Virus record (IMG/VR): IMGVR_UViG_3300009181_000066
Location: 6,276-70,275 of that record
Length of the DNA stretch: 64,000 nt
Source: a virus
Strand: one strand, 5' to 3'
A program made the position numbers and the translations under genes. Shown here one piece after another: positions 1 through 64,000 of the stretch; position 1 is the first letter of the stretch; each line of letters starts with the position of its first letter. The notes below the pieces were generated by a model. The model worked only from the letters and a program-made list of their open reading frames with translations, was not told the origin of the DNA and ran no database searches.

Positions 1-662
1 ACAACCTTCCAAAAGTTATTCACATACTTGTCTCTTTCATTCTTATATTTTAAATAATAAGCATGTTCCCATAAATCTAACCCTAAAAGAGGAAACCCAC
101 CATTTGTTTCTGTATCCATAAGGGGGTTATCTTGGTTGGGGGTTGTCATAATTTTTAGTCTGCCGTTTTTTGTTAAAACAAGCCATACCCAACCAGATCC
201 AAAATTACTTTTTGCGGATTCTTCAAACTTTTCTTTAAATTTATCAAATGAACCAAAAGATGACTCAATTTTTTTAAGTATTGACCCTGAAATTGTTTGT
301 TTTTTAGGTGAAAGCATTCTCCAAAAAAGAGCGTGATTAAACGCACCCCCACCATTATTTTTTACCTTTTTATTATATTTTGAAATTCTTTTTATAATAT
401 CTTCAAGTTCAACATCGTCCCCTTTTATCTTTTCAAGTTCCTTATTTAACTTTTCAACATACCCTTTATAGTGTTTTGAATAGTGGGTTTTCATTGTTTC
501 TGAATCAACAAATCTTTCAAGTGAATCATAACTATATGGAAGTTTTTCAACACTAATTGATTTTATTTCTGATATGATATTTTTATTTGATATTAAAGAT
601 TCACCAATAGATTCTTGGATCTTTTCAATTTTTTTTAAAAGTGGATCATAAACGGATTTCAT
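1..662 (-). CDS. sodA: Fe/Mn superoxide dismutase (Mn-type signature), with ~35-aa N-terminal extension; 3' end beyond window edge
   Basis: Manual translation of the reverse strand from ATG at 662: MKSVYDPLLKKIEKIQE...LPYSYDSLE...MKTHYSKHYKGYV...NNGGGAFNHALFW...FGSGWVWL...TPNQDNP...LGLDLWEHAYY. All four metal ligands (H, H, D, H) are present; GGG and NQD are Mn-type determinants. Not in the ORF track. Confidence 0.95.
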   Translation of the reverse strand, partial: MKSVYDPLLKKIEKIQESIGESLISNKNIISEIKSISVEKLPYSYDSLERFVDSETMKTHYSKHYKGYVEKLNKELEKIKGDDVELEDIIKRISKYNKKVKNNGGGAFNHALFWRMLSPKKQTISGSILKKIESSFGSFDKFKEKFEESAKSNFGSGWVWLVLTKNGRLKIMTTPNQDNPLMDTETNGGFPLLGLDLWEHAYYLKYKNERDKYVNNFWKV

Positions 663-687
663 AATATATAAATATATGAAAAGTTGA

Positions 688-3567
688 TTATGATCTTTGG
701 GATATTCTATTTAGGATTTCTTCTAATGTGTCTCCCATATCATCATCTATTTGATCACCCATAACAGTATTTATGATTTTTTTCTTTCTATTTAAAATAT
801 CATATATTGCACCTTCAATTGTGTTTTCAAATAATGGGTAATAAACAAGGACATTATTTTTTTGTCCATATCTATAAGCTCTATCTTCCGCTTGTGCGTG
901 TTCAGCAGGAACAAATGATAAGTCATTCATAATAACAACCTCTGCCGATGTTAATGTTAACCCAACTCCCGCCGCTTTTAAATTTCCAATAAAAACATTA
1001 ATTTTATCGTTTTCTTGAAACTGATCAACAGCAAATTGTCTTTGTACTTTTGAACAACTACCATCCAAATAAACAGATGATTTTCCAAAATGATTATGAA
1101 GTAGTTGTAATGTTTCGGTAAAGTTTGTAAATATGATTACTTTTTTTCCTTGTTCAATAATATTTTCAGCAATTTCAATTGTATTATTTATTTTTTCATC
1201 TGCAATTACCTTTCTTACTTTCATTAGTTTTGAAAACTGAACGGTAAGCGATGATGATTCCTCACTTTTATTTTCATACCAATTAAAATACTCACCCATA
1301 AGGTCTTCGTATTCTTTTGATTTTAATCTTAAATAAATTGGGGTAATAATTTTATCAGGTAGATCTAACACGTCTTCTTTTAATCTCCTAAGAATTTGTT
1401 TTGAAGTTCTTTCTCTTAACTCATCAAGATTTGATGCTCCTTGAACGTTCCAAACTTTTCTTTTTCCCGCATTAAATTGATAACCTTGACAATATCTAAT
1501 GGCATATGCCATCCAGTTAGCGGCAACGGGGCTTTCAATAATATTTAAAATATTATAATAATTAATTGGTCTTGATGTCATTGGAGTTCCCGTCAATAAC
1601 CAAACCCTTTCAATTTTTTTAACAAATGTATTTATGATTTTTGTTCTTTGAGCTTGAGGATTTGAGATCATATGTGCTTCATCAAGTATAACAAGATCAA
1701 AATTAGAAGTAGAAATTAAAGAATTGTCCTTATCTTTAATATCATAAAAGTTTTTTAATATATCGTAATTAATAATGGTAAATTCTTCGTCTGTTGAAAA
1801 CTTTTTTCCTTCACATATATAAACACTTTTATCTGAATAGTTTTGTATTTCTCTTTGCCAGTTAATTTTAAGTGACGCTGGACATATAATTAAAATCTTT
1901 TTTGCTCCTGTTTCTAATGCTGCTATAATTGTGGATGTGGTGTTATGTGTTACAATACAATGTTCTGTAACATATAATTTATCAGGAGCGTCAACTGAAA
2001 TACAAACACTTTCTTCAAAACCAACTTTTTCAATATTTTTAATATATCTACCTGTTGGGTATTTTTTTGGTTCAATGTATTTATTAGTCTTTCTTTTTAA
2101 TCTAAACGGATTCATACCCTTCGGTAATTTAATATTAACTCTATATGCTAATTTACCTTTCTTTTTTTCTCCGTTGTGGGTGTATGTTGGAACACGCGAT
2201 TTAACTCTAGCCACCCCACCCAAAGTTTGCACAATCTCAACTACATCATCACATAGTTCTTTTGAAATAGTTGAAAATTCTGTTCCTAAAAAAGTTCCAG
2301 ACCCATTATACATACAATGTCCGTCAGTATCCATCAATCCTTGTAGTATTGATAATCTATTTTCTATTGACGAATATTTGTATATTTCAGGAATAAATTT
2401 GTTATGGGATCGGGCTTCGTTAAGATTGAGCTCGTTTAATATATCCCTACCAATAAATTTATTCCCTTTTCTTTTATTTCCAATTTTTTTATTTTCATTT
2501 AAATTAAAATCATTAAATAATTCATCATAATCGTCGCGATGAACTGTAAAAACACAAGATGATTTAGTTATATGTCCATCTCCCAAAATCAGACCTAAAA
2601 AATATGGGTTAATCGGAAGAATATCGTTTCGTTTAAATTGTATAGGGTCAACAATTGGTATTTGCCATTTATTATTTCCGTTTGGTGATTTATAATAAGT
2701 TTCAATTTCGTATTCCTTATCTTTATTATAGTCAATACCTTTAACTTTAATTTTACCCCCCTCATACATTTGTTTTGTTGATAAAACTAAAGATTTTTTT
2801 CGTCTTTCGTTTTTTCTATTTTTACCATAATTGGGTGATGAAACTGACCACAAATGTTCATCACCGGCCAAAATAGAAAATCCGTCATTAAATGTAATTT
2901 TATATGTTTCCTTTACTCCCTGTGGGTACACACCAATAACGTTATACGATTTGCCGTCACTACCAATAACGTTATCTCCTACTTTTAAATCCCCAATTTT
3001 TTTTCTACCATTTGGGGTAAATACCTTATTATTCTTAGGTTCGCACTTACCGAGTCCCATATCGTCTGCCAAAATGAATCTTTTAGATCCTGCAAGTTTT
3101 TCTATTGCTTCTTTTTGATGTGAAAGTGGAGGTCTATGATTATATTTTGAATAATCAATATTAACTTTTTCTGTTGTGTGGGTTTTTATAATTGCCGTTT
3201 TTGGAAGCCAAAAATCATAAAGAGTTTGACCACTAAACATCTTACCCCAAATATGATAGGACTTATCTTTTTCAACCAAAAGTTTTTCAACATAAATTTC
3301 TTTTGGTTCCGTAGGTAGAAGCTTTTCCTCCATCAATTTTTTTGAAAAATAAGAATCAACTTCAACCCATTTTTTTGCAACTTTTGGTATTACGTTTTCG
3401 TAGTTAATTATGTATTCTGCTTGAGATCTTGTTATGACATAATTTTTATTTGTCAAACCTTTCTTTTTGATATTCAAAATATAATTGTTGGAACCTTCAT
3501 AAGTTTCCAATATATTTTTTGCCCTAATTTCGGGTAATACACTTAAAGAATCTGAATCTTTATTCAC
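688..3567 (-). CDS. SNF2-family (SMARCAL1/HARP-like) helicase/translocase interrupted by an intein
   Basis: ILADDMGLGK|T (motif I), ICPASLKINW, ILDEAH, LTGTP, GVGLTLT, QAEDRAYRYGQ; GTG start. Confidence 0.93.
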   Translation of the reverse strand: MNKDSDSLSVLPEIRAKNILETYEGSNNYILNIKKKGLTNKNYVITRSQAEYIINYENVIPKVAKKWVEVDSYFSKKLMEEKLLPTEPKEIYVEKLLVEKDKSYHIWGKMFSGQTLYDFWLPKTAIIKTHTTEKVNIDYSKYNHRPPLSHQKEAIEKLAGSKRFILADDMGLGKCEPKNNKVFTPNGRKKIGDLKVGDNVIGSDGKSYNVIGVYPQGVKETYKITFNDGFSILAGDEHLWSVSSPNYGKNRKNERRKKSLVLSTKQMYEGGKIKVKGIDYNKDKEYEIETYYKSPNGNNKWQIPIVDPIQFKRNDILPINPYFLGLILGDGHITKSSCVFTVHRDDYDELFNDFNLNENKKIGNKRKGNKFIGRDILNELNLNEARSHNKFIPEIYKYSSIENRLSILQGLMDTDGHCMYNGSGTFLGTEFSTISKELCDDVVEIVQTLGGVARVKSRVPTYTHNGEKKKGKLAYRVNIKLPKGMNPFRLKRKTNKYIEPKKYPTGRYIKNIEKVGFEESVCISVDAPDKLYVTEHCIVTHNTTSTIIAALETGAKKILIICPASLKINWQREIQNYSDKSVYICEGKKFSTDEEFTIINYDILKNFYDIKDKDNSLISTSNFDLVILDEAHMISNPQAQRTKIINTFVKKIERVWLLTGTPMTSRPINYYNILNIIESPVAANWMAYAIRYCQGYQFNAGKRKVWNVQGASNLDELRERTSKQILRRLKEDVLDLPDKIITPIYLRLKSKEYEDLMGEYFNWYENKSEESSSLTVQFSKLMKVRKVIADEKINNTIEIAENIIEQGKKVIIFTNFTETLQLLHNHFGKSSVYLDGSCSKVQRQFAVDQFQENDKINVFIGNLKAAGVGLTLTSAEVVIMNDLSFVPAEHAQAEDRAYRYGQKNNVLVYYPLFENTIEGAIYDILNRKKKIINTVMGDQIDDDMGDTLEEILNRISQRS
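1942..3045 (-). mobile_element. Intein (368 aa) with LAGLIDADG homing endonuclease, inserted in the helicase P-loop
   Basis: Starts with Cys (CEPKNNKVFTPNG...IGDLKVGD), block B GDEHLW, LAGLIDADG motifs YFLGLILGDG and ILQGLMDTDG, ends CIVTHN followed by +1 Thr. Removal restores DDMGLGK-TTSTI. Confidence 0.95.
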
Positions 3568-3581
3568 AATATTTTTTTTAT

Positions 3582-3610
3582 AATATAGTAAAATTTAATT
3601 AAAAAATCAA
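3582..3610 (-). promoter_or_regulatory. Sigma70-like promoter for the helicase (TTGATT-17-TATATT)
   Basis: Reverse strand reads TTGATT ttttaattaaattttac TATATT, ending 14 nt upstream of the GTG start; divergent from the TATTTAT element at 3617. Confidence 0.5.
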
Positions 3611-3628
3611 TTATGATATTTATATTAT

Positions 3629-4144
3629 ATGACACAAAATAGAGTACCAATAACAAGATTAAATAAGTTTTTTTCCGAAACTGATTACGACTTAGAAATT
3701 AATATGGGGCGGGAATGGTTGGATTCAGATATGAATTTTACCTTAGTCCTTTATAGAATTGATAGGCAGCGCACCGACTCTGACGATGTATATGGTGAAA
3801 CGTCAAGTGATTCTATACAATTTTTACCTCCTGTTGAATTTAAAGGATACGTTCAAATTGAGGCTCCAACCAATGTTGATTACGGATCATCAAGATTATC
3901 ACAAACAGAACCTGGTAACTTAAAAGTTGGGGTTTATCAAAAACAACTTGAAGAGTTGGGTATTGATATTAATTATGGTGATTATATCGGATACTATGAG
4001 ACCGAAACAAGAGTTCGTTATTATAGTGTTGTTGATGATGGTCGTGTACTTAGTGATAATAAACACACATACGGAGGGTACAAACCATTTTATCGTTCAA
4101 TTAACGCTGCCCCTGTTACAGATAATGAATTTAGAGGAATTTAA
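3629..4144 (+). CDS. Neck / head-closure protein (T4 gp14-like)
   Basis: DDVYGE...F.PPVE, 'LEELGIDINYGDYI' pattern typical of head-closure proteins; position upstream of tail terminator and sheath. Confidence 0.6.
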   Translation: MTQNRVPITRLNKFFSETDYDLEINMGREWLDSDMNFTLVLYRIDRQRTDSDDVYGETSSDSIQFLPPVEFKGYVQIEAPTNVDYGSSRLSQTEPGNLKVGVYQKQLEELGIDINYGDYIGYYETETRVRYYSVVDDGRVLSDNKHTYGGYKPFYRSINAAPVTDNEFRGI

Positions 4145-4146
4145 TA

Positions 4147-5187
4147 ATGGCACTTCCAAAAAAAGAAAAAAAATATTTACCACTTACACCAGTCAAAACT
4201 CTTTTAGAAAGAAGAGAAGAAATGGTTGATGAAATAATGGACGGAGGAACTTACCTACCAAAAGGGGTTTTACATGCAGATTTAGATAAGGGGATGCTTG
4301 ATTTTGTTAAGGATTCTCTTAAAACGGTTGTTGAAGGAAAAGTTGTACCAAATATTGAAAGAATAATTACAAACCAAAATTGGTCTCAATTTGTTACCTC
4401 TTGGAACTTTCAGGATTTAGATAAAAACGTTTCATTACCATTTATCACTACCGTTAGAATGCCTGAAGTAAAATACGGAACAAACCCATCAACAAAATAT
4501 AACATTCCTGATAGAAAAGAATTTTTATACGCGACAGTTCCAACTTGGGACGGACAAAGAAAGGGGGTTGATGTTTATAAAATACCTCAACCAGTTCCTG
4601 TAGATATTACCTACAATGTTAAATTTTTTGCAAATAGAATGAGAGAGATCAATGAGTTCAATAAAATTGTAATGCAAAAATTTACATCAAGACAAGCATA
4701 TACACAAATAAAAGGAAACTATATTCCAATTATTTTAGAAGATGTTTCAGATGAATCGGCAAAAGATCTTGAAAAAAGAAAGTATTATATTTCAAATTAT
4801 AAGTTTTTAATGCAAGGTATTTTAATTGATGAAGAGGAATTTCAAGTATCTCCAGCAGTGACAAGACAAGTATCTATGTTTGAAGTTGATTTTAAAACAA
4901 AGGCGAGATATGCAAAAGGAGAACCCGCAAGACCTAACTTTTTTGATTTAAATATTAATTTTATTTCAGGAGTTACACAATTAAGTGAAGTATTTAGATA
5001 TACTGCAGATTTAAAAGTCAATTCAACTGACAATGTTGATTCATATTCTGTTTATATAAATAACAATTATGTTGGTGATAATATTTCTCCTATTCAAGTA
5101 ACTGATCACGATCTTGTAAGATTTGAAGTTGTTAAAATAGATAATTCAAAAGAGTCATTAATTAATACAACCGCATATCTTCAGTAG
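4147..5187 (+). CDS. Tail terminator / tail completion protein (T4 gp15-like)
   Basis: LPFITTVR, PQPVPVDITYNVKF...NEF...F pattern; synteny between neck and sheath. Confidence 0.6.
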   Translation: MALPKKEKKYLPLTPVKTLLERREEMVDEIMDGGTYLPKGVLHADLDKGMLDFVKDSLKTVVEGKVVPNIERIITNQNWSQFVTSWNFQDLDKNVSLPFITTVRMPEVKYGTNPSTKYNIPDRKEFLYATVPTWDGQRKGVDVYKIPQPVPVDITYNVKFFANRMREINEFNKIVMQKFTSRQAYTQIKGNYIPIILEDVSDESAKDLEKRKYYISNYKFLMQGILIDEEEFQVSPAVTRQVSMFEVDFKTKARYAKGEPARPNFFDLNINFISGVTQLSEVFRYTADLKVNSTDNVDSYSVYINNNYVGDNISPIQVTDHDLVRFEVVKIDNSKESLINTTAYLQ

Positions 5188-5337
5188 TTATTCTCCGTAG
5201 ATGTCGGTTGTTTCTCTGCAATATTCTTTAATTAAAGTCTCTAAAAACTTATAAATTTTTAATCCTTTTTTATCACAATACTTTTTAAGCTGATTATGGC
5301 TTTCTTCTGAAATCTTTATGTTTTTAATTTTTTTCAT
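5188..5337 (-). CDS. Small ribbon-helix-helix-like DNA-binding protein (49 aa)
   Basis: Manual translation MKKIKNIKISEESHNQLKKYCDKKGLKIYKFLETLIKEYCRETTDIYGE. Beta-strand (KNIKIS), helix, G turn, helix pattern; TATTTAT 5 nt upstream on the same strand; stop abuts the stop of the previous gene. Confidence 0.7.
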   Translation of the reverse strand: MKKIKNIKISEESHNQLKKYCDKKGLKIYKFLETLIKEYCRETTDIYGE

Positions 5338-5475
5338 ATTAGATAAATAATTTAAAGGTGAGAAAAAAGGCAGAATTTTTTCATACTACCCATAAAATAT
5401 ATTATTATAACCCCGATTTTTACATTTTTTCAAAGTATTTATAGTTAAAATAAAACTTAAAAGAACTTTTAAAAA

Positions 5476-8400
5476 ATGGCATCAAGTAACAAAGTATTCG
5501 TTTCACCTGGAGTATACACTTCAGAGAGAGATTTAACATTTGTGGCACAAAGTGTAGGGGTTACAACATTAGGTATTGTTGGAGAAACTCTACAAGGACC
5601 GGCTTTCGAACCAATATTCATCAGAAACTTTGATGAATTCCAAGTTTATTTCGGGGGTACAAGTCCTGAGAAATTTGTTAACACTCAAATTCCAAAATAT
5701 GAAGCAGCGTACATCGCTAAATCATATTTATCACAATCAAACCAACTTTTCGTAACAAGAGTATTAGGACTATCAGGTTATGATGCGGGTCCATCTTGGT
5801 CTATTACCACTATCGGTAATATAAACCCATCAACATTAGGTGCTACCGGTAATACTGGTCCTGTTTATGTAAACTTTACAGGTACAACAGGTAACAGTGG
5901 AAATGTAGTTATCACTTCAGTACCAGCAGCATTAAGTTCTGTATTTTATTCAACATACTCTACAGATACTAATGGTTCATCAACCATTGATTTAGATTTT
6001 AGAAAGTCGATTGTTGATCAAATTAATTTATATTCCACATCGTCCTCAACTTCGGCAACTACTTCGTATTTTTGGGGTTCAGTTAGTGGAGGAACTTTAT
6101 CAGATATTACAGGAGATTCTTTAAATACTGTTACTACTTTGTCAAATGTTTTAAGTGTTGATAATGTTAATTTAACAAATGCAGATTTGTCATCATACAA
6201 AAATGATGCATGGTACTACTCATTATTTAACTACGCATCGGGAGATTATAGTGGTTTTGGTTTTGGAGCATCTTTATCATCAATATCAGCAATAACGGCA
6301 TCTGTTTATTCAGGTTCAATGGCCGTTTATTTAACAAATTATTCAGGAACTGCATATTCTGATTATGATAACTTAGTAGTTGCAACCCTTAGATCAAGAG
6401 GTCTTTCCGAATATAATAGTCAGCAAAAAGGACCTAATTATGAAGTAACAGGAAAAACAGATGTTACATTAATAACCACAGGGTCATATTCTGCAGTTTC
6501 AGAAAATCCACTTTCAACGTTTGTTGTTTCTGGGGTTTCTTCAGATGGAGACACATTTAATTTTGAAACAAGTTTGCAATCAACTGATGTAAATTCAATC
6601 TCAAACGTTTTTGGTAGATCAAACTTTGGTAAAGATAAAGAAGAAGTTCCATTATTTGTTGAGGAGGTTTATTACACATTATTACTTAATGGATACAGAA
6701 ATGGTAAAATTAGAGGTATTAACGGATCTTTAGTTTCTACTTTAGGTGCTAGATCATTAGAAACTGATTCAATTGGTTTTTATCTTGAGCAATACCAAAC
6801 ACCTGAAACTCCTTACATTGTTTCTGAACTTAGAGGTAATAAAACTTACAAATTATTTAAGTTTAGATTAATTTCTGATGGTAATGCAGCAAACAGATTA
6901 GTTAAACTTTCTATTGGTAACGTATCATTTGCTAACGGAACATTTGATTTATTTATAAGAGATTACTTTGATACAGATAGAAATGTTGTAGTACTTGAAA
7001 GTTTTACAAATTGTTCAATGGATCCAACATTAAACAATTATGTAGCAAACAAAGTTGGTACAGCAAATGGTGAATTTGCACTTAAATCTAAATTTATAAT
7101 GTTAGAAATGAGTGAGGAAGCACCATCAGATGCACTTCCTTGTGGTTTTGAAGGTTACATTTCAAGAGAATACGATACTGCAACACCTCCGTTTGTAAAT
7201 TATAAAACAAAATATTTGAAAGCGGGTGATGTTATTTATAACCCACCATTCGGATCATCTTCAGGTGGAGATAATACAGTTATTTCAAGTGGAGAAAATC
7301 CAAGATTTGCATACTTAGGTATTTCAAATATCACGGGTTATGATTCAGATTTCTTCCAATATAAAGGTAAACAACTTCCGGCAAATTTAGGAACTGACAC
7401 TGTAGGTATTGATTGGGGTTATATAACTAAAGGTTTCCACTTTGATAGTGGGGCAACTGTTGTAACAATCACATCAGGACCGACATCAGGACAATCAGCG
7501 TACGAAGTAGGTGTTACATCATTTAGATCTGAACCTTCAGAAAATGATGACGCATACTACAAACTTAACACTCGTAAATTTACATTACTATCTTACGGAG
7601 GGTTTGATGGTTGGGATATCTATAGAGAATATAGAACTAACGATGACAGATTTATCTTAGGTGCTAGTGGTTATAAGTTTGGTGCGGAAGCGTCAATTAC
7701 TTATCCTACTGCAACAGGATGGGGAGCATTTAAACAAATCTCAGGACCTAACCAAGAAGTGTGGGGTAATACTGATTACTACGCATACCTTTGGGGACAA
7801 AAAACATTGGCTAACCCTGAAGCGGTTAACATCAATGTATTTGTTACTCCTGGTATTGACTATGTAAACAACTCAAACTTAGTTGAGGAAGCGGTTACAA
7901 TGATAGAAACAGACAGAGCTGATTCAATCTACATCTGTACTACACCTGACTTTGATTTATTCTCACCAACCCTTGATCCGGTAGATACTAACACTATCTA
8001 TCCTCAAGAGGCGGTAGATAATTTAGAATCGACAGGTTTAGATTCTAACTACACTGCAACTTACTACCCTTGGGTACTTACAAGAGATAGTGTAAATAAT
8101 ACTCAAATCTACTTACCAGCAACGGCTGAAGTTACAAGAAACTTAGCGTTAACTGACAACATCGCATTTCCTTGGTTCGCATCAGCGGGTTACACAAGAG
8201 GTATTGTGAATTCAATTAAAGCACGTAAAACTTTAACTCAAGAAGATAGAGATACTCTTTACAAAGGAAGAATCAATCCAATTGCAACTTTTAACGATGT
8301 GGGTACAGTAATTTGGGGTAACAAAACTCTTCAAGTTAGACAATCGGCACTTGATAGAATCAATGTTAGAAGATTGTTGTTACAAGCTCGTAAATTGATT

Positions 8401-8664
8401 TCAGCAGTTGCAGTTAGATTATTGTTTGAACAAAACGACAATAAAGTAAGACAAGATTTCTTGGATTCAGTTAACCCAATCTTAGATTCAATCAGAAGAG
8501 ATAGAGGTTTAATTGATTTCCGTGTGACAGTTTCAAACACACCTGAGGATCTTGACTCAAACACTCTTACAGGTAAAATATTCTTGAAACCTACAAGAGC
8601 ACTTGAATTTATCGACATCGAGTTCATCATTACTCCAACAGGGGCATCGTTTGATAACATCTAA
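5476..8664 (+). CDS. Contractile tail sheath protein (large, with insertion domains)
   Basis: FVSPGVYTSERD N-terminus; C-terminal PWFASAGYTRG, LYKGRINPI, WGNKTLQ, DRINVRRLL, FEQND, KPTRALEFI. Confidence 0.96.
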   Translation: MASSNKVFVSPGVYTSERDLTFVAQSVGVTTLGIVGETLQGPAFEPIFIRNFDEFQVYFGGTSPEKFVNTQIPKYEAAYIAKSYLSQSNQLFVTRVLGLSGYDAGPSWSITTIGNINPSTLGATGNTGPVYVNFTGTTGNSGNVVITSVPAALSSVFYSTYSTDTNGSSTIDLDFRKSIVDQINLYSTSSSTSATTSYFWGSVSGGTLSDITGDSLNTVTTLSNVLSVDNVNLTNADLSSYKNDAWYYSLFNYASGDYSGFGFGASLSSISAITASVYSGSMAVYLTNYSGTAYSDYDNLVVATLRSRGLSEYNSQQKGPNYEVTGKTDVTLITTGSYSAVSENPLSTFVVSGVSSDGDTFNFETSLQSTDVNSISNVFGRSNFGKDKEEVPLFVEEVYYTLLLNGYRNGKIRGINGSLVSTLGARSLETDSIGFYLEQYQTPETPYIVSELRGNKTYKLFKFRLISDGNAANRLVKLSIGNVSFANGTFDLFIRDYFDTDRNVVVLESFTNCSMDPTLNNYVANKVGTANGEFALKSKFIMLEMSEEAPSDALPCGFEGYISREYDTATPPFVNYKTKYLKAGDVIYNPPFGSSSGGDNTVISSGENPRFAYLGISNITGYDSDFFQYKGKQLPANLGTDTVGIDWGYITKGFHFDSGATVVTITSGPTSGQSAYEVGVTSFRSEPSENDDAYYKLNTRKFTLLSYGGFDGWDIYREYRTNDDRFILGASGYKFGAEASITYPTATGWGAFKQISGPNQEVWGNTDYYAYLWGQKTLANPEAVNINVFVTPGIDYVNNSNLVEEAVTMIETDRADSIYICTTPDFDLFSPTLDPVDTNTIYPQEAVDNLESTGLDSNYTATYYPWVLTRDSVNNTQIYLPATAEVTRNLALTDNIAFPWFASAGYTRGIVNSIKARKTLTQEDRDTLYKGRINPIATFNDVGTVIWGNKTLQVRQSALDRINVRRLLLQARKLISAVAVRLLFEQNDNKVRQDFLDSVNPILDSIRRDRGLIDFRVTVSNTPEDLDSNTLTGKIFLKPTRALEFIDIEFIITPTGASFDNI

Positions 8665-8674
8665 TAATAAAAAT

Positions 8675-8700
8675 GTGGGGGTAGGAAACTACTCCCACTT
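8675..8700 (+). terminator. Hairpin after sheath gene
   Basis: GTGGGGGTAG-GAAA-CTACTCCCAC stem-loop with short U tract. Confidence 0.6.
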
Positions 8701-8720
8701 ATATTTATAAAAAAAAAGTT

Positions 8721-8858
8721 ATGAAAATTACAAAAAAATTAATTAAAGAATCTTTGGGTTATAAAAATGAGGGTAAAAAATCATACTCTGAAAAAAAACA
8801 AAACATTATTATAACTGAAAAACAACTTGAAAAACTTTTAGAATATTACAAAAAATGA
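8721..8858 (+). CDS. Small basic protein (45 aa), possible head-targeting-leader family
   Basis: MKITKKLIKESLGYKNEGKKSYSEKKQNIIITEKQLEKLLEYYKK; preceded by TATTTAT (8702); ATGA overlap with next gene. Below ORF-track cutoff. Confidence 0.7.
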   Translation: MKITKKLIKESLGYKNEGKKSYSEKKQNIIITEKQLEKLLEYYKK

Positions 8859-9727
8859 TTATGAACTTAAAAAGACTAATTAGAAACGAAGTATTCAAGA
8901 TTGTTAAAGAAGGTATTTCTGAAGAAGGAGTTCCTGATTTAAAATATTATGCTTTTGACTGGGACGACAATATTTTATTTATGCCGACAACTATTATTGT
9001 TTTAGACGATAATGATGATGAGGTAAAAATGAGTACAGAAGATTTTGCTGAATATAGAGGTCAAATCGGTAATGAAAATTTTGAATATAAAGGTAAAACT
9101 ATTGTTGGTTACGCAAATAATCCTTATCGTAATTTTACAGTAGAGGGTGATAAAAACTTTTTAACTGATTGTATGTTAGCAAAAACAGGTCCGTCTTGGG
9201 GAGATTTTGTGGAATGTATAAATGGTGGGTCCGTATTTGCAATAATTACAGCAAGAGGACATTCCCCTGAAGTAATGAAAGAAGCAACATATAACCTTAT
9301 TATTAGTAACCATCAAGGAATTGATTCAAAAAGATGTGTAGAGAACTTAAAAAGATATATATCATTAATTATGGATCAAGATGCCAGTGGACTTTCAGAT
9401 AAAGAAGTTATAGACGATTATTTAGAACTTTGTTATTTTGCACCTGTTACAAATCCTGGTTTCGGAGGTGGTTCAGCATCAAATCCCGAAGAAGGGAAAA
9501 TAATTGCTTTAAGACATTTCATTTCATACTGTAAAGAACTTTCAAATGAGATTGGGGTAAAAGGATTATTTAAAAATGATATGTTAAATAAAGAACCAAA
9601 AATTGGGTTTTCAGACGATGACCCAAGAAACATAGAAAAGATATCAGGGTTTTTAGAAAAAGAATATCCAGAAAAACCAGTAGATATATATTTAACTAAA
9701 GGGGGAGAAAAAAGAAAAGTTAATTAA
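8855..9727 (+). CDS. HAD-superfamily phosphatase (PNKP/RNA-repair-like HAD)
   Basis: Motif I YAFDWDDNI, motif II IITARGH, motif III Lys (EEGK), motif IV FSDDDPRN. Confidence 0.75.
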   Translation: MIMNLKRLIRNEVFKIVKEGISEEGVPDLKYYAFDWDDNILFMPTTIIVLDDNDDEVKMSTEDFAEYRGQIGNENFEYKGKTIVGYANNPYRNFTVEGDKNFLTDCMLAKTGPSWGDFVECINGGSVFAIITARGHSPEVMKEATYNLIISNHQGIDSKRCVENLKRYISLIMDQDASGLSDKEVIDDYLELCYFAPVTNPGFGGGSASNPEEGKIIALRHFISYCKELSNEIGVKGLFKNDMLNKEPKIGFSDDDPRNIEKISGFLEKEYPEKPVDIYLTKGGEKRKVN

Positions 9728-9838
9728 TATAATTATTTACTAGTTAATACATAATTCTTAAAAAGTAGAAAGTAAATAGAAAAAAATTAAACGAACTAAT
9801 ATTTATAAATAAAATAAAATTTTTTAAAACAAATAGAC

Positions 9839-10327
9839 ATGGCTGACTTATTAATGAAAATGCCTTTACAGTACGAACCTAAAAGACAAAACAGGTTTAT
9901 ACTTTCTTTCCCAAATTCACTTGGGATTAACTCTTGGTATGTTGAATCAACTACTAGACCTAAAATTAAAATCGCTGAAGTTCCAATTCCATTTTTAAAT
10001 ACTGAAACTTATGTTGCTGGCAAATTCAATTGGGAGTCAATGGATGTTACTTTTCGTGATCCAATCGGACCTTCTGCTTCACAAGCACTTATGGAATGGG
10101 TTCGTTTACATGCTGAATCTGTTACAGGTCGTATGGGTTATGCTGCCGGATACAAAAAAGACATCACACTTGAAATGTTAGACCCAACAGGTGTTGCGGT
10201 TGAAAAGTGGTTACTTATTGGTACATTTTTAACAGGTGTTGATTTTGACTCTTTAAGTTATGATTCGGATAAGTTAGTTACCGTTAAGGCAACACTTAGA
10301 CCTGATAGATGTATTTTGGTATATTGA
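9839..10327 (+). CDS. Tail tube protein (T4 gp19-like)
   Basis: EPKRQNRF, YVAGKFNWE, FRDPI, EWVRL, YKKDITLEMLDPTG..VEKWLL; follows the sheath. Confidence 0.9.
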   Translation: MADLLMKMPLQYEPKRQNRFILSFPNSLGINSWYVESTTRPKIKIAEVPIPFLNTETYVAGKFNWESMDVTFRDPIGPSASQALMEWVRLHAESVTGRMGYAAGYKKDITLEMLDPTGVAVEKWLLIGTFLTGVDFDSLSYDSDKLVTVKATLRPDRCILVY

Positions 10328-10363
10328 TTTTTTGTTTGTAAAATAAAATTAAATATTCAAGAG

Positions 10364-10390
10364 AATCCTACAGAAATGTGGGATTTTTTT
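10364..10390 (+). terminator. Rho-independent terminator
   Basis: AATCCTACA-GAAA-TGTGGGATT followed by T run. Confidence 0.75.
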
Positions 10391-10432
10391 ATTTACATAC
10401 CTTTTAAATAAATTATTTTTAAAATAAAAACT

Positions 10433-11185
10433 ATGAGCGACGCAGCAATTTATGGACAAGAAATGTTTTCATTACCACACGACGTGGTTTCATTACCATC
10501 AAAAGGTAAGTTTTATACACAAAAAAAAGAATCAATAAAGGTTGGGTATCTAACCGCCGAAGATGAAAATATATTATTATCTCCAAACCAAACAAAAGAC
10601 GGACTGATAAATACACTTTTAAGAAATAAAATTTATGAACCCGGATTTGACATAAACCAATTAATTGATGTTGATGTTCAAGCGATTCTTATCTTTTTAA
10701 GAAACACTTCTTTTGGGTCTGATTATATCTTTAAAATTAAAGATCCTGCAACAAATAGAGATTTTGAACAAACAATTCTTTTAGATGAGTTAAACTATAT
10801 TAAACCTGAATTGGAACCAAGTGAAGACGGGTTATTTACAATTAACTTACCAAAAAGTGGATCTGTTGTTAAATGTAGGATTTTAAATTTAGGTGACCAA
10901 AAAGAGTTAGACAAATTAAGAGAATCATATCCACCAAATATGACAGTACCTGTAGTTACAAAAAGATTGGAGAAACAAATTATAGAATTAGATGGGGATA
11001 GGGATAGAGAAAAAATTGTAAGATTTGTGTATCAAATGCCGATTGCAGATTCAAAACACATAAGAAATACCATGTCAAAATGCGAACCTAAATTGGATTT
11101 AGAAAGAACTATTATAGCCCCGTCAGGAGAAAAAGTAACTATTGATGTTGCTTTTGGGGCTGAATTTTTTCGTCCTTTCTTCTAA
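10433..11185 (+). CDS. Tail/baseplate-hub assembly chaperone (T4 gp26-like)
   Basis: VSLPSKG.FY, YLTAEDENIL, D..AILIFLRNTSFG..Y, C-terminal FF.P; lies between tube and tape measure. Confidence 0.75.
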   Translation: MSDAAIYGQEMFSLPHDVVSLPSKGKFYTQKKESIKVGYLTAEDENILLSPNQTKDGLINTLLRNKIYEPGFDINQLIDVDVQAILIFLRNTSFGSDYIFKIKDPATNRDFEQTILLDELNYIKPELEPSEDGLFTINLPKSGSVVKCRILNLGDQKELDKLRESYPPNMTVPVVTKRLEKQIIELDGDRDREKIVRFVYQMPIADSKHIRNTMSKCEPKLDLERTIIAPSGEKVTIDVAFGAEFFRPFF

Positions 11186-11318
11186 TTACAAAAAAAATCT
11201 ATTAGACGAAATTTATTATTTATCAAAATATGCAAATTTTTCATATTTTGATATCTTACGTATACCGACCTATGAGAGAAAATATTTCGTTAACAAACTA
11301 ATAGAAGAAAATTCTTAA
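11145..11318 (+). CDS. gp51/GT-like chaperone extension in the +1 frame (frameshift product or overlapping small gene)
   Basis: Open +1 frame ...VLSSNYKKNLLDEIYYLSKYANFSYFDILRIPTYERKYFVNKLIEENS, with the 'FSY.DI..IP.YER.YF' pattern of tail-assembly chaperone C-terminal parts. An in-frame ATG exists at 11145. Confidence 0.7.
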   Translation: MLLLGLNFFVLSSNYKKNLLDEIYYLSKYANFSYFDILRIPTYERKYFVNKLIEENS

Positions 11319-11356
11319 AACTAAAAAACAATCTATTTATTATAAAATAGAAAATT

Positions 11357-13312
11357 ATGTTATTATTTGCTGATGAAACTCCTGAAGCGGGATATGCCGG
11401 TTCCGGAACAGAAAATTTTGGTTATGAAAAATATCTTGAAGGGTTTAAAAATGCCGTAAAATCATCATTAGATATTGGTTATTTCCAATCATTTTTTACT
11501 GAATTAGAAGATCAGGCAGTTAAAACAAGTAGGTCACTTGCATCTAATATTGCGGGGTATTCACAATCATTAGAAAAATCTATGATGAATGTTTATAAAC
11601 AAACTGTTAAAATCGGAGGTTCAACAAAAGATGTTATTGATTATGCCGAAGCCTTTGCTACACAAACAGGAAAGGTTCCTGCAATACAGGATGAGGTAAT
11701 AGTAAACGCTATTAAAATTTCTAAAGAATTCGGAATATCAACAAAGGAAGTCGCTCAAATGGCGGGAGAGTTTAATAAAATTGGATTATCTCAATTAGCG
11801 GCAGTTAAAATGATTAGAACTATTGGGGAATCTGCAAGAAAATATGGAGTTAACGCTGGACAACTCACTAAAGTAGTTCAAGAAAACGTGAAAAAGTCAT
11901 CGGCATATACATTTAAAGATGGTGTTGAAGGACTAACAAAGATGGCTGCAAAGGCTCAAAGTTTGGGTGTTGGTATAGAATCTGCTTTTAAATTATATGA
12001 TGACTTTATGAATCCTGATAATGCAATTGAATTTGCTAGTGAAATGCAAATGTTAGGTGGAGAATTTGCCGCTCAATTTGGGGACCCATTTTCAAATATG
12101 GGTGCTAGTGTTGAAGAATTAAGAGAAAAACTTACAAAATCTGCGTCATCTTTTGCCGAACTTGACGAAAATGGTGAATTTAAAATTTCTAGAGAAGGAC
12201 AGAAAGCGTTAAGAATACTTGCTGAAAAAACGGGTGAAAGTGTGGAAGATTTAGCTAGTATCGCAACACAATCTGCTAAAAAAATGGATGCGCTTGGGAA
12301 AACTAAATGGGCTGGTAATATTAGTGAAGAAGATAAGGAGTTTGTTGCATCATTATCGACAATGGGTAAGGAAGGTAAATATGAAGTTAAACTTCCTGGT
12401 ACTGATAATTGGGTTAAAACATCAGAAATAACTTCAAAACAAATTGAAGAACTTAAAAAAAAGACTCAAGAAGGAGAAACGCCGTTACCTGATGGTAGTC
12501 AAAATGCGTTTAATGAAAGGTTTTTAAGTTCCGCCGAAAGACAAAATAATACATTAATACAAATTAGAGATGCTTTGATTTTAAAGGCTACGCCTGAACA
12601 AGGGGCTGCCGCGGTTAAGGCATTAACAACTTTAAGTGAAACCACAAGTGAAGTAATAACAAAGTTAACTAATATTTTACCGGTAAATGAAGTATTAACA
12701 CTTTTAAAAAAGGTTAATGAACAAACAAAAAGTTATGTGGATGATCCTGCAGGTCTGAAGGGGGATATAAAAGTTATAGTAGATGACTTGAAAGATGTTC
12801 TTAATGACAGAGATGATGTTATTGACATAGAAGATGGATTTTTTCCTGGATCAGGTAGTGCGCCAAAAATTATGTCTGAAGGTAAAATATATAAAGGTAT
12901 AGTTGGAGATCAAGTTGCGGTTGGTCCAAATCTTGATAACGCATTTGAAATGTCAAAAGAACAATTTAATACTATGAAAGTTTTAGCCGATACTTTTGGT
13001 GTTAGTGTGGAGGATTTAAAAGACCCATTTAAAATGATTGGTGCGGTAAATAAATCAAATCCAACACTACAAAGTACTTTAGGTGAAAAACCAACAAGAC
13101 TTTCTGAAGTAATGACAAATAACACCACGAATACTAATATTAACACTACAAATACACAAAATTTATCAGGAGGATTCACTATAACCATAGATGCATCAAA
13201 AGTACCAAATTCATTAGACTCAACAATGTTGAAAAATGAAATGATGAAAGTTATGTATCAATTAAGTGATGAAATGAAAAAACAAGGAGTTTTAAATTTT
13301 AAACTTAAATAA
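11357..13312 (+). CDS. Tape measure protein
   Basis: Ala/Lys/Glu-rich helical sequence directly after the chaperones; canonical position. Confidence 0.8.
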   Translation: MLLFADETPEAGYAGSGTENFGYEKYLEGFKNAVKSSLDIGYFQSFFTELEDQAVKTSRSLASNIAGYSQSLEKSMMNVYKQTVKIGGSTKDVIDYAEAFATQTGKVPAIQDEVIVNAIKISKEFGISTKEVAQMAGEFNKIGLSQLAAVKMIRTIGESARKYGVNAGQLTKVVQENVKKSSAYTFKDGVEGLTKMAAKAQSLGVGIESAFKLYDDFMNPDNAIEFASEMQMLGGEFAAQFGDPFSNMGASVEELREKLTKSASSFAELDENGEFKISREGQKALRILAEKTGESVEDLASIATQSAKKMDALGKTKWAGNISEEDKEFVASLSTMGKEGKYEVKLPGTDNWVKTSEITSKQIEELKKKTQEGETPLPDGSQNAFNERFLSSAERQNNTLIQIRDALILKATPEQGAAAVKALTTLSETTSEVITKLTNILPVNEVLTLLKKVNEQTKSYVDDPAGLKGDIKVIVDDLKDVLNDRDDVIDIEDGFFPGSGSAPKIMSEGKIYKGIVGDQVAVGPNLDNAFEMSKEQFNTMKVLADTFGVSVEDLKDPFKMIGAVNKSNPTLQSTLGEKPTRLSEVMTNNTTNTNINTTNTQNLSGGFTITIDASKVPNSLDSTMLKNEMMKVMYQLSDEMKKQGVLNFKLK

Positions 13313-13352
13313 AAATACCATTCAACCTATTTATATAAAAAATATAAATTGA

Positions 13353-16300
13353 ATGGAAAGCCCATTATCATTTGACTCTTCTGAGAATTTTAGAAAAAAG
13401 TTATTGGTTAGAAACTTAAAACCATATAACGTAAATCAATCGTTTACATCGACCGACATACCTGGCATTAGTGATATTACACTAATTGATTATTCGGTTA
13501 TTGATTCACCGTCTATTGACGTTATTAGTCAAACCCAAGAAGAAATTCTTTATAATAAAAACCAATATGGTCCAACTAACGGTGATGAGGTTTATGGGAA
13601 TATCGTAAACATTAATTTAAATTTAAACACCCAAACAAATCAGGGCGTGTATGATTTTTCAAAATCTATAGGATCTAAATTAGAACTTCAAGGGGAAAAC
13701 CAAGAAACATTACTTTATGTGAATAACTTATATGGCCCACAAAACCAAACAAGTTATGGGGATACCGTAAATATTAATCAAAATTTTCAAACTAATACGA
13801 ATATTGGTGAATATGATATAACAGATACTATTGGTAGTAGGTTAGAACTAGCAGGAAATCAACAGGAGGTGATATTATATACCAATAACTTATATGGTCC
13901 TCAAGGAACTAATAGTTATGGTAATACGGTTGATATAAATCAAAACTTACAATCAACATCAAACGTAGGTGAATACGATGTGTCGGACTCTATTGGATCT
14001 AAATTAGAAACTATTGGAAATTTCCAAGAAGTCATACTTTATACTAATAACACATATGGACCTGCAAATAGTACGAGTTATGGTGATACTGTTAATATAA
14101 ACCAAAATTCACAGTCTACATCTAATAATGGTGAGTACGGACCTATTATTTGGTCATTACAAAGAAGTACTGAACAATCAAGAAATATATTTTATGTATT
14201 AAATGAATATGGTCCTGATGGTTCAAATGGTTATGGAGATCAAATAAATGGTATATTAGATTCTAACTTACAAACCTCATCCAATCAAGGGGAGTACGGA
14301 CCTTTAACGTTGACCGTTACAAAAACTGCGGATCAGTCAAGAAATGATATGTACGTTGTTAATGAGTTTGGACCTGAAGATGATAATGGTTATGGTAATC
14401 AAATTAATGCTACCATATATACTGATTTAATATCAAATTCTAATCAGGGCGAATACGGTCCATTAACTATGACCGTAACAAAAACAAACGATCAGATTAG
14501 AAATGAATTGTATGTTGCAAATGAATATGGTCCTGAAAGTGATAATGGGTACGGAAATGAAATTAACACAATAATTAATTCAAATTTACAAACCACCTCA
14601 AATCAAGGGCAATATGATTACGCTTTGTCTCCACCATCTTTATCTTCACAACAGTCACAAAATGAAGCATATGGTGATAATAAGTATGTAAATGGTGATG
14701 GTAATTATGAAGAAGTAACAATAACGGATGTTACTAGTCTAATAGAAAGAACATTTTTACCTTACGCAGATAGTAACACCACATTTATATTTGTTCCTTC
14801 TCAGTATGCACCTTATGATATTTTACTTCAAAATGATCCACAAGGAAGTGATGGTACACTTGCTAATGATTCAAGTTTGGCTCAATTAGGTGCTGAAAAA
14901 TTACAAACAGAATTTAAAGCAAGAGTTGCGTTAGAACTATTACAACAAACATTAAGTAGAGTTAATGCCTTTAATACGTCAATTAATACTGATACTGGAA
15001 ACATATCAGCAAAACCAAATACCGATCCTTTTAATGCTATCGGTATAATTTCAGGAAATATTCCATTATTGGCAAGAGACTATTCAGTTACAAGTCCCGA
15101 TTTATTATTAGGTCAGGGAATTAATTTTGCTGCAAAACTTGCGGGTCTTTATTCCCCTTATTCTTATATACCTGGAGAATATTTTGATTATCCTAAAAAA
15201 CGTCTTGTCAATCAGTTATTGGAAAATCCAATAGCGGCTGTTGTGGGATCGGCATTAGGGACAATAAATAAAATAACCAGTTTAAATATTGAAAGTGGGT
15301 CTGAATTATTTTTAGCAAACACTTCTAACGCAACTAGTGATCTTTTATTTCAGCAATTATCATATAACTCATATAGACCTGATTATAGACTAAACTCATT
15401 AAGAGACCCAAATCTTTTGGCGCCAAAACCATCTTTTTATGTTGGGGATAGAAAAACTTTCTTAAAGAGTATAACACCTATAGATCAACAGCCATTAAAT
15501 AGATATGGTGATAACACAGAAGCTGCGGTTTTTGGACACGGAGGATTAGGTGCTGACTATGAGACATATAAGGGTCAAAGTGTTGGTGAGAGATTCTTCT
15601 TTGGTTTAACAACTAGAGGTTACTATGACGGGGCAAATAATCCTAATGGTACTGACACTGGAACCATTTTTGGAGGGTTTACTTGGGGATCTTCAAATAG
15701 TGGAACTATTAATAAAAAAATTGGGTACAATAACGAAGTATTTGGTGAAACAGATCAAGGTCCGGCATTTAATCTTGGATTACAAAGTACATTAGCTGGG
15801 GATTTTAATAGTTTTAGACCAGATTCAATATTAGATGTTACAAATCAATTAGTACTGAAAGGTGAACAGGCTAAAGGTATATTTAAACAAAGACACGTAG
15901 GAAATGCTATAAGTCAAGTTAGTAAAGTTTTTAACGATGGAAATATAGAATTAACAAAAGGTTCTAGAGTTATTAGATATACAACACCAAATTCGGTGGG
16001 GTCAACGGATCAAAATGGAGTGGTTGGGTATGAGTATTGTCGAGTTTTTACAAAAGACAATCCTTACTACCTTTATAGTGATCTACAAAAAACAGATGGT
16101 AATATACGTAAATTTCAAAACTCAGTATTAAGTAATACTTACAACTTGAATATTGCACCAATGAAGGGTAATGATTCAACAAGTTTAGATGAAACAAACA
16201 AAAGAGTTAAAAAATATATGTTTTCTTTAGAAAACCTTGCTTGGCGTTCATCTAATAGACCTGGTTTTACCGTAGAAGATTTACCGGCATGTGAAATAGG

Positions 16301-19300
16301 TCCTAATGGTGGAAGGATAATGTGGTTCCCACCGTACGACTTAAAATTTGATGAAAGTGTTAAAACTCAATGGACTGACCATACTTTTTTAGGTAGGACT
16401 GAACCTGTCTACACCTATAGTAACACATCTAGATCGGGAAGTTTAAGTTGGAAAATTTTGGTAGATCATCCATCTACTTTAAATCTTATTGTGAATAAAG
16501 AGTTAGCAAAAACATCACCGGAATCTAAATTAACAAAAATTGTAGATTCATTTTTTGCGGGATGTTTAAAATATGACATTTATGAATTGTTAAAAAAATA
16601 TGCACAGTTTTCAATTAGTGATGTTTATGATGTGATATTAAGTACAAAAAATACCGACACGTTTAATCAAGCAATATCTGAACTACCACCAACAAACACT
16701 ACTCAAACGTCATCATCCTCTGTCGGAGGTGGGGGCACCACAAAAGATTTTGGGGAGTATATTAATAAAGTTGCACTATATTTTGAAGATAGTGTCCCTG
16801 GTGGTGAAGACAATACTGAGTATAATACATTATATAATACATATTTAAATGTAATTGATGGTGATTATCCTTTTAAGGCGAAAAACATTATTGTGAATTA
16901 CGACAATGAAAATTACCAAGACGATACTACTGCCGATAAGGGAGATGTTGATTTTTTTGTTAACTATATTGATGCCACTAAAAACGGTATTAGTGATTTT
17001 AAAAGTTTTATAGTTTCTAACTATGACAAATTTAATGAATTAAAAATAAACATTAAGGAGTTTTTAAGTCAAGGAAATAGTGAATTAACTTTAGAACTTA
17101 CAGGAGGTGCATCTGCAACGGGTAGTAAATCAGCAAATAAGACATTAGGTAAAAGAAGAGTTGAGTCTATTAAGAAATGGTTAGAAACGGATGTTGATTT
17201 AAAAAAATATATTAACGATAAAAAGATATTAAAAATAGTAGATAAAAGTGCAGGGGATGCTATAACTTTAAATGTTAGTGAAAAAAATTACAATAAAATC
17301 GATTGTGACAAACAATTTAAAGGTAATAATGCAAACGAACAAACAGGAATATATTCAGTAAATGCTATGGCTTGTAGAACTGTTCAAGTGACCAATATTG
17401 TAATAAAAGAAATTGAAAAACCTAACAGTAATTCAACAAACACTACTCAAACAGATACGTCAAGTGTTGCTCCTTCACCTAATGCTGCTGAAGAAAACGC
17501 ACCTGTAACTCAAACTCCAACGGCAACAAACGGACAACCACAGTCAAGTAGTAGCACTAGTAGACCTCAACCTAGACAAGATATAGTTAAAAGGTTGTTA
17601 CGAAAATTGCTTACAGAATCGGATTATTTTGAAATGATTAAGGAAAACGAACCTATGATCTACGATGGCATAAAACAAAAAATAAGACATTTTGATCCTG
17701 CATTTCACTCCATTACTCCTGAAGGGTTAAACTCAAGGTTAACGTTTTTACAACAATGTATGAGACCTGGAGATACTATACCTGCAGTTCAAAAAAACAA
17801 TAATCAAACGACACTAGTTTATGGAGATGCATTTAACACCGCGTTTGGTGCACCACCTGTTTGTGTATTAAGAATTGGGGACTTTTTCCATACCAAAGTA
17901 ATAATAGATAGTTTAACTCTAAAATATGATGAAGTTCCATTTGATTTAAATCCTGAGGGAATTGGAGTTCAACCAATGATTGCTGATGTTTCATTAAATT
18001 TTAATTTTATTGGTGGACAAGGATTAAAACAACCAATAGAACAATTACAAAACGCACTTTCTTTTAACTATTATGCAAATACTGAAGTTTATGATGAAAG
18101 GGCTGAAGAAACAGAACCTGTAGATAAAAAATTAACAGCAGAATTAATTGACATCGCACAAGATTCTTTAGGTATACTTACTGATTTAACAAGACCTGAC
18201 GAAAATAATGGGCAAACAACTATTGGTGCAATATTAACACAAGTGGTTGACCCAACGGGTAATACAATCACTGGTGATATAGAATATAAAACAGTGTTTA
18301 ATGAATTAGTTGGAAATGTTGAACAATATTTTAACTCCACTTTTGACGCTTTGAAAAAGGTTAATGAGGACTTTTTATATGGTGGAATAGTTTTATCTAG
18401 TGCCGATGTGAAATATAGAGAAGGGGAAATAATAACTACCGGATCAACAAATGGTAGGATCTTTGGGTATCCTGTTGGTATACAACAAAAGGTTGATGAT
18501 TTATTTACAAAGACAAAAGAAGATGTTGATAATGATAAATGCCCATTACTATATGGTGTATTTGATCAAAACTTTAAAAATGCTGATATAAGAGATGTTA
18601 AGAAGAAAATAAAAGAAATGATTGATAATAGAAAGGATGGTTATACTTTAAATATTAAAAAATCATATGAACAATCATTAAATTCTGAATTAAAATTAGT
18701 TAATTTAATTGATAAACTTAATTTTGTTTCAGGGGCAAGAGACGGTTATAAAAATAAAAAAAATACACCAATTATATATGAACTATCAGGACAAACTACG
18801 GGGGTTGTTGATGGATCATATGCAAATACTTTTGACGAATATAAAGGTGATTATGCAAAAATTGCAAATGATATACAAACTTTTTATGATGGTATGTTTG
18901 TGATAATTCCACCTGATGGTGTAACAGCATATAATGAAGATTATACTTTTGATCTTTATTTAAACATTCAAGATGAGAACTATTTACCTAGTGAAAATAG
19001 ATTTTTTATGATATTTGGTAAAGAAATCGTAGATGACCCAACAAAAATAAGCGGAGAACTTTATGACGCTGTCACTTCATCTGATGACAGAGCCAAATGG
19101 CTTGACTATTTTTATTATGTTATTATAGGTACAAGTAGTTTAGAACTCATAGGATTACCATCAATTCAAGCAAGGTATATTGAATCGAAAAATACAGTTA
19201 ATCAATTTTTTGGGATTGTTGAGAATAGTGATTTCTACAAAAAAGTAAAAACTAATTATCAATCTGACTTGAAAAATAAAGAAAGAAAAGTATCATATAA

Positions 19301-19409
19301 AAAACAGGAACCATTAAACCAAACAGATGGTAATAAACTTTTGAAATTATGGCAAAGTACATCAATACCTGATGATGAGTTCAATTTCAAAAAAGAATTT
19401 AGAGGGTAA
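13353..19409 (+). CDS. Giant tail-tube-initiator/baseplate protein with N-terminal repeats and an internal OmpA-like domain
   Basis: Tube-initiator-like motifs FPPYDLKFDE...W...FLGRTEPVYTY...R.GSLSW and PPVCVLRIGD...IIDSL...PMIADVSLNF; OmpA-like LTGGASATGS..ANKTLGKRRVESIKKWL; lies between TMP and LysM/gpX gene. Confidence 0.65.
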   Translation: MESPLSFDSSENFRKKLLVRNLKPYNVNQSFTSTDIPGISDITLIDYSVIDSPSIDVISQTQEEILYNKNQYGPTNGDEVYGNIVNINLNLNTQTNQGVYDFSKSIGSKLELQGENQETLLYVNNLYGPQNQTSYGDTVNINQNFQTNTNIGEYDITDTIGSRLELAGNQQEVILYTNNLYGPQGTNSYGNTVDINQNLQSTSNVGEYDVSDSIGSKLETIGNFQEVILYTNNTYGPANSTSYGDTVNINQNSQSTSNNGEYGPIIWSLQRSTEQSRNIFYVLNEYGPDGSNGYGDQINGILDSNLQTSSNQGEYGPLTLTVTKTADQSRNDMYVVNEFGPEDDNGYGNQINATIYTDLISNSNQGEYGPLTMTVTKTNDQIRNELYVANEYGPESDNGYGNEINTIINSNLQTTSNQGQYDYALSPPSLSSQQSQNEAYGDNKYVNGDGNYEEVTITDVTSLIERTFLPYADSNTTFIFVPSQYAPYDILLQNDPQGSDGTLANDSSLAQLGAEKLQTEFKARVALELLQQTLSRVNAFNTSINTDTGNISAKPNTDPFNAIGIISGNIPLLARDYSVTSPDLLLGQGINFAAKLAGLYSPYSYIPGEYFDYPKKRLVNQLLENPIAAVVGSALGTINKITSLNIESGSELFLANTSNATSDLLFQQLSYNSYRPDYRLNSLRDPNLLAPKPSFYVGDRKTFLKSITPIDQQPLNRYGDNTEAAVFGHGGLGADYETYKGQSVGERFFFGLTTRGYYDGANNPNGTDTGTIFGGFTWGSSNSGTINKKIGYNNEVFGETDQGPAFNLGLQSTLAGDFNSFRPDSILDVTNQLVLKGEQAKGIFKQRHVGNAISQVSKVFNDGNIELTKGSRVIRYTTPNSVGSTDQNGVVGYEYCRVFTKDNPYYLYSDLQKTDGNIRKFQNSVLSNTYNLNIAPMKGNDSTSLDETNKRVKKYMFSLENLAWRSSNRPGFTVEDLPACEIGPNGGRIMWFPPYDLKFDESVKTQWTDHTFLGRTEPVYTYSNTSRSGSLSWKILVDHPSTLNLIVNKELAKTSPESKLTKIVDSFFAGCLKYDIYELLKKYAQFSISDVYDVILSTKNTDTFNQAISELPPTNTTQTSSSSVGGGGTTKDFGEYINKVALYFEDSVPGGEDNTEYNTLYNTYLNVIDGDYPFKAKNIIVNYDNENYQDDTTADKGDVDFFVNYIDATKNGISDFKSFIVSNYDKFNELKINIKEFLSQGNSELTLELTGGASATGSKSANKTLGKRRVESIKKWLETDVDLKKYINDKKILKIVDKSAGDAITLNVSEKNYNKIDCDKQFKGNNANEQTGIYSVNAMACRTVQVTNIVIKEIEKPNSNSTNTTQTDTSSVAPSPNAAEENAPVTQTPTATNGQPQSSSSTSRPQPRQDIVKRLLRKLLTESDYFEMIKENEPMIYDGIKQKIRHFDPAFHSITPEGLNSRLTFLQQCMRPGDTIPAVQKNNNQTTLVYGDAFNTAFGAPPVCVLRIGDFFHTKVIIDSLTLKYDEVPFDLNPEGIGVQPMIADVSLNFNFIGGQGLKQPIEQLQNALSFNYYANTEVYDERAEETEPVDKKLTAELIDIAQDSLGILTDLTRPDENNGQTTIGAILTQVVDPTGNTITGDIEYKTVFNELVGNVEQYFNSTFDALKKVNEDFLYGGIVLSSADVKYREGEIITTGSTNGRIFGYPVGIQQKVDDLFTKTKEDVDNDKCPLLYGVFDQNFKNADIRDVKKKIKEMIDNRKDGYTLNIKKSYEQSLNSELKLVNLIDKLNFVSGARDGYKNKKNTPIIYELSGQTTGVVDGSYANTFDEYKGDYAKIANDIQTFYDGMFVIIPPDGVTAYNEDYTFDLYLNIQDENYLPSENRFFMIFGKEIVDDPTKISGELYDAVTSSDDRAKWLDYFYYVIIGTSSLELIGLPSIQARYIESKNTVNQFFGIVENSDFYKKVKTNYQSDLKNKERKVSYKKQEPLNQTDGNKLLKLWQSTSIPDDEFNFKKEFRG
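13550..14630 (+). repeat. Seven degenerate ~50-55-aa coding repeats (N.YGP....YG...N...N.Q...N.GEY)
   Basis: Four type-A units (e.g. NNLYGPQNQTSYGDTVNINQNFQTNTNIGEYDITDTIGSRLE) grading into three type-B units (NEYGPDGSNGYGDQIN...LQTSSNQGEYGPLTLTV). Confidence 0.85.
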
Positions 19410-19414
19410 TAACT

Positions 19415-19732
19415 ATGCAGTATTATAATAGATATTCTAATTTTTTAATTAACGGAGAACAAACAGTGGTACCTTATGTAAATGTACCACCAAAACCGAC
19501 AGACCAAAGATATATTTATAGGTTAAACCAAAGTAGATTAGATAAGATTAGTTTTGAAAAATATGGGTCACCCGTTTTTGGATGGCTTATTCTGCAAGCT
19601 AACCCAAAGTTTGGAGGTTTGGAAAGTAATATTCCTGACGGTACTGTTTTAACAATACCGTTCCCATTAATTAGTTCATTACAAGACTACAAAACGGCCT
19701 TAGATACACATATATTTTATTATGGCAGGTAG
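19415..19732 (+). CDS. LysM-like baseplate protein (P2 gpX / T4 gp53-like)
   Basis: SRLDKISFEKYGSP..GWLILQANP...IPDGTVLTIP. Confidence 0.8.
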   Translation: MQYYNRYSNFLINGEQTVVPYVNVPPKPTDQRYIYRLNQSRLDKISFEKYGSPVFGWLILQANPKFGGLESNIPDGTVLTIPFPLISSLQDYKTALDTHIFYYGR

Positions 19733-22700
19733 AGTACAAACAAAAAATGTTTATGTAGATACGGAATATGATAATATTATTGTCATAGATCCAAATATTG
19801 TGCAAAATGAAGATGGTTCTCCCGTAGAAAGATTAGTTCAGCATGAAGATTTAGTTTATTATGCTAATTTAGAAACAAAAATAGTACCTAGAACTAAATT
19901 GGCGGTTGGTGAAACTTTAGATATAGTAAACACCACAGTCGCTAGTTTTATTGGTGGAGACGAAAATGAAAATTTAAATTTTTTAAAACCAAAAAATAAA
20001 AAGGGTACGTTTGATACCAGCTGGTCTGATCAATTAACGGGACAAGGTTCAAGAGGTGGTGCGGGTTATAATCAAACAACCGAACAAGTAAGTGAAGTAA
20101 CTGACAGTAATGGTAAAACAAAAAATGTATTTAATAGAAACATCACAAATTATCAAGATGTTCAAACACTCGGTATTAAGTCAATAAGTGTTACTATAAC
20201 AGCTGCCGGTGTTCCACAAGTAGATATGACACTTGTTGATGTACAAGGAAGAACCCTTTTTGAACAAGGAGAGAATTCTTTATACTCAATATTCTTTAAT
20301 TTACCATATCCAGCGTTTTATCTTACACTAAAAGGATACTATGGGAAGGCATTAAGATATCAATTGGCGTTAATATCTTTTAATGCTAAACTAGATCCTA
20401 AAAGCGGAAATTTTGATATTAGTTTAAAACTAATGGGAAGACCGGGTGCGTTGTTATTTGATACACTTTTTGGGTATGGAAAAAACCTACCAAAAATGTA
20501 TAAAAAAGAGTACACTGTTGGAGGTAATACTTCAAATTCTAACCAAATAGGTATTGGATCGCAGAATCAAAAAAAAGTATCCACAACATTAGGTAGACAA
20601 CTGTTAGAAGAAACGTATGCAAATTATGAATCTAAAGGGTTGATACCACCAAATTTCCCAAGATTATCAATTGAGGATTTCATGTATAGGATTCAAAGTT
20701 TTGTAAAATGGTTACAAGAAGACACTAAAAAAAAAGGGGATTTTCAAATTTTAACTGAAGTCTATAAATTTAGAAAAGATTTAGAAAATCTTAAAAAAGA
20801 AGTATTTGATAATTCAATAAATGATTATTTAGATTTAAATAATGTTTTTGTAATCAATGGAGAATATTATTACCCGTACAAGCCTGAAATTAATAAAACA
20901 GTAAGGGATGCTCACAGAAAATATATAAAAAATATAACAACATTATTGGGTTCATCAAGTAAAGAATCTCCGTTATTAACGGATATGTATGAATTTAATA
21001 CTACTTTTGGTAAAGGTGGGTCGTATACGATAAATAGTGTTAAAACTCCTTCAGATTTGGCATCTCCACTTGTTTCAAAATTAAAGTATGAAAATATTGT
21101 AAAAGAAAGAGATTTAACGACAGAACCCTTTACTGAAAAAGAATATGAAGATACGTTCTTTGCTAGAACTGGTAAAACAAAAATGCAAGACCCTCAGGGG
21201 TATAGTAAATTTGTTGCAAATTTGGCAGCTACATCGGTTGTATTAACTTATGAGTTAGATGTTAATTTAGTAAAAAAACCATCTAAAACAACATTTTTTG
21301 TATTTGGAATTAAGGATAATAATCAACAAAATTTAGTTGTATCTCCTCCAGGATTTTTACAAATTATAAGTGACACTGAAAATGAGCTTAAAACTCGTGA
21401 ACAAGATATTGAAATTAAATTAAGTGAAGTTTTAGCACAAAAAATAGGTGCGTCAGATAAAGGAATTGGATTTATACCAACAATAAGGAATGTTTTTGCC
21501 GTTTTATTTGCTGGTATTGATTCATTTTATAAATTAATGGATGATACCCATAGAAAGGCGTGGGAAAAAAGGGAAGATAGGGCAAGAATTGATGCTATTT
21601 TAGATAAAACAAAACCATCCGTAGAGAGAAATGATAATGATACAAATCAAATCGTTTATCCTTGGCCACAATATTATGTTCAAAAAAATGAAGATGGTAG
21701 AAATTTATATGAGATACAATATCCTGGAGATCCTCAATTTGTGAATCAAACAAAAGGAAACAATTTTACAATTTGGCCTGAAGTAGAGTTTACTGAACAA
21801 TATTTGGCGGCGGCATCCTCCAAATTATCTAATGTTGATAATAGTGTTTATACTGATCCCACAAAAGTTACAAAAAAATCACAATTAAATTCTATATACA
21901 AAACAAATAACCCCTATTTTAATACTAACAGGTCAAACCTTTTATTTGAGATATTAGAAAGATCTTATGTTAATGCTTATTATGGTAAATTTAATTATAA
22001 AAATTATAAAAATTATCATATAGATACGTTAATTGCTGATCTTGAGGGAGAAAACATAATTGATTCAATTATTAATATTTTACCACTTATTGATTTGTTT
22101 AAAAATTACAATTTTACTTATATTACCCTTAAAGATTATTTAAAAACAAATTTCATTAGACAGTGGTGGTATTATGAAAATAATCTATTTTCAACACCGG
22201 ATTTATCAACAAGTTTAGTGACTGAAAATCAAAATAGTTTATTTAGTTTAGATTATTTAACTAAACAACAAGTAACCACTACTTCGGATTTACAAATAAA
22301 ATTCCAAGATTATTTAAAAGATTCGGCGTCAAATGAAGAATCATTTTTAGATACATATCCATTTACAAATGGTGGTTGGATTTTTTCTAACATGGCAGAT
22401 GGGATAAAGGTGGGTGGTACTGAGTCATTTAGAGAAACTACTAAAATTTTTAAAATTGAAGAAAGTTTAAAAAAGGTTGCAAGACTTGATACTAATTATG
22501 ACGGACAAGACGTTAATATGTTTGTTAATAATAGAATTTTTGATAATAGTTTTGTTTCTTTGTCAGTTACTAATAGTTCAGGACAAGAAATTCCTGTTAA
22601 CACTCGCGAAACACTAAAACAATTTTTTGAACAAAGAACTAATGACCCAAATTTATTTGTGTTTACTGAAACCGCAATTGATTATGGTAATGAATATATC

Positions 22701-25700
22701 GGACAAGTTAAAACAAAATTACAAACAACATCACTTTTAAATACCCCATATTTTGTAAATTCAATTATGCGTGGTGTTGAATTAGAAAAAACAAAAGGGG
22801 AAACACCATATGCTGCTCTTGGGTATTTGTATTTAAATTCACTTCCTTTAATTACCACAAGAGAAAAATTAAAAACAGTTGATGGAGGAATACAAAGTGA
22901 TTTGGATTATTTAGCGGCGTCATTTAATAAATTATCAGCAATCCACCAAGTACCATACGCTTGGGTTTTAAAATATGGTGCGATTTGGCATCGTTATAAA
23001 AAATGGGTTGAAACAGGTAATGACATATTAGATGATAATTATGTGTGGAAGGATTTTGACGCGGCAGCAGCTTGGGATCCATTAGGTAATTCTAAATCAA
23101 AAACATATACCTTTACTAACTACATGGGGGGAACATCTAATGTTACTTTACAACAAGAAACGCAAGGGATTCCACTTGGAATACCAAGTGTTATTAAAAC
23201 ATATGATGTTGGGTTTTATCCAAAAGTTTGTAATGATGTATATTACTTTTTTTCTAAAAAAGATTTGTATTCGGAGTATACTGGACAAGATTTATTTGTA
23301 CCTGGAAATGACAGGGTGAATAGGGGAATATCTAATAGTTATACAATAGAACCAGCTATAAATAATGCATATGAGCAAACAATAGTTAACAGTATTTATG
23401 TTTATTATGAAATAAAAAATGATACAAATTTACCATTTTATAATGAAAATTCAGATATTTTCTTTCCTTCTTCGGGATTTGATGATATTAATCAATCAAT
23501 TTTTGAGTGTTTTGATGAAAATGGTGTTGAAAAAACACCATTAAAAGATAATCCAGCATTTTATAACGGAACAGTAAAAAGTCTATGGAACTCTCCTCAT
23601 TATGGGTATTATGATAATAGTAAAATAAAAAAACCACATCCTTGGGAGTATATTAAAAAAATTAAAACATCAAAAACAGAACAAAGTTCTTTTGATTTAT
23701 TAAATAACAATGAAGAATATAGTACAATTGAGGAGATATTTGGTATTTTTAATAAAGAAACTTTAGATCTTTTTGAAAAAAGATTTTTATTATTTATTGA
23801 TCCATATGCGACTGAAAAAACATTCTTTTTAGAAGATGAGATTTTTTCAGGGACATTAGAAACACCACCAAAACTAAAAAATGGTGATGAAAAAAGTTTA
23901 TATTCACAAATGAAAAATTTGTTTGTGGTACCTGAAAATTTTTCACAAATGGAAAATTTTACGGCAAGAGTTAAAGAATTTTTAGATTTTGACGTTATAC
24001 TTAGAATCGGAAATCCTGGAAATTTTGATAGACAAATTTTTAGCGAATTTACAAATTCACCAAAATATCTTCCAACAAACGATCAAGTTAAATATAAGTA
24101 TAGTCCATATTCAGGAAACTTACCTCCACAAGTCACGGTAACACAATCAAAGGCGAGTTATCCTGAAGAATGGAAAACATTGCAATTATATGTAGGATTT
24201 TCAACAATAAGTGAATTAAGTTATAATGGTACGTCCTCAATCATTACCGACTTCTTTAAAGAAATGGACATTGAATTTACAGTGGATAATATTAAAAGAT
24301 TTTCACAATTAATAAAATTGTATGTTACAAATAAAATAAAAGATCCGACATTAGATAAAACTAAATTTATAAATTTAATTATTGGTTTTTTAGACGAAAA
24401 AGAAGTTTATCAACAAAACCTAATTGATGAGACGTTTATGTTTTTAAGAGGAAACTTAAAAGAAATAACATCAAATCAAACAGCAATACAATCGCCTGTT
24501 AATGGTAATGTTATAAAATTAGAAACGTACTCAACACTTAAAACATTAAATGATAAATGGATTGCAGGTAGCGAGCTTCAAGATAAAACAATATTTGAAG
24601 ACTTTTTATTTTACGATAGGGCGAATAGTGATATTGGAAATAGTTATACAATTGACGTAACACAATTAAGTAGTGTATTAGAAAATAGCGATAATATGTC
24701 AATGATGAACGTGGTTAGTTCAATCTTGGATAAAAATCATTTTTTATTTTTTGCAATGCCTGCGTACATTAATTTTTATAATTTACAAAAGGCGGTAAGA
24801 GAAGATCAAGACATACCTTATGAGATACCAAACTCAATGTTTGGTACATACTTAAATGTTGATTACATTAATTCAAAACCTAAATTTCTTTGTATGTATA
24901 TTGGAAATACATCGGAACATTTAGCCAATGACTCAGAATTTAATAAATTTGGTGATGATGTTTTGGATTTGAGAAAAACAACAAATACCATAAGGAAAAC
25001 AACTGAAAATATAGATAAGGAAAAAGAAAATTTAGTTTGTGCATTTAATGTTGATTTTGGTATTAAAAATCAAAATATGTTTAGTGATTTATCATTAGAT
25101 ATGGCGGAAAAACAAAATACCGCCGAGTCAATTAAATTAGAAGCCGAACTTGCAAATTCCGCATCCGCAAATAAAGTGGCTCAACAATCTACATCTTTAT
25201 ATAGTATCTATAGAACAAGGTCATACAGCTGCGGAGTAACAAGTATGGGTAATGCGATGATACAACCAACAATGTATTTTAATCTAAGACACGTACCTCT
25301 TTTTAGAGGAGCATATTTTATTAATGAGGTTAAACATAATATAGACGCACAGTCATTTAAAACAGAATTTAAAGGGGTTAGAGTACCAATTTATACTTTA
25401 CCAAAACCCGATAGTTTTGTTGCATCAATAAATAAAAATTTATTAGAAAGAGTTAAAAGTGATGTGATTAAAGAAGGTATATCAAAATGGGAATTAAGCA
25501 CTGGTTACACAAAAAATCCTAATTTGACGGTTAATAATACACCATTAATGGATACATTGGCCGCTTGTAAAAGTAATGTTGCTAGCGAATATCAATTAAT
25601 ACCTTTTGTTGATTCTGAAACTACTAGAACAACCGATAGTGTATTAAAAGATAGGTTAAATTCTTTGATTAATATTGATAACCTCAGTAATAAACTTTTA

Positions 25701-26177
25701 AAAACTTATTTATTTGGCATTACTAATGTATGTATTTCAAATAGAGTCGATGGTGAGGTTATATTCTCATTTAATCATAACTTATTCTCATTCCAAACAT
25801 CAAGTCTTTATGGAGGAAATATTGCTGAAACCTATATTGCAAAACAAAGTTGCGCTAAAGTTAACAACTATTCAACACCAATCATTGCATTTGATAATGA
25901 CGATCAGTCTATTAATATGGCAATTTCTTTATTAGGTGGTTTAATGGCTATAGTTCCTGAAATTGCAAACAAGACATCATTTAGCGATAATAAAGATAAA
26001 TATTCAGAGGCTCTTGCTAGATTATACATAGAAACATTTGAAAATGTTATGGTAAACCCCGATGCTAATAAAGTGTACGATGGGTTACAAAGTAAATTAG
26101 ATAGTGGTTTATTAGCTGAGACGGCATTTAAAAATTATGTTGACATTTTTAAAGAAGCATATAGTTATTTTTTTTAA
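19722..26177 (+). CDS. Giant baseplate hub protein (gp27/gpD-like ends with a very large insertion)
   Basis: N-terminal LGIKSISVT...PQVDMTLVD..G; C-terminal SCGVTSMGNAMIQP..YF.L..VP.F.GAY.I.EVKH.I....F.T.F.G.R; follows the gpX-like gene. Confidence 0.65.
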   Translation: MAGRVQTKNVYVDTEYDNIIVIDPNIVQNEDGSPVERLVQHEDLVYYANLETKIVPRTKLAVGETLDIVNTTVASFIGGDENENLNFLKPKNKKGTFDTSWSDQLTGQGSRGGAGYNQTTEQVSEVTDSNGKTKNVFNRNITNYQDVQTLGIKSISVTITAAGVPQVDMTLVDVQGRTLFEQGENSLYSIFFNLPYPAFYLTLKGYYGKALRYQLALISFNAKLDPKSGNFDISLKLMGRPGALLFDTLFGYGKNLPKMYKKEYTVGGNTSNSNQIGIGSQNQKKVSTTLGRQLLEETYANYESKGLIPPNFPRLSIEDFMYRIQSFVKWLQEDTKKKGDFQILTEVYKFRKDLENLKKEVFDNSINDYLDLNNVFVINGEYYYPYKPEINKTVRDAHRKYIKNITTLLGSSSKESPLLTDMYEFNTTFGKGGSYTINSVKTPSDLASPLVSKLKYENIVKERDLTTEPFTEKEYEDTFFARTGKTKMQDPQGYSKFVANLAATSVVLTYELDVNLVKKPSKTTFFVFGIKDNNQQNLVVSPPGFLQIISDTENELKTREQDIEIKLSEVLAQKIGASDKGIGFIPTIRNVFAVLFAGIDSFYKLMDDTHRKAWEKREDRARIDAILDKTKPSVERNDNDTNQIVYPWPQYYVQKNEDGRNLYEIQYPGDPQFVNQTKGNNFTIWPEVEFTEQYLAAASSKLSNVDNSVYTDPTKVTKKSQLNSIYKTNNPYFNTNRSNLLFEILERSYVNAYYGKFNYKNYKNYHIDTLIADLEGENIIDSIINILPLIDLFKNYNFTYITLKDYLKTNFIRQWWYYENNLFSTPDLSTSLVTENQNSLFSLDYLTKQQVTTTSDLQIKFQDYLKDSASNEESFLDTYPFTNGGWIFSNMADGIKVGGTESFRETTKIFKIEESLKKVARLDTNYDGQDVNMFVNNRIFDNSFVSLSVTNSSGQEIPVNTRETLKQFFEQRTNDPNLFVFTETAIDYGNEYIGQVKTKLQTTSLLNTPYFVNSIMRGVELEKTKGETPYAALGYLYLNSLPLITTREKLKTVDGGIQSDLDYLAASFNKLSAIHQVPYAWVLKYGAIWHRYKKWVETGNDILDDNYVWKDFDAAAAWDPLGNSKSKTYTFTNYMGGTSNVTLQQETQGIPLGIPSVIKTYDVGFYPKVCNDVYYFFSKKDLYSEYTGQDLFVPGNDRVNRGISNSYTIEPAINNAYEQTIVNSIYVYYEIKNDTNLPFYNENSDIFFPSSGFDDINQSIFECFDENGVEKTPLKDNPAFYNGTVKSLWNSPHYGYYDNSKIKKPHPWEYIKKIKTSKTEQSSFDLLNNNEEYSTIEEIFGIFNKETLDLFEKRFLLFIDPYATEKTFFLEDEIFSGTLETPPKLKNGDEKSLYSQMKNLFVVPENFSQMENFTARVKEFLDFDVILRIGNPGNFDRQIFSEFTNSPKYLPTNDQVKYKYSPYSGNLPPQVTVTQSKASYPEEWKTLQLYVGFSTISELSYNGTSSIITDFFKEMDIEFTVDNIKRFSQLIKLYVTNKIKDPTLDKTKFINLIIGFLDEKEVYQQNLIDETFMFLRGNLKEITSNQTAIQSPVNGNVIKLETYSTLKTLNDKWIAGSELQDKTIFEDFLFYDRANSDIGNSYTIDVTQLSSVLENSDNMSMMNVVSSILDKNHFLFFAMPAYINFYNLQKAVREDQDIPYEIPNSMFGTYLNVDYINSKPKFLCMYIGNTSEHLANDSEFNKFGDDVLDLRKTTNTIRKTTENIDKEKENLVCAFNVDFGIKNQNMFSDLSLDMAEKQNTAESIKLEAELANSASANKVAQQSTSLYSIYRTRSYSCGVTSMGNAMIQPTMYFNLRHVPLFRGAYFINEVKHNIDAQSFKTEFKGVRVPIYTLPKPDSFVASINKNLLERVKSDVIKEGISKWELSTGYTKNPNLTVNNTPLMDTLAACKSNVASEYQLIPFVDSETTRTTDSVLKDRLNSLINIDNLSNKLLKTYLFGITNVCISNRVDGEVIFSFNHNLFSFQTSSLYGGNIAETYIAKQSCAKVNNYSTPIIAFDNDDQSINMAISLLGGLMAIVPEIANKTSFSDNKDKYSEALARLYIETFENVMVNPDANKVYDGLQSKLDSGLLAETAFKNYVDIFKEAYSYFF

Positions 26178-26215
26178 TTATTGAATGAACGATATATTTA
26201 TATATAAAAGAAATT

Positions 26216-26440
26216 ATGGATATGAAAAATTTATTAGATAATTATTTGAAAAAAGATACACGTATTTCAGAAAAACAAATTGAAAATGGGTATAAAGAAG
26301 TGTGCGATCTTGATACAGGTGATTGCTACACAGTAAGAATGAAAGATGGTCTTATTGAAAGAGTTGATAACACCAAAAATGTTAATAGAACATTAAGAGT
26401 TGAAACACCTACGGGAGTTAAAACATTATTAAACGGATAA
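26216..26440 (+). CDS. Hypothetical late protein (74 aa)
   Basis: Clean ORF with TATTTAT at 26195; contains EVCDLDTGDC. Confidence 0.7.
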   Translation: MDMKNLLDNYLKKDTRISEKQIENGYKEVCDLDTGDCYTVRMKDGLIERVDNTKNVNRTLRVETPTGVKTLLNG

Positions 26441-26450
26441 AAATAAAGAT

Positions 26451-27140
26451 ATGTCTATAGATAAAAAAATATTAGAAGAATTAAAAAGGTTTAATCAAAT
26501 TAACACTTATGTTCTTAAAGAACAGGCAGAAGATGTACCACCTCCACCTGACGCGGCGGGAGGGTTACCTACTGATTTGCCTCCACCACCGGCAGATGCT
26601 GCAGGTGATATTCCTCCACCACCGGCAGATGCGGCTGCAGGGGCACCACCGGCAGATGCTGCGGCAACTGAGGTTCCTGAACCTGTTGATGTTGAAAACG
26701 ATCCGGATGTTGACGTTGTTGACGATAAAAAAGAAGATGAGGGTGAAGGTGATACTGAAGAATTAGATATTACTGATTTGGTAACCACACAACAAGAAAT
26801 TAGAGATAAACAAGACGAGTTTATGGATAATATCTTTTCTAAATTAGACGATTTACAAGGTAAATTGGAAGCAATGGATGGTATACTTCAAAAAATAGAT
26901 GGTTTAGAATCTAAGATTGAAAAAATGAGACCAAAAACTCCTGAAGAAAAATTGGAACTTAGAAGTTTAGATTCTGGTCCATTCAAACAAAAATTAAGTG
27001 ATTTTTTTGATGAGAAAAAAAGTGAAATGGAAGAAACAGGAAAAAATGAATATGTTTTAACATCAGATGAAGTTGAGAATTTTTCACCATCAGAAATCAA
27101 AAAAACATTTAATGTTTACGACGACGAAGAAGAGTTATAA
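26451..27140 (+). CDS. Acidic Pro-rich coiled-coil protein, possible scaffold/internal head protein
   Basis: Leader KKILEELKRFNQINTYVLKEQ, PPPPADAAG repeats, acidic tract, heptad region LDDLQGKLEAMDGILQKIDGLESKIE. Confidence 0.55.
   Translation: MSIDKKILEELKRFNQINTYVLKEQAEDVPPPPDAAGGLPTDLPPPPADAAGDIPPPPADAAAGAPPADAAATEVPEPVDVENDPDVDVVDDKKEDEGEGDTEELDITDLVTTQQEIRDKQDEFMDNIFSKLDDLQGKLEAMDGILQKIDGLESKIEKMRPKTPEEKLELRSLDSGPFKQKLSDFFDEKKSEMEETGKNEYVLTSDEVENFSPSEIKKTFNVYDDEEEL
26535..26668 (+). repeat. GC-rich coding repeats CCACCGGCAGATGC (PPPPADAAG)
   Basis: Three near-identical copies plus a degenerate fourth. Confidence 0.8.
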
Positions 27141-27161
27141 TTATTTTTTAAATAATAAATT

Positions 27162-27190
27162 AAGGGGTTTTTTAACCCCTTTTTTTGTTT
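27162..27190 (+). terminator. Rho-independent terminator ending the first tail operon
   Basis: AAGGGGTT-ttttt-AACCCCTT followed by T run. Confidence 0.8.
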
Positions 27191-27196
27191 TATGAA

Positions 27197-27227
27197 TTTG
27201 ACATTTTAAGAAAATTACTTATAATTG
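27197..27227 (+). promoter_or_regulatory. Host-type (early/middle) promoter of the replication operon
   Basis: TTGACA (27198-27203), 16 nt, TATAAT (27220-27225); also TTTG-19nt-TATAATTG, one mismatch from the Bacteroidota TTTG/TAnnTTTG consensus. Confidence 0.75.
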
Positions 27228-27263
27228 TATAAAGATAAAAGAGTAATAATTAAAAATTAATTT

Positions 27264-28118
27264 ATGGCAAATTCAGTATTAGATTCAGTACTTGCGCAGT
27301 ACGAAAAGAATTCAAATCCTACGGGAAACTCAACACCAAGAATGTCTGAACAAGACAGATTAAAAAGGTATTTCACAACCCTTTTAGGTAAAAACGAAAA
27401 ATCAGGACAAAAAAGAGTTAGAATCCTACCAACTAAAGACGGATCATCACCATTTGTTGAAGTATGGTATCACGAAGTTTTGGTTGATGGTAAATGGCAA
27501 AAACTTTATGATCCGGGAAAAAACGACGGAGAAAGATCACCACTTAATGAAGTTTATGAAGAACTTATGTCAACAGGTAAAGATAGTGATAAAAAGTTGG
27601 CGTCTGAATACCGATCAAGATTGTTTTATATTGTGAAACTTGTTGATCGTGACAACGAACAAGATGGTCCTAAGTTTTGGCGTTTTAAACACAACTATAA
27701 GCAAGAAGGTATCTTGGATAAGATCCTACCTATTTGGAAAGCTAAAGGAAATGTAACAGACGCTGAAAATGGTAGAGACCTTATCATTGAATTATCAAAG
27801 GCAAAAACACCACAAGGTAAAGAGTACACAGTTGTTCAAACTATTATGTATGACGATCCTGCACCTCTACACACTGACAATGGTCAAATGAAAGAGTGGG
27901 TGGGTGATGAAACAACATGGAATGATGTTTACGCTAAAAAACCTGTAGAATATTTAGAGGCAATTGCAAGTGGGCAGACACCAATTTGGAACTCTGAACT
28001 TAAAAAGTATGTTTATGGTGAAAATGCTGAAATTTCTTTAGGTGGATCTAAAACTGAAGAATTGGTAATTGTTGACCCACAGGCTAACGACGAGGCAGAC
28101 GAGGAACTTCCTTTCTAA
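27264..28118 (+). CDS. ssb: Single-stranded DNA-binding protein (T4 gp32-like)
   Basis: VRILP..DGSSPF.E...H, Y.VK.VDR....DG.KFW.F, D.ENGRDL.I; acidic tail ending DEELPF; first gene of the replication block. Confidence 0.8.
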   Translation: MANSVLDSVLAQYEKNSNPTGNSTPRMSEQDRLKRYFTTLLGKNEKSGQKRVRILPTKDGSSPFVEVWYHEVLVDGKWQKLYDPGKNDGERSPLNEVYEELMSTGKDSDKKLASEYRSRLFYIVKLVDRDNEQDGPKFWRFKHNYKQEGILDKILPIWKAKGNVTDAENGRDLIIELSKAKTPQGKEYTVVQTIMYDDPAPLHTDNGQMKEWVGDETTWNDVYAKKPVEYLEAIASGQTPIWNSELKKYVYGENAEISLGGSKTEELVIVDPQANDEADEELPF

Positions 28119-28128
28119 AAAAAACATT

Positions 28129-28159
28129 TGGGCATTGAGTTGATTAATGCCCATTTTTT
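28129..28159 (+). terminator. Rho-independent terminator after ssb
   Basis: TGGGCATTGA-GTTGA-TTAATGCCCA followed by T run. Confidence 0.75.
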
Positions 28160-28182
28160 ATTTAATTTTTTAAAAAAACAAT

Positions 28183-28479
28183 ATGAATAAAATATCAGAA
28201 AAAATGTATGAAGCATTGATCTTAAAATATAGATCAGAAATGGCGGAAGCCGAAGCAACACTTCTTGTTTATTTTAACAACCCTGTGGGTATTGGAGAAC
28301 ACCCACAACATTTGGAAGAAATGGATAAAATGGTTGAAAAAATGACAACAGCTAAAGATAAACTTGATATGCTTGAAACAGTATATAGGTATAACCTTAA
28401 AAAGGATAGTGAGTTTTTGGTTACCGAAGATATGTTGAAAATAATTAACGAACAAAACAGAGAAGAAAATGGCAATTAA
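28183..28479 (+). CDS. Hypothetical helical-hairpin phage protein
   Basis: Helix-NPVGIGEHP-helix pattern; overlaps the recA start. Confidence 0.7.
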   Translation: MNKISEKMYEALILKYRSEMAEAEATLLVYFNNPVGIGEHPQHLEEMDKMVEKMTTAKDKLDMLETVYRYNLKKDSEFLVTEDMLKIINEQNREENGN

Positions 28480-29476
28480 GAAGAGTGACTTCGGTTCATT
28501 AAAAAAGAAATTCTCCACATCGGCAAAATATAAACCACAAAGATTTTTTGATCTTGGTGAACCATTTTTGGATGCGGTTGGTCTTCCGGGCCCTGCGATG
28601 GGACATATAAATATGTTTCTTGGACATTCAGATACGGGTAAGACAACGGCACTTGTAAAAACGGCAGTTGATGCGCAAAAGAAAGGTATTCTACCTGTGT
28701 TTATTATTACAGAACAAAAATGGAGTTTTGACCATGCCAAACTTATGGGTTTTGAATGTGAAGAAGTTGTTGATACAGAAACTGGTGAATTAGAGTGGGA
28801 TGGTTTTTACATCTTTAATAATAACTTTGATTACATTGAACAAATTACAGATTACATTAATGAATTATTAGATGCTCAAGAGAAAGGTGATTTAGATTAT
28901 TCATTATGTATTATGTGGGATTCTGTTGGATCTGTACCTTGTAAAATGACTTATGAAGGTAAAGGTGGAAAACAACACAATGCTAGTGTTTTAGCGGACA
29001 AAATTGGTATGGGAATCAACCAAAGAATATCGGGATCACGTAAATCTGATTCTAAATTTGAAAACACCCTGATCATTGTTAATCAGCCTTGGGTGGAATT
29101 ACCTGACAATCCTTTTGGACAACCAAAGATTAAGGCAAAAGGTGGTGAAGCAATTTGGTTAAACTCATCATTGGTATTTTTATTTGGAAATCAAAAAGGT
29201 GCTGGCACAACTAAGATTACCGCAACAAAAGACAAACGAACAGTTAAGTTTGCATCAAGAACAAAAGTGTCTGTAATGAAAAATCACATTAACGGACTTG
29301 GGTTTGAAGATGGTAAGATCATTGTAACACCACACGGGTTTTTGCCGGGTAAAGAAGCTGCTGAAGAAAAGGTATCAATTGAACAATACAAAAAAGATTA
29401 TGCCGAATATTGGAAAGAAATTATTGGAGTTGACGGTGACTTTGATTTGAAAGCGGAAAAAGAAGAAGTTGAGTAG
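28469..29476 (+). CDS. recA: RecA/UvsX-like recombinase
   Basis: Walker A GHSDTGKTT, Walker B IMWDSVG, IIVNQ, KGGEA, V.KNHI. Confidence 0.88.
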   Translation: MAIKKSDFGSLKKKFSTSAKYKPQRFFDLGEPFLDAVGLPGPAMGHINMFLGHSDTGKTTALVKTAVDAQKKGILPVFIITEQKWSFDHAKLMGFECEEVVDTETGELEWDGFYIFNNNFDYIEQITDYINELLDAQEKGDLDYSLCIMWDSVGSVPCKMTYEGKGGKQHNASVLADKIGMGINQRISGSRKSDSKFENTLIIVNQPWVELPDNPFGQPKIKAKGGEAIWLNSSLVFLFGNQKGAGTTKITATKDKRTVKFASRTKVSVMKNHINGLGFEDGKIIVTPHGFLPGKEAAEEKVSIEQYKKDYAEYWKEIIGVDGDFDLKAEKEEVE

Positions 29477-29497
29477 AAACCTTATAACAAACAATTA

Positions 29498-30508
29498 ATG
29501 ACTAAAACTTTATTAGTCGATGGGAACAATTTATTAAAAATTGGATTTCACGGAGTTAAAGATTATTTTAATGGAACGGAGCATGTGGGTGGCATTTGGC
29601 ACTTTTTAAATACCATCCGCAAGTTTTTAGAAGAAACCAATTATAATAAGGTTGTGGTCTTTTGGGATGGAGAATTATCAACCGCACAAAGAAGAGTCCT
29701 GTACCCAAAATACAAACTTAACAGAAAAGGGGTAACTGAAGATTTTAAAGAAGAATCATTTGGTAAACAAAAACAACGGGTTAAACAATATTTGGAAGAA
29801 ATGTTTGTTAGACAAGTTGAGTTTGAAAATTCAGAAGCTGACGACCTAATCGCATATTATTGCAAAATTTCAAAAAACGAACACAAAACAATTTTTAGTG
29901 GTGATAGAGACCTTACACAACTTATTTCTGAAGATGTGACCATCTATTCGCCAAATACAAAAAAGTACTATAAGAACGGAGATAAGATCAAATTAAAAGA
30001 AATTGAAATACCCCATTATAATGTAAAGACCTATAAAATAATAGCCGGTGATATGTCGGATAATATTGATGGTATATATTATTTGGGTGAGAAAACAATA
30101 GTTAAATTATTTCCTGAGATACTTGAAAAAGAAATATCTTTTGACGATATTTTAAAAAAGGGTGAAGAACTATTAAAAGAACAAAAAGATAATGTAGCCT
30201 TGAAAAATCTTCTTACTGGTAAAACTAAAGAAGGAATATTTGGAGAAGAATTCTTTGTCATTAACAAAAAAATCGTAGATTTGTCCGAACCACTAATTAG
30301 TGACGAGGGAAAAGAATTGGTTGAACTATATTACTCTGAGTCATTGGATCCTGACGGAAGAGGGTATAAGAATCTGATTAAAATGATGATGGAGGATGGA
30401 TTTTTTAAATATCTACCTAAAAGTGATGATCAGTGGGTTTATTTTTTAAGACCATTTTTAAAGTTAACAAGAAAAGAAAAATCAAAATTTAAAAACAAAA
30501 AAGTATGA
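29498..30508 (+). CDS. 5'-3' exonuclease / RNase H (PolI N-terminal/FEN family)
   Basis: LLVDGNN, VVFWDG, YK.NR, EADDLIA, SGDRDLTQL, GD.SDNI.GI..LGEKT. Confidence 0.92.
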   Translation: MTKTLLVDGNNLLKIGFHGVKDYFNGTEHVGGIWHFLNTIRKFLEETNYNKVVVFWDGELSTAQRRVLYPKYKLNRKGVTEDFKEESFGKQKQRVKQYLEEMFVRQVEFENSEADDLIAYYCKISKNEHKTIFSGDRDLTQLISEDVTIYSPNTKKYYKNGDKIKLKEIEIPHYNVKTYKIIAGDMSDNIDGIYYLGEKTIVKLFPEILEKEISFDDILKKGEELLKEQKDNVALKNLLTGKTKEGIFGEEFFVINKKIVDLSEPLISDEGKELVELYYSESLDPDGRGYKNLIKMMMEDGFFKYLPKSDDQWVYFLRPFLKLTRKEKSKFKNKKV

Positions 30509-30957
30509 AAGAACAAAATGACGTAACAAAGGTTGAATTTTTGATCACATTAAATGATAATTTTGTGGTACAAAGATTTTTCAATGTTAAAGGGTATAAC
30601 CCAAACGTTAAAAATAGTGTTGATCTTTATGATTTGATGTGTGAGATATCAAATGACGTAAAAAGGATATTAAGAAACAAAACGGTAGATTACATGCTGG
30701 ATAATCAATATGTAATTGAGTCAGACCCTACGGTTCTTGAAACCTCAAATACTGATGGTCCAGAGCTATTTAACATTTATTTAAAGGCCGAAAATGAGAC
30801 AATTTATCATAGAGTGATAGACGCCAAGTTATACCCACCAAAGATAAGATACACTCTGGATACCCGCCCAATCCTAAAAACGGTACTTAAAACCCTTACT
30901 GACATTTTGTCAGAGAAAAAAATTAACACAAAATATCTTGAATATACACTAGCTTAA
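30505..30957 (+). CDS. Hypothetical protein
   Basis: ATGA overlap with the exonuclease gene; no motif recognised. Confidence 0.7.
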   Translation: MKEQNDVTKVEFLITLNDNFVVQRFFNVKGYNPNVKNSVDLYDLMCEISNDVKRILRNKTVDYMLDNQYVIESDPTVLETSNTDGPELFNIYLKAENETIYHRVIDAKLYPPKIRYTLDTRPILKTVLKTLTDILSEKKINTKYLEYTLA

Positions 30958-30994
30958 GATATTTATTAAAAACAGGAAACAAACTTAAAACTAT

Positions 30995-32374
30995 ATGTCA
31001 GACAAGAAAAATTTCGGTTATTTAGGGAACACATTTCAGATCCAATTACTTAACAATATTATACTTTACAAAGATTTCTCAAACACAATTATTGATGTAA
31101 TTGATCCTCACTATTTTGATAACCAATACTTTCGTCTGATTTGTCAAATGATTAAAGAGTATTACACAAAGTACGAACACACACCTACTTTTGATACTTT
31201 AGAACAACTTGCAAAATCTGAAATAACATCTCCTATGGCACAAAAAAGTGTCTTGGATATGGTAGAACAAATTAAATCATCTTCTGAAGATGGATATGAG
31301 TTTGTTCAAGAAAAATCATTAAAATTTTGTAAACAACAAGAACTTCAAAAAGTAATGGGTAAGGCTCAAAAAATCATTGATAAAGGTGATTTTGAAAGTT
31401 ATGACAGGTTAGAAGAAATGGTAAGAGGCGCACTTCAAGTTGGGGAAGTGGATAAAGGGACTAACGATGTGTTTTACGATTTAGACGAAGTATTAAATGA
31501 AGATTATAGACACCCAATTCCAATTGGTGTTGCAGGAATTGATAACTTATTAAAAGGTGGTTTGGCAAAAGGGGAGATAGGAGTAATATTAGCACCAACA
31601 GGGGTTGGAAAAAGTACGTTTACGACAAAGATTGCAAACCACGCATTTAATTTAGGTTACAATGTTTTACAGATTTTCTTTGAAGACAACCCAAAAATTA
31701 TTCAAAGAAAACATTTTACTTTATGGACAGGAATTGCACCTGACGATTTATCAGACCATAAAGATGAGGTAATGGAAACGGTTAAACAAATTCAAAAACA
31801 AAGAAAAAACAAATTAATTTTGAAAAAATTACCGTCTGATACCGTAACAATGAATCAAATAAAAAATCAGGTAAGAAAAATGATTGCGGATGGGACAAGA
31901 ATTGATATGATTATTTTGGATTATATTGATTGTGTCGTTCCTGACAAAATGCTTGGAGATGAATGGAAGAGTGAGGGATCTGTTATGAGATCATTTGAAG
32001 CTTTATGTCACGAATTAGACATTGCTGGTTGGACTGCAACACAAGGAAATAGAAACTCTATTTCTTCTGAGGTTGTCACAACTGATCAGATGGGTGGATC
32101 CATTAAAAAAGCACAAGTAGGTCACGTTATTATTACTGTCGCGAAATCATTACAACAAAAAGAAATGAATTTAGCAACTATTGCGATTACAAAATCAAGA
32201 ATTGGAAAAGATGGTATTATCTTTGAAAATTGTAAATTTGACAACGGAATGTTAGAAATTGACACGGAACAAAGTGTTACATTTTTAGGGCATGAAGAGC
32301 AAAAAGAAGAAAAAAATCGTAATAGAATCAAAGAACTTCTTGAACAAAGAAGACAAAGAGAAAATCAAGTTTAA
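30995..32374 (+). CDS. dnaB: Replicative DNA helicase (DnaB/T4 gp41-like)
   Basis: GGLAKGE, APTGVGKS, IILDYID, WTATQ.NR, K.R.G. Confidence 0.92.
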   Translation: MSDKKNFGYLGNTFQIQLLNNIILYKDFSNTIIDVIDPHYFDNQYFRLICQMIKEYYTKYEHTPTFDTLEQLAKSEITSPMAQKSVLDMVEQIKSSSEDGYEFVQEKSLKFCKQQELQKVMGKAQKIIDKGDFESYDRLEEMVRGALQVGEVDKGTNDVFYDLDEVLNEDYRHPIPIGVAGIDNLLKGGLAKGEIGVILAPTGVGKSTFTTKIANHAFNLGYNVLQIFFEDNPKIIQRKHFTLWTGIAPDDLSDHKDEVMETVKQIQKQRKNKLILKKLPSDTVTMNQIKNQVRKMIADGTRIDMIILDYIDCVVPDKMLGDEWKSEGSVMRSFEALCHELDIAGWTATQGNRNSISSEVVTTDQMGGSIKKAQVGHVIITVAKSLQQKEMNLATIAITKSRIGKDGIIFENCKFDNGMLEIDTEQSVTFLGHEEQKEEKNRNRIKELLEQRRQRENQV

Positions 32375-32401
32375 CAAATAAATTTAATAAATTAATACAA
32401 A

Positions 32402-33358
32402 ATGGATATTTCGCAAAAAATATTAAAGGAAAATCCCGCAAGGTTTGTTATATTTCCCATTGAACATAATGACATATGGGAATTTTATAAACAACATCAA
32501 GCGGCGTTTTGGACAGCAGAGGAAGTTGACTTAACAAATGATATTAGAGATTGGGAAACGCTTACTGATAATGAAAAATATTTTATTAAAAATGTTTTAT
32601 CATTTTTTGCAGCGTCAGACGGGATTGTTAATGAAAATTTAGCAGAAAATTTCTACAGAGAAGTCCAATATCCTGAAGCAAAATTCTTTTATGGATTTCA
32701 GTTGATGATGGAAAATATACATTCACTAATGTATTCATTATTAATTGATACTTATATCTCAAACGCACAAGAAAAAGATGAATGTTTTAATGCCATTGAT
32801 AGATTACCCGCTGTTCAGAAAAAAGCTAAATGGGCATTAGATTGGATTGAAAACGCATCTTTTCAAGAAAGATTAATAGCCTTTGCTGCGGTTGAAGGTA
32901 TATTTTTTTCAGGTTCATTCTGTTCAATATTTTGGTTAAAATCAAGAGGTATAATGCAAGGTTTATGTAACGCCAATTCATTGATATTTAAAGATGAAAA
33001 TTTACATTGTGATTTTGCGATTCATTTATTAAATAATCATTGTGAAAACAAACCATCAGAAAAAAGAATTAAAGAAATTTTATTATCCGCTCTTGAAATT
33101 GAAAAAGAATTTATTACCGAATCTTTACCTATTTCTTTAATTGGTATGAATTCTAATTTAATGAAACAGTATTTGGAATTTGTGGTTGATGGGTTATTGG
33201 TAAAAATGGGATGTAGTAAAGAGTTCAATGTTGAACAACCATTTAAATTTATGGAACAAATTGCTGTTGAAACCAAAGGAAACTTTTTTGAATCTAGAAC
33301 TATGGAATATCAAAAAGCAAAATTAAACGAAACTATTACATTCACTGAAGATTTTTAA
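32402..33358 (+). CDS. nrdB: Ribonucleotide reductase class Ia beta subunit
   Basis: [29 protein letters not shown] (radical Tyr), [19 protein letters not shown]. Confidence 0.96.
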
Positions 33359-33369
33359 AATTATATATT

Positions 33370-35793
33370 ATGTCATTAAAAATAATAAAAAGAGGAGGGG
33401 ACTCAGCATCATTTAACCCCCAAAAAATTTATAATAGAGTTAAACGAGCTTCAAAAAGTTTAAATGTTAACTCTGATGAAATCTTTATAAAGGTTATCAC
33501 ATCGGTTCCGACTGAGGGTGAAATTACAACAAAAGATTTAGATAAGTTAATTTATGAAATTGCCGCGGCTTACACTGGTAGTCATCATGATTACTCTCGT
33601 TTAGCGTCATCTGTTGCCATTTCTTCATATCATAAAGAGACAAATGCAAGTTTTTCACAAACTATGAAACTTCTATATGACGATGGTGTCATACATGAAA
33701 AATTAATTGAGACTATTCAAAATTATAGTGAAGAAATAATAGATAATATTATTGAACACGAAAAAGATTATAATTTTGATTATTTTGCTTGGAGATCTTT
33801 ACAAGAAATGTATCTATTAAAAAGACCAAATGGTAAAGTAGTTGAAAGACCCCAACACATGTATATGAGAGTAGCTCTATGGGTAACTAATAGTTTTTCA
33901 GAGGCTGTTGAATATTATAAATCGTTATCTAACCAACTTATATCAAAAGCGACTCCTATCATGATAAATTCTGGAACCAAAGTTCCTCAATTAGCTTCTT
34001 GTGTGTTGCATTATAATAATTCAGATACTAGACAAGGACTATTAGATACGTTAAATGATATTTCAACATTCTCATCTGATGCAGCAGGCATTGGATTATC
34101 AATGTCTAATATTCGTAGTAAAGAAAGTAGAATAACAACATCTGGTGGTTTTGCTGGGGGGCTGTTAAAATACTTAAAAATTGTAAACGAATCTTTAAGA
34201 TTTTTTAATCAACAAGGTAGAAGACCTGGAAGTGCTGCTATTTATTTAGAACCATGGCATAAAGATATTTTTGATCTATTAGATATAAAAAAGAATACAG
34301 GTGCCGAAGAACTTAGGGCTAGAGATTTATTTACTGCACTTTGGATTCCTGATAATTTTATGAAGGCGGTAAAAAATAATGGTGATTGGCACTTGTTTTG
34401 TCCTAATGATATTATTAAATCCGGTATAAAACCATTACAAGAATGTTATGGTGATGAGTATGAAGAAAACTTTAATAAGGCGGTTTCAATGGGTATCGGT
34501 AAAAAAGTTAAAGCTCAAGATGTGTGGTCTAAAATTATTGAATCACAAGTTGAAACAGGTGTTCCTTATTTGTGCGCCAAGGATAGTGCGAATAAAAAAA
34601 CCAATCATCAAAATATTGGAACAATTAAACAATCAAATTTATGTGCGGAAATTTTTCAAACGACTGACGAGGATACGACTGCAATCTGCACTTTATCATC
34701 GATTGTGTTAAAAAACTTTATTCAAAACGGAAAATTCAATCACGAATTATTATTTAATGAAGTACGTAAAGTCGTTAGATCTTTAAATAAAGTTATTGAC
34801 ATTAATAATTATTCAACTAAAAAAGGATTGAAAGGTGGATTAGAGCAAAGAGCAATTGCGATAGGAACACAAGGTTTGGCTGATGTATTCTATTTGATGG
34901 ATTATATCTTTACATCAGAAGACGCGCGTAAGTTAAATAAAGATATCTTTGAAACTATCTATTATGCTGCGATCTATGAAAGTAACCAACTTTGTATGAA
35001 TGGTAATTATGTACCTTATAGTTTATTTAAAGGTTCGCCTATGTCACAAGGAGTATTTCAATTTGATATGTGGGGATTAGACGAGTCAAAACTTTCAGGA
35101 ATGTGGGATTGGACTAAATTGAAGAAGAGCGTTTCTGATTATGGTGTTTGTAATTCATTATTTACTGCACAAATGCCTGTAGCTAGCTCTGCTAAAATAA
35201 CAGGTTCATATGAAATGACTGAACCTGCTCATTCGGCTATTTTTAATAGGAGAGTTGTTGGTGGTGAAATTATGATTGTAAACAAGTATTTAATTAATGA
35301 CTTTGAAAAATTGGGCATTTGGTCCGAAGATCTAAAAAACGATATTATTTTAAATGAAGGGTCAATTCAAAATATCAACCTAAATAATTATTTGGATACT
35401 GAAGATAAAAATTATAATAAAAAAGTTAAGAGGATTGAACATTTAATACAAAAGTATAAAACAATATGGGAAATCTCACAAAGAGAATTAATTGATATGG
35501 CTGACGATCGTGCCCCATTCATAGACCAATCTCAATCAATGAATATTTATATGGCTAATCCAACATTGTCCAAAATTACGTCATCACATTTCTATTCATG
35601 GGAAAAAGGTTTAAAAACTTTATGTTATTATGTTAGAACTAAAGCTATATCAACAGGGGCTAAACATTTGGCGGTTGACATTTCTAAGATTGAAAAACCA
35701 AAATATGAAAAACCTACTGTTAATATAAACGAAATTAATTTACCAAAAAAACCATTAGATAGTCCATTTGAATGTTTTGGATGTTCATCGTAA
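33370..35793 (+). CDS. nrdA: Ribonucleotide reductase class Ia alpha subunit with ATP cone
   Basis: IIKRGG (ATP cone), ERPQH, ATP, QLASC, SNLCAEI, AICTL, MPVAS, DQSQS, YYVRT, terminal CFGCSS. Confidence 0.96.
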   Translation: MSLKIIKRGGDSASFNPQKIYNRVKRASKSLNVNSDEIFIKVITSVPTEGEITTKDLDKLIYEIAAAYTGSHHDYSRLASSVAISSYHKETNASFSQTMKLLYDDGVIHEKLIETIQNYSEEIIDNIIEHEKDYNFDYFAWRSLQEMYLLKRPNGKVVERPQHMYMRVALWVTNSFSEAVEYYKSLSNQLISKATPIMINSGTKVPQLASCVLHYNNSDTRQGLLDTLNDISTFSSDAAGIGLSMSNIRSKESRITTSGGFAGGLLKYLKIVNESLRFFNQQGRRPGSAAIYLEPWHKDIFDLLDIKKNTGAEELRARDLFTALWIPDNFMKAVKNNGDWHLFCPNDIIKSGIKPLQECYGDEYEENFNKAVSMGIGKKVKAQDVWSKIIESQVETGVPYLCAKDSANKKTNHQNIGTIKQSNLCAEIFQTTDEDTTAICTLSSIVLKNFIQNGKFNHELLFNEVRKVVRSLNKVIDINNYSTKKGLKGGLEQRAIAIGTQGLADVFYLMDYIFTSEDARKLNKDIFETIYYAAIYESNQLCMNGNYVPYSLFKGSPMSQGVFQFDMWGLDESKLSGMWDWTKLKKSVSDYGVCNSLFTAQMPVASSAKITGSYEMTEPAHSAIFNRRVVGGEIMIVNKYLINDFEKLGIWSEDLKNDIILNEGSIQNINLNNYLDTEDKNYNKKVKRIEHLIQKYKTIWEISQRELIDMADDRAPFIDQSQSMNIYMANPTLSKITSSHFYSWEKGLKTLCYYVRTKAISTGAKHLAVDISKIEKPKYEKPTVNINEINLPKKPLDSPFECFGCSS

Positions 35794-35809
35794 AATTAAA
35801 ACCTTAAAG

Positions 35810-35837
35810 AATCCTTACAAAAGTAAGGATTTTTTTT
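35810..35837 (+). terminator. Rho-independent terminator after nrdA
   Basis: AATCCTTAC-AAAA-GTAAGGATT followed by T run. Confidence 0.8.
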
Positions 35838-35874
35838 ATTTATATAAAATATCATAAGAATATATTTATGTTAT

Positions 35875-36339
35875 ATGGCAGATGGAACGACATATGGTAT
35901 TGTATTCCCATTTAGAGATAGTACAAAGGGTACCTATTTTAAATTATCAGAATTAACTTCAGAAGAAATTAGAAGTAATCTTCTTCATTTAATTTTAACA
36001 AGAAAAGGTAGTAGGTATTATTTACCCGATTTTGGTACAAGAATATATGAGTTTATTTTTGAACCATTAGATGGACAAACATTTGAGTCTATAAGATCTG
36101 AAATTGAAGAACAAGTGGAGAAATATATACCAAACGTAACAATAAATAATATTACAGTTGAGGCGTACACAGATAGTGAAGATGCGGCAGGGTCGCTAAA
36201 TACGGATTTGTTAAACACATTTGATATATATAAAATACCAGGTTTAGCGGTTCAAGAGTATACAGCAAAATTAAAAATTGACTACACTGATGATAGTAAT
36301 GGGTTTGGGGCAAATCAATTTATAATAATAAACATTTAA
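35875..36339 (+). CDS. Baseplate wedge protein / sheath initiator (T4 gp25 / GPW family)
   Basis: IRSNLLHLILTRKGSR...PDFGT.I..FIFEP. Confidence 0.9.
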   Translation: MADGTTYGIVFPFRDSTKGTYFKLSELTSEEIRSNLLHLILTRKGSRYYLPDFGTRIYEFIFEPLDGQTFESIRSEIEEQVEKYIPNVTINNITVEAYTDSEDAAGSLNTDLLNTFDIYKIPGLAVQEYTAKLKIDYTDDSNGFGANQFIIINI

Positions 36340-36342
36340 AAA

Positions 36343-38178
36343 ATGGCAAAAAAAATATCATATACTGAAAGGGAATTTGTTGGATTAAGACAAGATTTAA
36401 TTAATTTTACTCAGCAGTACTATCCAGAATTAGTACAAAATTTTAACGATGCTTCAATATTTTCGGTATTGATGGATTTAAATGCCGCCATTGGGGATAA
36501 CCTACATTATCATATAGATAGAAGCATCCAAGAAACGGTATTACAATATGCTCAGCAAAGATCTTCAATATATAATATAGCAAGAACGTATGGTTTAAAA
36601 ATACCGGGTTATAGACCTTCGGTAACTATTTTAAATCTTTCTATTACTGTTCCGGTATATAATGATTCGGATGATACAAGATATTTGGGGGTGTTAAGAG
36701 CTGGATCTCAGTTTTTCGGTGCAGGGACTGTATTTGAAAACCTTTATGATATTGATTTTTCTTCTGAATATAGTGCGTTAGGGTTTCAAAATAGAACAAA
36801 AATACCCCTTAAAAATTCATCCAATACTACATATGCATATACCATAACGAAACAAGAAGTGGTAGTAAATGGGACTACAAAAATATTTAAAAAACCAATA
36901 AACCCTGCAGATGTAGTTCCGTTTTACAATGTATTTTTACCGGAAAGAAATGTTTTAAGTGTTACGTCAATAATACAAAAAGATGGGACTAATTACTCAA
37001 CAGTTCCGAATTATGGTGAGTTTATTACGTCAACGAACAAATGGTATGAGGTGGATGCTTTAGCGCAGGATACTATATTTATTGAAGATCCGACAAAACC
37101 TATTGATTCTACGGGAGTAAAAACAGGTAGGTATATAAAAACGGACACACGTTTTATTACTGAATATACGCCGGAAGGGTTTTTAAAAGTGCAATTTGGT
37201 GGAGGAACAACTACACCAAATGAGCAATTAAAAGAGTTTACTAAAGTTGGTATCCCATTAAGTGTACAAAATTTTCAAAATAACATTGGACTTGGATTAA
37301 CCGTAAACCCAAATACTACTATTTTTATACAATATAGAGTTGGCGGTGGATTAGCGTCTAATGTTGGTGTTGGGGCAATAAACCAAGTTGGTACTATTGA
37401 TTTTTCTGTAAATGGTCCGTCTAACACTGAAAATCAAAAAGTAATACAATCATTATCTGTCACAAATGTTACCGCAGCAATTGGTGGGTCAAATCCGCCG
37501 ACCGTTGAAGAAGTACGTAATATGGTATCATTTAACTTTGCGGCACAAAAAAGAGCGGTCACTTTAAATGATTATAAATCAATTATAGATACGATGCCTG
37601 GTAAATTTGGTGCTCCATCTAAAGTTGCGATATCTGAAAAGGATAATAAAATTGCAGTTAAAGTTTTATCATTAGACACAAATAAAAAATTAACACAAAC
37701 CGTTTCTAATAATTTAATTAGTAATATTGCGATATACCTCTCAAATTATAGAATGATAAATGATTATGTATCGGTTGAGGTGGCAAAAGTCATTGACTTG
37801 GAATTTGAATTTTCTGTTGTATTGGAGGGTGGGGTAAATCAAGGACAAGTAATAACTCAAATAATAAATTCTGTTTCAGATTATATGCAACCTAACAATA
37901 GAGAAATGGGACAGAACCTAAATGTTTCTGACATCAGACGATTAGTTCAGGATGTTTCCGGGGTATTGACACTTGCAAATTTAAACATATATAATAAAGT
38001 CGGTGGTCAGTACTCGTCATCAGAAACATCCCAAAGATACATTGATCCTGAAACAAAACAAATAGAAATCATAGACGAGACAATATTTGCGGAACCCGAT
38101 CAAATTTATCAAATAAGGTTTGATAATGTTGATATTAAAGTAAGGGTTAAAAATCTAAATACTGTAGACTTCTCCTAA
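36343..38178 (+). CDS. Baseplate wedge protein (T4 gp6 / gpJ-like)
   Basis: REF..LRQDL, A..RSSI.NIA...G, YRVGGG..SN, GG.NP...EE.R, Q.RAVT..DY. Confidence 0.9.
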   Translation: MAKKISYTEREFVGLRQDLINFTQQYYPELVQNFNDASIFSVLMDLNAAIGDNLHYHIDRSIQETVLQYAQQRSSIYNIARTYGLKIPGYRPSVTILNLSITVPVYNDSDDTRYLGVLRAGSQFFGAGTVFENLYDIDFSSEYSALGFQNRTKIPLKNSSNTTYAYTITKQEVVVNGTTKIFKKPINPADVVPFYNVFLPERNVLSVTSIIQKDGTNYSTVPNYGEFITSTNKWYEVDALAQDTIFIEDPTKPIDSTGVKTGRYIKTDTRFITEYTPEGFLKVQFGGGTTTPNEQLKEFTKVGIPLSVQNFQNNIGLGLTVNPNTTIFIQYRVGGGLASNVGVGAINQVGTIDFSVNGPSNTENQKVIQSLSVTNVTAAIGGSNPPTVEEVRNMVSFNFAAQKRAVTLNDYKSIIDTMPGKFGAPSKVAISEKDNKIAVKVLSLDTNKKLTQTVSNNLISNIAIYLSNYRMINDYVSVEVAKVIDLEFEFSVVLEGGVNQGQVITQIINSVSDYMQPNNREMGQNLNVSDIRRLVQDVSGVLTLANLNIYNKVGGQYSSSETSQRYIDPETKQIEIIDETIFAEPDQIYQIRFDNVDIKVRVKNLNTVDFS

Positions 38179-38249
38179 CTATCTTTATTTTGGATTAATA
38201 TTATTTATCTTTAAAAATAGGATCATAACTATTTATTTTAAAAGATTTA

Positions 38250-41200
38250 ATGAGCAAAAGTTATAGGCTTAGAACCAAACCGGGAATAGACCAAAATATT
38301 AGAATAAACATAAATCAAGATTTTGATTTTCTTGAAATTTTGTCTTTAAAATTAAGGCAAGAAGACGTTTACACAAGATTTTGTGCGGATTATGGGGTTG
38401 TTGCCGGTAGAGTTGTGGCTAATGGAGGTTTTGGTATACCTAATGCGAACGTATCTATCTTTGTGCCTTTAAGTGATATTGATGAAAATGATCCCGTAAT
38501 ATCCACTTTATATCCTTATAAATTTTTAGATCAAAAAAACGAAGATGGTTATAGATATAATCTTCTTCCTTATGTTAGTGAATATAACGGACACACACCA
38601 ACAGGGACATTTCCATCAAGAGAAGATGTTTTAACACGTAAGGAGGTTTTAGAATTATACGAAAAATATTATAAATACACCGTTAAAACAAATGATAGTG
38701 GTGATTTTATGATTGTTGGTGTACCATTAGGGAATCAAAAAATTGTAATAGATTTAGACCTTTCAAATATGGGTTGTTTTTCTTTAAGACCTGCAGATTT
38801 AGTTAGAATGGGTAGAGGCGTATCCGAACAATTTGACGGGCAAAGATTTAAATCCTCTTCTGATTTAGGATCATTACCACAACTTTTTAACACTGCAAAA
38901 GATATTGACGTGACTTCATTTTGGGGTGAAGAAGATATTTGTACTGTTGGAATTACAAGGGTGGATTTTGATCTAAGAGACTACAATATTGATATTAAAC
39001 CTCAGGCAACATTTATGGGGTCAATCTTTTCAACTTCGGATGAGGATTATTTAAAAACTAATTGTAAACCTAAAAAAGATTCCGGTAATTTATGTGATTT
39101 AGTTGCAGGTCCTGGTAGGATTTTAGCGATTAGACAAACTAAAGATTATGATATTGATGGGAGACCCGTTTTAGAGCAATACAATTTAGAAAACGGAGGG
39201 AATGTAATTGACGAAAATGGGGCGTGGTTAGTAGAAGTACCAATGAACCTTGATTACGTGGTGACAAATGAATTTGGAGATCAAGTTTTATCAAATGATC
39301 CGTCCGTTGGAATACCAACAAAAGGAAAATATAGATTTAGAATACAATACCAAAATGAAGATGGTTTAAATAATGATATATTAAGGGCTGATTATTTAGT
39401 ACCTAATGTAAAAGAATGGGGATGGACTGGAATTAATCCTCCTGTTGGATCTACAGAACAATTAAAATCCTATGCGTTTAGTTTAGATTGGAATGATTAT
39501 GGGGACACTACGACCGCTAATGGTATACAAATGATAAATGAGGCGATAAAGTGTGAAGATAGGTTTTATGAGTTTAATTATAATAAAGTTTATACTATTG
39601 CAAATTTCTTTGATAGATGGAAATGGGGGTATAATAGAAGTAGACATTTAGGGATTAAAGAGATCACCGACAGAAGTTGTTCAACCACAAATAATCGTTT
39701 TCCGGTAAATGATGGGGTTAGGGACTTTGATTTTAATTTTTTCCTTTTTAATTTAATGGTTACCATTTTTACACCTGTATTTTTGGTATTAGTGCCGGTT
39801 TTACACGTACTTGCTAAACTTTGGCCGGTAGTTAAATTTGCAATTGCGATTGCTCTACCTATATATATTGGTATTGTTGTTTTGAGTTGGGGCCTTTCCG
39901 CCGGGGCATCAGCACTCACTCCGTGGGTTGCTGCAGTATATTTACTTGTGGCAGCATTAACAGGAGCATTTCTAACATGGTATATCATTAAAGTTGCTCC
40001 ATTTTTTCTTAAATTTAATTTTAAAGGACTCACATTACCTATGATATCTTATCCCGATTGCGAGGCGTGTGCTTGTGAAATCCCTGATTTGGGGATGGAT
40101 GAGGTAGAAACTACAGGATTTGGTGGTAGTGGTACTAATCTAGGAATTAAAATTGGTAAATATGAAATAAATTCTAGAACAAGTGGAAGTATTTTATCAG
40201 ACACAAATTCTAATTTATTTTGGGATGGGATACCCAATACTAATTTATGTAATATAGATGATAGTGATAATCAAGTATTAGAAGGAGGTTATCCTACTTA
40301 TTTTTGTTATATTGATCCGGATAGTTATGGTGGAAGTACTAATAAACAAAATAATAAATATCAAGCAGATAGTTATGGTATACGTTATGGGATTGCGGGT
40401 TATCCGACACCTCCAGAGATTGGTATGCCTGTCGTCACTAAATTTTCTAACAAAAAATATATTCCAAATACGGACATCACTTATTCTCAGTCATTAAATT
40501 TAGCCAATTTAAGAGTTAGATATTTTGATAGTAGTGCACCGAATAGGATTAAAACAACAATAAATGCAACTAATCCACCTGTTTTTGATAATGTTTTAAT
40601 ATTGATGGTGGATCCTAATACGTACTCAACAATACCTGCAGGAACACTATTAAGTTTTACTAATCCAAATTCAGTTATAGACACTAACCTTACAGGGGCA
40701 ACAAATGAAAATCAGTTTGGGTCTAATGCGGTGACAGGAACGTCATTTACCTCACTTACCTCAACCAATATAACATATATTGATCCTGTAACTTTAAACC
40801 CTCAGAGTGTTAACGTTTTTATATCAGGAAATACTACAGAAAAAGAGTACAAGTTTAAAACAGGTATTGAATATTTTCAAGTGGTCACTGGTATGACAAT
40901 GTATGATGCAGATTTAATCACTTCAGGGATTAAAATAAGTACTAACCCTGACCCTGCAACTCATTACGACACTACGTCACTTTTAAGAAAATATATATTA
41001 AATAAATTACAGAATATAACATATGAAGATAATTCTAATGTGGGTGATAGTGGAGATATAAGGACAGAATTAATTAACCCATTAACTGTAAATGGGGATA
41101 GTTGGCAAAACCAAGAACTGATTTTTTTGGTTAGGGGTGTTGACCCTTTTAGTGATAAACAAAACATTGAGTATGATTTGTCATTGATTTTTGGTTATGG

Positions 41201-43229
41201 ACTTGGATCGGGACCTAAAGTAAGTGGGGAATATTATCTTAATATTCCGATACAATCTAATTCAGGTTCGGGAACTTGGTATAATGATAAAAAAACACCT
41301 GAACCGCACAATTTACCTTATAGTACGTCGAAGTTGTATCATAGACCATTTAATTTTCAAGTTGATGGTACACAATTTAGTTCAGTAACTTCAACATCTA
41401 TTAGATATTATTCTTCATTAGATAAGTCAATACCCGCAGGATATGCACCTAATGGGGGTAATAATATTGGATTCTACACGAATGGGGGTATAATAAATGA
41501 TAACGGTAACTCAAACCAAAAAATAAGATTCTATTCTTCATCATATCAGGGAATAGTTGAGGGAGGGGCTTTGATGGCTAGTACCCAACCAACACCAACA
41601 ACAATTAATGCTCTTAGTAATTATAATGGTAGAATATATAGTCCGGCGTATCATATAACTACTGGGTCGTTAAGCTTTACAATACCTTCAGGTGCAAACC
41701 CTAAATTAGTTTTAAGATCAGATAGGTTACCAACATCTGATAAAACGCAATCATATGGGTCTATGTCTATGTTATTACATCAAAATGATAATTTTGCAAT
41801 ATATACTTATAATGAAGGTGCGGGGATGTCATCATTTGCCATGCAACTTACGGATACATCTAATAACGCAAAAGATTTTGGAGGAGATGTTTCTGGACAA
41901 ACAAGTAGCGTACTTTCAACATTTGATTGTGAGGGTATGGTTCCGTTAAAATGTTATAGAAGTGTTCCGGCAACCAATAGTTTTGTGGTTGATCCTTTAT
42001 GTGGAGATAACCAAGACCCTACTAGAGTAAAATCTGGTTGTTATTTGTTTATACAAAAACCATATATTAAAGGAATACTTAAAGATTATGAAAATTTTGC
42101 AGAATGGAAGGCTAGGTTTAGAATGATGTATGGTGCATGTCAAGGAGTATTTTCACACGTTTTTCAAAACAACTGGATTAATGGGTCATTATATATGTTC
42201 TCATTTAAAAAACAAACAATTTTCTCAAAAAGTGGTGAACCTAAAAAATATAAATATTGTGGCACATATGAAAGTGGTTATAGACCAGGACAGGGACCTA
42301 TTTTTTATACTTCAGGAAGTACAAACTCATTCTTTTATCGTTCAACACCTTATAATGGCACAGAGTTTGTCGGTCAAAAACCTTTAGAGTCGTCATATTT
42401 AAATTCTCAACCCGTACCTGTTGATTTTGGAGGAACTAATGATGAAAATATATTGTTCCCAACCACTATTATGGATTTAGGACCTAGAGATGAGTTTACA
42501 AAAGAAATATGTTTTAACCCTCAATTTGAAGGATATTTAGTAGATACTGTAAGATCTACCTCATATAATGATACGTCTGATCTTTTACAGCTATTTATTG
42601 TTTCTCGTTTAATAAATACCAACTTTTTAAGTCAAATTGTTGGTTATGGTGATGCATCTATAAATAGATTATTTTCTAGAACTGAAGATAGAATGGATGG
42701 TGATGTGGTACAAATGTTTAGTATTAATTCTGAGTATGGTGTGAATGGTTTCAGTGAAGATGAATATGATGGTGTTGGTGATATTTATATTGCAACAACA
42801 GGTCCGGCGACTATGGGTGTTTTCTTTTCATCAACAACAGCAAATAGACAATTATTATCACCTGGAAAAACAAGTTATACGACGTTTGGTTATCCTAAAA
42901 CACAAGTTGTTCCTATGTATAAATGGGAAAGTAAAACTCAAAATACTATTTTTGGTAGTGATAAAAATGATTGGTATACACAAGGTCCTTTTTATAAACA
43001 ACCATACCAATCTATGGATTTTACGCAAACAGATTATTTTAAACCAGGAAATGGAGAAAAATTAGGATACATTTATAGTAGAGATTCTTTATTGAATATT
43101 ACCACAGGATGGCCAAATGGTCAAAATACGAGATATGTGGTTGGTGCTCCTTATCATTTTTATTTTGGATTAAAAAAAGGACAAAGTGCGGTAAATAGGT
43201 ACATAACTAAATATATTTTTAATCAGTAG
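38250..43229 (+). CDS. Large baseplate-region protein with N-terminal beta-sandwich (carboxypeptidase-regulatory-like) and a central hydrophobic block
   Basis: GRVVANGGFGIPNANVSIF...TNDSGDFMI.GVP.G; about three transmembrane-like segments near aa 495-590, followed by CEACACE. Confidence 0.55.
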   Translation: MSKSYRLRTKPGIDQNIRININQDFDFLEILSLKLRQEDVYTRFCADYGVVAGRVVANGGFGIPNANVSIFVPLSDIDENDPVISTLYPYKFLDQKNEDGYRYNLLPYVSEYNGHTPTGTFPSREDVLTRKEVLELYEKYYKYTVKTNDSGDFMIVGVPLGNQKIVIDLDLSNMGCFSLRPADLVRMGRGVSEQFDGQRFKSSSDLGSLPQLFNTAKDIDVTSFWGEEDICTVGITRVDFDLRDYNIDIKPQATFMGSIFSTSDEDYLKTNCKPKKDSGNLCDLVAGPGRILAIRQTKDYDIDGRPVLEQYNLENGGNVIDENGAWLVEVPMNLDYVVTNEFGDQVLSNDPSVGIPTKGKYRFRIQYQNEDGLNNDILRADYLVPNVKEWGWTGINPPVGSTEQLKSYAFSLDWNDYGDTTTANGIQMINEAIKCEDRFYEFNYNKVYTIANFFDRWKWGYNRSRHLGIKEITDRSCSTTNNRFPVNDGVRDFDFNFFLFNLMVTIFTPVFLVLVPVLHVLAKLWPVVKFAIAIALPIYIGIVVLSWGLSAGASALTPWVAAVYLLVAALTGAFLTWYIIKVAPFFLKFNFKGLTLPMISYPDCEACACEIPDLGMDEVETTGFGGSGTNLGIKIGKYEINSRTSGSILSDTNSNLFWDGIPNTNLCNIDDSDNQVLEGGYPTYFCYIDPDSYGGSTNKQNNKYQADSYGIRYGIAGYPTPPEIGMPVVTKFSNKKYIPNTDITYSQSLNLANLRVRYFDSSAPNRIKTTINATNPPVFDNVLILMVDPNTYSTIPAGTLLSFTNPNSVIDTNLTGATNENQFGSNAVTGTSFTSLTSTNITYIDPVTLNPQSVNVFISGNTTEKEYKFKTGIEYFQVVTGMTMYDADLITSGIKISTNPDPATHYDTTSLLRKYILNKLQNITYEDNSNVGDSGDIRTELINPLTVNGDSWQNQELIFLVRGVDPFSDKQNIEYDLSLIFGYGLGSGPKVSGEYYLNIPIQSNSGSGTWYNDKKTPEPHNLPYSTSKLYHRPFNFQVDGTQFSSVTSTSIRYYSSLDKSIPAGYAPNGGNNIGFYTNGGIINDNGNSNQKIRFYSSSYQGIVEGGALMASTQPTPTTINALSNYNGRIYSPAYHITTGSLSFTIPSGANPKLVLRSDRLPTSDKTQSYGSMSMLLHQNDNFAIYTYNEGAGMSSFAMQLTDTSNNAKDFGGDVSGQTSSVLSTFDCEGMVPLKCYRSVPATNSFVVDPLCGDNQDPTRVKSGCYLFIQKPYIKGILKDYENFAEWKARFRMMYGACQGVFSHVFQNNWINGSLYMFSFKKQTIFSKSGEPKKYKYCGTYESGYRPGQGPIFYTSGSTNSFFYRSTPYNGTEFVGQKPLESSYLNSQPVPVDFGGTNDENILFPTTIMDLGPRDEFTKEICFNPQFEGYLVDTVRSTSYNDTSDLLQLFIVSRLINTNFLSQIVGYGDASINRLFSRTEDRMDGDVVQMFSINSEYGVNGFSEDEYDGVGDIYIATTGPATMGVFFSSTTANRQLLSPGKTSYTTFGYPKTQVVPMYKWESKTQNTIFGSDKNDWYTQGPFYKQPYQSMDFTQTDYFKPGNGEKLGYIYSRDSLLNITTGWPNGQNTRYVVGAPYHFYFGLKKGQSAVNRYITKYIFNQ

Positions 43230-43231
43230 TA

Positions 43232-44947
43232 ATGAGTCAAGAAAGTGAAATAAGAATTGTTTTAGGATCAAAAAGAAATGCTGTCACATCAAATAAAGAT
43301 GTGCAAATTCAAGTACCTTTATTTGGTGATAGAAATTCATATACTGAAAATGATAGAAATATTCTTATAAATTTACAAGAAAGATTTAATGAAGAAAGAC
43401 AAAAAAGTGATACTTTTAGACTATCAGGTAAAATTATAAACATATTTGATAATACGTTAAGTGGAAAAACTGATTACGTCCCGTTTAAAAATAACTTGTA
43501 TTATTTAAACCCTGAAGAATCTATAACAACAAATGTTTGGAAAGGTTATCCACAGTATAGTGAGTTTACTTTTGGTAGAACAGAAGGGATTCAAGGTCAT
43601 ATACCATTTGTGGCAAAAAGTGCAAACACATATAATTGGACTGTTTACGCGTCGTACGCGTATTCTAGTAGTACTGCTCAAACAATGTCATATACAGATG
43701 AAATTAGAGGAGTGACTATAAATAATTTTTTATGCTCTGATGGTATTCCTTTTGTGATGAAAAAAGGTAAATACAATGGTAAAAATGTAGTATATGTTTA
43801 TTGTGGTGCTAATCATAATTTAAATGAGGGTGAATGGGTTGAGTTGTCAACACCTATAAATGGTAAAAAAGTATTTAAAGTACTTGGGTTAGGTGACGGA
43901 TCTTATGAGTCTGAAGAAAAAGTTTTTTACTTTTTTAATTTAAAGTTTTTAAATACTGAAGTGTTTGATGGAAAAAATGGGACACTTAAAAGAGTGATTA
44001 ATATACAAAATAGTGGGGAAACAAAATCTAGATATTATGTTAGATTACATAAAATTTTAACAAACGTTAACGATGTAAACATTAAAAAAATTGCATTTGA
44101 AAACAACCCATTCGGAGTAAAAAAGAAATTAGAATATTCGGGATTAACCCCAAATCAGATACAAAGAGTTTCAATCAAAGAGGATTCTCAATCCTTTTCT
44201 TTTAGTTTTGATAAAGATATACATATTAATACATTAGTTGACAATAATGGAAAACCAGTTACTGAACTATTTGTGACCGTATTAAACAAAGGTTATATGG
44301 GTTGGTTCAATAATCCTGGCATTCATCAAACGGCAATTGACATTGGGTGGGGATTTAATTTTTTAAAAAATAGTATAGATAATTGGTGGAACAGAACATC
44401 GGTGGTTAATAAAGATAATAGTATTTTAAATGGTAATTACCAGTATAATGGTGAAACTTTTTATTATAATAAAGATTTAAAAATAGGTAATGTTATTAAA
44501 GGCGATTTTTGTGAATATAACGATATTGAACAAAAAGAATATGTAATATCAAAACTATATCATAAATATTCGTTTAATCGACAGTTATTTTTAGATAATT
44601 CAACAAGGGCATTACCTGCGGGATATTGTTACATACCTCATCATTCTATACCGGTAAGAGTTTTTAGTGATTATATAGAAAGTTTTTCACAAGGTAATTC
44701 TTCTGGGTTACCTATTGTCGGATTACCAAATTATGCGTGGTATTCAGAATATGAAAATAATTGGTTTTGGAGAGATATATATGATTATGGTTTTGTGGAT
44801 CCTGAAAACAGAGGACTTGATATACCATTTACCAATGGTGCTCATTACCCGTTTAAATTAATAACTTTTTTACAAACACCAATAAAACGAACAACATACG
44901 TTGAAACCACACAAATAAACGGAGCTATTTTTGACAATTGTGAGTAG
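43232..44947 (+). CDS. Putative baseplate/structural protein
   Basis: Long ORF tightly packed in the baseplate operon; no specific motif. Confidence 0.5.
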   Translation: MSQESEIRIVLGSKRNAVTSNKDVQIQVPLFGDRNSYTENDRNILINLQERFNEERQKSDTFRLSGKIINIFDNTLSGKTDYVPFKNNLYYLNPEESITTNVWKGYPQYSEFTFGRTEGIQGHIPFVAKSANTYNWTVYASYAYSSSTAQTMSYTDEIRGVTINNFLCSDGIPFVMKKGKYNGKNVVYVYCGANHNLNEGEWVELSTPINGKKVFKVLGLGDGSYESEEKVFYFFNLKFLNTEVFDGKNGTLKRVINIQNSGETKSRYYVRLHKILTNVNDVNIKKIAFENNPFGVKKKLEYSGLTPNQIQRVSIKEDSQSFSFSFDKDIHINTLVDNNGKPVTELFVTVLNKGYMGWFNNPGIHQTAIDIGWGFNFLKNSIDNWWNRTSVVNKDNSILNGNYQYNGETFYYNKDLKIGNVIKGDFCEYNDIEQKEYVISKLYHKYSFNRQLFLDNSTRALPAGYCYIPHHSIPVRVFSDYIESFSQGNSSGLPIVGLPNYAWYSEYENNWFWRDIYDYGFVDPENRGLDIPFTNGAHYPFKLITFLQTPIKRTTYVETTQINGAIFDNCE

Positions 44948-45776
44948 TAATTATTATAGATATAAAATTGACATAATACCGACCGATGGGTATATTGATA
45001 TACCTGTGCAAATAACATTTGATAATTTAGGTAGGGATGATGGATTAAAACAATATGAAGAAAATGTAATAGAGGAAGTTATCAATCCCATTTCTGATTT
45101 TGAAACCACAAGTTTTGCACATGCTACGTGGGGATCGGCAAACGAAACGAGTATAAATTATGAGTTTTATTTTTATAATGGAGGTGACCCATCAACAGTT
45201 ACCGCAACAACGGATAGTTCAAGTTGGGTTGTGGATTATGAGGCTGCGGATTTTACAGATTCTGAAATATATTATTTTGCGAATTCTTTTAAAGGTAGTT
45301 TTTTTAAACTTGATTTCTATGATACAAAGGACACGGCAAATCAAAAAATATTTTTTAGTGTTATCTTACCAACACAACAAGGTGTGATGGAGGATGGATT
45401 TATAGGGCCAACAGTAAACCAAACACCTGTAAAGGTTAAAAGACCAAAATACATTTTAGATTATGTGGGTGCCGATAAAGAGGGGTTTTTTATTTATTGG
45501 TTAAAAAATCAATCATATGTTGACCAAACGGAATATTATGTTAGTGCAAAATTTTTTAATGCAAAAACAGGACAATTTGTTAGGTTGATGAATAAGTCAC
45601 AAGGTAATATATTGGAAAAATTTAATTTTAACAAATCAAGGTTATTTTATTATAAGTGTATTTTAGATTACAATACCTATGAATATAAATTTTATAAAGA
45701 AAATAATTTAGGAGGACTAACAAGAGTAGGTACAACGTTAAGTCCGATAAAGTGGTATGAATATGTTAACCCGTAA
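44931..45776 (+). CDS. Putative structural protein (true start may be GTG at 44940)
   Basis: In-frame GTG at 44940 lies just upstream of the previous gene's TAG; TAATG junction with the next gene. Confidence 0.5.
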   Translation: MTIVSSNYYRYKIDIIPTDGYIDIPVQITFDNLGRDDGLKQYEENVIEEVINPISDFETTSFAHATWGSANETSINYEFYFYNGGDPSTVTATTDSSSWVVDYEAADFTDSEIYYFANSFKGSFFKLDFYDTKDTANQKIFFSVILPTQQGVMEDGFIGPTVNQTPVKVKRPKYILDYVGADKEGFFIYWLKNQSYVDQTEYYVSAKFFNAKTGQFVRLMNKSQGNILEKFNFNKSRLFYYKCILDYNTYEYKFYKENNLGGLTRVGTTLSPIKWYEYVNP

Positions 45777-46906
45777 TGGATGCAATAAAATATTCCATAG
45801 TTATATCTCCTGAAAATGTCTCGGAAGATATAAGATTTTACCCATATAGTGGTTCCTACTATACTGAGTCTTGCGGAATCCCGACAGAAGAAAATAAAAC
45901 TTACAATTTTGGGTTATATTCTGATTTTACAAGTGTTTTAAGTGGAGGTACTAATGGTACGTCATTATTAACTGGGTTAACTGTTCCTATACTTTTTACA
46001 CAATCTATTAATGATTTAGGTTATTATTCAGAATTTGATGGATTTATTTTACAAAAAAATGTTGTAACTAATTTTTTATACTCTGGAGATGTTACAAACA
46101 TTTATGAAGTTACTTTATACAATACATCCGGAAGTCAATATATGTCATTTTTAAAGTTATCTTCATATCAAGTAGATTGGGGAGATGGATCTCAACCGGA
46201 TAATTTAACGTTTACAAATCAGACTGCGACCCATTTATACCCTAATGTACCGTCAGGGTATACAATTAGCTTAAAACAAACAAATCCCTGGGGAACCACT
46301 ACCATAAGTAAAAAAATATCATTACCAAACACCGGTGTAACTGTTAATAATTTAAATGGTGAGATATTTTTTACTCCACAAGGGGGTAGTTGGTCCGGAA
46401 TCCCATTAAGTTATGAATATATCTATAGTGGTGATTCGGGTTATGAAATGTCACAATACGTTAGTGAAGAATATACAACAGTACCGTTTGTTATATCTGG
46501 ATATACCACTTCCAAATTGTCAGATTTAAGAAGATATGGGCCGAACCCATACACCATAGGGTATATTCAGTATATTAAAGGAAGACCATTAGGTCAAGTA
46601 ACTGAAATGACACCTGATTATACCGCATATACTATAAATGATGTCAATTATTATGATTTAACAGATGGTAGAACATTTTATATTGCCGAATCATCGGGAA
46701 TAACATATAACGATTTTACATTTTCAGCGCTTACTAAAGATGAATATTTATTAGATTTTGTTATGGCTCCTGAAATACAGTCTGGGGTTTATATTGAAAG
46801 AGGAAAGTATTCGGGATTTGAACCGCTACAAAGATTAGGTGAGGTTGATAATTTTGGTGATCTTAAAAGGTATGGTTATGGATATTTTAAAATTAATACC
46901 ACATAA
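45776..46906 (+). CDS. Structural protein with PKD-like domain
   Basis: YQVDWGDGS...THLY....YTISL. Confidence 0.55.
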   Translation: MDAIKYSIVISPENVSEDIRFYPYSGSYYTESCGIPTEENKTYNFGLYSDFTSVLSGGTNGTSLLTGLTVPILFTQSINDLGYYSEFDGFILQKNVVTNFLYSGDVTNIYEVTLYNTSGSQYMSFLKLSSYQVDWGDGSQPDNLTFTNQTATHLYPNVPSGYTISLKQTNPWGTTTISKKISLPNTGVTVNNLNGEIFFTPQGGSWSGIPLSYEYIYSGDSGYEMSQYVSEEYTTVPFVISGYTTSKLSDLRRYGPNPYTIGYIQYIKGRPLGQVTEMTPDYTAYTINDVNYYDLTDGRTFYIAESSGITYNDFTFSALTKDEYLLDFVMAPEIQSGVYIERGKYSGFEPLQRLGEVDNFGDLKRYGYGYFKINTT

Positions 46907-46939
46907 AAAATATAGATAAACTATTTATAAAATAAAATT

Positions 46940-47848
46940 ATGGCATTAGGAACTTACGGAATAAATAGACCTGCTGACGTATCACCTGAGGATGTTGAAA
47001 TACTTTTACATTACACAGCTTCAAGGGATGTTACAAACAACTTTGTTTTAAAAAAATTAAACGCTTCAAATATTTTAACACCGTATTTTCATAATGGTGA
47101 AACCGGAGGTAATGCAAATGTTGAAATTTTAGGCGGTCTTTATAATTTAAAATTACCAGCATCTGAATTCACTAGTTTAGGGATTTATACTCTATATATA
47201 AGACCTGCCGAAATAAGAACTACAATATTGGATTGTGGGGTGTTATCATCAATACCGAATGTTAAAGGAATTGTTATAGACATAAATCAAGTACCCTCTC
47301 AATATAGAAATAAGTTTGTAAATCAAGGACTTGTTGGTTTTAGAGTTGAATATTTAAATTCTGATGGAACAAAAATCCCTAATTTTTATAGAATTGTAAC
47401 ATCATCTTTCTTTTGTGAACCTGTAGTTTCTAATCAAACAAACACATCACAAAAAGCGATTAGATATAGATACGTGAATGGAAGTACCGATTTAATATTT
47501 TGTACATTATCACCTTCTTCTTCACCTACAAATAAACCTGATGTGATACCTTTTATTGGCCAACCAAATCAGAGTATTATTGTGACTAATACTTTTTTTA
47601 ACCCAATAACTATAGATATTCAGATGGCTGAACACGATATTGATACTTTAGCAATTGCCCTTTATGGTAATCAAACTAAAAGTGTTGATGATGGTATCTA
47701 CACTCTTTATGATAGTGCTGGTAATATCTATAAACAATATAACTTGTTTGAAATTAGAGATAACTTTAATGAGTTATTATATGAAGTTAGACAAGACAGA
47801 GGAACTAATATAGACTTCAGTAAAAACTTCACAAACATTATTAGTTAA
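46940..47848 (+). CDS. Putative baseplate structural protein
   Basis: TATTTAT upstream; TAATG coupling to the next gene. Confidence 0.5.
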   Translation: MALGTYGINRPADVSPEDVEILLHYTASRDVTNNFVLKKLNASNILTPYFHNGETGGNANVEILGGLYNLKLPASEFTSLGIYTLYIRPAEIRTTILDCGVLSSIPNVKGIVIDINQVPSQYRNKFVNQGLVGFRVEYLNSDGTKIPNFYRIVTSSFFCEPVVSNQTNTSQKAIRYRYVNGSTDLIFCTLSPSSSPTNKPDVIPFIGQPNQSIIVTNTFFNPITIDIQMAEHDIDTLAIALYGNQTKSVDDGIYTLYDSAGNIYKQYNLFEIRDNFNELLYEVRQDRGTNIDFSKNFTNIIS

Positions 47849-50820
47849 TGGCAAAGAAAAAATATTTTTATCCACCTGTACCACCCTCAGGATCTCAGAC
47901 ATTTTCTAACGAATTAGTCGGGTTACAACTCGTGCAAGGAGGTGGACTTACTATGGGTAATTTTGAATTTACAAGTGCTATATTTGAAAAAAGTGATAGG
48001 AAGTTTGATACGGGGGTTTTTTCTCAACCATACAATCTATCAAATTTAAACATTGCTAGTATTGAACAAAGTAAGTTATTAGTTCAAAAAAATTTCCAAG
48101 TATATCCTAATTTTGATATTTCACAAATAACTAGTTTTTCATTATATGGGTCTTTACAAAAAAGATTAGAAACGTCAATAACTAAAGTTATTAATTATTT
48201 TCCTGCATCTATTTTGGTTAGAAAAAATATAGGAACAGGGTATAGTGCGTTAACGGCAAATAATATTCAATATAGTAATATTGACAATGAAACCACATTT
48301 ACAATAAACGTTAAATATTTAACAAACCCATTTGATATTGATTATACTGTAAACGCATCTCAAAACATACGATTTAGTCCAATTAAATTAAGTGAATATA
48401 GGGATTTAACATCTAATTATAAAAAATATGCATTATACGTTGAAAGTCCTAACAATCAAGAGTATAAAATTATTTATTTTGAACCGTCGGCGACATTTAG
48501 TGAGGGGAATTTAACATTTATTGTTGAAGGGAATCCATTTTCAGGACAAACGGCATTTACTGAAACATTAATTATAAAACCAAATAATGAAAATACTGAA
48601 AAAATTTTTAATGAAAGTTTTGATGAGGTAGAGGATTTTATTTTAAATAGACAGGTGTTTCCTAAATACACCGCAACGTTTCAATATCCTGATTATGATG
48701 TTGACGGAACATATTCATTAAATGTAAAAAGTGTGACTTGGCCGTTAGGGGATGAATGGAATTTAGATATACAGTCAGTGTCATTTGAGAATTATTTAAC
48801 GGAAATACAAAACATTGCGGTACTACTTGATAGGTATAAAACCAATCTAATATCTAGGTTTTTAACTACCGGGTCTTTAAAAGATTTTGACACTCCTGAA
48901 CAAAAAATGGAAAAGGTGTTACAAATTTATGGTAGAAGTTTTGATGAGACCAAAAAATTTATAGATTCATTGGCTTATATGAATTCTGTTAATTATATTG
49001 TAGGTAATGATATACCCTCACAATTATTAATAAATTTAGCACAAACAATCGGATTTAATAGTAACGTTTCACCAATTACGAATGATCAGTTTTTAGGTAC
49101 CGTGTTTTCAACGGAAAATACTTCTGATTATGAAGGGATGTCAAAACCTATGACACCTACTGAGTTAAACTACCAGTTTTATAGGAATTTAATATTAAAT
49201 GCCGCTTATCTATTTAAATCTAAAGGTACCCGAAGATCAATTGAATTTATATTAAGAATGGTTGGAGCCCCCGACGCATTAATTGAATTTAATGAAAATA
49301 TTTATTTGGCCGATGGTACTATAAATTTTGATGATTTTAAAGATCAATATATTTGTATATCGGGAAGTACGTTATTAGTTGAAAATACAGTATTAGATCC
49401 TACGGTGACTTTTAGTATACAGGGGACAATGTATACCGGTTTTACGGTTTCAAATACTGTTCAGACAGTGACCGCAACCTTTGATGATTTTCCGATATAT
49501 GAAAGTGGATACCCAAAAACGGTTAAAGATAAACCGGATTACTTTTTCCAAAAAGGTGCTGGATGGTTTGAACAAACACCTGAGCATACGTCAGAAGAAG
49601 TTATTGATAATGAAAATTCAGTATTTAGTGGAAATACCGTTTCTTTGGTTACTAAATTTAAACCTTTTACGTATGGTCAAGATTGGCTTGATAGATTTAG
49701 AAAGTTTCCATTTATGACAAACGTTGGTTACAATTTAGTTAGAACGGTGGATAACACAAAATCTTGGCCAACTAACCAAGTGGGTCTTAGAAAAAACGGT
49801 TCAGTAACTGCTCCAACATATTATAGAATTGAAGATGATAGATTAGCGATTAATGTTAAAAACATTGATCTTTATTTAAATATGGGTCAGGGAATTACTT
49901 ATGACGTTTGGGAACAATCCGTATTGTATAACTACCCAATACCAAGTACAGGGTTAACTGCTCCATATCCGAGTCCTGGTGATACTGATTGGACTGTCAT
50001 AAACCCTAAACCCGATCAAAAAACGTTTTTTGAATTTGCTCAAACATTTTATAATAATTTAATTAACGTTAGAAACAGACAATACATAAGTGACGGTAAA
50101 ACAGGAGGGTATCCTGCATTACAATCAATTTTTTGGAAGTACATTCAAAGTGAACAAGCTATGAATATACCATCAAATAAATTTACTTATCAAAAAATGA
50201 TTGATTTTACATTAGCACTTGGTGATTATTGGGTGAGACTTGTAGAACAATTTGTTCCTGCCACTACTATTTGGAATACGGGTCAAAAAATGGATAATAG
50301 TGTTTTCCATAGACAAAAGTTTGTTTGGAGAAGACAAAGGGGGTGTAGTTTTGTCCCTGTTAATTGTATTCCTTGTACGTTTAATGGTCAACCATTTGGT
50401 TATGATTGTATTGATCAAACGTTAATCTGTAGTTTAGATATTGGACAGAATTATGGAGCCACTACGTTAAGTGAAGCGTTAAATAATTTGATTAGTGAAC
50501 AAGGATATATTCAAAATCAGTGTGACTTAAACGGAATGAAAAGTTATTGGTATATTGATGTAAGACTTGATGATGTAACTCTAATTCAAGAACAATTTTA
50601 TACTGGTTATGGGAGTGTGGACTATCCAACACAGTCAACTATTTTTAATTCAATAAACGAAAAACTTGAAGGTTTATATGTTTATGGGTTAAACTATTAT
50701 TTTGCGGGTAGCTCATTAGTCATTAGTAATAGTAGTTGTTACGATGATTTTACAAATAAAAAACTGTATTTAAATATTGGGATTATGATTGATATAAACT
50801 GTAATAATGACGGAGAATAA
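47848..50820 (+). CDS. Baseplate wedge protein (P2 gpI / T4 gp7-like core)
   Basis: LL..LA...G, YLFKSKGTRRSIEFIL..VG, RLVEQFVPATT. Confidence 0.7.
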   Translation: MAKKKYFYPPVPPSGSQTFSNELVGLQLVQGGGLTMGNFEFTSAIFEKSDRKFDTGVFSQPYNLSNLNIASIEQSKLLVQKNFQVYPNFDISQITSFSLYGSLQKRLETSITKVINYFPASILVRKNIGTGYSALTANNIQYSNIDNETTFTINVKYLTNPFDIDYTVNASQNIRFSPIKLSEYRDLTSNYKKYALYVESPNNQEYKIIYFEPSATFSEGNLTFIVEGNPFSGQTAFTETLIIKPNNENTEKIFNESFDEVEDFILNRQVFPKYTATFQYPDYDVDGTYSLNVKSVTWPLGDEWNLDIQSVSFENYLTEIQNIAVLLDRYKTNLISRFLTTGSLKDFDTPEQKMEKVLQIYGRSFDETKKFIDSLAYMNSVNYIVGNDIPSQLLINLAQTIGFNSNVSPITNDQFLGTVFSTENTSDYEGMSKPMTPTELNYQFYRNLILNAAYLFKSKGTRRSIEFILRMVGAPDALIEFNENIYLADGTINFDDFKDQYICISGSTLLVENTVLDPTVTFSIQGTMYTGFTVSNTVQTVTATFDDFPIYESGYPKTVKDKPDYFFQKGAGWFEQTPEHTSEEVIDNENSVFSGNTVSLVTKFKPFTYGQDWLDRFRKFPFMTNVGYNLVRTVDNTKSWPTNQVGLRKNGSVTAPTYYRIEDDRLAINVKNIDLYLNMGQGITYDVWEQSVLYNYPIPSTGLTAPYPSPGDTDWTVINPKPDQKTFFEFAQTFYNNLINVRNRQYISDGKTGGYPALQSIFWKYIQSEQAMNIPSNKFTYQKMIDFTLALGDYWVRLVEQFVPATTIWNTGQKMDNSVFHRQKFVWRRQRGCSFVPVNCIPCTFNGQPFGYDCIDQTLICSLDIGQNYGATTLSEALNNLISEQGYIQNQCDLNGMKSYWYIDVRLDDVTLIQEQFYTGYGSVDYPTQSTIFNSINEKLEGLYVYGLNYYFAGSSLVISNSSCYDDFTNKKLYLNIGIMIDINCNNDGE

Positions 50821-53510
50821 TGGCTTGTGTTTCAGGTTTAACAAATGGGGTATTTAGTTACGTTGATTGCTGTGGGATATTACAGACCGGAGTATCTTTA
50901 GGTCAAAGCATATGTTTAGACGAAGCATTTACTGGTACTTCATTTGGTGTTTATATTGCTTCAGGACAAACTTGTACTCAAAACTGTAACCAGGGTACGT
51001 TAAGTTATAGTTTTCAAGTTACGGGTGTTTGTGATACATCTTACGGGCAGATAATATTTACACCTTCTGGTGGTATACCTCCATATACGATAGATCCTGT
51101 AACACCTACCGGAACTACATTAACTGCACAAACAAGTAGTGGGGATATCACCTTTACTGGTTTAACAGGTGGGACTTATGTATTCCGTCTAAATGATTCA
51201 CAAGGGTTACAAAACAATGAATTATATATTAATACAATAATATCAAATTGTTTTGAAGCTAACGTATATGGGGTTTCAGGATCAACTTGTGGTTTAAGTA
51301 ATGGATATATTAACATAACCGCAACGACAAGCGCGTCTCCATATACTATTATTGTTTATAAAGACGGAGGTGTATTTAATGTATCAACAGAAGCGACATT
51401 ACCTGTAACATATTCTAATTTACCTTCAGGAATTTATTATGCAACGGTTTTTGACTATGGGTCAGTGACGGCAAATACTGAAAATTTTGTAATAGATGAA
51501 AGTGTTGGGGTTGATTTTGGTTTTTGGAAAGTTAACACATCGACTTGTGTTATTGATAAAGGTAAACTTGCGGTAACGGGTTTAACAGGTACTGGTCCGT
51601 ATACTTTTTTATGGAGTAATAATGAAACAACCCAATTAGTTACGGGTCTTACACAAGGTACATATAGTGTTACTGTGACGGATGCGTTAGGATGTTCAAC
51701 CACAAAGTCTGAACTTATTGGAACTGCAGATCCTATAGGTCTTGGGTTTTTGACTGCAGTTAATCCGTCTTGTTTCTCAAATGATGGGTCTTTAACTTTT
51801 ACAATAACAGGAGGTACGGTTCCTTTTTATTATTCTGCTTCTACCTATGAAGTGGGGTATACATTATCTGATACGTTTACAATATCTAATTTGGCGGGTG
51901 GGGCGTACCAAGTATTGGTAAGAGATGCTAATTTTTGTGAAGTTATTTTAAATGGTACCATAAATACCGTTAATGGTTTTAATGTTGTTGAAATTGCAAC
52001 TACACAATCATCTTGTAATCAGTCTAGTGGGAAGATTGGAGTAACTATAGAAGGTGCGAACAATTTTTATACGTACGCAATTTCAGGATTAACCACAAAT
52101 TACACCAATGGAATAACCACTCAAAGTCAAACACATAACTTTACTAATTTATCAAACGACACTTATTTATTAGTTATATCAGGATCGGGTACAAATTGTA
52201 GTTATAGTGAATTTGTTACAATCGCTTCAGTTGATAAGTTTCAAGTAAATTATACTGCAACAACCGCAAGTTGTGGGTTAAATAACGGGGTTATTAGTGT
52301 TGAGGTAGGGACTGGTTATACGGGAGTATTAGATTATGTTTTAAGTGACGGACAATCAATTATAGATACGCCATCTACCGCTTACACATTTAGTAATTTA
52401 GTTGAGGGTCAATATACGTTAAGTGTTACCGATAATGAAAACTGTACGGTATCTAAAGATTTTGAAATAACAACAACAGGGGAATTAGCCTTTATGGTTA
52501 ATGCTGTTGATTGTACTGGGGTAAATGATGGGTCGGCAAGTGTTTTAATAAATAAAGGGGAACCTACATTTGCATATGAATGGTCCGACAATGTGCCAGG
52601 AAACCCAACAGGGTCTACGGTTACGGGTTTATCGGGGGGTACATATTCGGTAATAGTTACGGATAGTAGTGGGTGTAGTAATAAACAAATATTTGATATA
52701 TTGTGTGGAAATAGTAATATTGTTTCTTATCAAATTGTCAATCTTTGTGTTAATGAGTTTAATACCCAATCAGGAAATAAAAGAGGTTTTTCTGAAATGT
52801 TAAATGAAGGGTTTTTAGATTTAACAAATGAATACACAAATTGTATTTTAAGTTCCGCAACATTTAATTGTAATATAGACATTAATGGAACCGCTTATAC
52901 CCAATCTTTTTACACAACGAATGAATTTAGCGATGTCCCTAGTGATGCTTTATGGCAAAGTACTATTGAAGGTATATTATCATCAATAACTGAAATAGGT
53001 TCTTACAATGTTAATTTACTTAATAACACATTACAAATTAATTCTAATTGTGATGGGGATAGTGATCCTCTTGGGGGTAAACCAATTACCATTGAATTAG
53101 AGATTGATTATACATTAAACTGTGAGTCTTCAGGGGATACAATGTGTTTTAATTTTTCAAGTAGTACTTATGTATCAAATGTTACAGCATCGCCGGAAGG
53201 TATAAATAATAATAGACCATACTATACATTTCCAAGAGGTGGAATTACTTGTTATGTGTATTGGGATGATGTATCTAATGTTTGGGTATTTTCTAAAACT
53301 TTAGGTGGAGATATAAATAATAGTTTTTCGACACTTGATAATTTTTATAATCCAAATCCGGTAAGTAATATGACATATACATGGCAAGACGGACCTGAAA
53401 GTGGAACATTTAAAATGAACACATCTACAAGTGGAATGTGTCCATATAAACAATTCCAAAACCTGACAAATTTTGAATTTATGACAGGTGTACCATATGA
53501 ATTTCAATAA
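50820..53510 (+). CDS. SprB-repeat fibre/adhesin-like virion protein
   Basis: Seven-ish Ig-like repeats: C...G.I.....GG..PY.Y.W....GL..GTY.V.VTD..GC; ends KQFQNLTNFEFMTGVPYEFQ. Confidence 0.8.
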   Translation: MACVSGLTNGVFSYVDCCGILQTGVSLGQSICLDEAFTGTSFGVYIASGQTCTQNCNQGTLSYSFQVTGVCDTSYGQIIFTPSGGIPPYTIDPVTPTGTTLTAQTSSGDITFTGLTGGTYVFRLNDSQGLQNNELYINTIISNCFEANVYGVSGSTCGLSNGYINITATTSASPYTIIVYKDGGVFNVSTEATLPVTYSNLPSGIYYATVFDYGSVTANTENFVIDESVGVDFGFWKVNTSTCVIDKGKLAVTGLTGTGPYTFLWSNNETTQLVTGLTQGTYSVTVTDALGCSTTKSELIGTADPIGLGFLTAVNPSCFSNDGSLTFTITGGTVPFYYSASTYEVGYTLSDTFTISNLAGGAYQVLVRDANFCEVILNGTINTVNGFNVVEIATTQSSCNQSSGKIGVTIEGANNFYTYAISGLTTNYTNGITTQSQTHNFTNLSNDTYLLVISGSGTNCSYSEFVTIASVDKFQVNYTATTASCGLNNGVISVEVGTGYTGVLDYVLSDGQSIIDTPSTAYTFSNLVEGQYTLSVTDNENCTVSKDFEITTTGELAFMVNAVDCTGVNDGSASVLINKGEPTFAYEWSDNVPGNPTGSTVTGLSGGTYSVIVTDSSGCSNKQIFDILCGNSNIVSYQIVNLCVNEFNTQSGNKRGFSEMLNEGFLDLTNEYTNCILSSATFNCNIDINGTAYTQSFYTTNEFSDVPSDALWQSTIEGILSSITEIGSYNVNLLNNTLQINSNCDGDSDPLGGKPITIELEIDYTLNCESSGDTMCFNFSSSTYVSNVTASPEGINNNRPYYTFPRGGITCYVYWDDVSNVWVFSKTLGGDINNSFSTLDNFYNPNPVSNMTYTWQDGPESGTFKMNTSTSGMCPYKQFQNLTNFEFMTGVPYEFQ

Positions 53511-53529
53511 ACTTAATTAAATAAAAAAC

Positions 53530-54225
53530 ATGGCAACTTTAACATCAATATCTTTAGTAACCCCATCAGCTATTACGGAAACTTCACAAATTCACGTTGT
53601 AATTACGGGGGACACGACTCAAGGTAATCCTGATGGGTCTTCATATAAAGCAAATCTTTCAGATTTAAGAACGGTTTTTTTAGATACATTTATAACAGGG
53701 TTTACCTACAATAACGCTAACACACTAACAATTGCAAGAAATCAAGGGCAACCTAATTTGACTGCAACAATCAACACGATGACTGGTCTAACAATAAATG
53801 GGGCATTGTCTGCTACTACGATTTATTTAAGTGGTCAACCTGTTTCAACAACAACTTGGGTTACAAGAACAGATGTGAGTTCTCAAATATATAATATTCC
53901 TTCCGTAAATTATGGAATAATAAATAGATACACATTAAATGTGTATTCTGAATATGTATTACCTGCAACATGTGAAATAGGTGATGTTATAGAAATTATT
54001 GAGGATAAAGCAGGAAGTTCTAAAACCAGAGTTAGAGCAAATACAGGTCAAACAATTAGGGTGAGTAGTTATGGAACGACAGGGACTGCGGGATATTTTG
54101 ATACCGTAAATACTGACAATGTTGCAATAAAGCTTGTTTGTATTACTGCAAATTCTAAATGGGCGGTAGTTTCATATTTTTCCGATTTTAATAATGGGTC
54201 TGGATCAGTACCAACAATAGTGTAA
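53530..54225 (+). CDS. Short tail fibre/appendage protein (paralogous N-terminus with 54841)
   Basis: N-terminal IHVV.TGDTTQ...GSSYKA; C-terminal LPATCEIGDVIEII...AIKLVC....W fibre-type domain. Confidence 0.6.
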   Translation: MATLTSISLVTPSAITETSQIHVVITGDTTQGNPDGSSYKANLSDLRTVFLDTFITGFTYNNANTLTIARNQGQPNLTATINTMTGLTINGALSATTIYLSGQPVSTTTWVTRTDVSSQIYNIPSVNYGIINRYTLNVYSEYVLPATCEIGDVIEIIEDKAGSSKTRVRANTGQTIRVSSYGTTGTAGYFDTVNTDNVAIKLVCITANSKWAVVSYFSDFNNGSGSVPTIV

Positions 54226-54519
54226 ATGGCTAGTGTTTTAAACATATCAAACATATCAGGAGGCACACCACCTTATAGTTTTTATGTTTGTGATGAAAAC
54301 GGAAACAACTGTTCTTTATTAGGAACTACCGCAAGTGCATATACATTAAATGCCTTTTATTCAACTGCAAACACATTACTAATAAAAGTGATAGATAGTA
54401 ACTCTTGTCAATTTTTCACTTTAATTTCTTGTCCTATTGATAGTTGTATAATTTTAACTGAAGACTTAGATAAAATCACGACAGAAGATGGGGACTTCAT
54501 TGTATTTTGTGATTTTTAA
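54226..54519 (+). CDS. Single SprB-like-domain mini-protein with C-terminal ILTED.D.ITTEDG tag
   Basis: SGGTPPYSFYVCD...C...IKVIDSNSC; tail CIILTEDLDKITTEDGDFIVF. Confidence 0.65.
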   Translation: MASVLNISNISGGTPPYSFYVCDENGNNCSLLGTTASAYTLNAFYSTANTLLIKVIDSNSCQFFTLISCPIDSCIILTEDLDKITTEDGDFIVFCDF

Positions 54520-54530
54520 TATTTATTGTT

Positions 54531-54818
54531 ATGATAGTACAAATCACAGGATCTACGAGCGGACAATCACCATTTGATGTTTTTTTGTGTGATTCAACAA
54601 ACACCTCCTGTTTTTATGTTTCAGGGATTACATATCTAACACCCGTTGTTGTTTTTGATACAAATAACTATTTTCCAAATGAAAACGTTCTATATTTAAA
54701 AGTTATTGACTCTCTCGGTTGTACATTTATTGAAAAGTTAGATTGTGGGGAAGGAAAAATGTACCAAGACGGAATATATGTCAAATTTATGGACGGAGTT
54801 GGTTATTATTTCCAATAA
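54531..54818 (+). CDS. Single SprB-like-domain mini-protein with C-terminal Q...FM.G..Y.FQ tag
   Basis: SGQSPFDVFLCD...C...LKVIDSLGC; tail KMYQDGIYVKFMDGVGYYFQ. Confidence 0.65.
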   Translation: MIVQITGSTSGQSPFDVFLCDSTNTSCFYVSGITYLTPVVVFDTNNYFPNENVLYLKVIDSLGCTFIEKLDCGEGKMYQDGIYVKFMDGVGYYFQ

Positions 54819-54840
54819 GGAATATTTATAAAATAAAACT

Positions 54841-55821
54841 ATGCCAACTTATCAGTTTCTTACGGATAGATCATTAGCTCAATCTACGGCAATAACGCCG
54901 ACAACTATTATACATATTGTAACCACTGCGGATACAACCCAAAGTGTTTATGGGTCATCATATAAGGCAACAATACAACAAGTTTCAGATGCTATCTTAA
55001 CAGGGTCTACGAACATATATAATTCAGATGGTACTTTAACAGGGAATAGAAATGTTAATTTTACAGGAAGTAGATTACAATTTTCAGGAACAAATAGTAG
55101 TACAACTATAGGTTTAACATTAAGGGCTAGTTCTGGTTCTGGAAACCGTTTTGCTAAATTAAGTGCAGTAAATGGGTCACTACAAAATAACATAGATGTG
55201 ACCATTGCGGGTACATCAATTAACTCTTCGGATACTGGATATACAAACTCAGTCAGTACAGATTCGGTAGGTGTTAATATTACCGCTTCTGATTATACAG
55301 GGTACACAAATACAATAGATCTCAATTCGGGTGGAATAATGATTAATTCAGAATATTATTTACCGCCTACGGATGGAACTACAGGGCAAATTATGACAAC
55401 AGATGGTAGCGGAACTACTAGTTGGCAAAGTATGTATGGGTATCAATACTATAGTGCGGTAACCATTACAAGTGCTCAAACACTCTCAATTGGGTCATCA
55501 CCTGTTGAAATCTTACCAGCACCTGGTGCTAACAAATATTATGATTTTAAAGTATTTTTTGAATACATATTTAATACTACCTCATATGTCAGTACAGGTA
55601 AAATGGAATTACACGATAGTACTGCAAAACGAGTGTCAAATCGATTTGATTTTAATGGTCAATTATCCAATAATATATTGATTAGTGATATGAACGCGGC
55701 GAGTGAATTGATGCCAATCAATAGTAAACTTGAGTTTACAACATCTGATGGGACTAACCCAACACTTGGTGATAGTTCATTTAAAGTAAAAATATATTAT
55801 AATATTATTGATTTTGGTTAA
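54841..55821 (+). CDS. Tail fibre/appendage protein
   Basis: N-terminus paralogous to 53530; NIYNSDGTLTGNR and LP.TDGTTGQIMTTDGSG..SW fibre-shaft motifs; distinct C-terminal head domain. Confidence 0.65.
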   Translation: MPTYQFLTDRSLAQSTAITPTTIIHIVTTADTTQSVYGSSYKATIQQVSDAILTGSTNIYNSDGTLTGNRNVNFTGSRLQFSGTNSSTTIGLTLRASSGSGNRFAKLSAVNGSLQNNIDVTIAGTSINSSDTGYTNSVSTDSVGVNITASDYTGYTNTIDLNSGGIMINSEYYLPPTDGTTGQIMTTDGSGTTSWQSMYGYQYYSAVTITSAQTLSIGSSPVEILPAPGANKYYDFKVFFEYIFNTTSYVSTGKMELHDSTAKRVSNRFDFNGQLSNNILISDMNAASELMPINSKLEFTTSDGTNPTLGDSSFKVKIYYNIIDFG

Positions 55822-55910
55822 TATATATATTTTTTAAATACGTAATAAGAACGATTGTTGATATTCAAATTTAACCCTTTTATTTATTTATTTTCATTAT
55901 TTCATAATAT

Positions 55911-57155
55911 ATGAATATGAAAATATTTATTCAAATTGCGTCATATAGAGATCCTGAATTAATACATACAATTAAATCTTGTTTAGAAAACGCCAAAAAT
56001 CCGCAAAATTTAATTTTTGGTATTGCAAGACAATATCACAAAGATGATAAATTTGATGATCTTTCTGAATATGAAAATGACGAAAGGTTTAGAATATTAA
56101 ATATCCCATACCAAGAGTCAAAAGGAGTATGTTGGGCAAGAAACCAAGTCCAACAACTGTATAAAGATGAAGAGTACACCCTTCAAATTGACTCTCATAT
56201 GAGATTTGAAAAAGATTGGGACGACACTCTTATTGAAATGTTAAAACAACTACAAGAGTTAGGGATTCCGAAACCTTTATTAACGGGGTATGTGTCGTCT
56301 TATAATCCAAAAAATGATCCACAAGAAAGAGTAAGGGTGCCTTGGAGGATGGTATTTGATAAATTTATTCCTGAAGGTGCCATCTTTTTTTTACCTGAAA
56401 CAATACCAAATTGGCAAGATTTAGAATTACCCGTCCCGGCTAGATTTTATTCTGCCCATTTTTGTTTCACGTTAGGTGAGTTTTCAAAAGAAGTGCAACA
56501 CAATCCTGATTTTTATTTTCACGGTGAGGAAATATCCATTACTGTAAGGGCATTTACAAACGGTTATGATTTATTTCATCCCCATAAAGTTATTATTTGG
56601 CATGAATATACAAGAGAAGGTAGGACAAAACAATGGGATGATGATAAAGAATGGTACAAGAAAAATGAAAGTTCACATCTTTTAAATAAAAAACTTTTTG
56701 GAATGGATGGGTTGGATCAAGAAGGTCATGATGGGAAATACGGTCTTGGTAATGTTAGATCTTTAAGAGATTATGAAGAATATGCCGGGATTTTATTTTC
56801 TAAAAGATCCGTTCAAAACCACACACTACAAAAAAATTACCCACCAAATCCAAATTATTCAACTGAAACAGAATTTTTAGAATCTTTTACTAATATTTTC
56901 GACTATGAAATAAAATTAAATAAAGAAGATTTTAAAGAATCTGACTATGATTTTTGGGCGGTTATTTTCCATAATAATGATGGTGAAGAGGTTTTTAGAA
57001 AAGATGCTGACACAACCGAAATACAAATATTATTAAATATGGATCATTTAAAAATAAGAAGATCGTTTTTATCATATCAAAAACCAAAAAGTTGGACTGT
57101 GTGGTCACATAGTATTTCTAAAGGGTGGGATAAAGAAATAAAAGGAATAATATAA
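55911..57155 (+). CDS. GT60/PF11397-like alpha-N-acetylglucosaminyltransferase (protein O-GlcNAc transferase, GT-A fold)
   Basis: IFIQIASYRDPE, SKGVCWAR, YTLQIDSHMRF..DWD (DxH), SAHF.F, FHGEE, R.FT.GYD.F.P, H.Y.R, YGLG.VR.L.DYE; extra ~90-aa C-terminal domain. Confidence 0.88.
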   Translation: MNMKIFIQIASYRDPELIHTIKSCLENAKNPQNLIFGIARQYHKDDKFDDLSEYENDERFRILNIPYQESKGVCWARNQVQQLYKDEEYTLQIDSHMRFEKDWDDTLIEMLKQLQELGIPKPLLTGYVSSYNPKNDPQERVRVPWRMVFDKFIPEGAIFFLPETIPNWQDLELPVPARFYSAHFCFTLGEFSKEVQHNPDFYFHGEEISITVRAFTNGYDLFHPHKVIIWHEYTREGRTKQWDDDKEWYKKNESSHLLNKKLFGMDGLDQEGHDGKYGLGNVRSLRDYEEYAGILFSKRSVQNHTLQKNYPPNPNYSTETEFLESFTNIFDYEIKLNKEDFKESDYDFWAVIFHNNDGEEVFRKDADTTEIQILLNMDHLKIRRSFLSYQKPKSWTVWSHSISKGWDKEIKGII

Positions 57156-57200
57156 CATAAAATAAACATTTGATTATTTATATAAAAACAAAAAAAGTTA

Positions 57201-58796
57201 ATGGCTACAGTCTATCTTGAACGTTGTTGCGATAATACTATAAACTATGAGGTAAATGGTTGGACGGGATCCACATCATTGGGTAATGTATTTTCAATTA
57301 CTGGAGATACCGGTATTATAAATGGTTGTTATACAATTGTTTCATCATTAGTTGCTCCTGTTGTTACTTTCGATGGTATTGAAACATCCGTTGTTGATTG
57401 TAACGACCCATTATGTATTGATTGTTGTGATACTGAATTATGTTTTAATGTAAATTTAATATCATATTCCGGGTATAATGGAACATATGAATTAACGGGT
57501 AATTATAATGGAAATTATTATTGGACTGGAGGTACAAGTCCCGGATATTTATTTTTTGATAATATAAAATGGTGTTTAAGTTCATCTTTGGGGGGTACTT
57601 GCGATTTTTATGGATCAAACCCAACAAGTTCATTATGTCCCGATCTTGATGAAAGTTTATTAACTATTGGTGTATGTGTACCAACACCGACACCTGTTGA
57701 TCCTTGTTATGGGTTAGATTTTGATGTGTTATTAGAATGTAATATCCCGACGGCGACTCCGACACCAACACCGACACCCACACCTACACCGACACCAACA
57801 CCGACACCTACAAATGTTTGTGATCCTTTTTCTGCTACGGTTAGTGTGACTGCGGTAACAATCACGCCAACACCGACTCCAACACCAACGCCAACACCAA
57901 CGGTTACAAGACCTATTATAATTTCTGGAAATTCAGTAAATTTCATAATAGATGATGGTGTGTTTGTATGTTCAAATGTAAAAGAATTGGTTGATTGCGA
58001 ATCTAATGAAAAATATTATATATCAGGAGTATTAACGTATACTGGATCACCTATAAGTATTGGAACTACTTTCTTAGCTTTATTTGGTACCTCAGGTTCA
58101 AGTCAAGTTAAATGTGTTACTTATACTAACACTGTTGATGGTTCGCCAAATCAGGCGTTAAATTCAGTTGTTGAGGTTTATTCGGGAGGATGTGAAAATT
58201 GTAATTTACCAACACCTACGCCAACACCGACACCCACGCCGACGCCGACACCAACACCTACACCGACACCAACACCTACTTTGGTACCTAATACTAAATT
58301 TGTGTTTACAAGTTGTACGGACACGTCAATGATTGTTCAATCTACATATCAACCATCAAATGTTATTGAAGGTGATGTCATCAAAGATCTTTCTGGTAAT
58401 TGTTATACTTATGTTGGATCATTTGTCGGTTATGTACCACCATCAGGGTATATTGTTGTTAATGATGATGTATTTACAGCAACTACTGCAACAACATACA
58501 CTACTTGTGTTAGTTGTTTAACACCTACACCAACTCCGACACCAGCATATAAAGAATGGGTAGGAATGGCAGAATTTACCATTTCTTGTCCTGTTTGTGA
58601 ATTAACCGATTATGGTGTTCCTTATACTTTTTACACATCTGCAAGTGTTAGTTCATTAACGGACGGAACTGAGATTTATGATAATATGAATCTTACAGTA
58701 CCGACACTTGTGACTTATATTAAATACGGAAATAAAATATACATAAATAATGATGGTACAATAACTGAACATTGTACCGTGAATGGAAATTGTTAA
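57201..58796 (+). CDS. Mucin-like, Cys-rich virion appendage protein with (Pro-Thr)n linkers
   Basis: Five PT tracts separating small Cys-rich domains; about 28 Cys by hand count; TATTTAT upstream; no signal peptide. Confidence 0.75.
   Translation: MATVYLERCCDNTINYEVNGWTGSTSLGNVFSITGDTGIINGCYTIVSSLVAPVVTFDGIETSVVDCNDPLCIDCCDTELCFNVNLISYSGYNGTYELTGNYNGNYYWTGGTSPGYLFFDNIKWCLSSSLGGTCDFYGSNPTSSLCPDLDESLLTIGVCVPTPTPVDPCYGLDFDVLLECNIPTATPTPTPTPTPTPTPTPTPTNVCDPFSATVSVTAVTITPTPTPTPTPTPTVTRPIIISGNSVNFIIDDGVFVCSNVKELVDCESNEKYYISGVLTYTGSPISIGTTFLALFGTSGSSQVKCVTYTNTVDGSPNQALNSVVEVYSGGCENCNLPTPTPTPTPTPTPTPTPTPTPTPTLVPNTKFVFTSCTDTSMIVQSTYQPSNVIEGDVIKDLSGNCYTYVGSFVGYVPPSGYIVVNDDVFTATTATTYTTCVSCLTPTPTPTPAYKEWVGMAEFTISCPVCELTDYGVPYTFYTSASVSSLTDGTEIYDNMNLTVPTLVTYIKYGNKIYINNDGTITEHCTVNGNC
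57680..58545 (+). repeat. (Pro-Thr)n coding tracts at about 57680, 57746-57810, 57864-57910, 58208-58280, 58520-58545
   Basis: CCNACN hexamer runs with mixed third positions, so selection appears to act on the protein rather than reflecting recent slippage. Confidence 0.9.
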
Positions 58797-58803
58797 ATAA
58801 AAT

Positions 58804-59025
58804 ATGTCAGTAATAGTAAATATAGATTCAATAATATCGGGGACGAGTCCATATGATGTTTGGATTTGTGATAAATGTGATAGTTCTGGTGTTTGCCAGT
58901 ACATTGCCACGTTTACTGATGCTGAATTACCCTATAGTTTTACACTTCCATCTGTTTATGAAACTTACCCATCGTATGTGGTAAAAGTAATTGATGATAA
59001 TGGATGTGAGTATTGTTCGGTTTAA
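58804..59025 (+). CDS. Single SprB-like-domain mini-protein (third paralog, no C-terminal tag)
   Basis: SGTSPYDVWICD..D...C...VKVIDDNGC. Confidence 0.65.
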   Translation: MSVIVNIDSIISGTSPYDVWICDKCDSSGVCQYIATFTDAELPYSFTLPSVYETYPSYVVKVIDDNGCEYCSV

Positions 59026-59089
59026 AATAAAAATAAGTTAATATATCCTTTGAGTTAAAATAAAATATTATTAAGAGTAAATAACATAA

Positions 59090-60715
59090 ATGAGTCAATT
59101 AAGCGGAAATAGTTGTAATATTATAACACTTCTACCATTAGGGTTAGATTGTGAAAGTATTAGTGCGAATACTCCATACACTACAGATGGTTTAATAACT
59201 TTATTTGTGACAGGAGGTACTCCACCATACACAATAAATTGGAGTAATGGGTCTCAAGGGTCTTATTTATTTAATTTAGCACCTGGTGATTATACTGCAA
59301 CCGTTATTGATTATTATGGTGATTTTACAGCAACTACTACTTGTAGTGTTGGATACGAAAACTTTTATTTAGAAAAATTCCAAAATTGTTTTAATAGTGC
59401 AACTACGGTTTATTATGTTGCAAATATGCCATCTACGTTTATTACTGATAAAGTATATAGATTACAAGGACAAACGGATTGTTGGAAAAGTAAAGGATTA
59501 GAATTAACATCGGGACAAACTTATGTGGACTCATATGCGGTTGTAACTGCAGGACCTTACCCTAATTGTAAGGGATGTTTGCCTATTGACCCTGTAATTC
59601 CAGTTAAACCTGAAAAGTTATGTTTGGAATATAAAAGTGGAGGGGTAGTTCAAACAACTACGTATATACAATTTAGTTCGGGAGGTACTATAAATAATAA
59701 AAACTCATGGACAAGTGTTACGCCTTCATATGTAATTTATTATAATAGTGGGTCGACAAATTGGCAAATAAGTGGATGGACAGGATCAGGAAACCCAACA
59801 CAAGTCAATACCGTTTCATCTCCATTAGGTTCTTGGGTTATTTATGGAGGATCAGGTAACATCAATGTCGTTGGGGGTATTTGTGTTATTAAACCTAATA
59901 TGTTTATTAAAACAAATAGTGCGACTTGTTCTGACGTAAGCAATGGTTCAGTGGCGATAACTGCAATAGGGGGTACTCCGCCTTATGAGTACTCTTTAGA
60001 TGGGGTTTTATATCAACCTTCAAGTATGTTTATTGGTCTTTCGTCTGGAAACTATACTGCATACGTTAAAGATAGTTCAGGAGCAACAAACTCACAAAGT
60101 TTTACAATAAACGCATCATCTACTCAAACAACATATACAGTAAACCTTTACCAACAACCAATTGCAACACCAATATATAACAACACGTCTAATTACACAC
60201 AAATAACATATAATTGGTATGCTGATGTTACACCACCTCTTCCATCTGGAAAAACAATAACTTTTGATATAATACAAAGTGTGAATAGTGAAAGTAGAAG
60301 TGGGTATTATAACTCTACCGAAGTATTTCCTACGTTACAATATTCATCAATAACGGGTGTTACTGGTGGAGGGTCAATTACTGCGACCACAACCACAACA
60401 CCGGTAATAACATCTCCTCCGCCGACAACTTGTAAAAATACAATTTCAACGACCGCATATACTAACACGTACAAGGCGTTAATTACTGGAATTGGAAATA
60501 TATACGGACAAATAAATAAAAAAATAACAACACCAAACGGAACGGTAGGGGGTTGTCCAACATACGGATTGTTAAACGATACAATAAACATCGCAAACGT
60601 AAAATTGGTTAATGCTAGTGTTTGTGAACTTATAAACACTAATGTTTCACCATTACAATTAAACTTAAATAGGACGGGTGAGGTTGTATTTTTGGGTAGT
60701 GGGTTGTCGGGTTAA
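59090..60715 (+). CDS. Mosaic fibre/adhesin-like protein with SprB repeats and Cys modules
   Basis: TGGTPPYTINWSNG...LAPGDY..TV.D and GGTPPYEYSLDG...GLSSGNY...VKDS.G. Confidence 0.7.
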   Translation: MSQLSGNSCNIITLLPLGLDCESISANTPYTTDGLITLFVTGGTPPYTINWSNGSQGSYLFNLAPGDYTATVIDYYGDFTATTTCSVGYENFYLEKFQNCFNSATTVYYVANMPSTFITDKVYRLQGQTDCWKSKGLELTSGQTYVDSYAVVTAGPYPNCKGCLPIDPVIPVKPEKLCLEYKSGGVVQTTTYIQFSSGGTINNKNSWTSVTPSYVIYYNSGSTNWQISGWTGSGNPTQVNTVSSPLGSWVIYGGSGNINVVGGICVIKPNMFIKTNSATCSDVSNGSVAITAIGGTPPYEYSLDGVLYQPSSMFIGLSSGNYTAYVKDSSGATNSQSFTINASSTQTTYTVNLYQQPIATPIYNNTSNYTQITYNWYADVTPPLPSGKTITFDIIQSVNSESRSGYYNSTEVFPTLQYSSITGVTGGGSITATTTTTPVITSPPPTTCKNTISTTAYTNTYKALITGIGNIYGQINKKITTPNGTVGGCPTYGLLNDTINIANVKLVNASVCELINTNVSPLQLNLNRTGEVVFLGSGLSG

Positions 60716-60743
60716 AAAACTTAATTAAATATATTTATGAAAT

Positions 60744-62966
60744 ATGGCATATATAATTAAAAATACTGCAGGTCTTATCAACACAACGTTGACCGATGCT
60801 GCAAGAAAAAGAATTTCACAAGGTAAATTTGATATTGCATATTTCCAAGTTGGAGATAGTGAGGTGAGTTATAATGGTATTAACAACATTGACCCGACGA
60901 GTTTAAATGTACTTATGCCACAATTTAATGCTCAAAACACGACATTAATTCCTGAAAAAAATAGAATGCACGTTAAATATCCACTATTTGTGGATTCAAC
61001 ATCGGGATCCACTTATGGTATTCCTGTTGATGCGTCGTATTTTGATTACATTTATAATACTGCGGCACCAAGAGGGTTTTTTACGGGAAATACTAATAAT
61101 TATAGTGCTTTTACTACAAGTGCGATTACAATAAACCCAAATTTTATAATTCCTAATTCTGCATTTACATCAGGGAACACGATAGTAATTGAAAGAAGCG
61201 ACATTAACCCTATTGTTTCGGGATCGGTTACAAGTGGGATGGTAATGACATTATTTACGACAACTGACATAACACCATTTACAGCTAACACACCTATGTT
61301 TACGTATTTTGTGGTTGGTGTAACAGGAAATACTTCTGGAGATACTACCGTTACAATAAAAGTTGACAGAAACTTACCTGACTTTAATACATTAGGGTTT
61401 ACAGGTAATAGTAGAGTTTTATTTTACCCACCTAATATGACAAGTTTATATGATTCAGTAACACCTGAACCATATTGGGCGACAAACGTATTTAATTTTG
61501 AATCAAATTGTGATATATCACAGGCCGATGTGAAAGTATGGAATATGAATATTCCTTGGACTGAATCACCTGCTGGGTTATTTAACAATACTTATCAAGA
61601 CTACAATTATTTTGGATCAACAGGGTATTGTGGGTCTAAAGAGTATTTTGGATACACAACAAATGATGGTCAAAATGATACTAGTTATTCTTATTTTTAT
61701 AATTCATTTGATGAAATTGTAGAAGTCGAAGCAAAAGACCAAAAAGCAATTGCAATACTTCATTATACTAATCAATCTATTGATAATTTTTATGGTGAAA
61801 AATTCGCATTTCAAGAATATGACGTTTCGGATCCGGGAGCGACTGGACAAGCAAGAAACTTTAAATTATCTCTTCCATGGCTTATGTGGCATAAAAACCC
61901 AACCGGCACAATAGGAGAGGAGTTTTTTGTTGATCCATCGGGTTTCACAAGTATTGATTTATTTCAAGTTCAATATATCAAATCAAATAAGACCTCATCG
62001 TTTAATGATCCGGGGTTGAGATATTATCATTTATGGGATACACACGCTAATGGTGATGGGTACCCAAGTAGAGTTGGTAAAGTTTTTCCTGATTTAAAAA
62101 TGATTATTTTTGATGATGATGAAATTGTCGCATCACTTAATTATAAAACTAATAGATCTTGGACTCTTCCCGCACCTAAATTGGGTCTTATAACTCCTAA
62201 CACATTTGGAGGGGTATTGGGAGGAACAACGGGATTATTAACAGGAAGTACCGATACATTATTTTTAACATATAGATTTAATAATAGTGCATTTACTAAC
62301 TCACTTCATTGTAATTATTATTCAACAATTAAAAACTTTACAAATGAATGTGCTCCTGACGGAACATTAGTTGCAGGATCATCTGATGTTATAGTTAGAT
62401 TTGGAAATGAATTTCCGTTTTTAGTGTCTAATTTAACGACAACACCTTCAGGATTTACGGCAAATAATATGAAGGTATTGGCTCAAATAGTACCAAGTGG
62501 TACAACAAGACCAAGTGCGAATCAATGGAAAGAAATTGATATGTATTCACAATTATCGGGTTCGTCTGTTAATGGTAATTTAACAGTAACAGGTATCACA
62601 GGAACTACACTTCAAATAACAAAGTCAATGTACGACTCAGCACCTTTTTATCAATTATCTAATTACATAACATTACCACAACTTAATGAGTCAGGAACAA
62701 CATTTAATTTTGGATCCGAATATTATTTTTATGGGACATTAAAAACCGACATTCAAGCAACAATTTATGTTATGAATTACCTATGTAATTTAGGTCAAAC
62801 ACAGTTTCAAGATTCATCTAATCCAACTTGGAATAATACCGTACCACCTTATGTTACGGAAGTGGCTCTTTACAATTCAGATAAAGAGCTTATGGTTATT
62901 TCTAAGATACAATCGCCTGAAAAAAGACAAGGTATTCAGCAGTATCCGATTAAATTAGATTTTTAA
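60744..62966 (+). CDS. Baseplate/fibre attachment protein (gpH N-terminal/DUF3751-like ends with insertion)
   Basis: N-terminal LTDAARKRISQG.F.I.YFQVGDSE and C-terminal YVTEVALYN...ELM.I.K...P..R.....IKLDF. Confidence 0.55.
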   Translation: MAYIIKNTAGLINTTLTDAARKRISQGKFDIAYFQVGDSEVSYNGINNIDPTSLNVLMPQFNAQNTTLIPEKNRMHVKYPLFVDSTSGSTYGIPVDASYFDYIYNTAAPRGFFTGNTNNYSAFTTSAITINPNFIIPNSAFTSGNTIVIERSDINPIVSGSVTSGMVMTLFTTTDITPFTANTPMFTYFVVGVTGNTSGDTTVTIKVDRNLPDFNTLGFTGNSRVLFYPPNMTSLYDSVTPEPYWATNVFNFESNCDISQADVKVWNMNIPWTESPAGLFNNTYQDYNYFGSTGYCGSKEYFGYTTNDGQNDTSYSYFYNSFDEIVEVEAKDQKAIAILHYTNQSIDNFYGEKFAFQEYDVSDPGATGQARNFKLSLPWLMWHKNPTGTIGEEFFVDPSGFTSIDLFQVQYIKSNKTSSFNDPGLRYYHLWDTHANGDGYPSRVGKVFPDLKMIIFDDDEIVASLNYKTNRSWTLPAPKLGLITPNTFGGVLGGTTGLLTGSTDTLFLTYRFNNSAFTNSLHCNYYSTIKNFTNECAPDGTLVAGSSDVIVRFGNEFPFLVSNLTTTPSGFTANNMKVLAQIVPSGTTRPSANQWKEIDMYSQLSGSSVNGNLTVTGITGTTLQITKSMYDSAPFYQLSNYITLPQLNESGTTFNFGSEYYFYGTLKTDIQATIYVMNYLCNLGQTQFQDSSNPTWNNTVPPYVTEVALYNSDKELMVISKIQSPEKRQGIQQYPIKLDF

Positions 62967-62971
62967 ACGTC

Positions 62972-63577
62972 ATGTCAGAAAAAACAGATTTGAAAAACTC
63001 ACCAAAAGTATTAGGTTTAGACGTATCCACACGTACAATTGGATGCGCTATATTTGATATTCAAACTAAGGAATTATTAGAATTAACACATTTTTCACCA
63101 GTTATAAAACCAAAACCTGAAGATAAAATTGAGGAACTAATTTTAAAAGTTAGGGCATTTGAAGAAAAACTAGAAGGTTATAGAAATTTAGGGATCACAA
63201 AAGTTGTTATTGAAGAACCACTTTTAAATTCAAATAACATTTGGACGGTAGGGATTCTTTTAAGGTATAACTCAATGATTACAAAATCAATTTATGATAT
63301 TTTGGGGATCGTACCTTGTTTTATCTCAACATATAATTCAAGAAAATGTGCTTGGCCTGACTTAGTTCAAGAAAACGATAAAGGAAAGAAAGTTTTATTT
63401 GGTGGTTTACCAAAAGACATCGACAAAAAAGAAATTATTTGGAAAAAAGTTTCAAATAAGGAACCTCAAATAACTTGGCTTTATACAAAAAACAACACAC
63501 TTAAAAAAGAATGTTTTGATATGTCAGATGCCTACACCTGTGTGATGGGATATATGAAACAAGAAAATATATGGTAA
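62972..63577 (+). CDS. ruvC: RuvC-like Holliday junction resolvase
   Basis: VLGLDVST...G, VVIEEP, K..I, DMSDAY catalytic acidic motifs. Confidence 0.85.
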   Translation: MSEKTDLKNSPKVLGLDVSTRTIGCAIFDIQTKELLELTHFSPVIKPKPEDKIEELILKVRAFEEKLEGYRNLGITKVVIEEPLLNSNNIWTVGILLRYNSMITKSIYDILGIVPCFISTYNSRKCAWPDLVQENDKGKKVLFGGLPKDIDKKEIIWKKVSNKEPQITWLYTKNNTLKKECFDMSDAYTCVMGYMKQENIW

Positions 63578-63602
63578 AATCAGTTTTTAACTGGTTTTTT
63601 TT
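63577..63602 (+). terminator. Terminator after ruvC
   Basis: AAATCAGTT-TTT-AACTGGTTT followed by T run. Confidence 0.65.
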
Positions 63603-63633
63603 GTTTTATGTAATATTTATAAATAAAAATATT

Positions 63634-63948
63634 ATGAAAAAAATTATAAGATTAACAGAAAATGATTTAACTCGTATCGTTAAAAGGGTTTTAAGGGAGC
63701 AAGATTCTACAGTTGGTGGGGGATCAACAAAAGTTGATGTTGGGACAACATTAAGTAACGGAATGGAAGTGATAAAATTAATGACAAGTAAAACTAATCC
63801 CGATATGGTGTTTGTGCAAACAGAAACATCAGGTGGGGGTCAAAATTTTAGTTGTAAATCGCATGAGTCAGGAAAATTTACTTTAAGACCAAAAGGAACA
63901 ATAACTAAAGAAGAATCTCAAGCATTATACGATAAATTCTGTAAATAA
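63634..63948 (+). CDS. Small late protein with amphipathic leader MKKIIRLTENDLTRIVKRVLREQ (start corrected to 63634)
   Basis: The ORF-track start (63571) runs through a terminator and the TATTTAT element (63614); ATG at 63634 follows them. Confidence 0.75.
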   Translation: MKKIIRLTENDLTRIVKRVLREQDSTVGGGSTKVDVGTTLSNGMEVIKLMTSKTNPDMVFVQTETSGGGQNFSCKSHESGKFTLRPKGTITKEESQALYDKFCK

Positions 63949-63966
63949 TAATATTAATAAAAAATT

Positions 63967-63995
63967 AAACCCACCCCATTAAAGGTGGGTTTTTT
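63967..63995 (+). terminator. Rho-independent terminator
   Basis: AAACCCACC-ccattaaa-GGTGGGTTT followed by T run. Confidence 0.8.
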
Positions 63996-64000
63996 GTTGT

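Follow-up and report, generated by a model that had tools for sequence, protein, structure and literature searches.

Soluble cytoplasmic transferases that glycosylate a surface protein at many sites before its export or assembly, guided by a short sequence word or by a strand-loop-strand element, are known in bacteria: HMW1C/NGT enzymes and autotransporter heptosyltransferases. Chlorovirus capsids are glycosylated by virus-encoded machinery at non-canonical sequons. The residues, linkages, and enzyme families of these systems differ from the case described here, and to our knowledge none of them uses the word [ST][GA]xT. PF11397, a Pfam family built on Gnt1/TcOGNT1-type enzymes, is one that we take to correspond to GT60. 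Characterized GT60 members are described as polypeptide α-GlcNAc transferases with Thr or hydroxyproline acceptors: Gnt1 of Dictyostelium and Toxoplasma is cytoplasmic and acts on a hydroxyproline of Skp1, and the product of Trypanosoma cruzi TcOGNT1 is GlcNAc-alpha-1-O-Thr (PMC6939170, PMC9472816). The general O-glycosylation system of Bacteroidota marks many unrelated proteins at the short sequon (D)(S/T)(A/I/L/V/M/T) (PMC8550257), and the NGT sequon is N-x-S/T (PMC10466321). In mycobacteriophages, phage-encoded glycosyltransferases are reported to attach glycans with a presumed shielding role to subunits of the capsid and tail tube, at their C-termini (Freeman et al. 2023, as summarized in PMC12619734).

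The window analyzed here, 64,000 nucleotides from a large uncultured phage, encodes 11 distal-tail proteins (positions 43232-62966, 5394 aa) that together hold 97 copies of [ST][GA]xT (Table 1). Shuffling leads one to expect 16.8 copies (global), 19.3 (within 30-aa windows), or 19.8 (within 12-aa windows), with 200 shuffles of each kind and z values of 17.5-19.8. The remaining 28 ORFs of the window contain 26 copies against 17.6 expected from shuffles. An earlier note had proposed that the word is enriched in outer structural proteins; the enrichment is stronger than was claimed and survives both the global and the most local shuffles. Because the word is far above chance and a polypeptide-type glycosyltransferase gene lies adjacent, it is a probable sugar attachment signal. 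At roughly even probability, it is the recognition sequon of a phage-encoded protein O-glycosyltransferase that coats exposed virion parts.

Table 1. Carriers of [ST][GA]xT in the window and the candidate modifying enzyme. Counts are observed vs expected from shuffles; ortholog counts are motifs vs expected.
Positions	Strand	Feature	Copies in the window	Copies in orthologs	Matches
5476..8664	+	Tail sheath, 1062 aa	8 vs 3.09		Pfam/PHROG sheath matches over residues 721-1060
38250..43229	+	1659-aa baseplate-region protein, marginal enrichment	6 vs 2.61, P=0.048	5.7 vs 2.6, n=36	
43232..44947	+	571-aa protein, motif-rich	5 vs 0.46	3.9 vs 0.6, n=41	
45776..46906	+	376-aa protein, motif-rich	8 vs 0.93	7.6 vs 0.8, n=40	
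47848..50820	+	990-aa protein, motif-rich	8 vs 1.26	5.8 vs 1.4, n=45	
50820..53510	+	896-aa protein with SprB repeats, motif-rich	21 vs 4.08		PF13573 SprB E 2e-14
53530..54225	+	231-aa protein, motif-rich	6 vs 1.35		Kin of 54841 (phmmer)
54226..54519	+	97-aa single-domain protein	3 vs 0.21		Kin of 54531
54531..54818	+	95-aa single-domain protein	2 vs 0.11		
54841..55821	+	326-aa protein, motif-rich	8 vs 1.82		
55911..57155	+	Candidate modifying enzyme, 414 aa	0		PF11397 'Glycosyltransferase (GlcNAc)', Pfam E 2.9e-71
57201..58796	+	531-aa protein with four (PT)n linkers	6 vs 2.23	12.2 vs 2.8, n=44	
59090..60715	+	541-aa protein with SprB repeats, motif-rich	13 vs 2.59		PF13573 E 9e-12; phrog_26672 virion structural protein
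60744..62966	+	740-aa protein, densest carrier	17 vs 1.98 (2000 shuffles)	16.0 vs 1.8, n=65	

The word is narrowly defined. Position 1 admits just Ser or Thr (47 and 50 copies, with 7.3 and 9.7 expected) and position 2 just Gly or Ala (62 and 35, with 11.8 and 5.2 expected), whatever the residue at position 3. Position 4 is Thr only: Thr occurs 97 times vs 17.0, Ser 14 vs 13.1, and Val 11 vs 9.1, so that 97 of the 211 [ST][GA] dipeptides in the outer proteins have Thr at +2. Related words are unenriched in the same 11 proteins by shuffle control, including the reverse word T.[GA][ST] (21 vs 16.6), [ST][GA].S (14 vs 12.8), [ST][GA].[VI] (22 vs 18.8), [ND][GA].T (8 vs 9.9), and words with shifted spacing (19-22 vs about 17). 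When all three-residue words of the forms a-b-x-c, a-x-b-c, and a-b-c are scanned without bias, SG.T, TA.T, TG.T, and SA.T come next below PT-linker words in the outer proteins; TG.T, SA.T, and SG.T hold the same place, with TA.T absent, across the whole 292-kb genome of a relative, G001. Serine codon use is similar inside the word (AGT 36%, TCN 62%) and elsewhere (AGT 33%, TCN 65%), and selection on the word therefore acts at the level of protein, not DNA.

As in the general O-glycosylation of Bacteroidota, a short word marks many unrelated proteins, but neither the word nor the enzyme family nor the compartment is the same: that system works outside the cytoplasm on exported proteins, and virions assemble in the cytoplasm. 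The difference in words, already drawn by the earlier note, is borne out by the Bacteroidota word D[ST][AILMVT], which is unenriched in the outer proteins (15 vs 21.2). Two carriers, 50820 and 59090 (proteins are named by their start positions), both hold SprB repeats, which suggest that the host is possibly a member of Bacteroidota. The predicted decoration of virion proteins by a phage-encoded glycosyltransferase resembles that of mycobacteriophages. It differs in its enzyme family and in using a dispersed internal word on the distal tail, sheath insertions, and other proteins, with no copy in the tube.

By phmmer, the 11 outer proteins form nine families, with 54226 paired with 54531 and 53530 with 54841; the earlier description of the carriers as unrelated folds is overstated, the comparison being one of sequence families. 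The hand count of 17 for the 740-aa protein is exact, down to the words listed, and the approximate 20 for the 896-aa protein becomes 21. Proteins 45776, 47848, 53530, and 54841 are carriers as proposed, whereas 38250, which has no family match, is only a marginal one. In the sheath, all eight copies fall in residues 124-670, in the non-conserved part, in agreement with the insertions singled out earlier; residues 1-720, outside the conserved core, hold 8 vs 2.24 (P=0.002) and the core (721-1062) none vs 0.74. The SprB/Ig-like repeat signatures TGGTxPY and TGLTxGTY contain the word. Yet just 11 of the 97 copies, five of them among the 21 of the 896-aa protein, occupy such repeat-fold positions; 86 lie outside, and the densest carrier, 60744, has neither an SprB domain nor a PDB fold match for its model. 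The PT linkers of 57201 lie at residues 183, 222, 337, and 441, and the other 10 outer proteins have none.

Proteins named in the earlier note as poor in the word are indeed so: the tail tube has no copies, the gp6/J-like wedge none vs 0.84, the 2151-aa hub protein 2 vs 2.28, and thirteen replication or enzyme ORFs 5 vs 2.9. The 2018-aa protein likewise has 3 vs 3.1. The descriptions "virion-wide" and "coating the whole tail" are overstated and reach past these data; the former cannot be judged from the window, where head genes are lacking. The major capsid protein of a relative that is 99% complete holds 5 copies vs 1.1. In G001, 14 of 265 ORFs hold 154 copies vs 31.5; the tail cluster, sheath, and major capsid protein are among them. 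The remaining 251 have 70 vs 65.2, showing no avoidance of the word by non-target proteins.

Placement was read from the secondary structure of a model of 60744 of moderate confidence (pLDDT 66.8). Coil accounts for 51 of its 68 motif residues (54% background), and none of the 17 words lies fully within a strand (15% background). Motifs abut strand ends, where strands pass into loops, and 56% of them have a hydrophobic residue at -1 (34% background). Exposure of the motifs at the surface is a prediction from the secondary structure of this model.

Comparison of relatives indicates selection on the word. Enrichment of 4-10-fold persists in orthologs as distant as 30% identity, and among 150 profile matches the observed/expected ratio is 3.9-6.2 in each block of 25 ranks. 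In ortholog cells, retention is 73% for the motif Thr as opposed to 51% for Thr outside the motif, 80% as opposed to 60% for the residue at position 1, and 75% as opposed to 68% for that at position 2. Close relatives have many sites at the same positions (in 40-61 of 66 sequences). Among 18 motif-rich orthologs, chosen for having at least nine motifs, 36 of 82 distinct sites are unique to one sequence, and pairs at about 30% identity have 26% of sites in common, with 11-25 motifs apiece. The density of the word is maintained while single sites turn over. Ten full-length homologs carry no copies. The homolog P0013 is 44% identical along its full length and has none of the 17 motifs; its loops have mostly N/D-rich residues instead, and Thr at position 4 remains in about four sites. 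A metagenome locus has no copies in any of its seven ORFs of at least 120 aa, four of which are homologs of 59090 or 60744. Since some orthologs have no copies, the fold can do without the word. Nor is it a generic feature of tail proteins: 15 structural proteins of T4 (baseplate, fibre, sheath, capsid) hold 22 vs 19.9, the Mel-JY01 region 19 vs 14.5, and the 399 ORFs of Xanthomonas phage XacN1 148 vs 159 with no single ORF enriched. The word is restricted to a lineage.

The gene at 55911-57155, which the earlier note did not mention, lies inside the motif-rich block on the strand of its neighbors, with gaps of 90 and 46 nt. Its product scores 241 bits against PF11397 (cut-off 21), and a D-S-H motif is invariant in 15 of 15 homologs. 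A sequence search found no solved structure; the structural model, of low confidence (pLDDT 57.5), matches GT-A enzymes including GalNAc-T2. GT60 enzymes are likewise of GT-A type and place the first GlcNAc straight on a protein side chain, but those known come from eukaryotes, they use as acceptor a single Skp1 hydroxyproline or Thr of mucin-like repeats rather than a defined [ST][GA]xT word, and the activity, donor, and acceptor of the phage enzyme are predictions. Of nine motif-rich relatives at least 52% complete, eight have PF11397, including all five that are at least 90% complete; one motif-rich record (63% complete) is without it. Among cultured phages the family is rare, with 4 of 50,697 records. 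Among the comparison transferases, DUF2827 occurs in none of five records tested and HtrL_YibB in two of five. This co-occurrence is correlative and confounded by common descent, the phages being related and not phylogenetically independent. The gene lies within the tail block only in the sublineage of the window and 100-180 kb away elsewhere; in other lineages it is first in a cluster with an FkbM methyltransferase, a PLOD-type glycosyltransferase, a GT10 fucosyltransferase, a CmcI O-methyltransferase, and HtrL_YibB. XacN1 and RAS14 encode enzymes 42-43% identical to that of the window (XacN1, 43%).

Composition is the simplest alternative, the carriers being rich in S, T, and G, and it is refuted, with practically no probability left to it: z is about 18 even with 12-residue shuffles, permuted words are unenriched, each fixed position is specific, and S/T/G-rich neighbors in related loci have motif ratios of 0.2-1.3. 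A more substantial alternative, although we think it fairly improbable, is an unmodified structural element, a lineage-specific strand-end or tight-turn motif of beta-rich, partly SprB/Ig-like fibre domains, selected for folding, solubility, or packing with no enzyme involved. The strand-loop junctions and hydrophobic -1 residue would suit a strand cap, but the choice of residues is stricter than a turn would require: Ser or Val cannot replace Thr, and Asn or Asp cannot replace Ser or Thr. The SprB repeats and their signatures also fit, with most copies lying outside them. Sites fixed among close relatives speak for structure, whereas turnover at constant density, same-fold orthologs with N/D-rich loops and no copies, and occurrence in at least nine sequence-unrelated families, sheath insertions, and the capsid speak against it. 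XacN1, with the transferase and without the motif, favors a structural role; its lack of enrichment, like that of T4 and Mel-JY01, also counts against a general element of such proteins.

The same phage bears on a different reading, to which we assign a similarly low probability: that the word is a sequon for another enzyme or modification (some other transferase of phage or host, a kinase, or the like), the PF11397 enzyme acting on (PT)n linkers, another acceptor, or DNA. In XacN1 the gene adjoins a carbamoyltransferase, far from motif-rich genes, the motif is unenriched, and the over-represented words are TPT, PTP, and VTP; the enzyme family may therefore instead act on PT-rich, mucin-like stretches, like its trypanosome relative. 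GT60 relatives are reported to modify Thr of mucin-like sequence (PMC6939170, PMC9472816), and PT words are the most over-represented in the outer proteins of the window and in G001, and massively so in XacN1. Other enzymes could also lie out of view because about 70 kb of a roughly 290-kb genome is covered. On the other hand, only PF11397 among the transferases tested tracks motif-rich genomes, the densest carriers flank the gene on both sides, PT linkers, present in only 1 of 11 outer proteins, would leave the product of a gene conserved in this block little to act on, and the invariant Thr agrees with the Thr preference reported for the family (PMC6939170, PMC9472816). A ligand- or partner-binding word, with unmodified loops that bind a host surface polymer or a decoration or chaperone protein of the phage, would explain the restriction to exposed virion proteins and the maintained density. 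It is very unlikely: four residues with a free third position in at least nine unrelated families, the sheath, and the capsid make a poor epitope, no candidate partner was found, and entire lineages manage without the word.

Taken together, these results lend partial support to the earlier proposal of a sequon, probably for O-glycosylation. Local shuffles, the protein-level signal, lineage restriction, turnover, motif-less orthologs, and the transferase in the block favor it; XacN1 and the 11 repeat-fold copies do not. We infer the modification of the word, the residue modified, the sugar, and this glycosyltransferase as its agent. The GT60-like enzyme would be made along with the late structural proteins and act in the host cytoplasm, transferring HexNAc, most likely GlcNAc from UDP-GlcNAc, to a hydroxyl in the word. 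The fourth residue, the invariant Thr, is the most likely acceptor, and [ST][GA] at -3/-2 would set the specificity. The sites of the enzyme would be loops beside beta-strand ends on exposed virion parts: proteins of the distal tail and baseplate, the insertion domains of the sheath, and, among relatives, proteins of the head as well. Where the gene has further transferases and methyltransferases as neighbors, as in some related lineages, these would extend the sugar. The outcome would be a glycan coat in which the number of sites is held while individual sites come and go.

Among the 39 analysed ORFs of the window, the word [ST][GA]xT occurs 123 times versus 34.8 expected from shuffled sequences, and 97 of these copies lie on the 11 outer proteins of the distal tail, for which whole-protein shuffles predict 16.8. 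Shuffling within windows of 30 or 12 residues gives expectations of 19.3 and 19.8 (z 17.5-19.8 over the three nulls), which rules out an artefact of local composition. The earlier note had counted by hand 17 words in the 740-aa protein (ORF 60744, named like the others by its start in the window), the densest carrier, and about 20 in the 896-aa protein (50820). Exactly the 17 listed words are found in the former versus 1.98 expected (2000 shuffles), the latter has 21 versus 4.08, and the enrichment on the 11 outer proteins survives the composition-preserving shuffles that the note had called for, with both whole-protein and local-window nulls. The remaining 28 ORFs hold 26 copies versus 17.6, eight of them in the sheath and six in a 1659-aa protein. 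The sheath copies, which had been assigned to insertions, indeed fall outside the conserved core (8 versus 2.24, P=0.002; core, 0 versus 0.74), and the tube, the gp6-like wedge, the 2151-aa protein and the replication enzymes, described as poor in the motif, carry it at expectation, as does a 2018-aa protein. The 11 carriers represent nine families without mutual sequence relation. That the enrichment is real, highly significant and under selection is virtually beyond doubt.

The window is 64 kb of a 70,275-bp contig with a G+C content of ~31%, and it carries replication and tail genes of the T4-like type. Fourteen ORFs of the same strand form one block downstream of the wedge genes, and 11 of the 14 have little or no family annotation, except for SprB repeats in two. 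ORFs 46940 and 62972, both within this motif-rich block, contain no motif at all; they are also its best-conserved members (75-100% and 64-96% identity to relatives), and their products may be buried parts or assembly factors. The best sheath matches among cultured or deposited phages reach only 30-38% identity, and metagenomic relatives are plentiful, on contigs of up to 335 kb. Elsewhere in the window, the SNF2 domain of a helicase is interrupted by an insert (residues ~181-480) that matches Hom_end-associated Hint, homing endonuclease and LAGLIDADG_3; judged from these matches, the insert resembles an intein that carries a homing endonuclease.

Features of the window and of related loci, with coordinates where available
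Feature	Location (strand)	Size	Remarks
SNF2-family helicase	window 688-3567 (-)	959 aa	SNF2 domain interrupted, residues 151-754
Block of same-strand ORFs	window 43232-63948	14 ORFs	
Outer proteins	window 43232-62966	11 ORFs, 5394 aa	
Motif-free block ORFs	window 46940-47848 and 62972-63577 (+)		
Candidate glycosyltransferase (GT)	window 55911-57155	414 aa	
Four (PT)n linkers	window 57201-58796 (+), residues 183, 222, 337, 441	9-25 residues each	separating domains
Tail sheath	window		large non-conserved N-terminal part; profile match
gp19-like tail tube	window		profile match
gp25-like wedge and gp6/J-like wedge	window		profile match
Ribonucleotide reductase, DnaB-like helicase, gp32, UvsX/RecA-like protein, RNase H	window		profile match
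Family-B DNA polymerase	directly upstream of window, same contig (L131)		profile match
Partial DUF2827 protein	L131:1-591 = G000 C1:1-591, end of the window's contig (-)		PF10933, E 1e-37
Protein with P-TG[TA]T-P units	G001 C1:169964-170812 (-) (L226:9964-10812)	282 aa	
Protein with collagen-like runs	G001 C1:181308-190067 (-) (L227)	2919 aa	
GT-headed gene cluster	L180:11261-17203 (+)		
Protein with LCIB/C beta-carbonic-anhydrase domain	L180:17966-19039 (+)	357 aa	PF18599, E 2e-25
Sheath of LR756508.1	206423-208417; L213:19530-22004		

The limits of the word are narrow. When one position is varied at a time, over-representation is limited to S/T at position 1, G/A at position 2 and T at position 4; position 3 is free, with charged residues, Ala and Pro rare there. 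None of the same-composition variants is enriched on the outer proteins, including the reversed word T.[GA][ST] (21 versus 16.6), S (14 versus 12.8) or V/I (22 versus 18.8) in position 4, N/D in position 1 (8 versus 9.9) and shifted spacings (19-22 versus about 17). Thr stands at +2 after 97 of 211 [ST][GA] dipeptides, and in an unbiased scan of words with three of four residues defined, SG.T, TA.T, TG.T and SA.T come right behind the words of (PT)n linkers. The sole further context is a hydrophobic residue at -1, present in 56% of copies versus 34% of the background. Codons are used inside the word as they are outside it, AGT versus TCN for Ser included, so the signal lies at the protein level and a DNA-level motif is ruled out. 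The N-x-[ST] sequon shows no enrichment. The Bacteroidota O-glycosylation sequon, given as (D)(S/T)(A/I/L/V/M/T) in the excerpted text of PMC8550257, is distinct from the word, as had been proposed, and is not enriched on the outer proteins (15 versus 21.2) or on the other 28 ORFs (54 versus 48.6).

Enrichment is kept across ortholog sets that span 26-100% identity, with means of 16.0 copies versus 1.8 for 60744 (n=65), 7.6 versus 0.8 for 45776 (n=40), 20.8 versus 4.7 for 50820 (n=41) and 12.2 versus 2.8 for 57201 (n=44); orthologs of 46940, 62972 and the candidate GT are practically motif-free. In G001, a 99%-complete motif-rich relative of 292 kb, 154 copies versus 31.5 are concentrated in 14 of 265 ORFs, and the other 251 have 70 versus 65.2. 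These 14 carriers are the tail block, the sheath, a 644-aa protein, a 241-aa protein, a Gp23-like capsid protein (5 versus 1.1) and the latter's 492-aa neighbour (6 versus 1.06). PHROGs gave no match for four further motif-rich G001 proteins. Over-representation on targets and not on non-targets, as a protein sequon requires, is seen both in G001 and in the window (11 outer proteins versus 28 other ORFs).

No enrichment is found in 15 baseplate, fibre, sheath and capsid proteins of T4 (22 versus 19.9), in Hoc (1 versus 2.2) or over the 399 ORFs of Xanthomonas phage XacN1 (AP018399.1; 148 versus 159, significant in none), and none comparable is found in the sheath regions of Mel-JY01 and LR756508; several S/T/G-rich proteins of related loci reach ratios of only 0.2-1.3. 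T4, Mel-JY01 and XacN1 rule out a generic tail-fibre feature. The sheath of LR756508.1, a 484-kb uncultured phage, is the closest deposited relative of the window's sheath (31% identity) and has 5 motifs versus 1.1. Separately, the 2919-aa protein of G001 contains long collagen-like G-T-[SN] triplet runs (GTSGTNGTS...) between globular segments, with 612 copies of the reversed word versus 87 and only 18 of the forward word, and the carbonic-anhydrase-like protein of the related locus L180 carries 7 motifs versus 1.4.

Within the same proteins, motif residues are conserved more strongly than residues of the same type outside the motif (Thr, 73% versus 51%; [ST], 80% versus 60%; [GA], 75% versus 68%), and many sites are positionally stable between close relatives. 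In the wider family, 18 motif-rich orthologs display 82 distinct sites, 36 of them unique, and ortholog pairs at ~30% identity have only 26% of sites in common; these orthologs, chosen for at least 9 copies, have 11-25 copies each versus 1-2.5 expected. A profile search with the 740-aa protein against 1.8 billion representatives returned 812 homologs. Among the best 150 of the 812, the ratio is 3.9-6.2 in each block of 25, and 10 full-length homologs have zero copies. The motif-less ortholog P0013 aligns with the 60744 product end to end at 44% identity and has none of the 17 motifs; its loops are mostly N/D-rich, and the position-4 Thr is kept at about four sites. On a short metagenome fragment, all seven ORFs of at least 120 aa lack the motif, four of them homologs of 59090 or 60744. 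Scans of IMG/VR for motif-less genomes, run with P0013 as the query and with a profile built from five motif-less sequences, recovered motif-rich orthologs only, and one metagenome scan yielded two motif-less fragments whose lengths, 6.6 and 25.5 kb, do not suffice to judge GT presence. The maintained trait is copy number, in certain lineages, a pattern to be expected if a trans-acting factor reads the word as a signal.

The word is probably a signal read by an enzyme, and a candidate is encoded among its carriers. The GT ORF is flanked by two of them in the same orientation, 90 and 46 nt away, and has no motif of its own. Its product matches Pfam PF11397 'Glycosyltransferase (GlcNAc)', which we take to be CAZy family GT60, with an E-value of 2.9e-71 and 241.2 bits versus a family cut-off of 21; residues 56-295 align to profile positions 95-349 of 352. 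The triplet D94-S95-H96 is invariant in 15 of 15 homologs and is presumably the catalytic motif, by analogy with GalNAc-transferases. In an AlphaFold model with a pLDDT of only 57.5, the N-terminal half (112-143 aligned columns) superposes at 3.1-5.2 A on the GT-A enzymes TarP, GalNAc-T2, SpsA and K4CP. Phmmer and profile searches detected no solved relatives, and NCBIfam gave no useful match for the GT, DUF2827, 60744, 45776 or the 644-aa protein of G001. Characterised GT60 enzymes, in the excerpted texts of PMC6939170 and PMC9472816, are polypeptide alpha-GlcNAc transferases: Gnt1 is cytoplasmic and modifies a hydroxyproline of Skp1, and TcOGNT1 of T. cruzi makes GlcNAc-alpha-1-O-Thr on mucin-like proteins. 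It is nearly an even call whether the adjacent GT60-like transferase is the enzyme in question and O-HexNAc the modification.

A PF11397 GT is rare in cultured phages (4 of 50,697 records). It is present in eight of nine motif-rich relatives at least 52% complete and in five of five at least 90% complete; the single GT-negative relative has a completeness of 63%, and three fragments that are 15-35% complete are uninformative. These records are mutually related, and a co-occurrence counted over genomes that are not phylogenetically independent weighs against glycosylation, as does the position of the GT within the tail block, found only in the window's sublineage. In other lineages (loci L180, L150, L156 and L210) the GT heads a gene cluster with an FkbM methyltransferase, a PLOD-type GT, a GT10 fucosyltransferase, a CmcI-type rhamnosyl O-methyltransferase and HtrL_YibB, a gene content that looks like that of a locus for building a glycan in several steps. 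In close relatives of the window the GT is followed by one HtrL_YibB gene, and in the window by nothing of the kind. HtrL_YibB is found in two of five tested records and DUF2827 in none of five (four large relatives and XacN1), a weak negative given that the search produced no match anywhere. Public metagenomes contain more than 7000 GT homologs, whose names are automatic labels only. Five contigs of 140-195 kb with GTs 64-67% identical to that of the window are fragments, 47-65% complete, and form no clear independent lineage.

A structural role for the word is one alternative, since the motif fits a strand cap. In an AlphaFold model of the 60744 product (39 sequences; pLDDT 66.8, pTM 0.71), a strand end adjoins most motifs, and the preference for a hydrophobic residue at -1 also fits such a cap. 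In the same model, 51 of 68 motif residues (75%) are in coil versus 54% of residues in the confident region; of the background four-residue windows 15% lie wholly within a strand, of the 17 motifs none. The earlier note had expected surface loops; the coil placement agrees with accessible loops, and secondary structure in a model of this pLDDT does not prove surface exposure. Foldseek of the model against the PDB gave nothing at an E-value of 0.001 or below. Eleven of the 97 copies are signature positions of the SprB repeat, which also counts against glycosylation; as a source of the word, an SprB or Ig-like repeat is ruled out by the presence of the signature in these 11 copies only. Pfam SprB is found in two of the 11 outer proteins, and an iterative HMM seeded with the 97-aa product of 54226 linked only the 95-aa product of 54531. 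Homologs with the same fold lack the motif, which makes the word dispensable for the fold, and a fold-determined turn hardly explains a copy number that is kept while sites turn over.

Another possibility concerns the acceptor: the GT may serve PT linkers, or two GT clades, that of the window and that of XacN1 and RAS14, may differ in specificity. XacN1 and RAS14 carry a GT 42-43% identical to the window's, and XacN1 is without [ST][GA]xT enrichment. The over-represented words of XacN1 are TPT, PTP, VTP and STP (TPT, 314 versus 39.6), and the stretches that contain them are, by their sequence, possible mucin-like acceptors; TPT/PTP/VTP is the mucin-like sequence used by the trypanosome enzyme. 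Linkers of the (PT)n type also occur in the window, where the 57201 product is the sole protein to have them, and PT words rank at the top when the window's outer proteins, G001 and XacN1 are scanned for over-represented words. The XacN1 GT adjoins a carbamoyltransferase, with GT9 and HtrL_YibB genes nearby. The 282-aa protein of G001 has a linker of seven 'P-TG[TA]T-P' units (PTP TGTT PTP TGTT ...), in which the [ST][GA]xT word is set inside a PT linker.

The kind of system predicted is a virus-encoded protein glycosylation directed by a sequon. Tentatively, uncultured phages that form a large and abundant freshwater group would use a eukaryote-like GT60 enzyme to place O-GlcNAc on Thr of [ST][GA]xT. 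The sequon would be spread over the entire exposed virion, from tail fibres and baseplate periphery to sheath insertions and capsid, and in some lineages the sugar would be lengthened to methylated or fucosylated oligosaccharides. Much as in the glycan shields of animal viruses, selection would hold the number of sites through the turnover of single ones, and entire lineages would have shed the glycosylation system.

Very few cases of phage virion glycosylation are known. In a full-text literature search, neither an [ST][GA]xT sequon nor a GT60 enzyme turned up for any phage, and the same held for O-glycosylation signals that are dispersed and defined by sequence. Virion glycans of mycobacteriophages are placed by the excerpted text of PMC12619734 at the C-termini of capsid and tube subunits, unlike the motif layout of the window. 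The same excerpts, which do not mention the motif, describe a lineage of large phages from aquatic habitats whose hosts are predicted to be Bacteroidota and whose core genes include four for putative glycosyltransferases.

Should the word be unmodified, it would still be an unusually sharp, lineage-specific sequence rule in need of a structural explanation. If the glycosylation reading is true, it would be the first sequon-defined O-glycosylation code of any bacteriophage and would provide a new sequon for cytoplasmic glycoengineering, with a small soluble enzyme and a four-residue tag as a candidate tool for glycosylating proteins in the cytoplasm. The phage group, abundant as judged from its GT homologs and from the 740-aa protein, with 812 representative clusters in public metagenomes, would have an outer surface sugar-coated by a readable code. 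Glycosylation sites would then be predictable from sequence alone, and their gain, loss and turnover would offer a system in which to study the arms race with hosts, grazers and defence systems.
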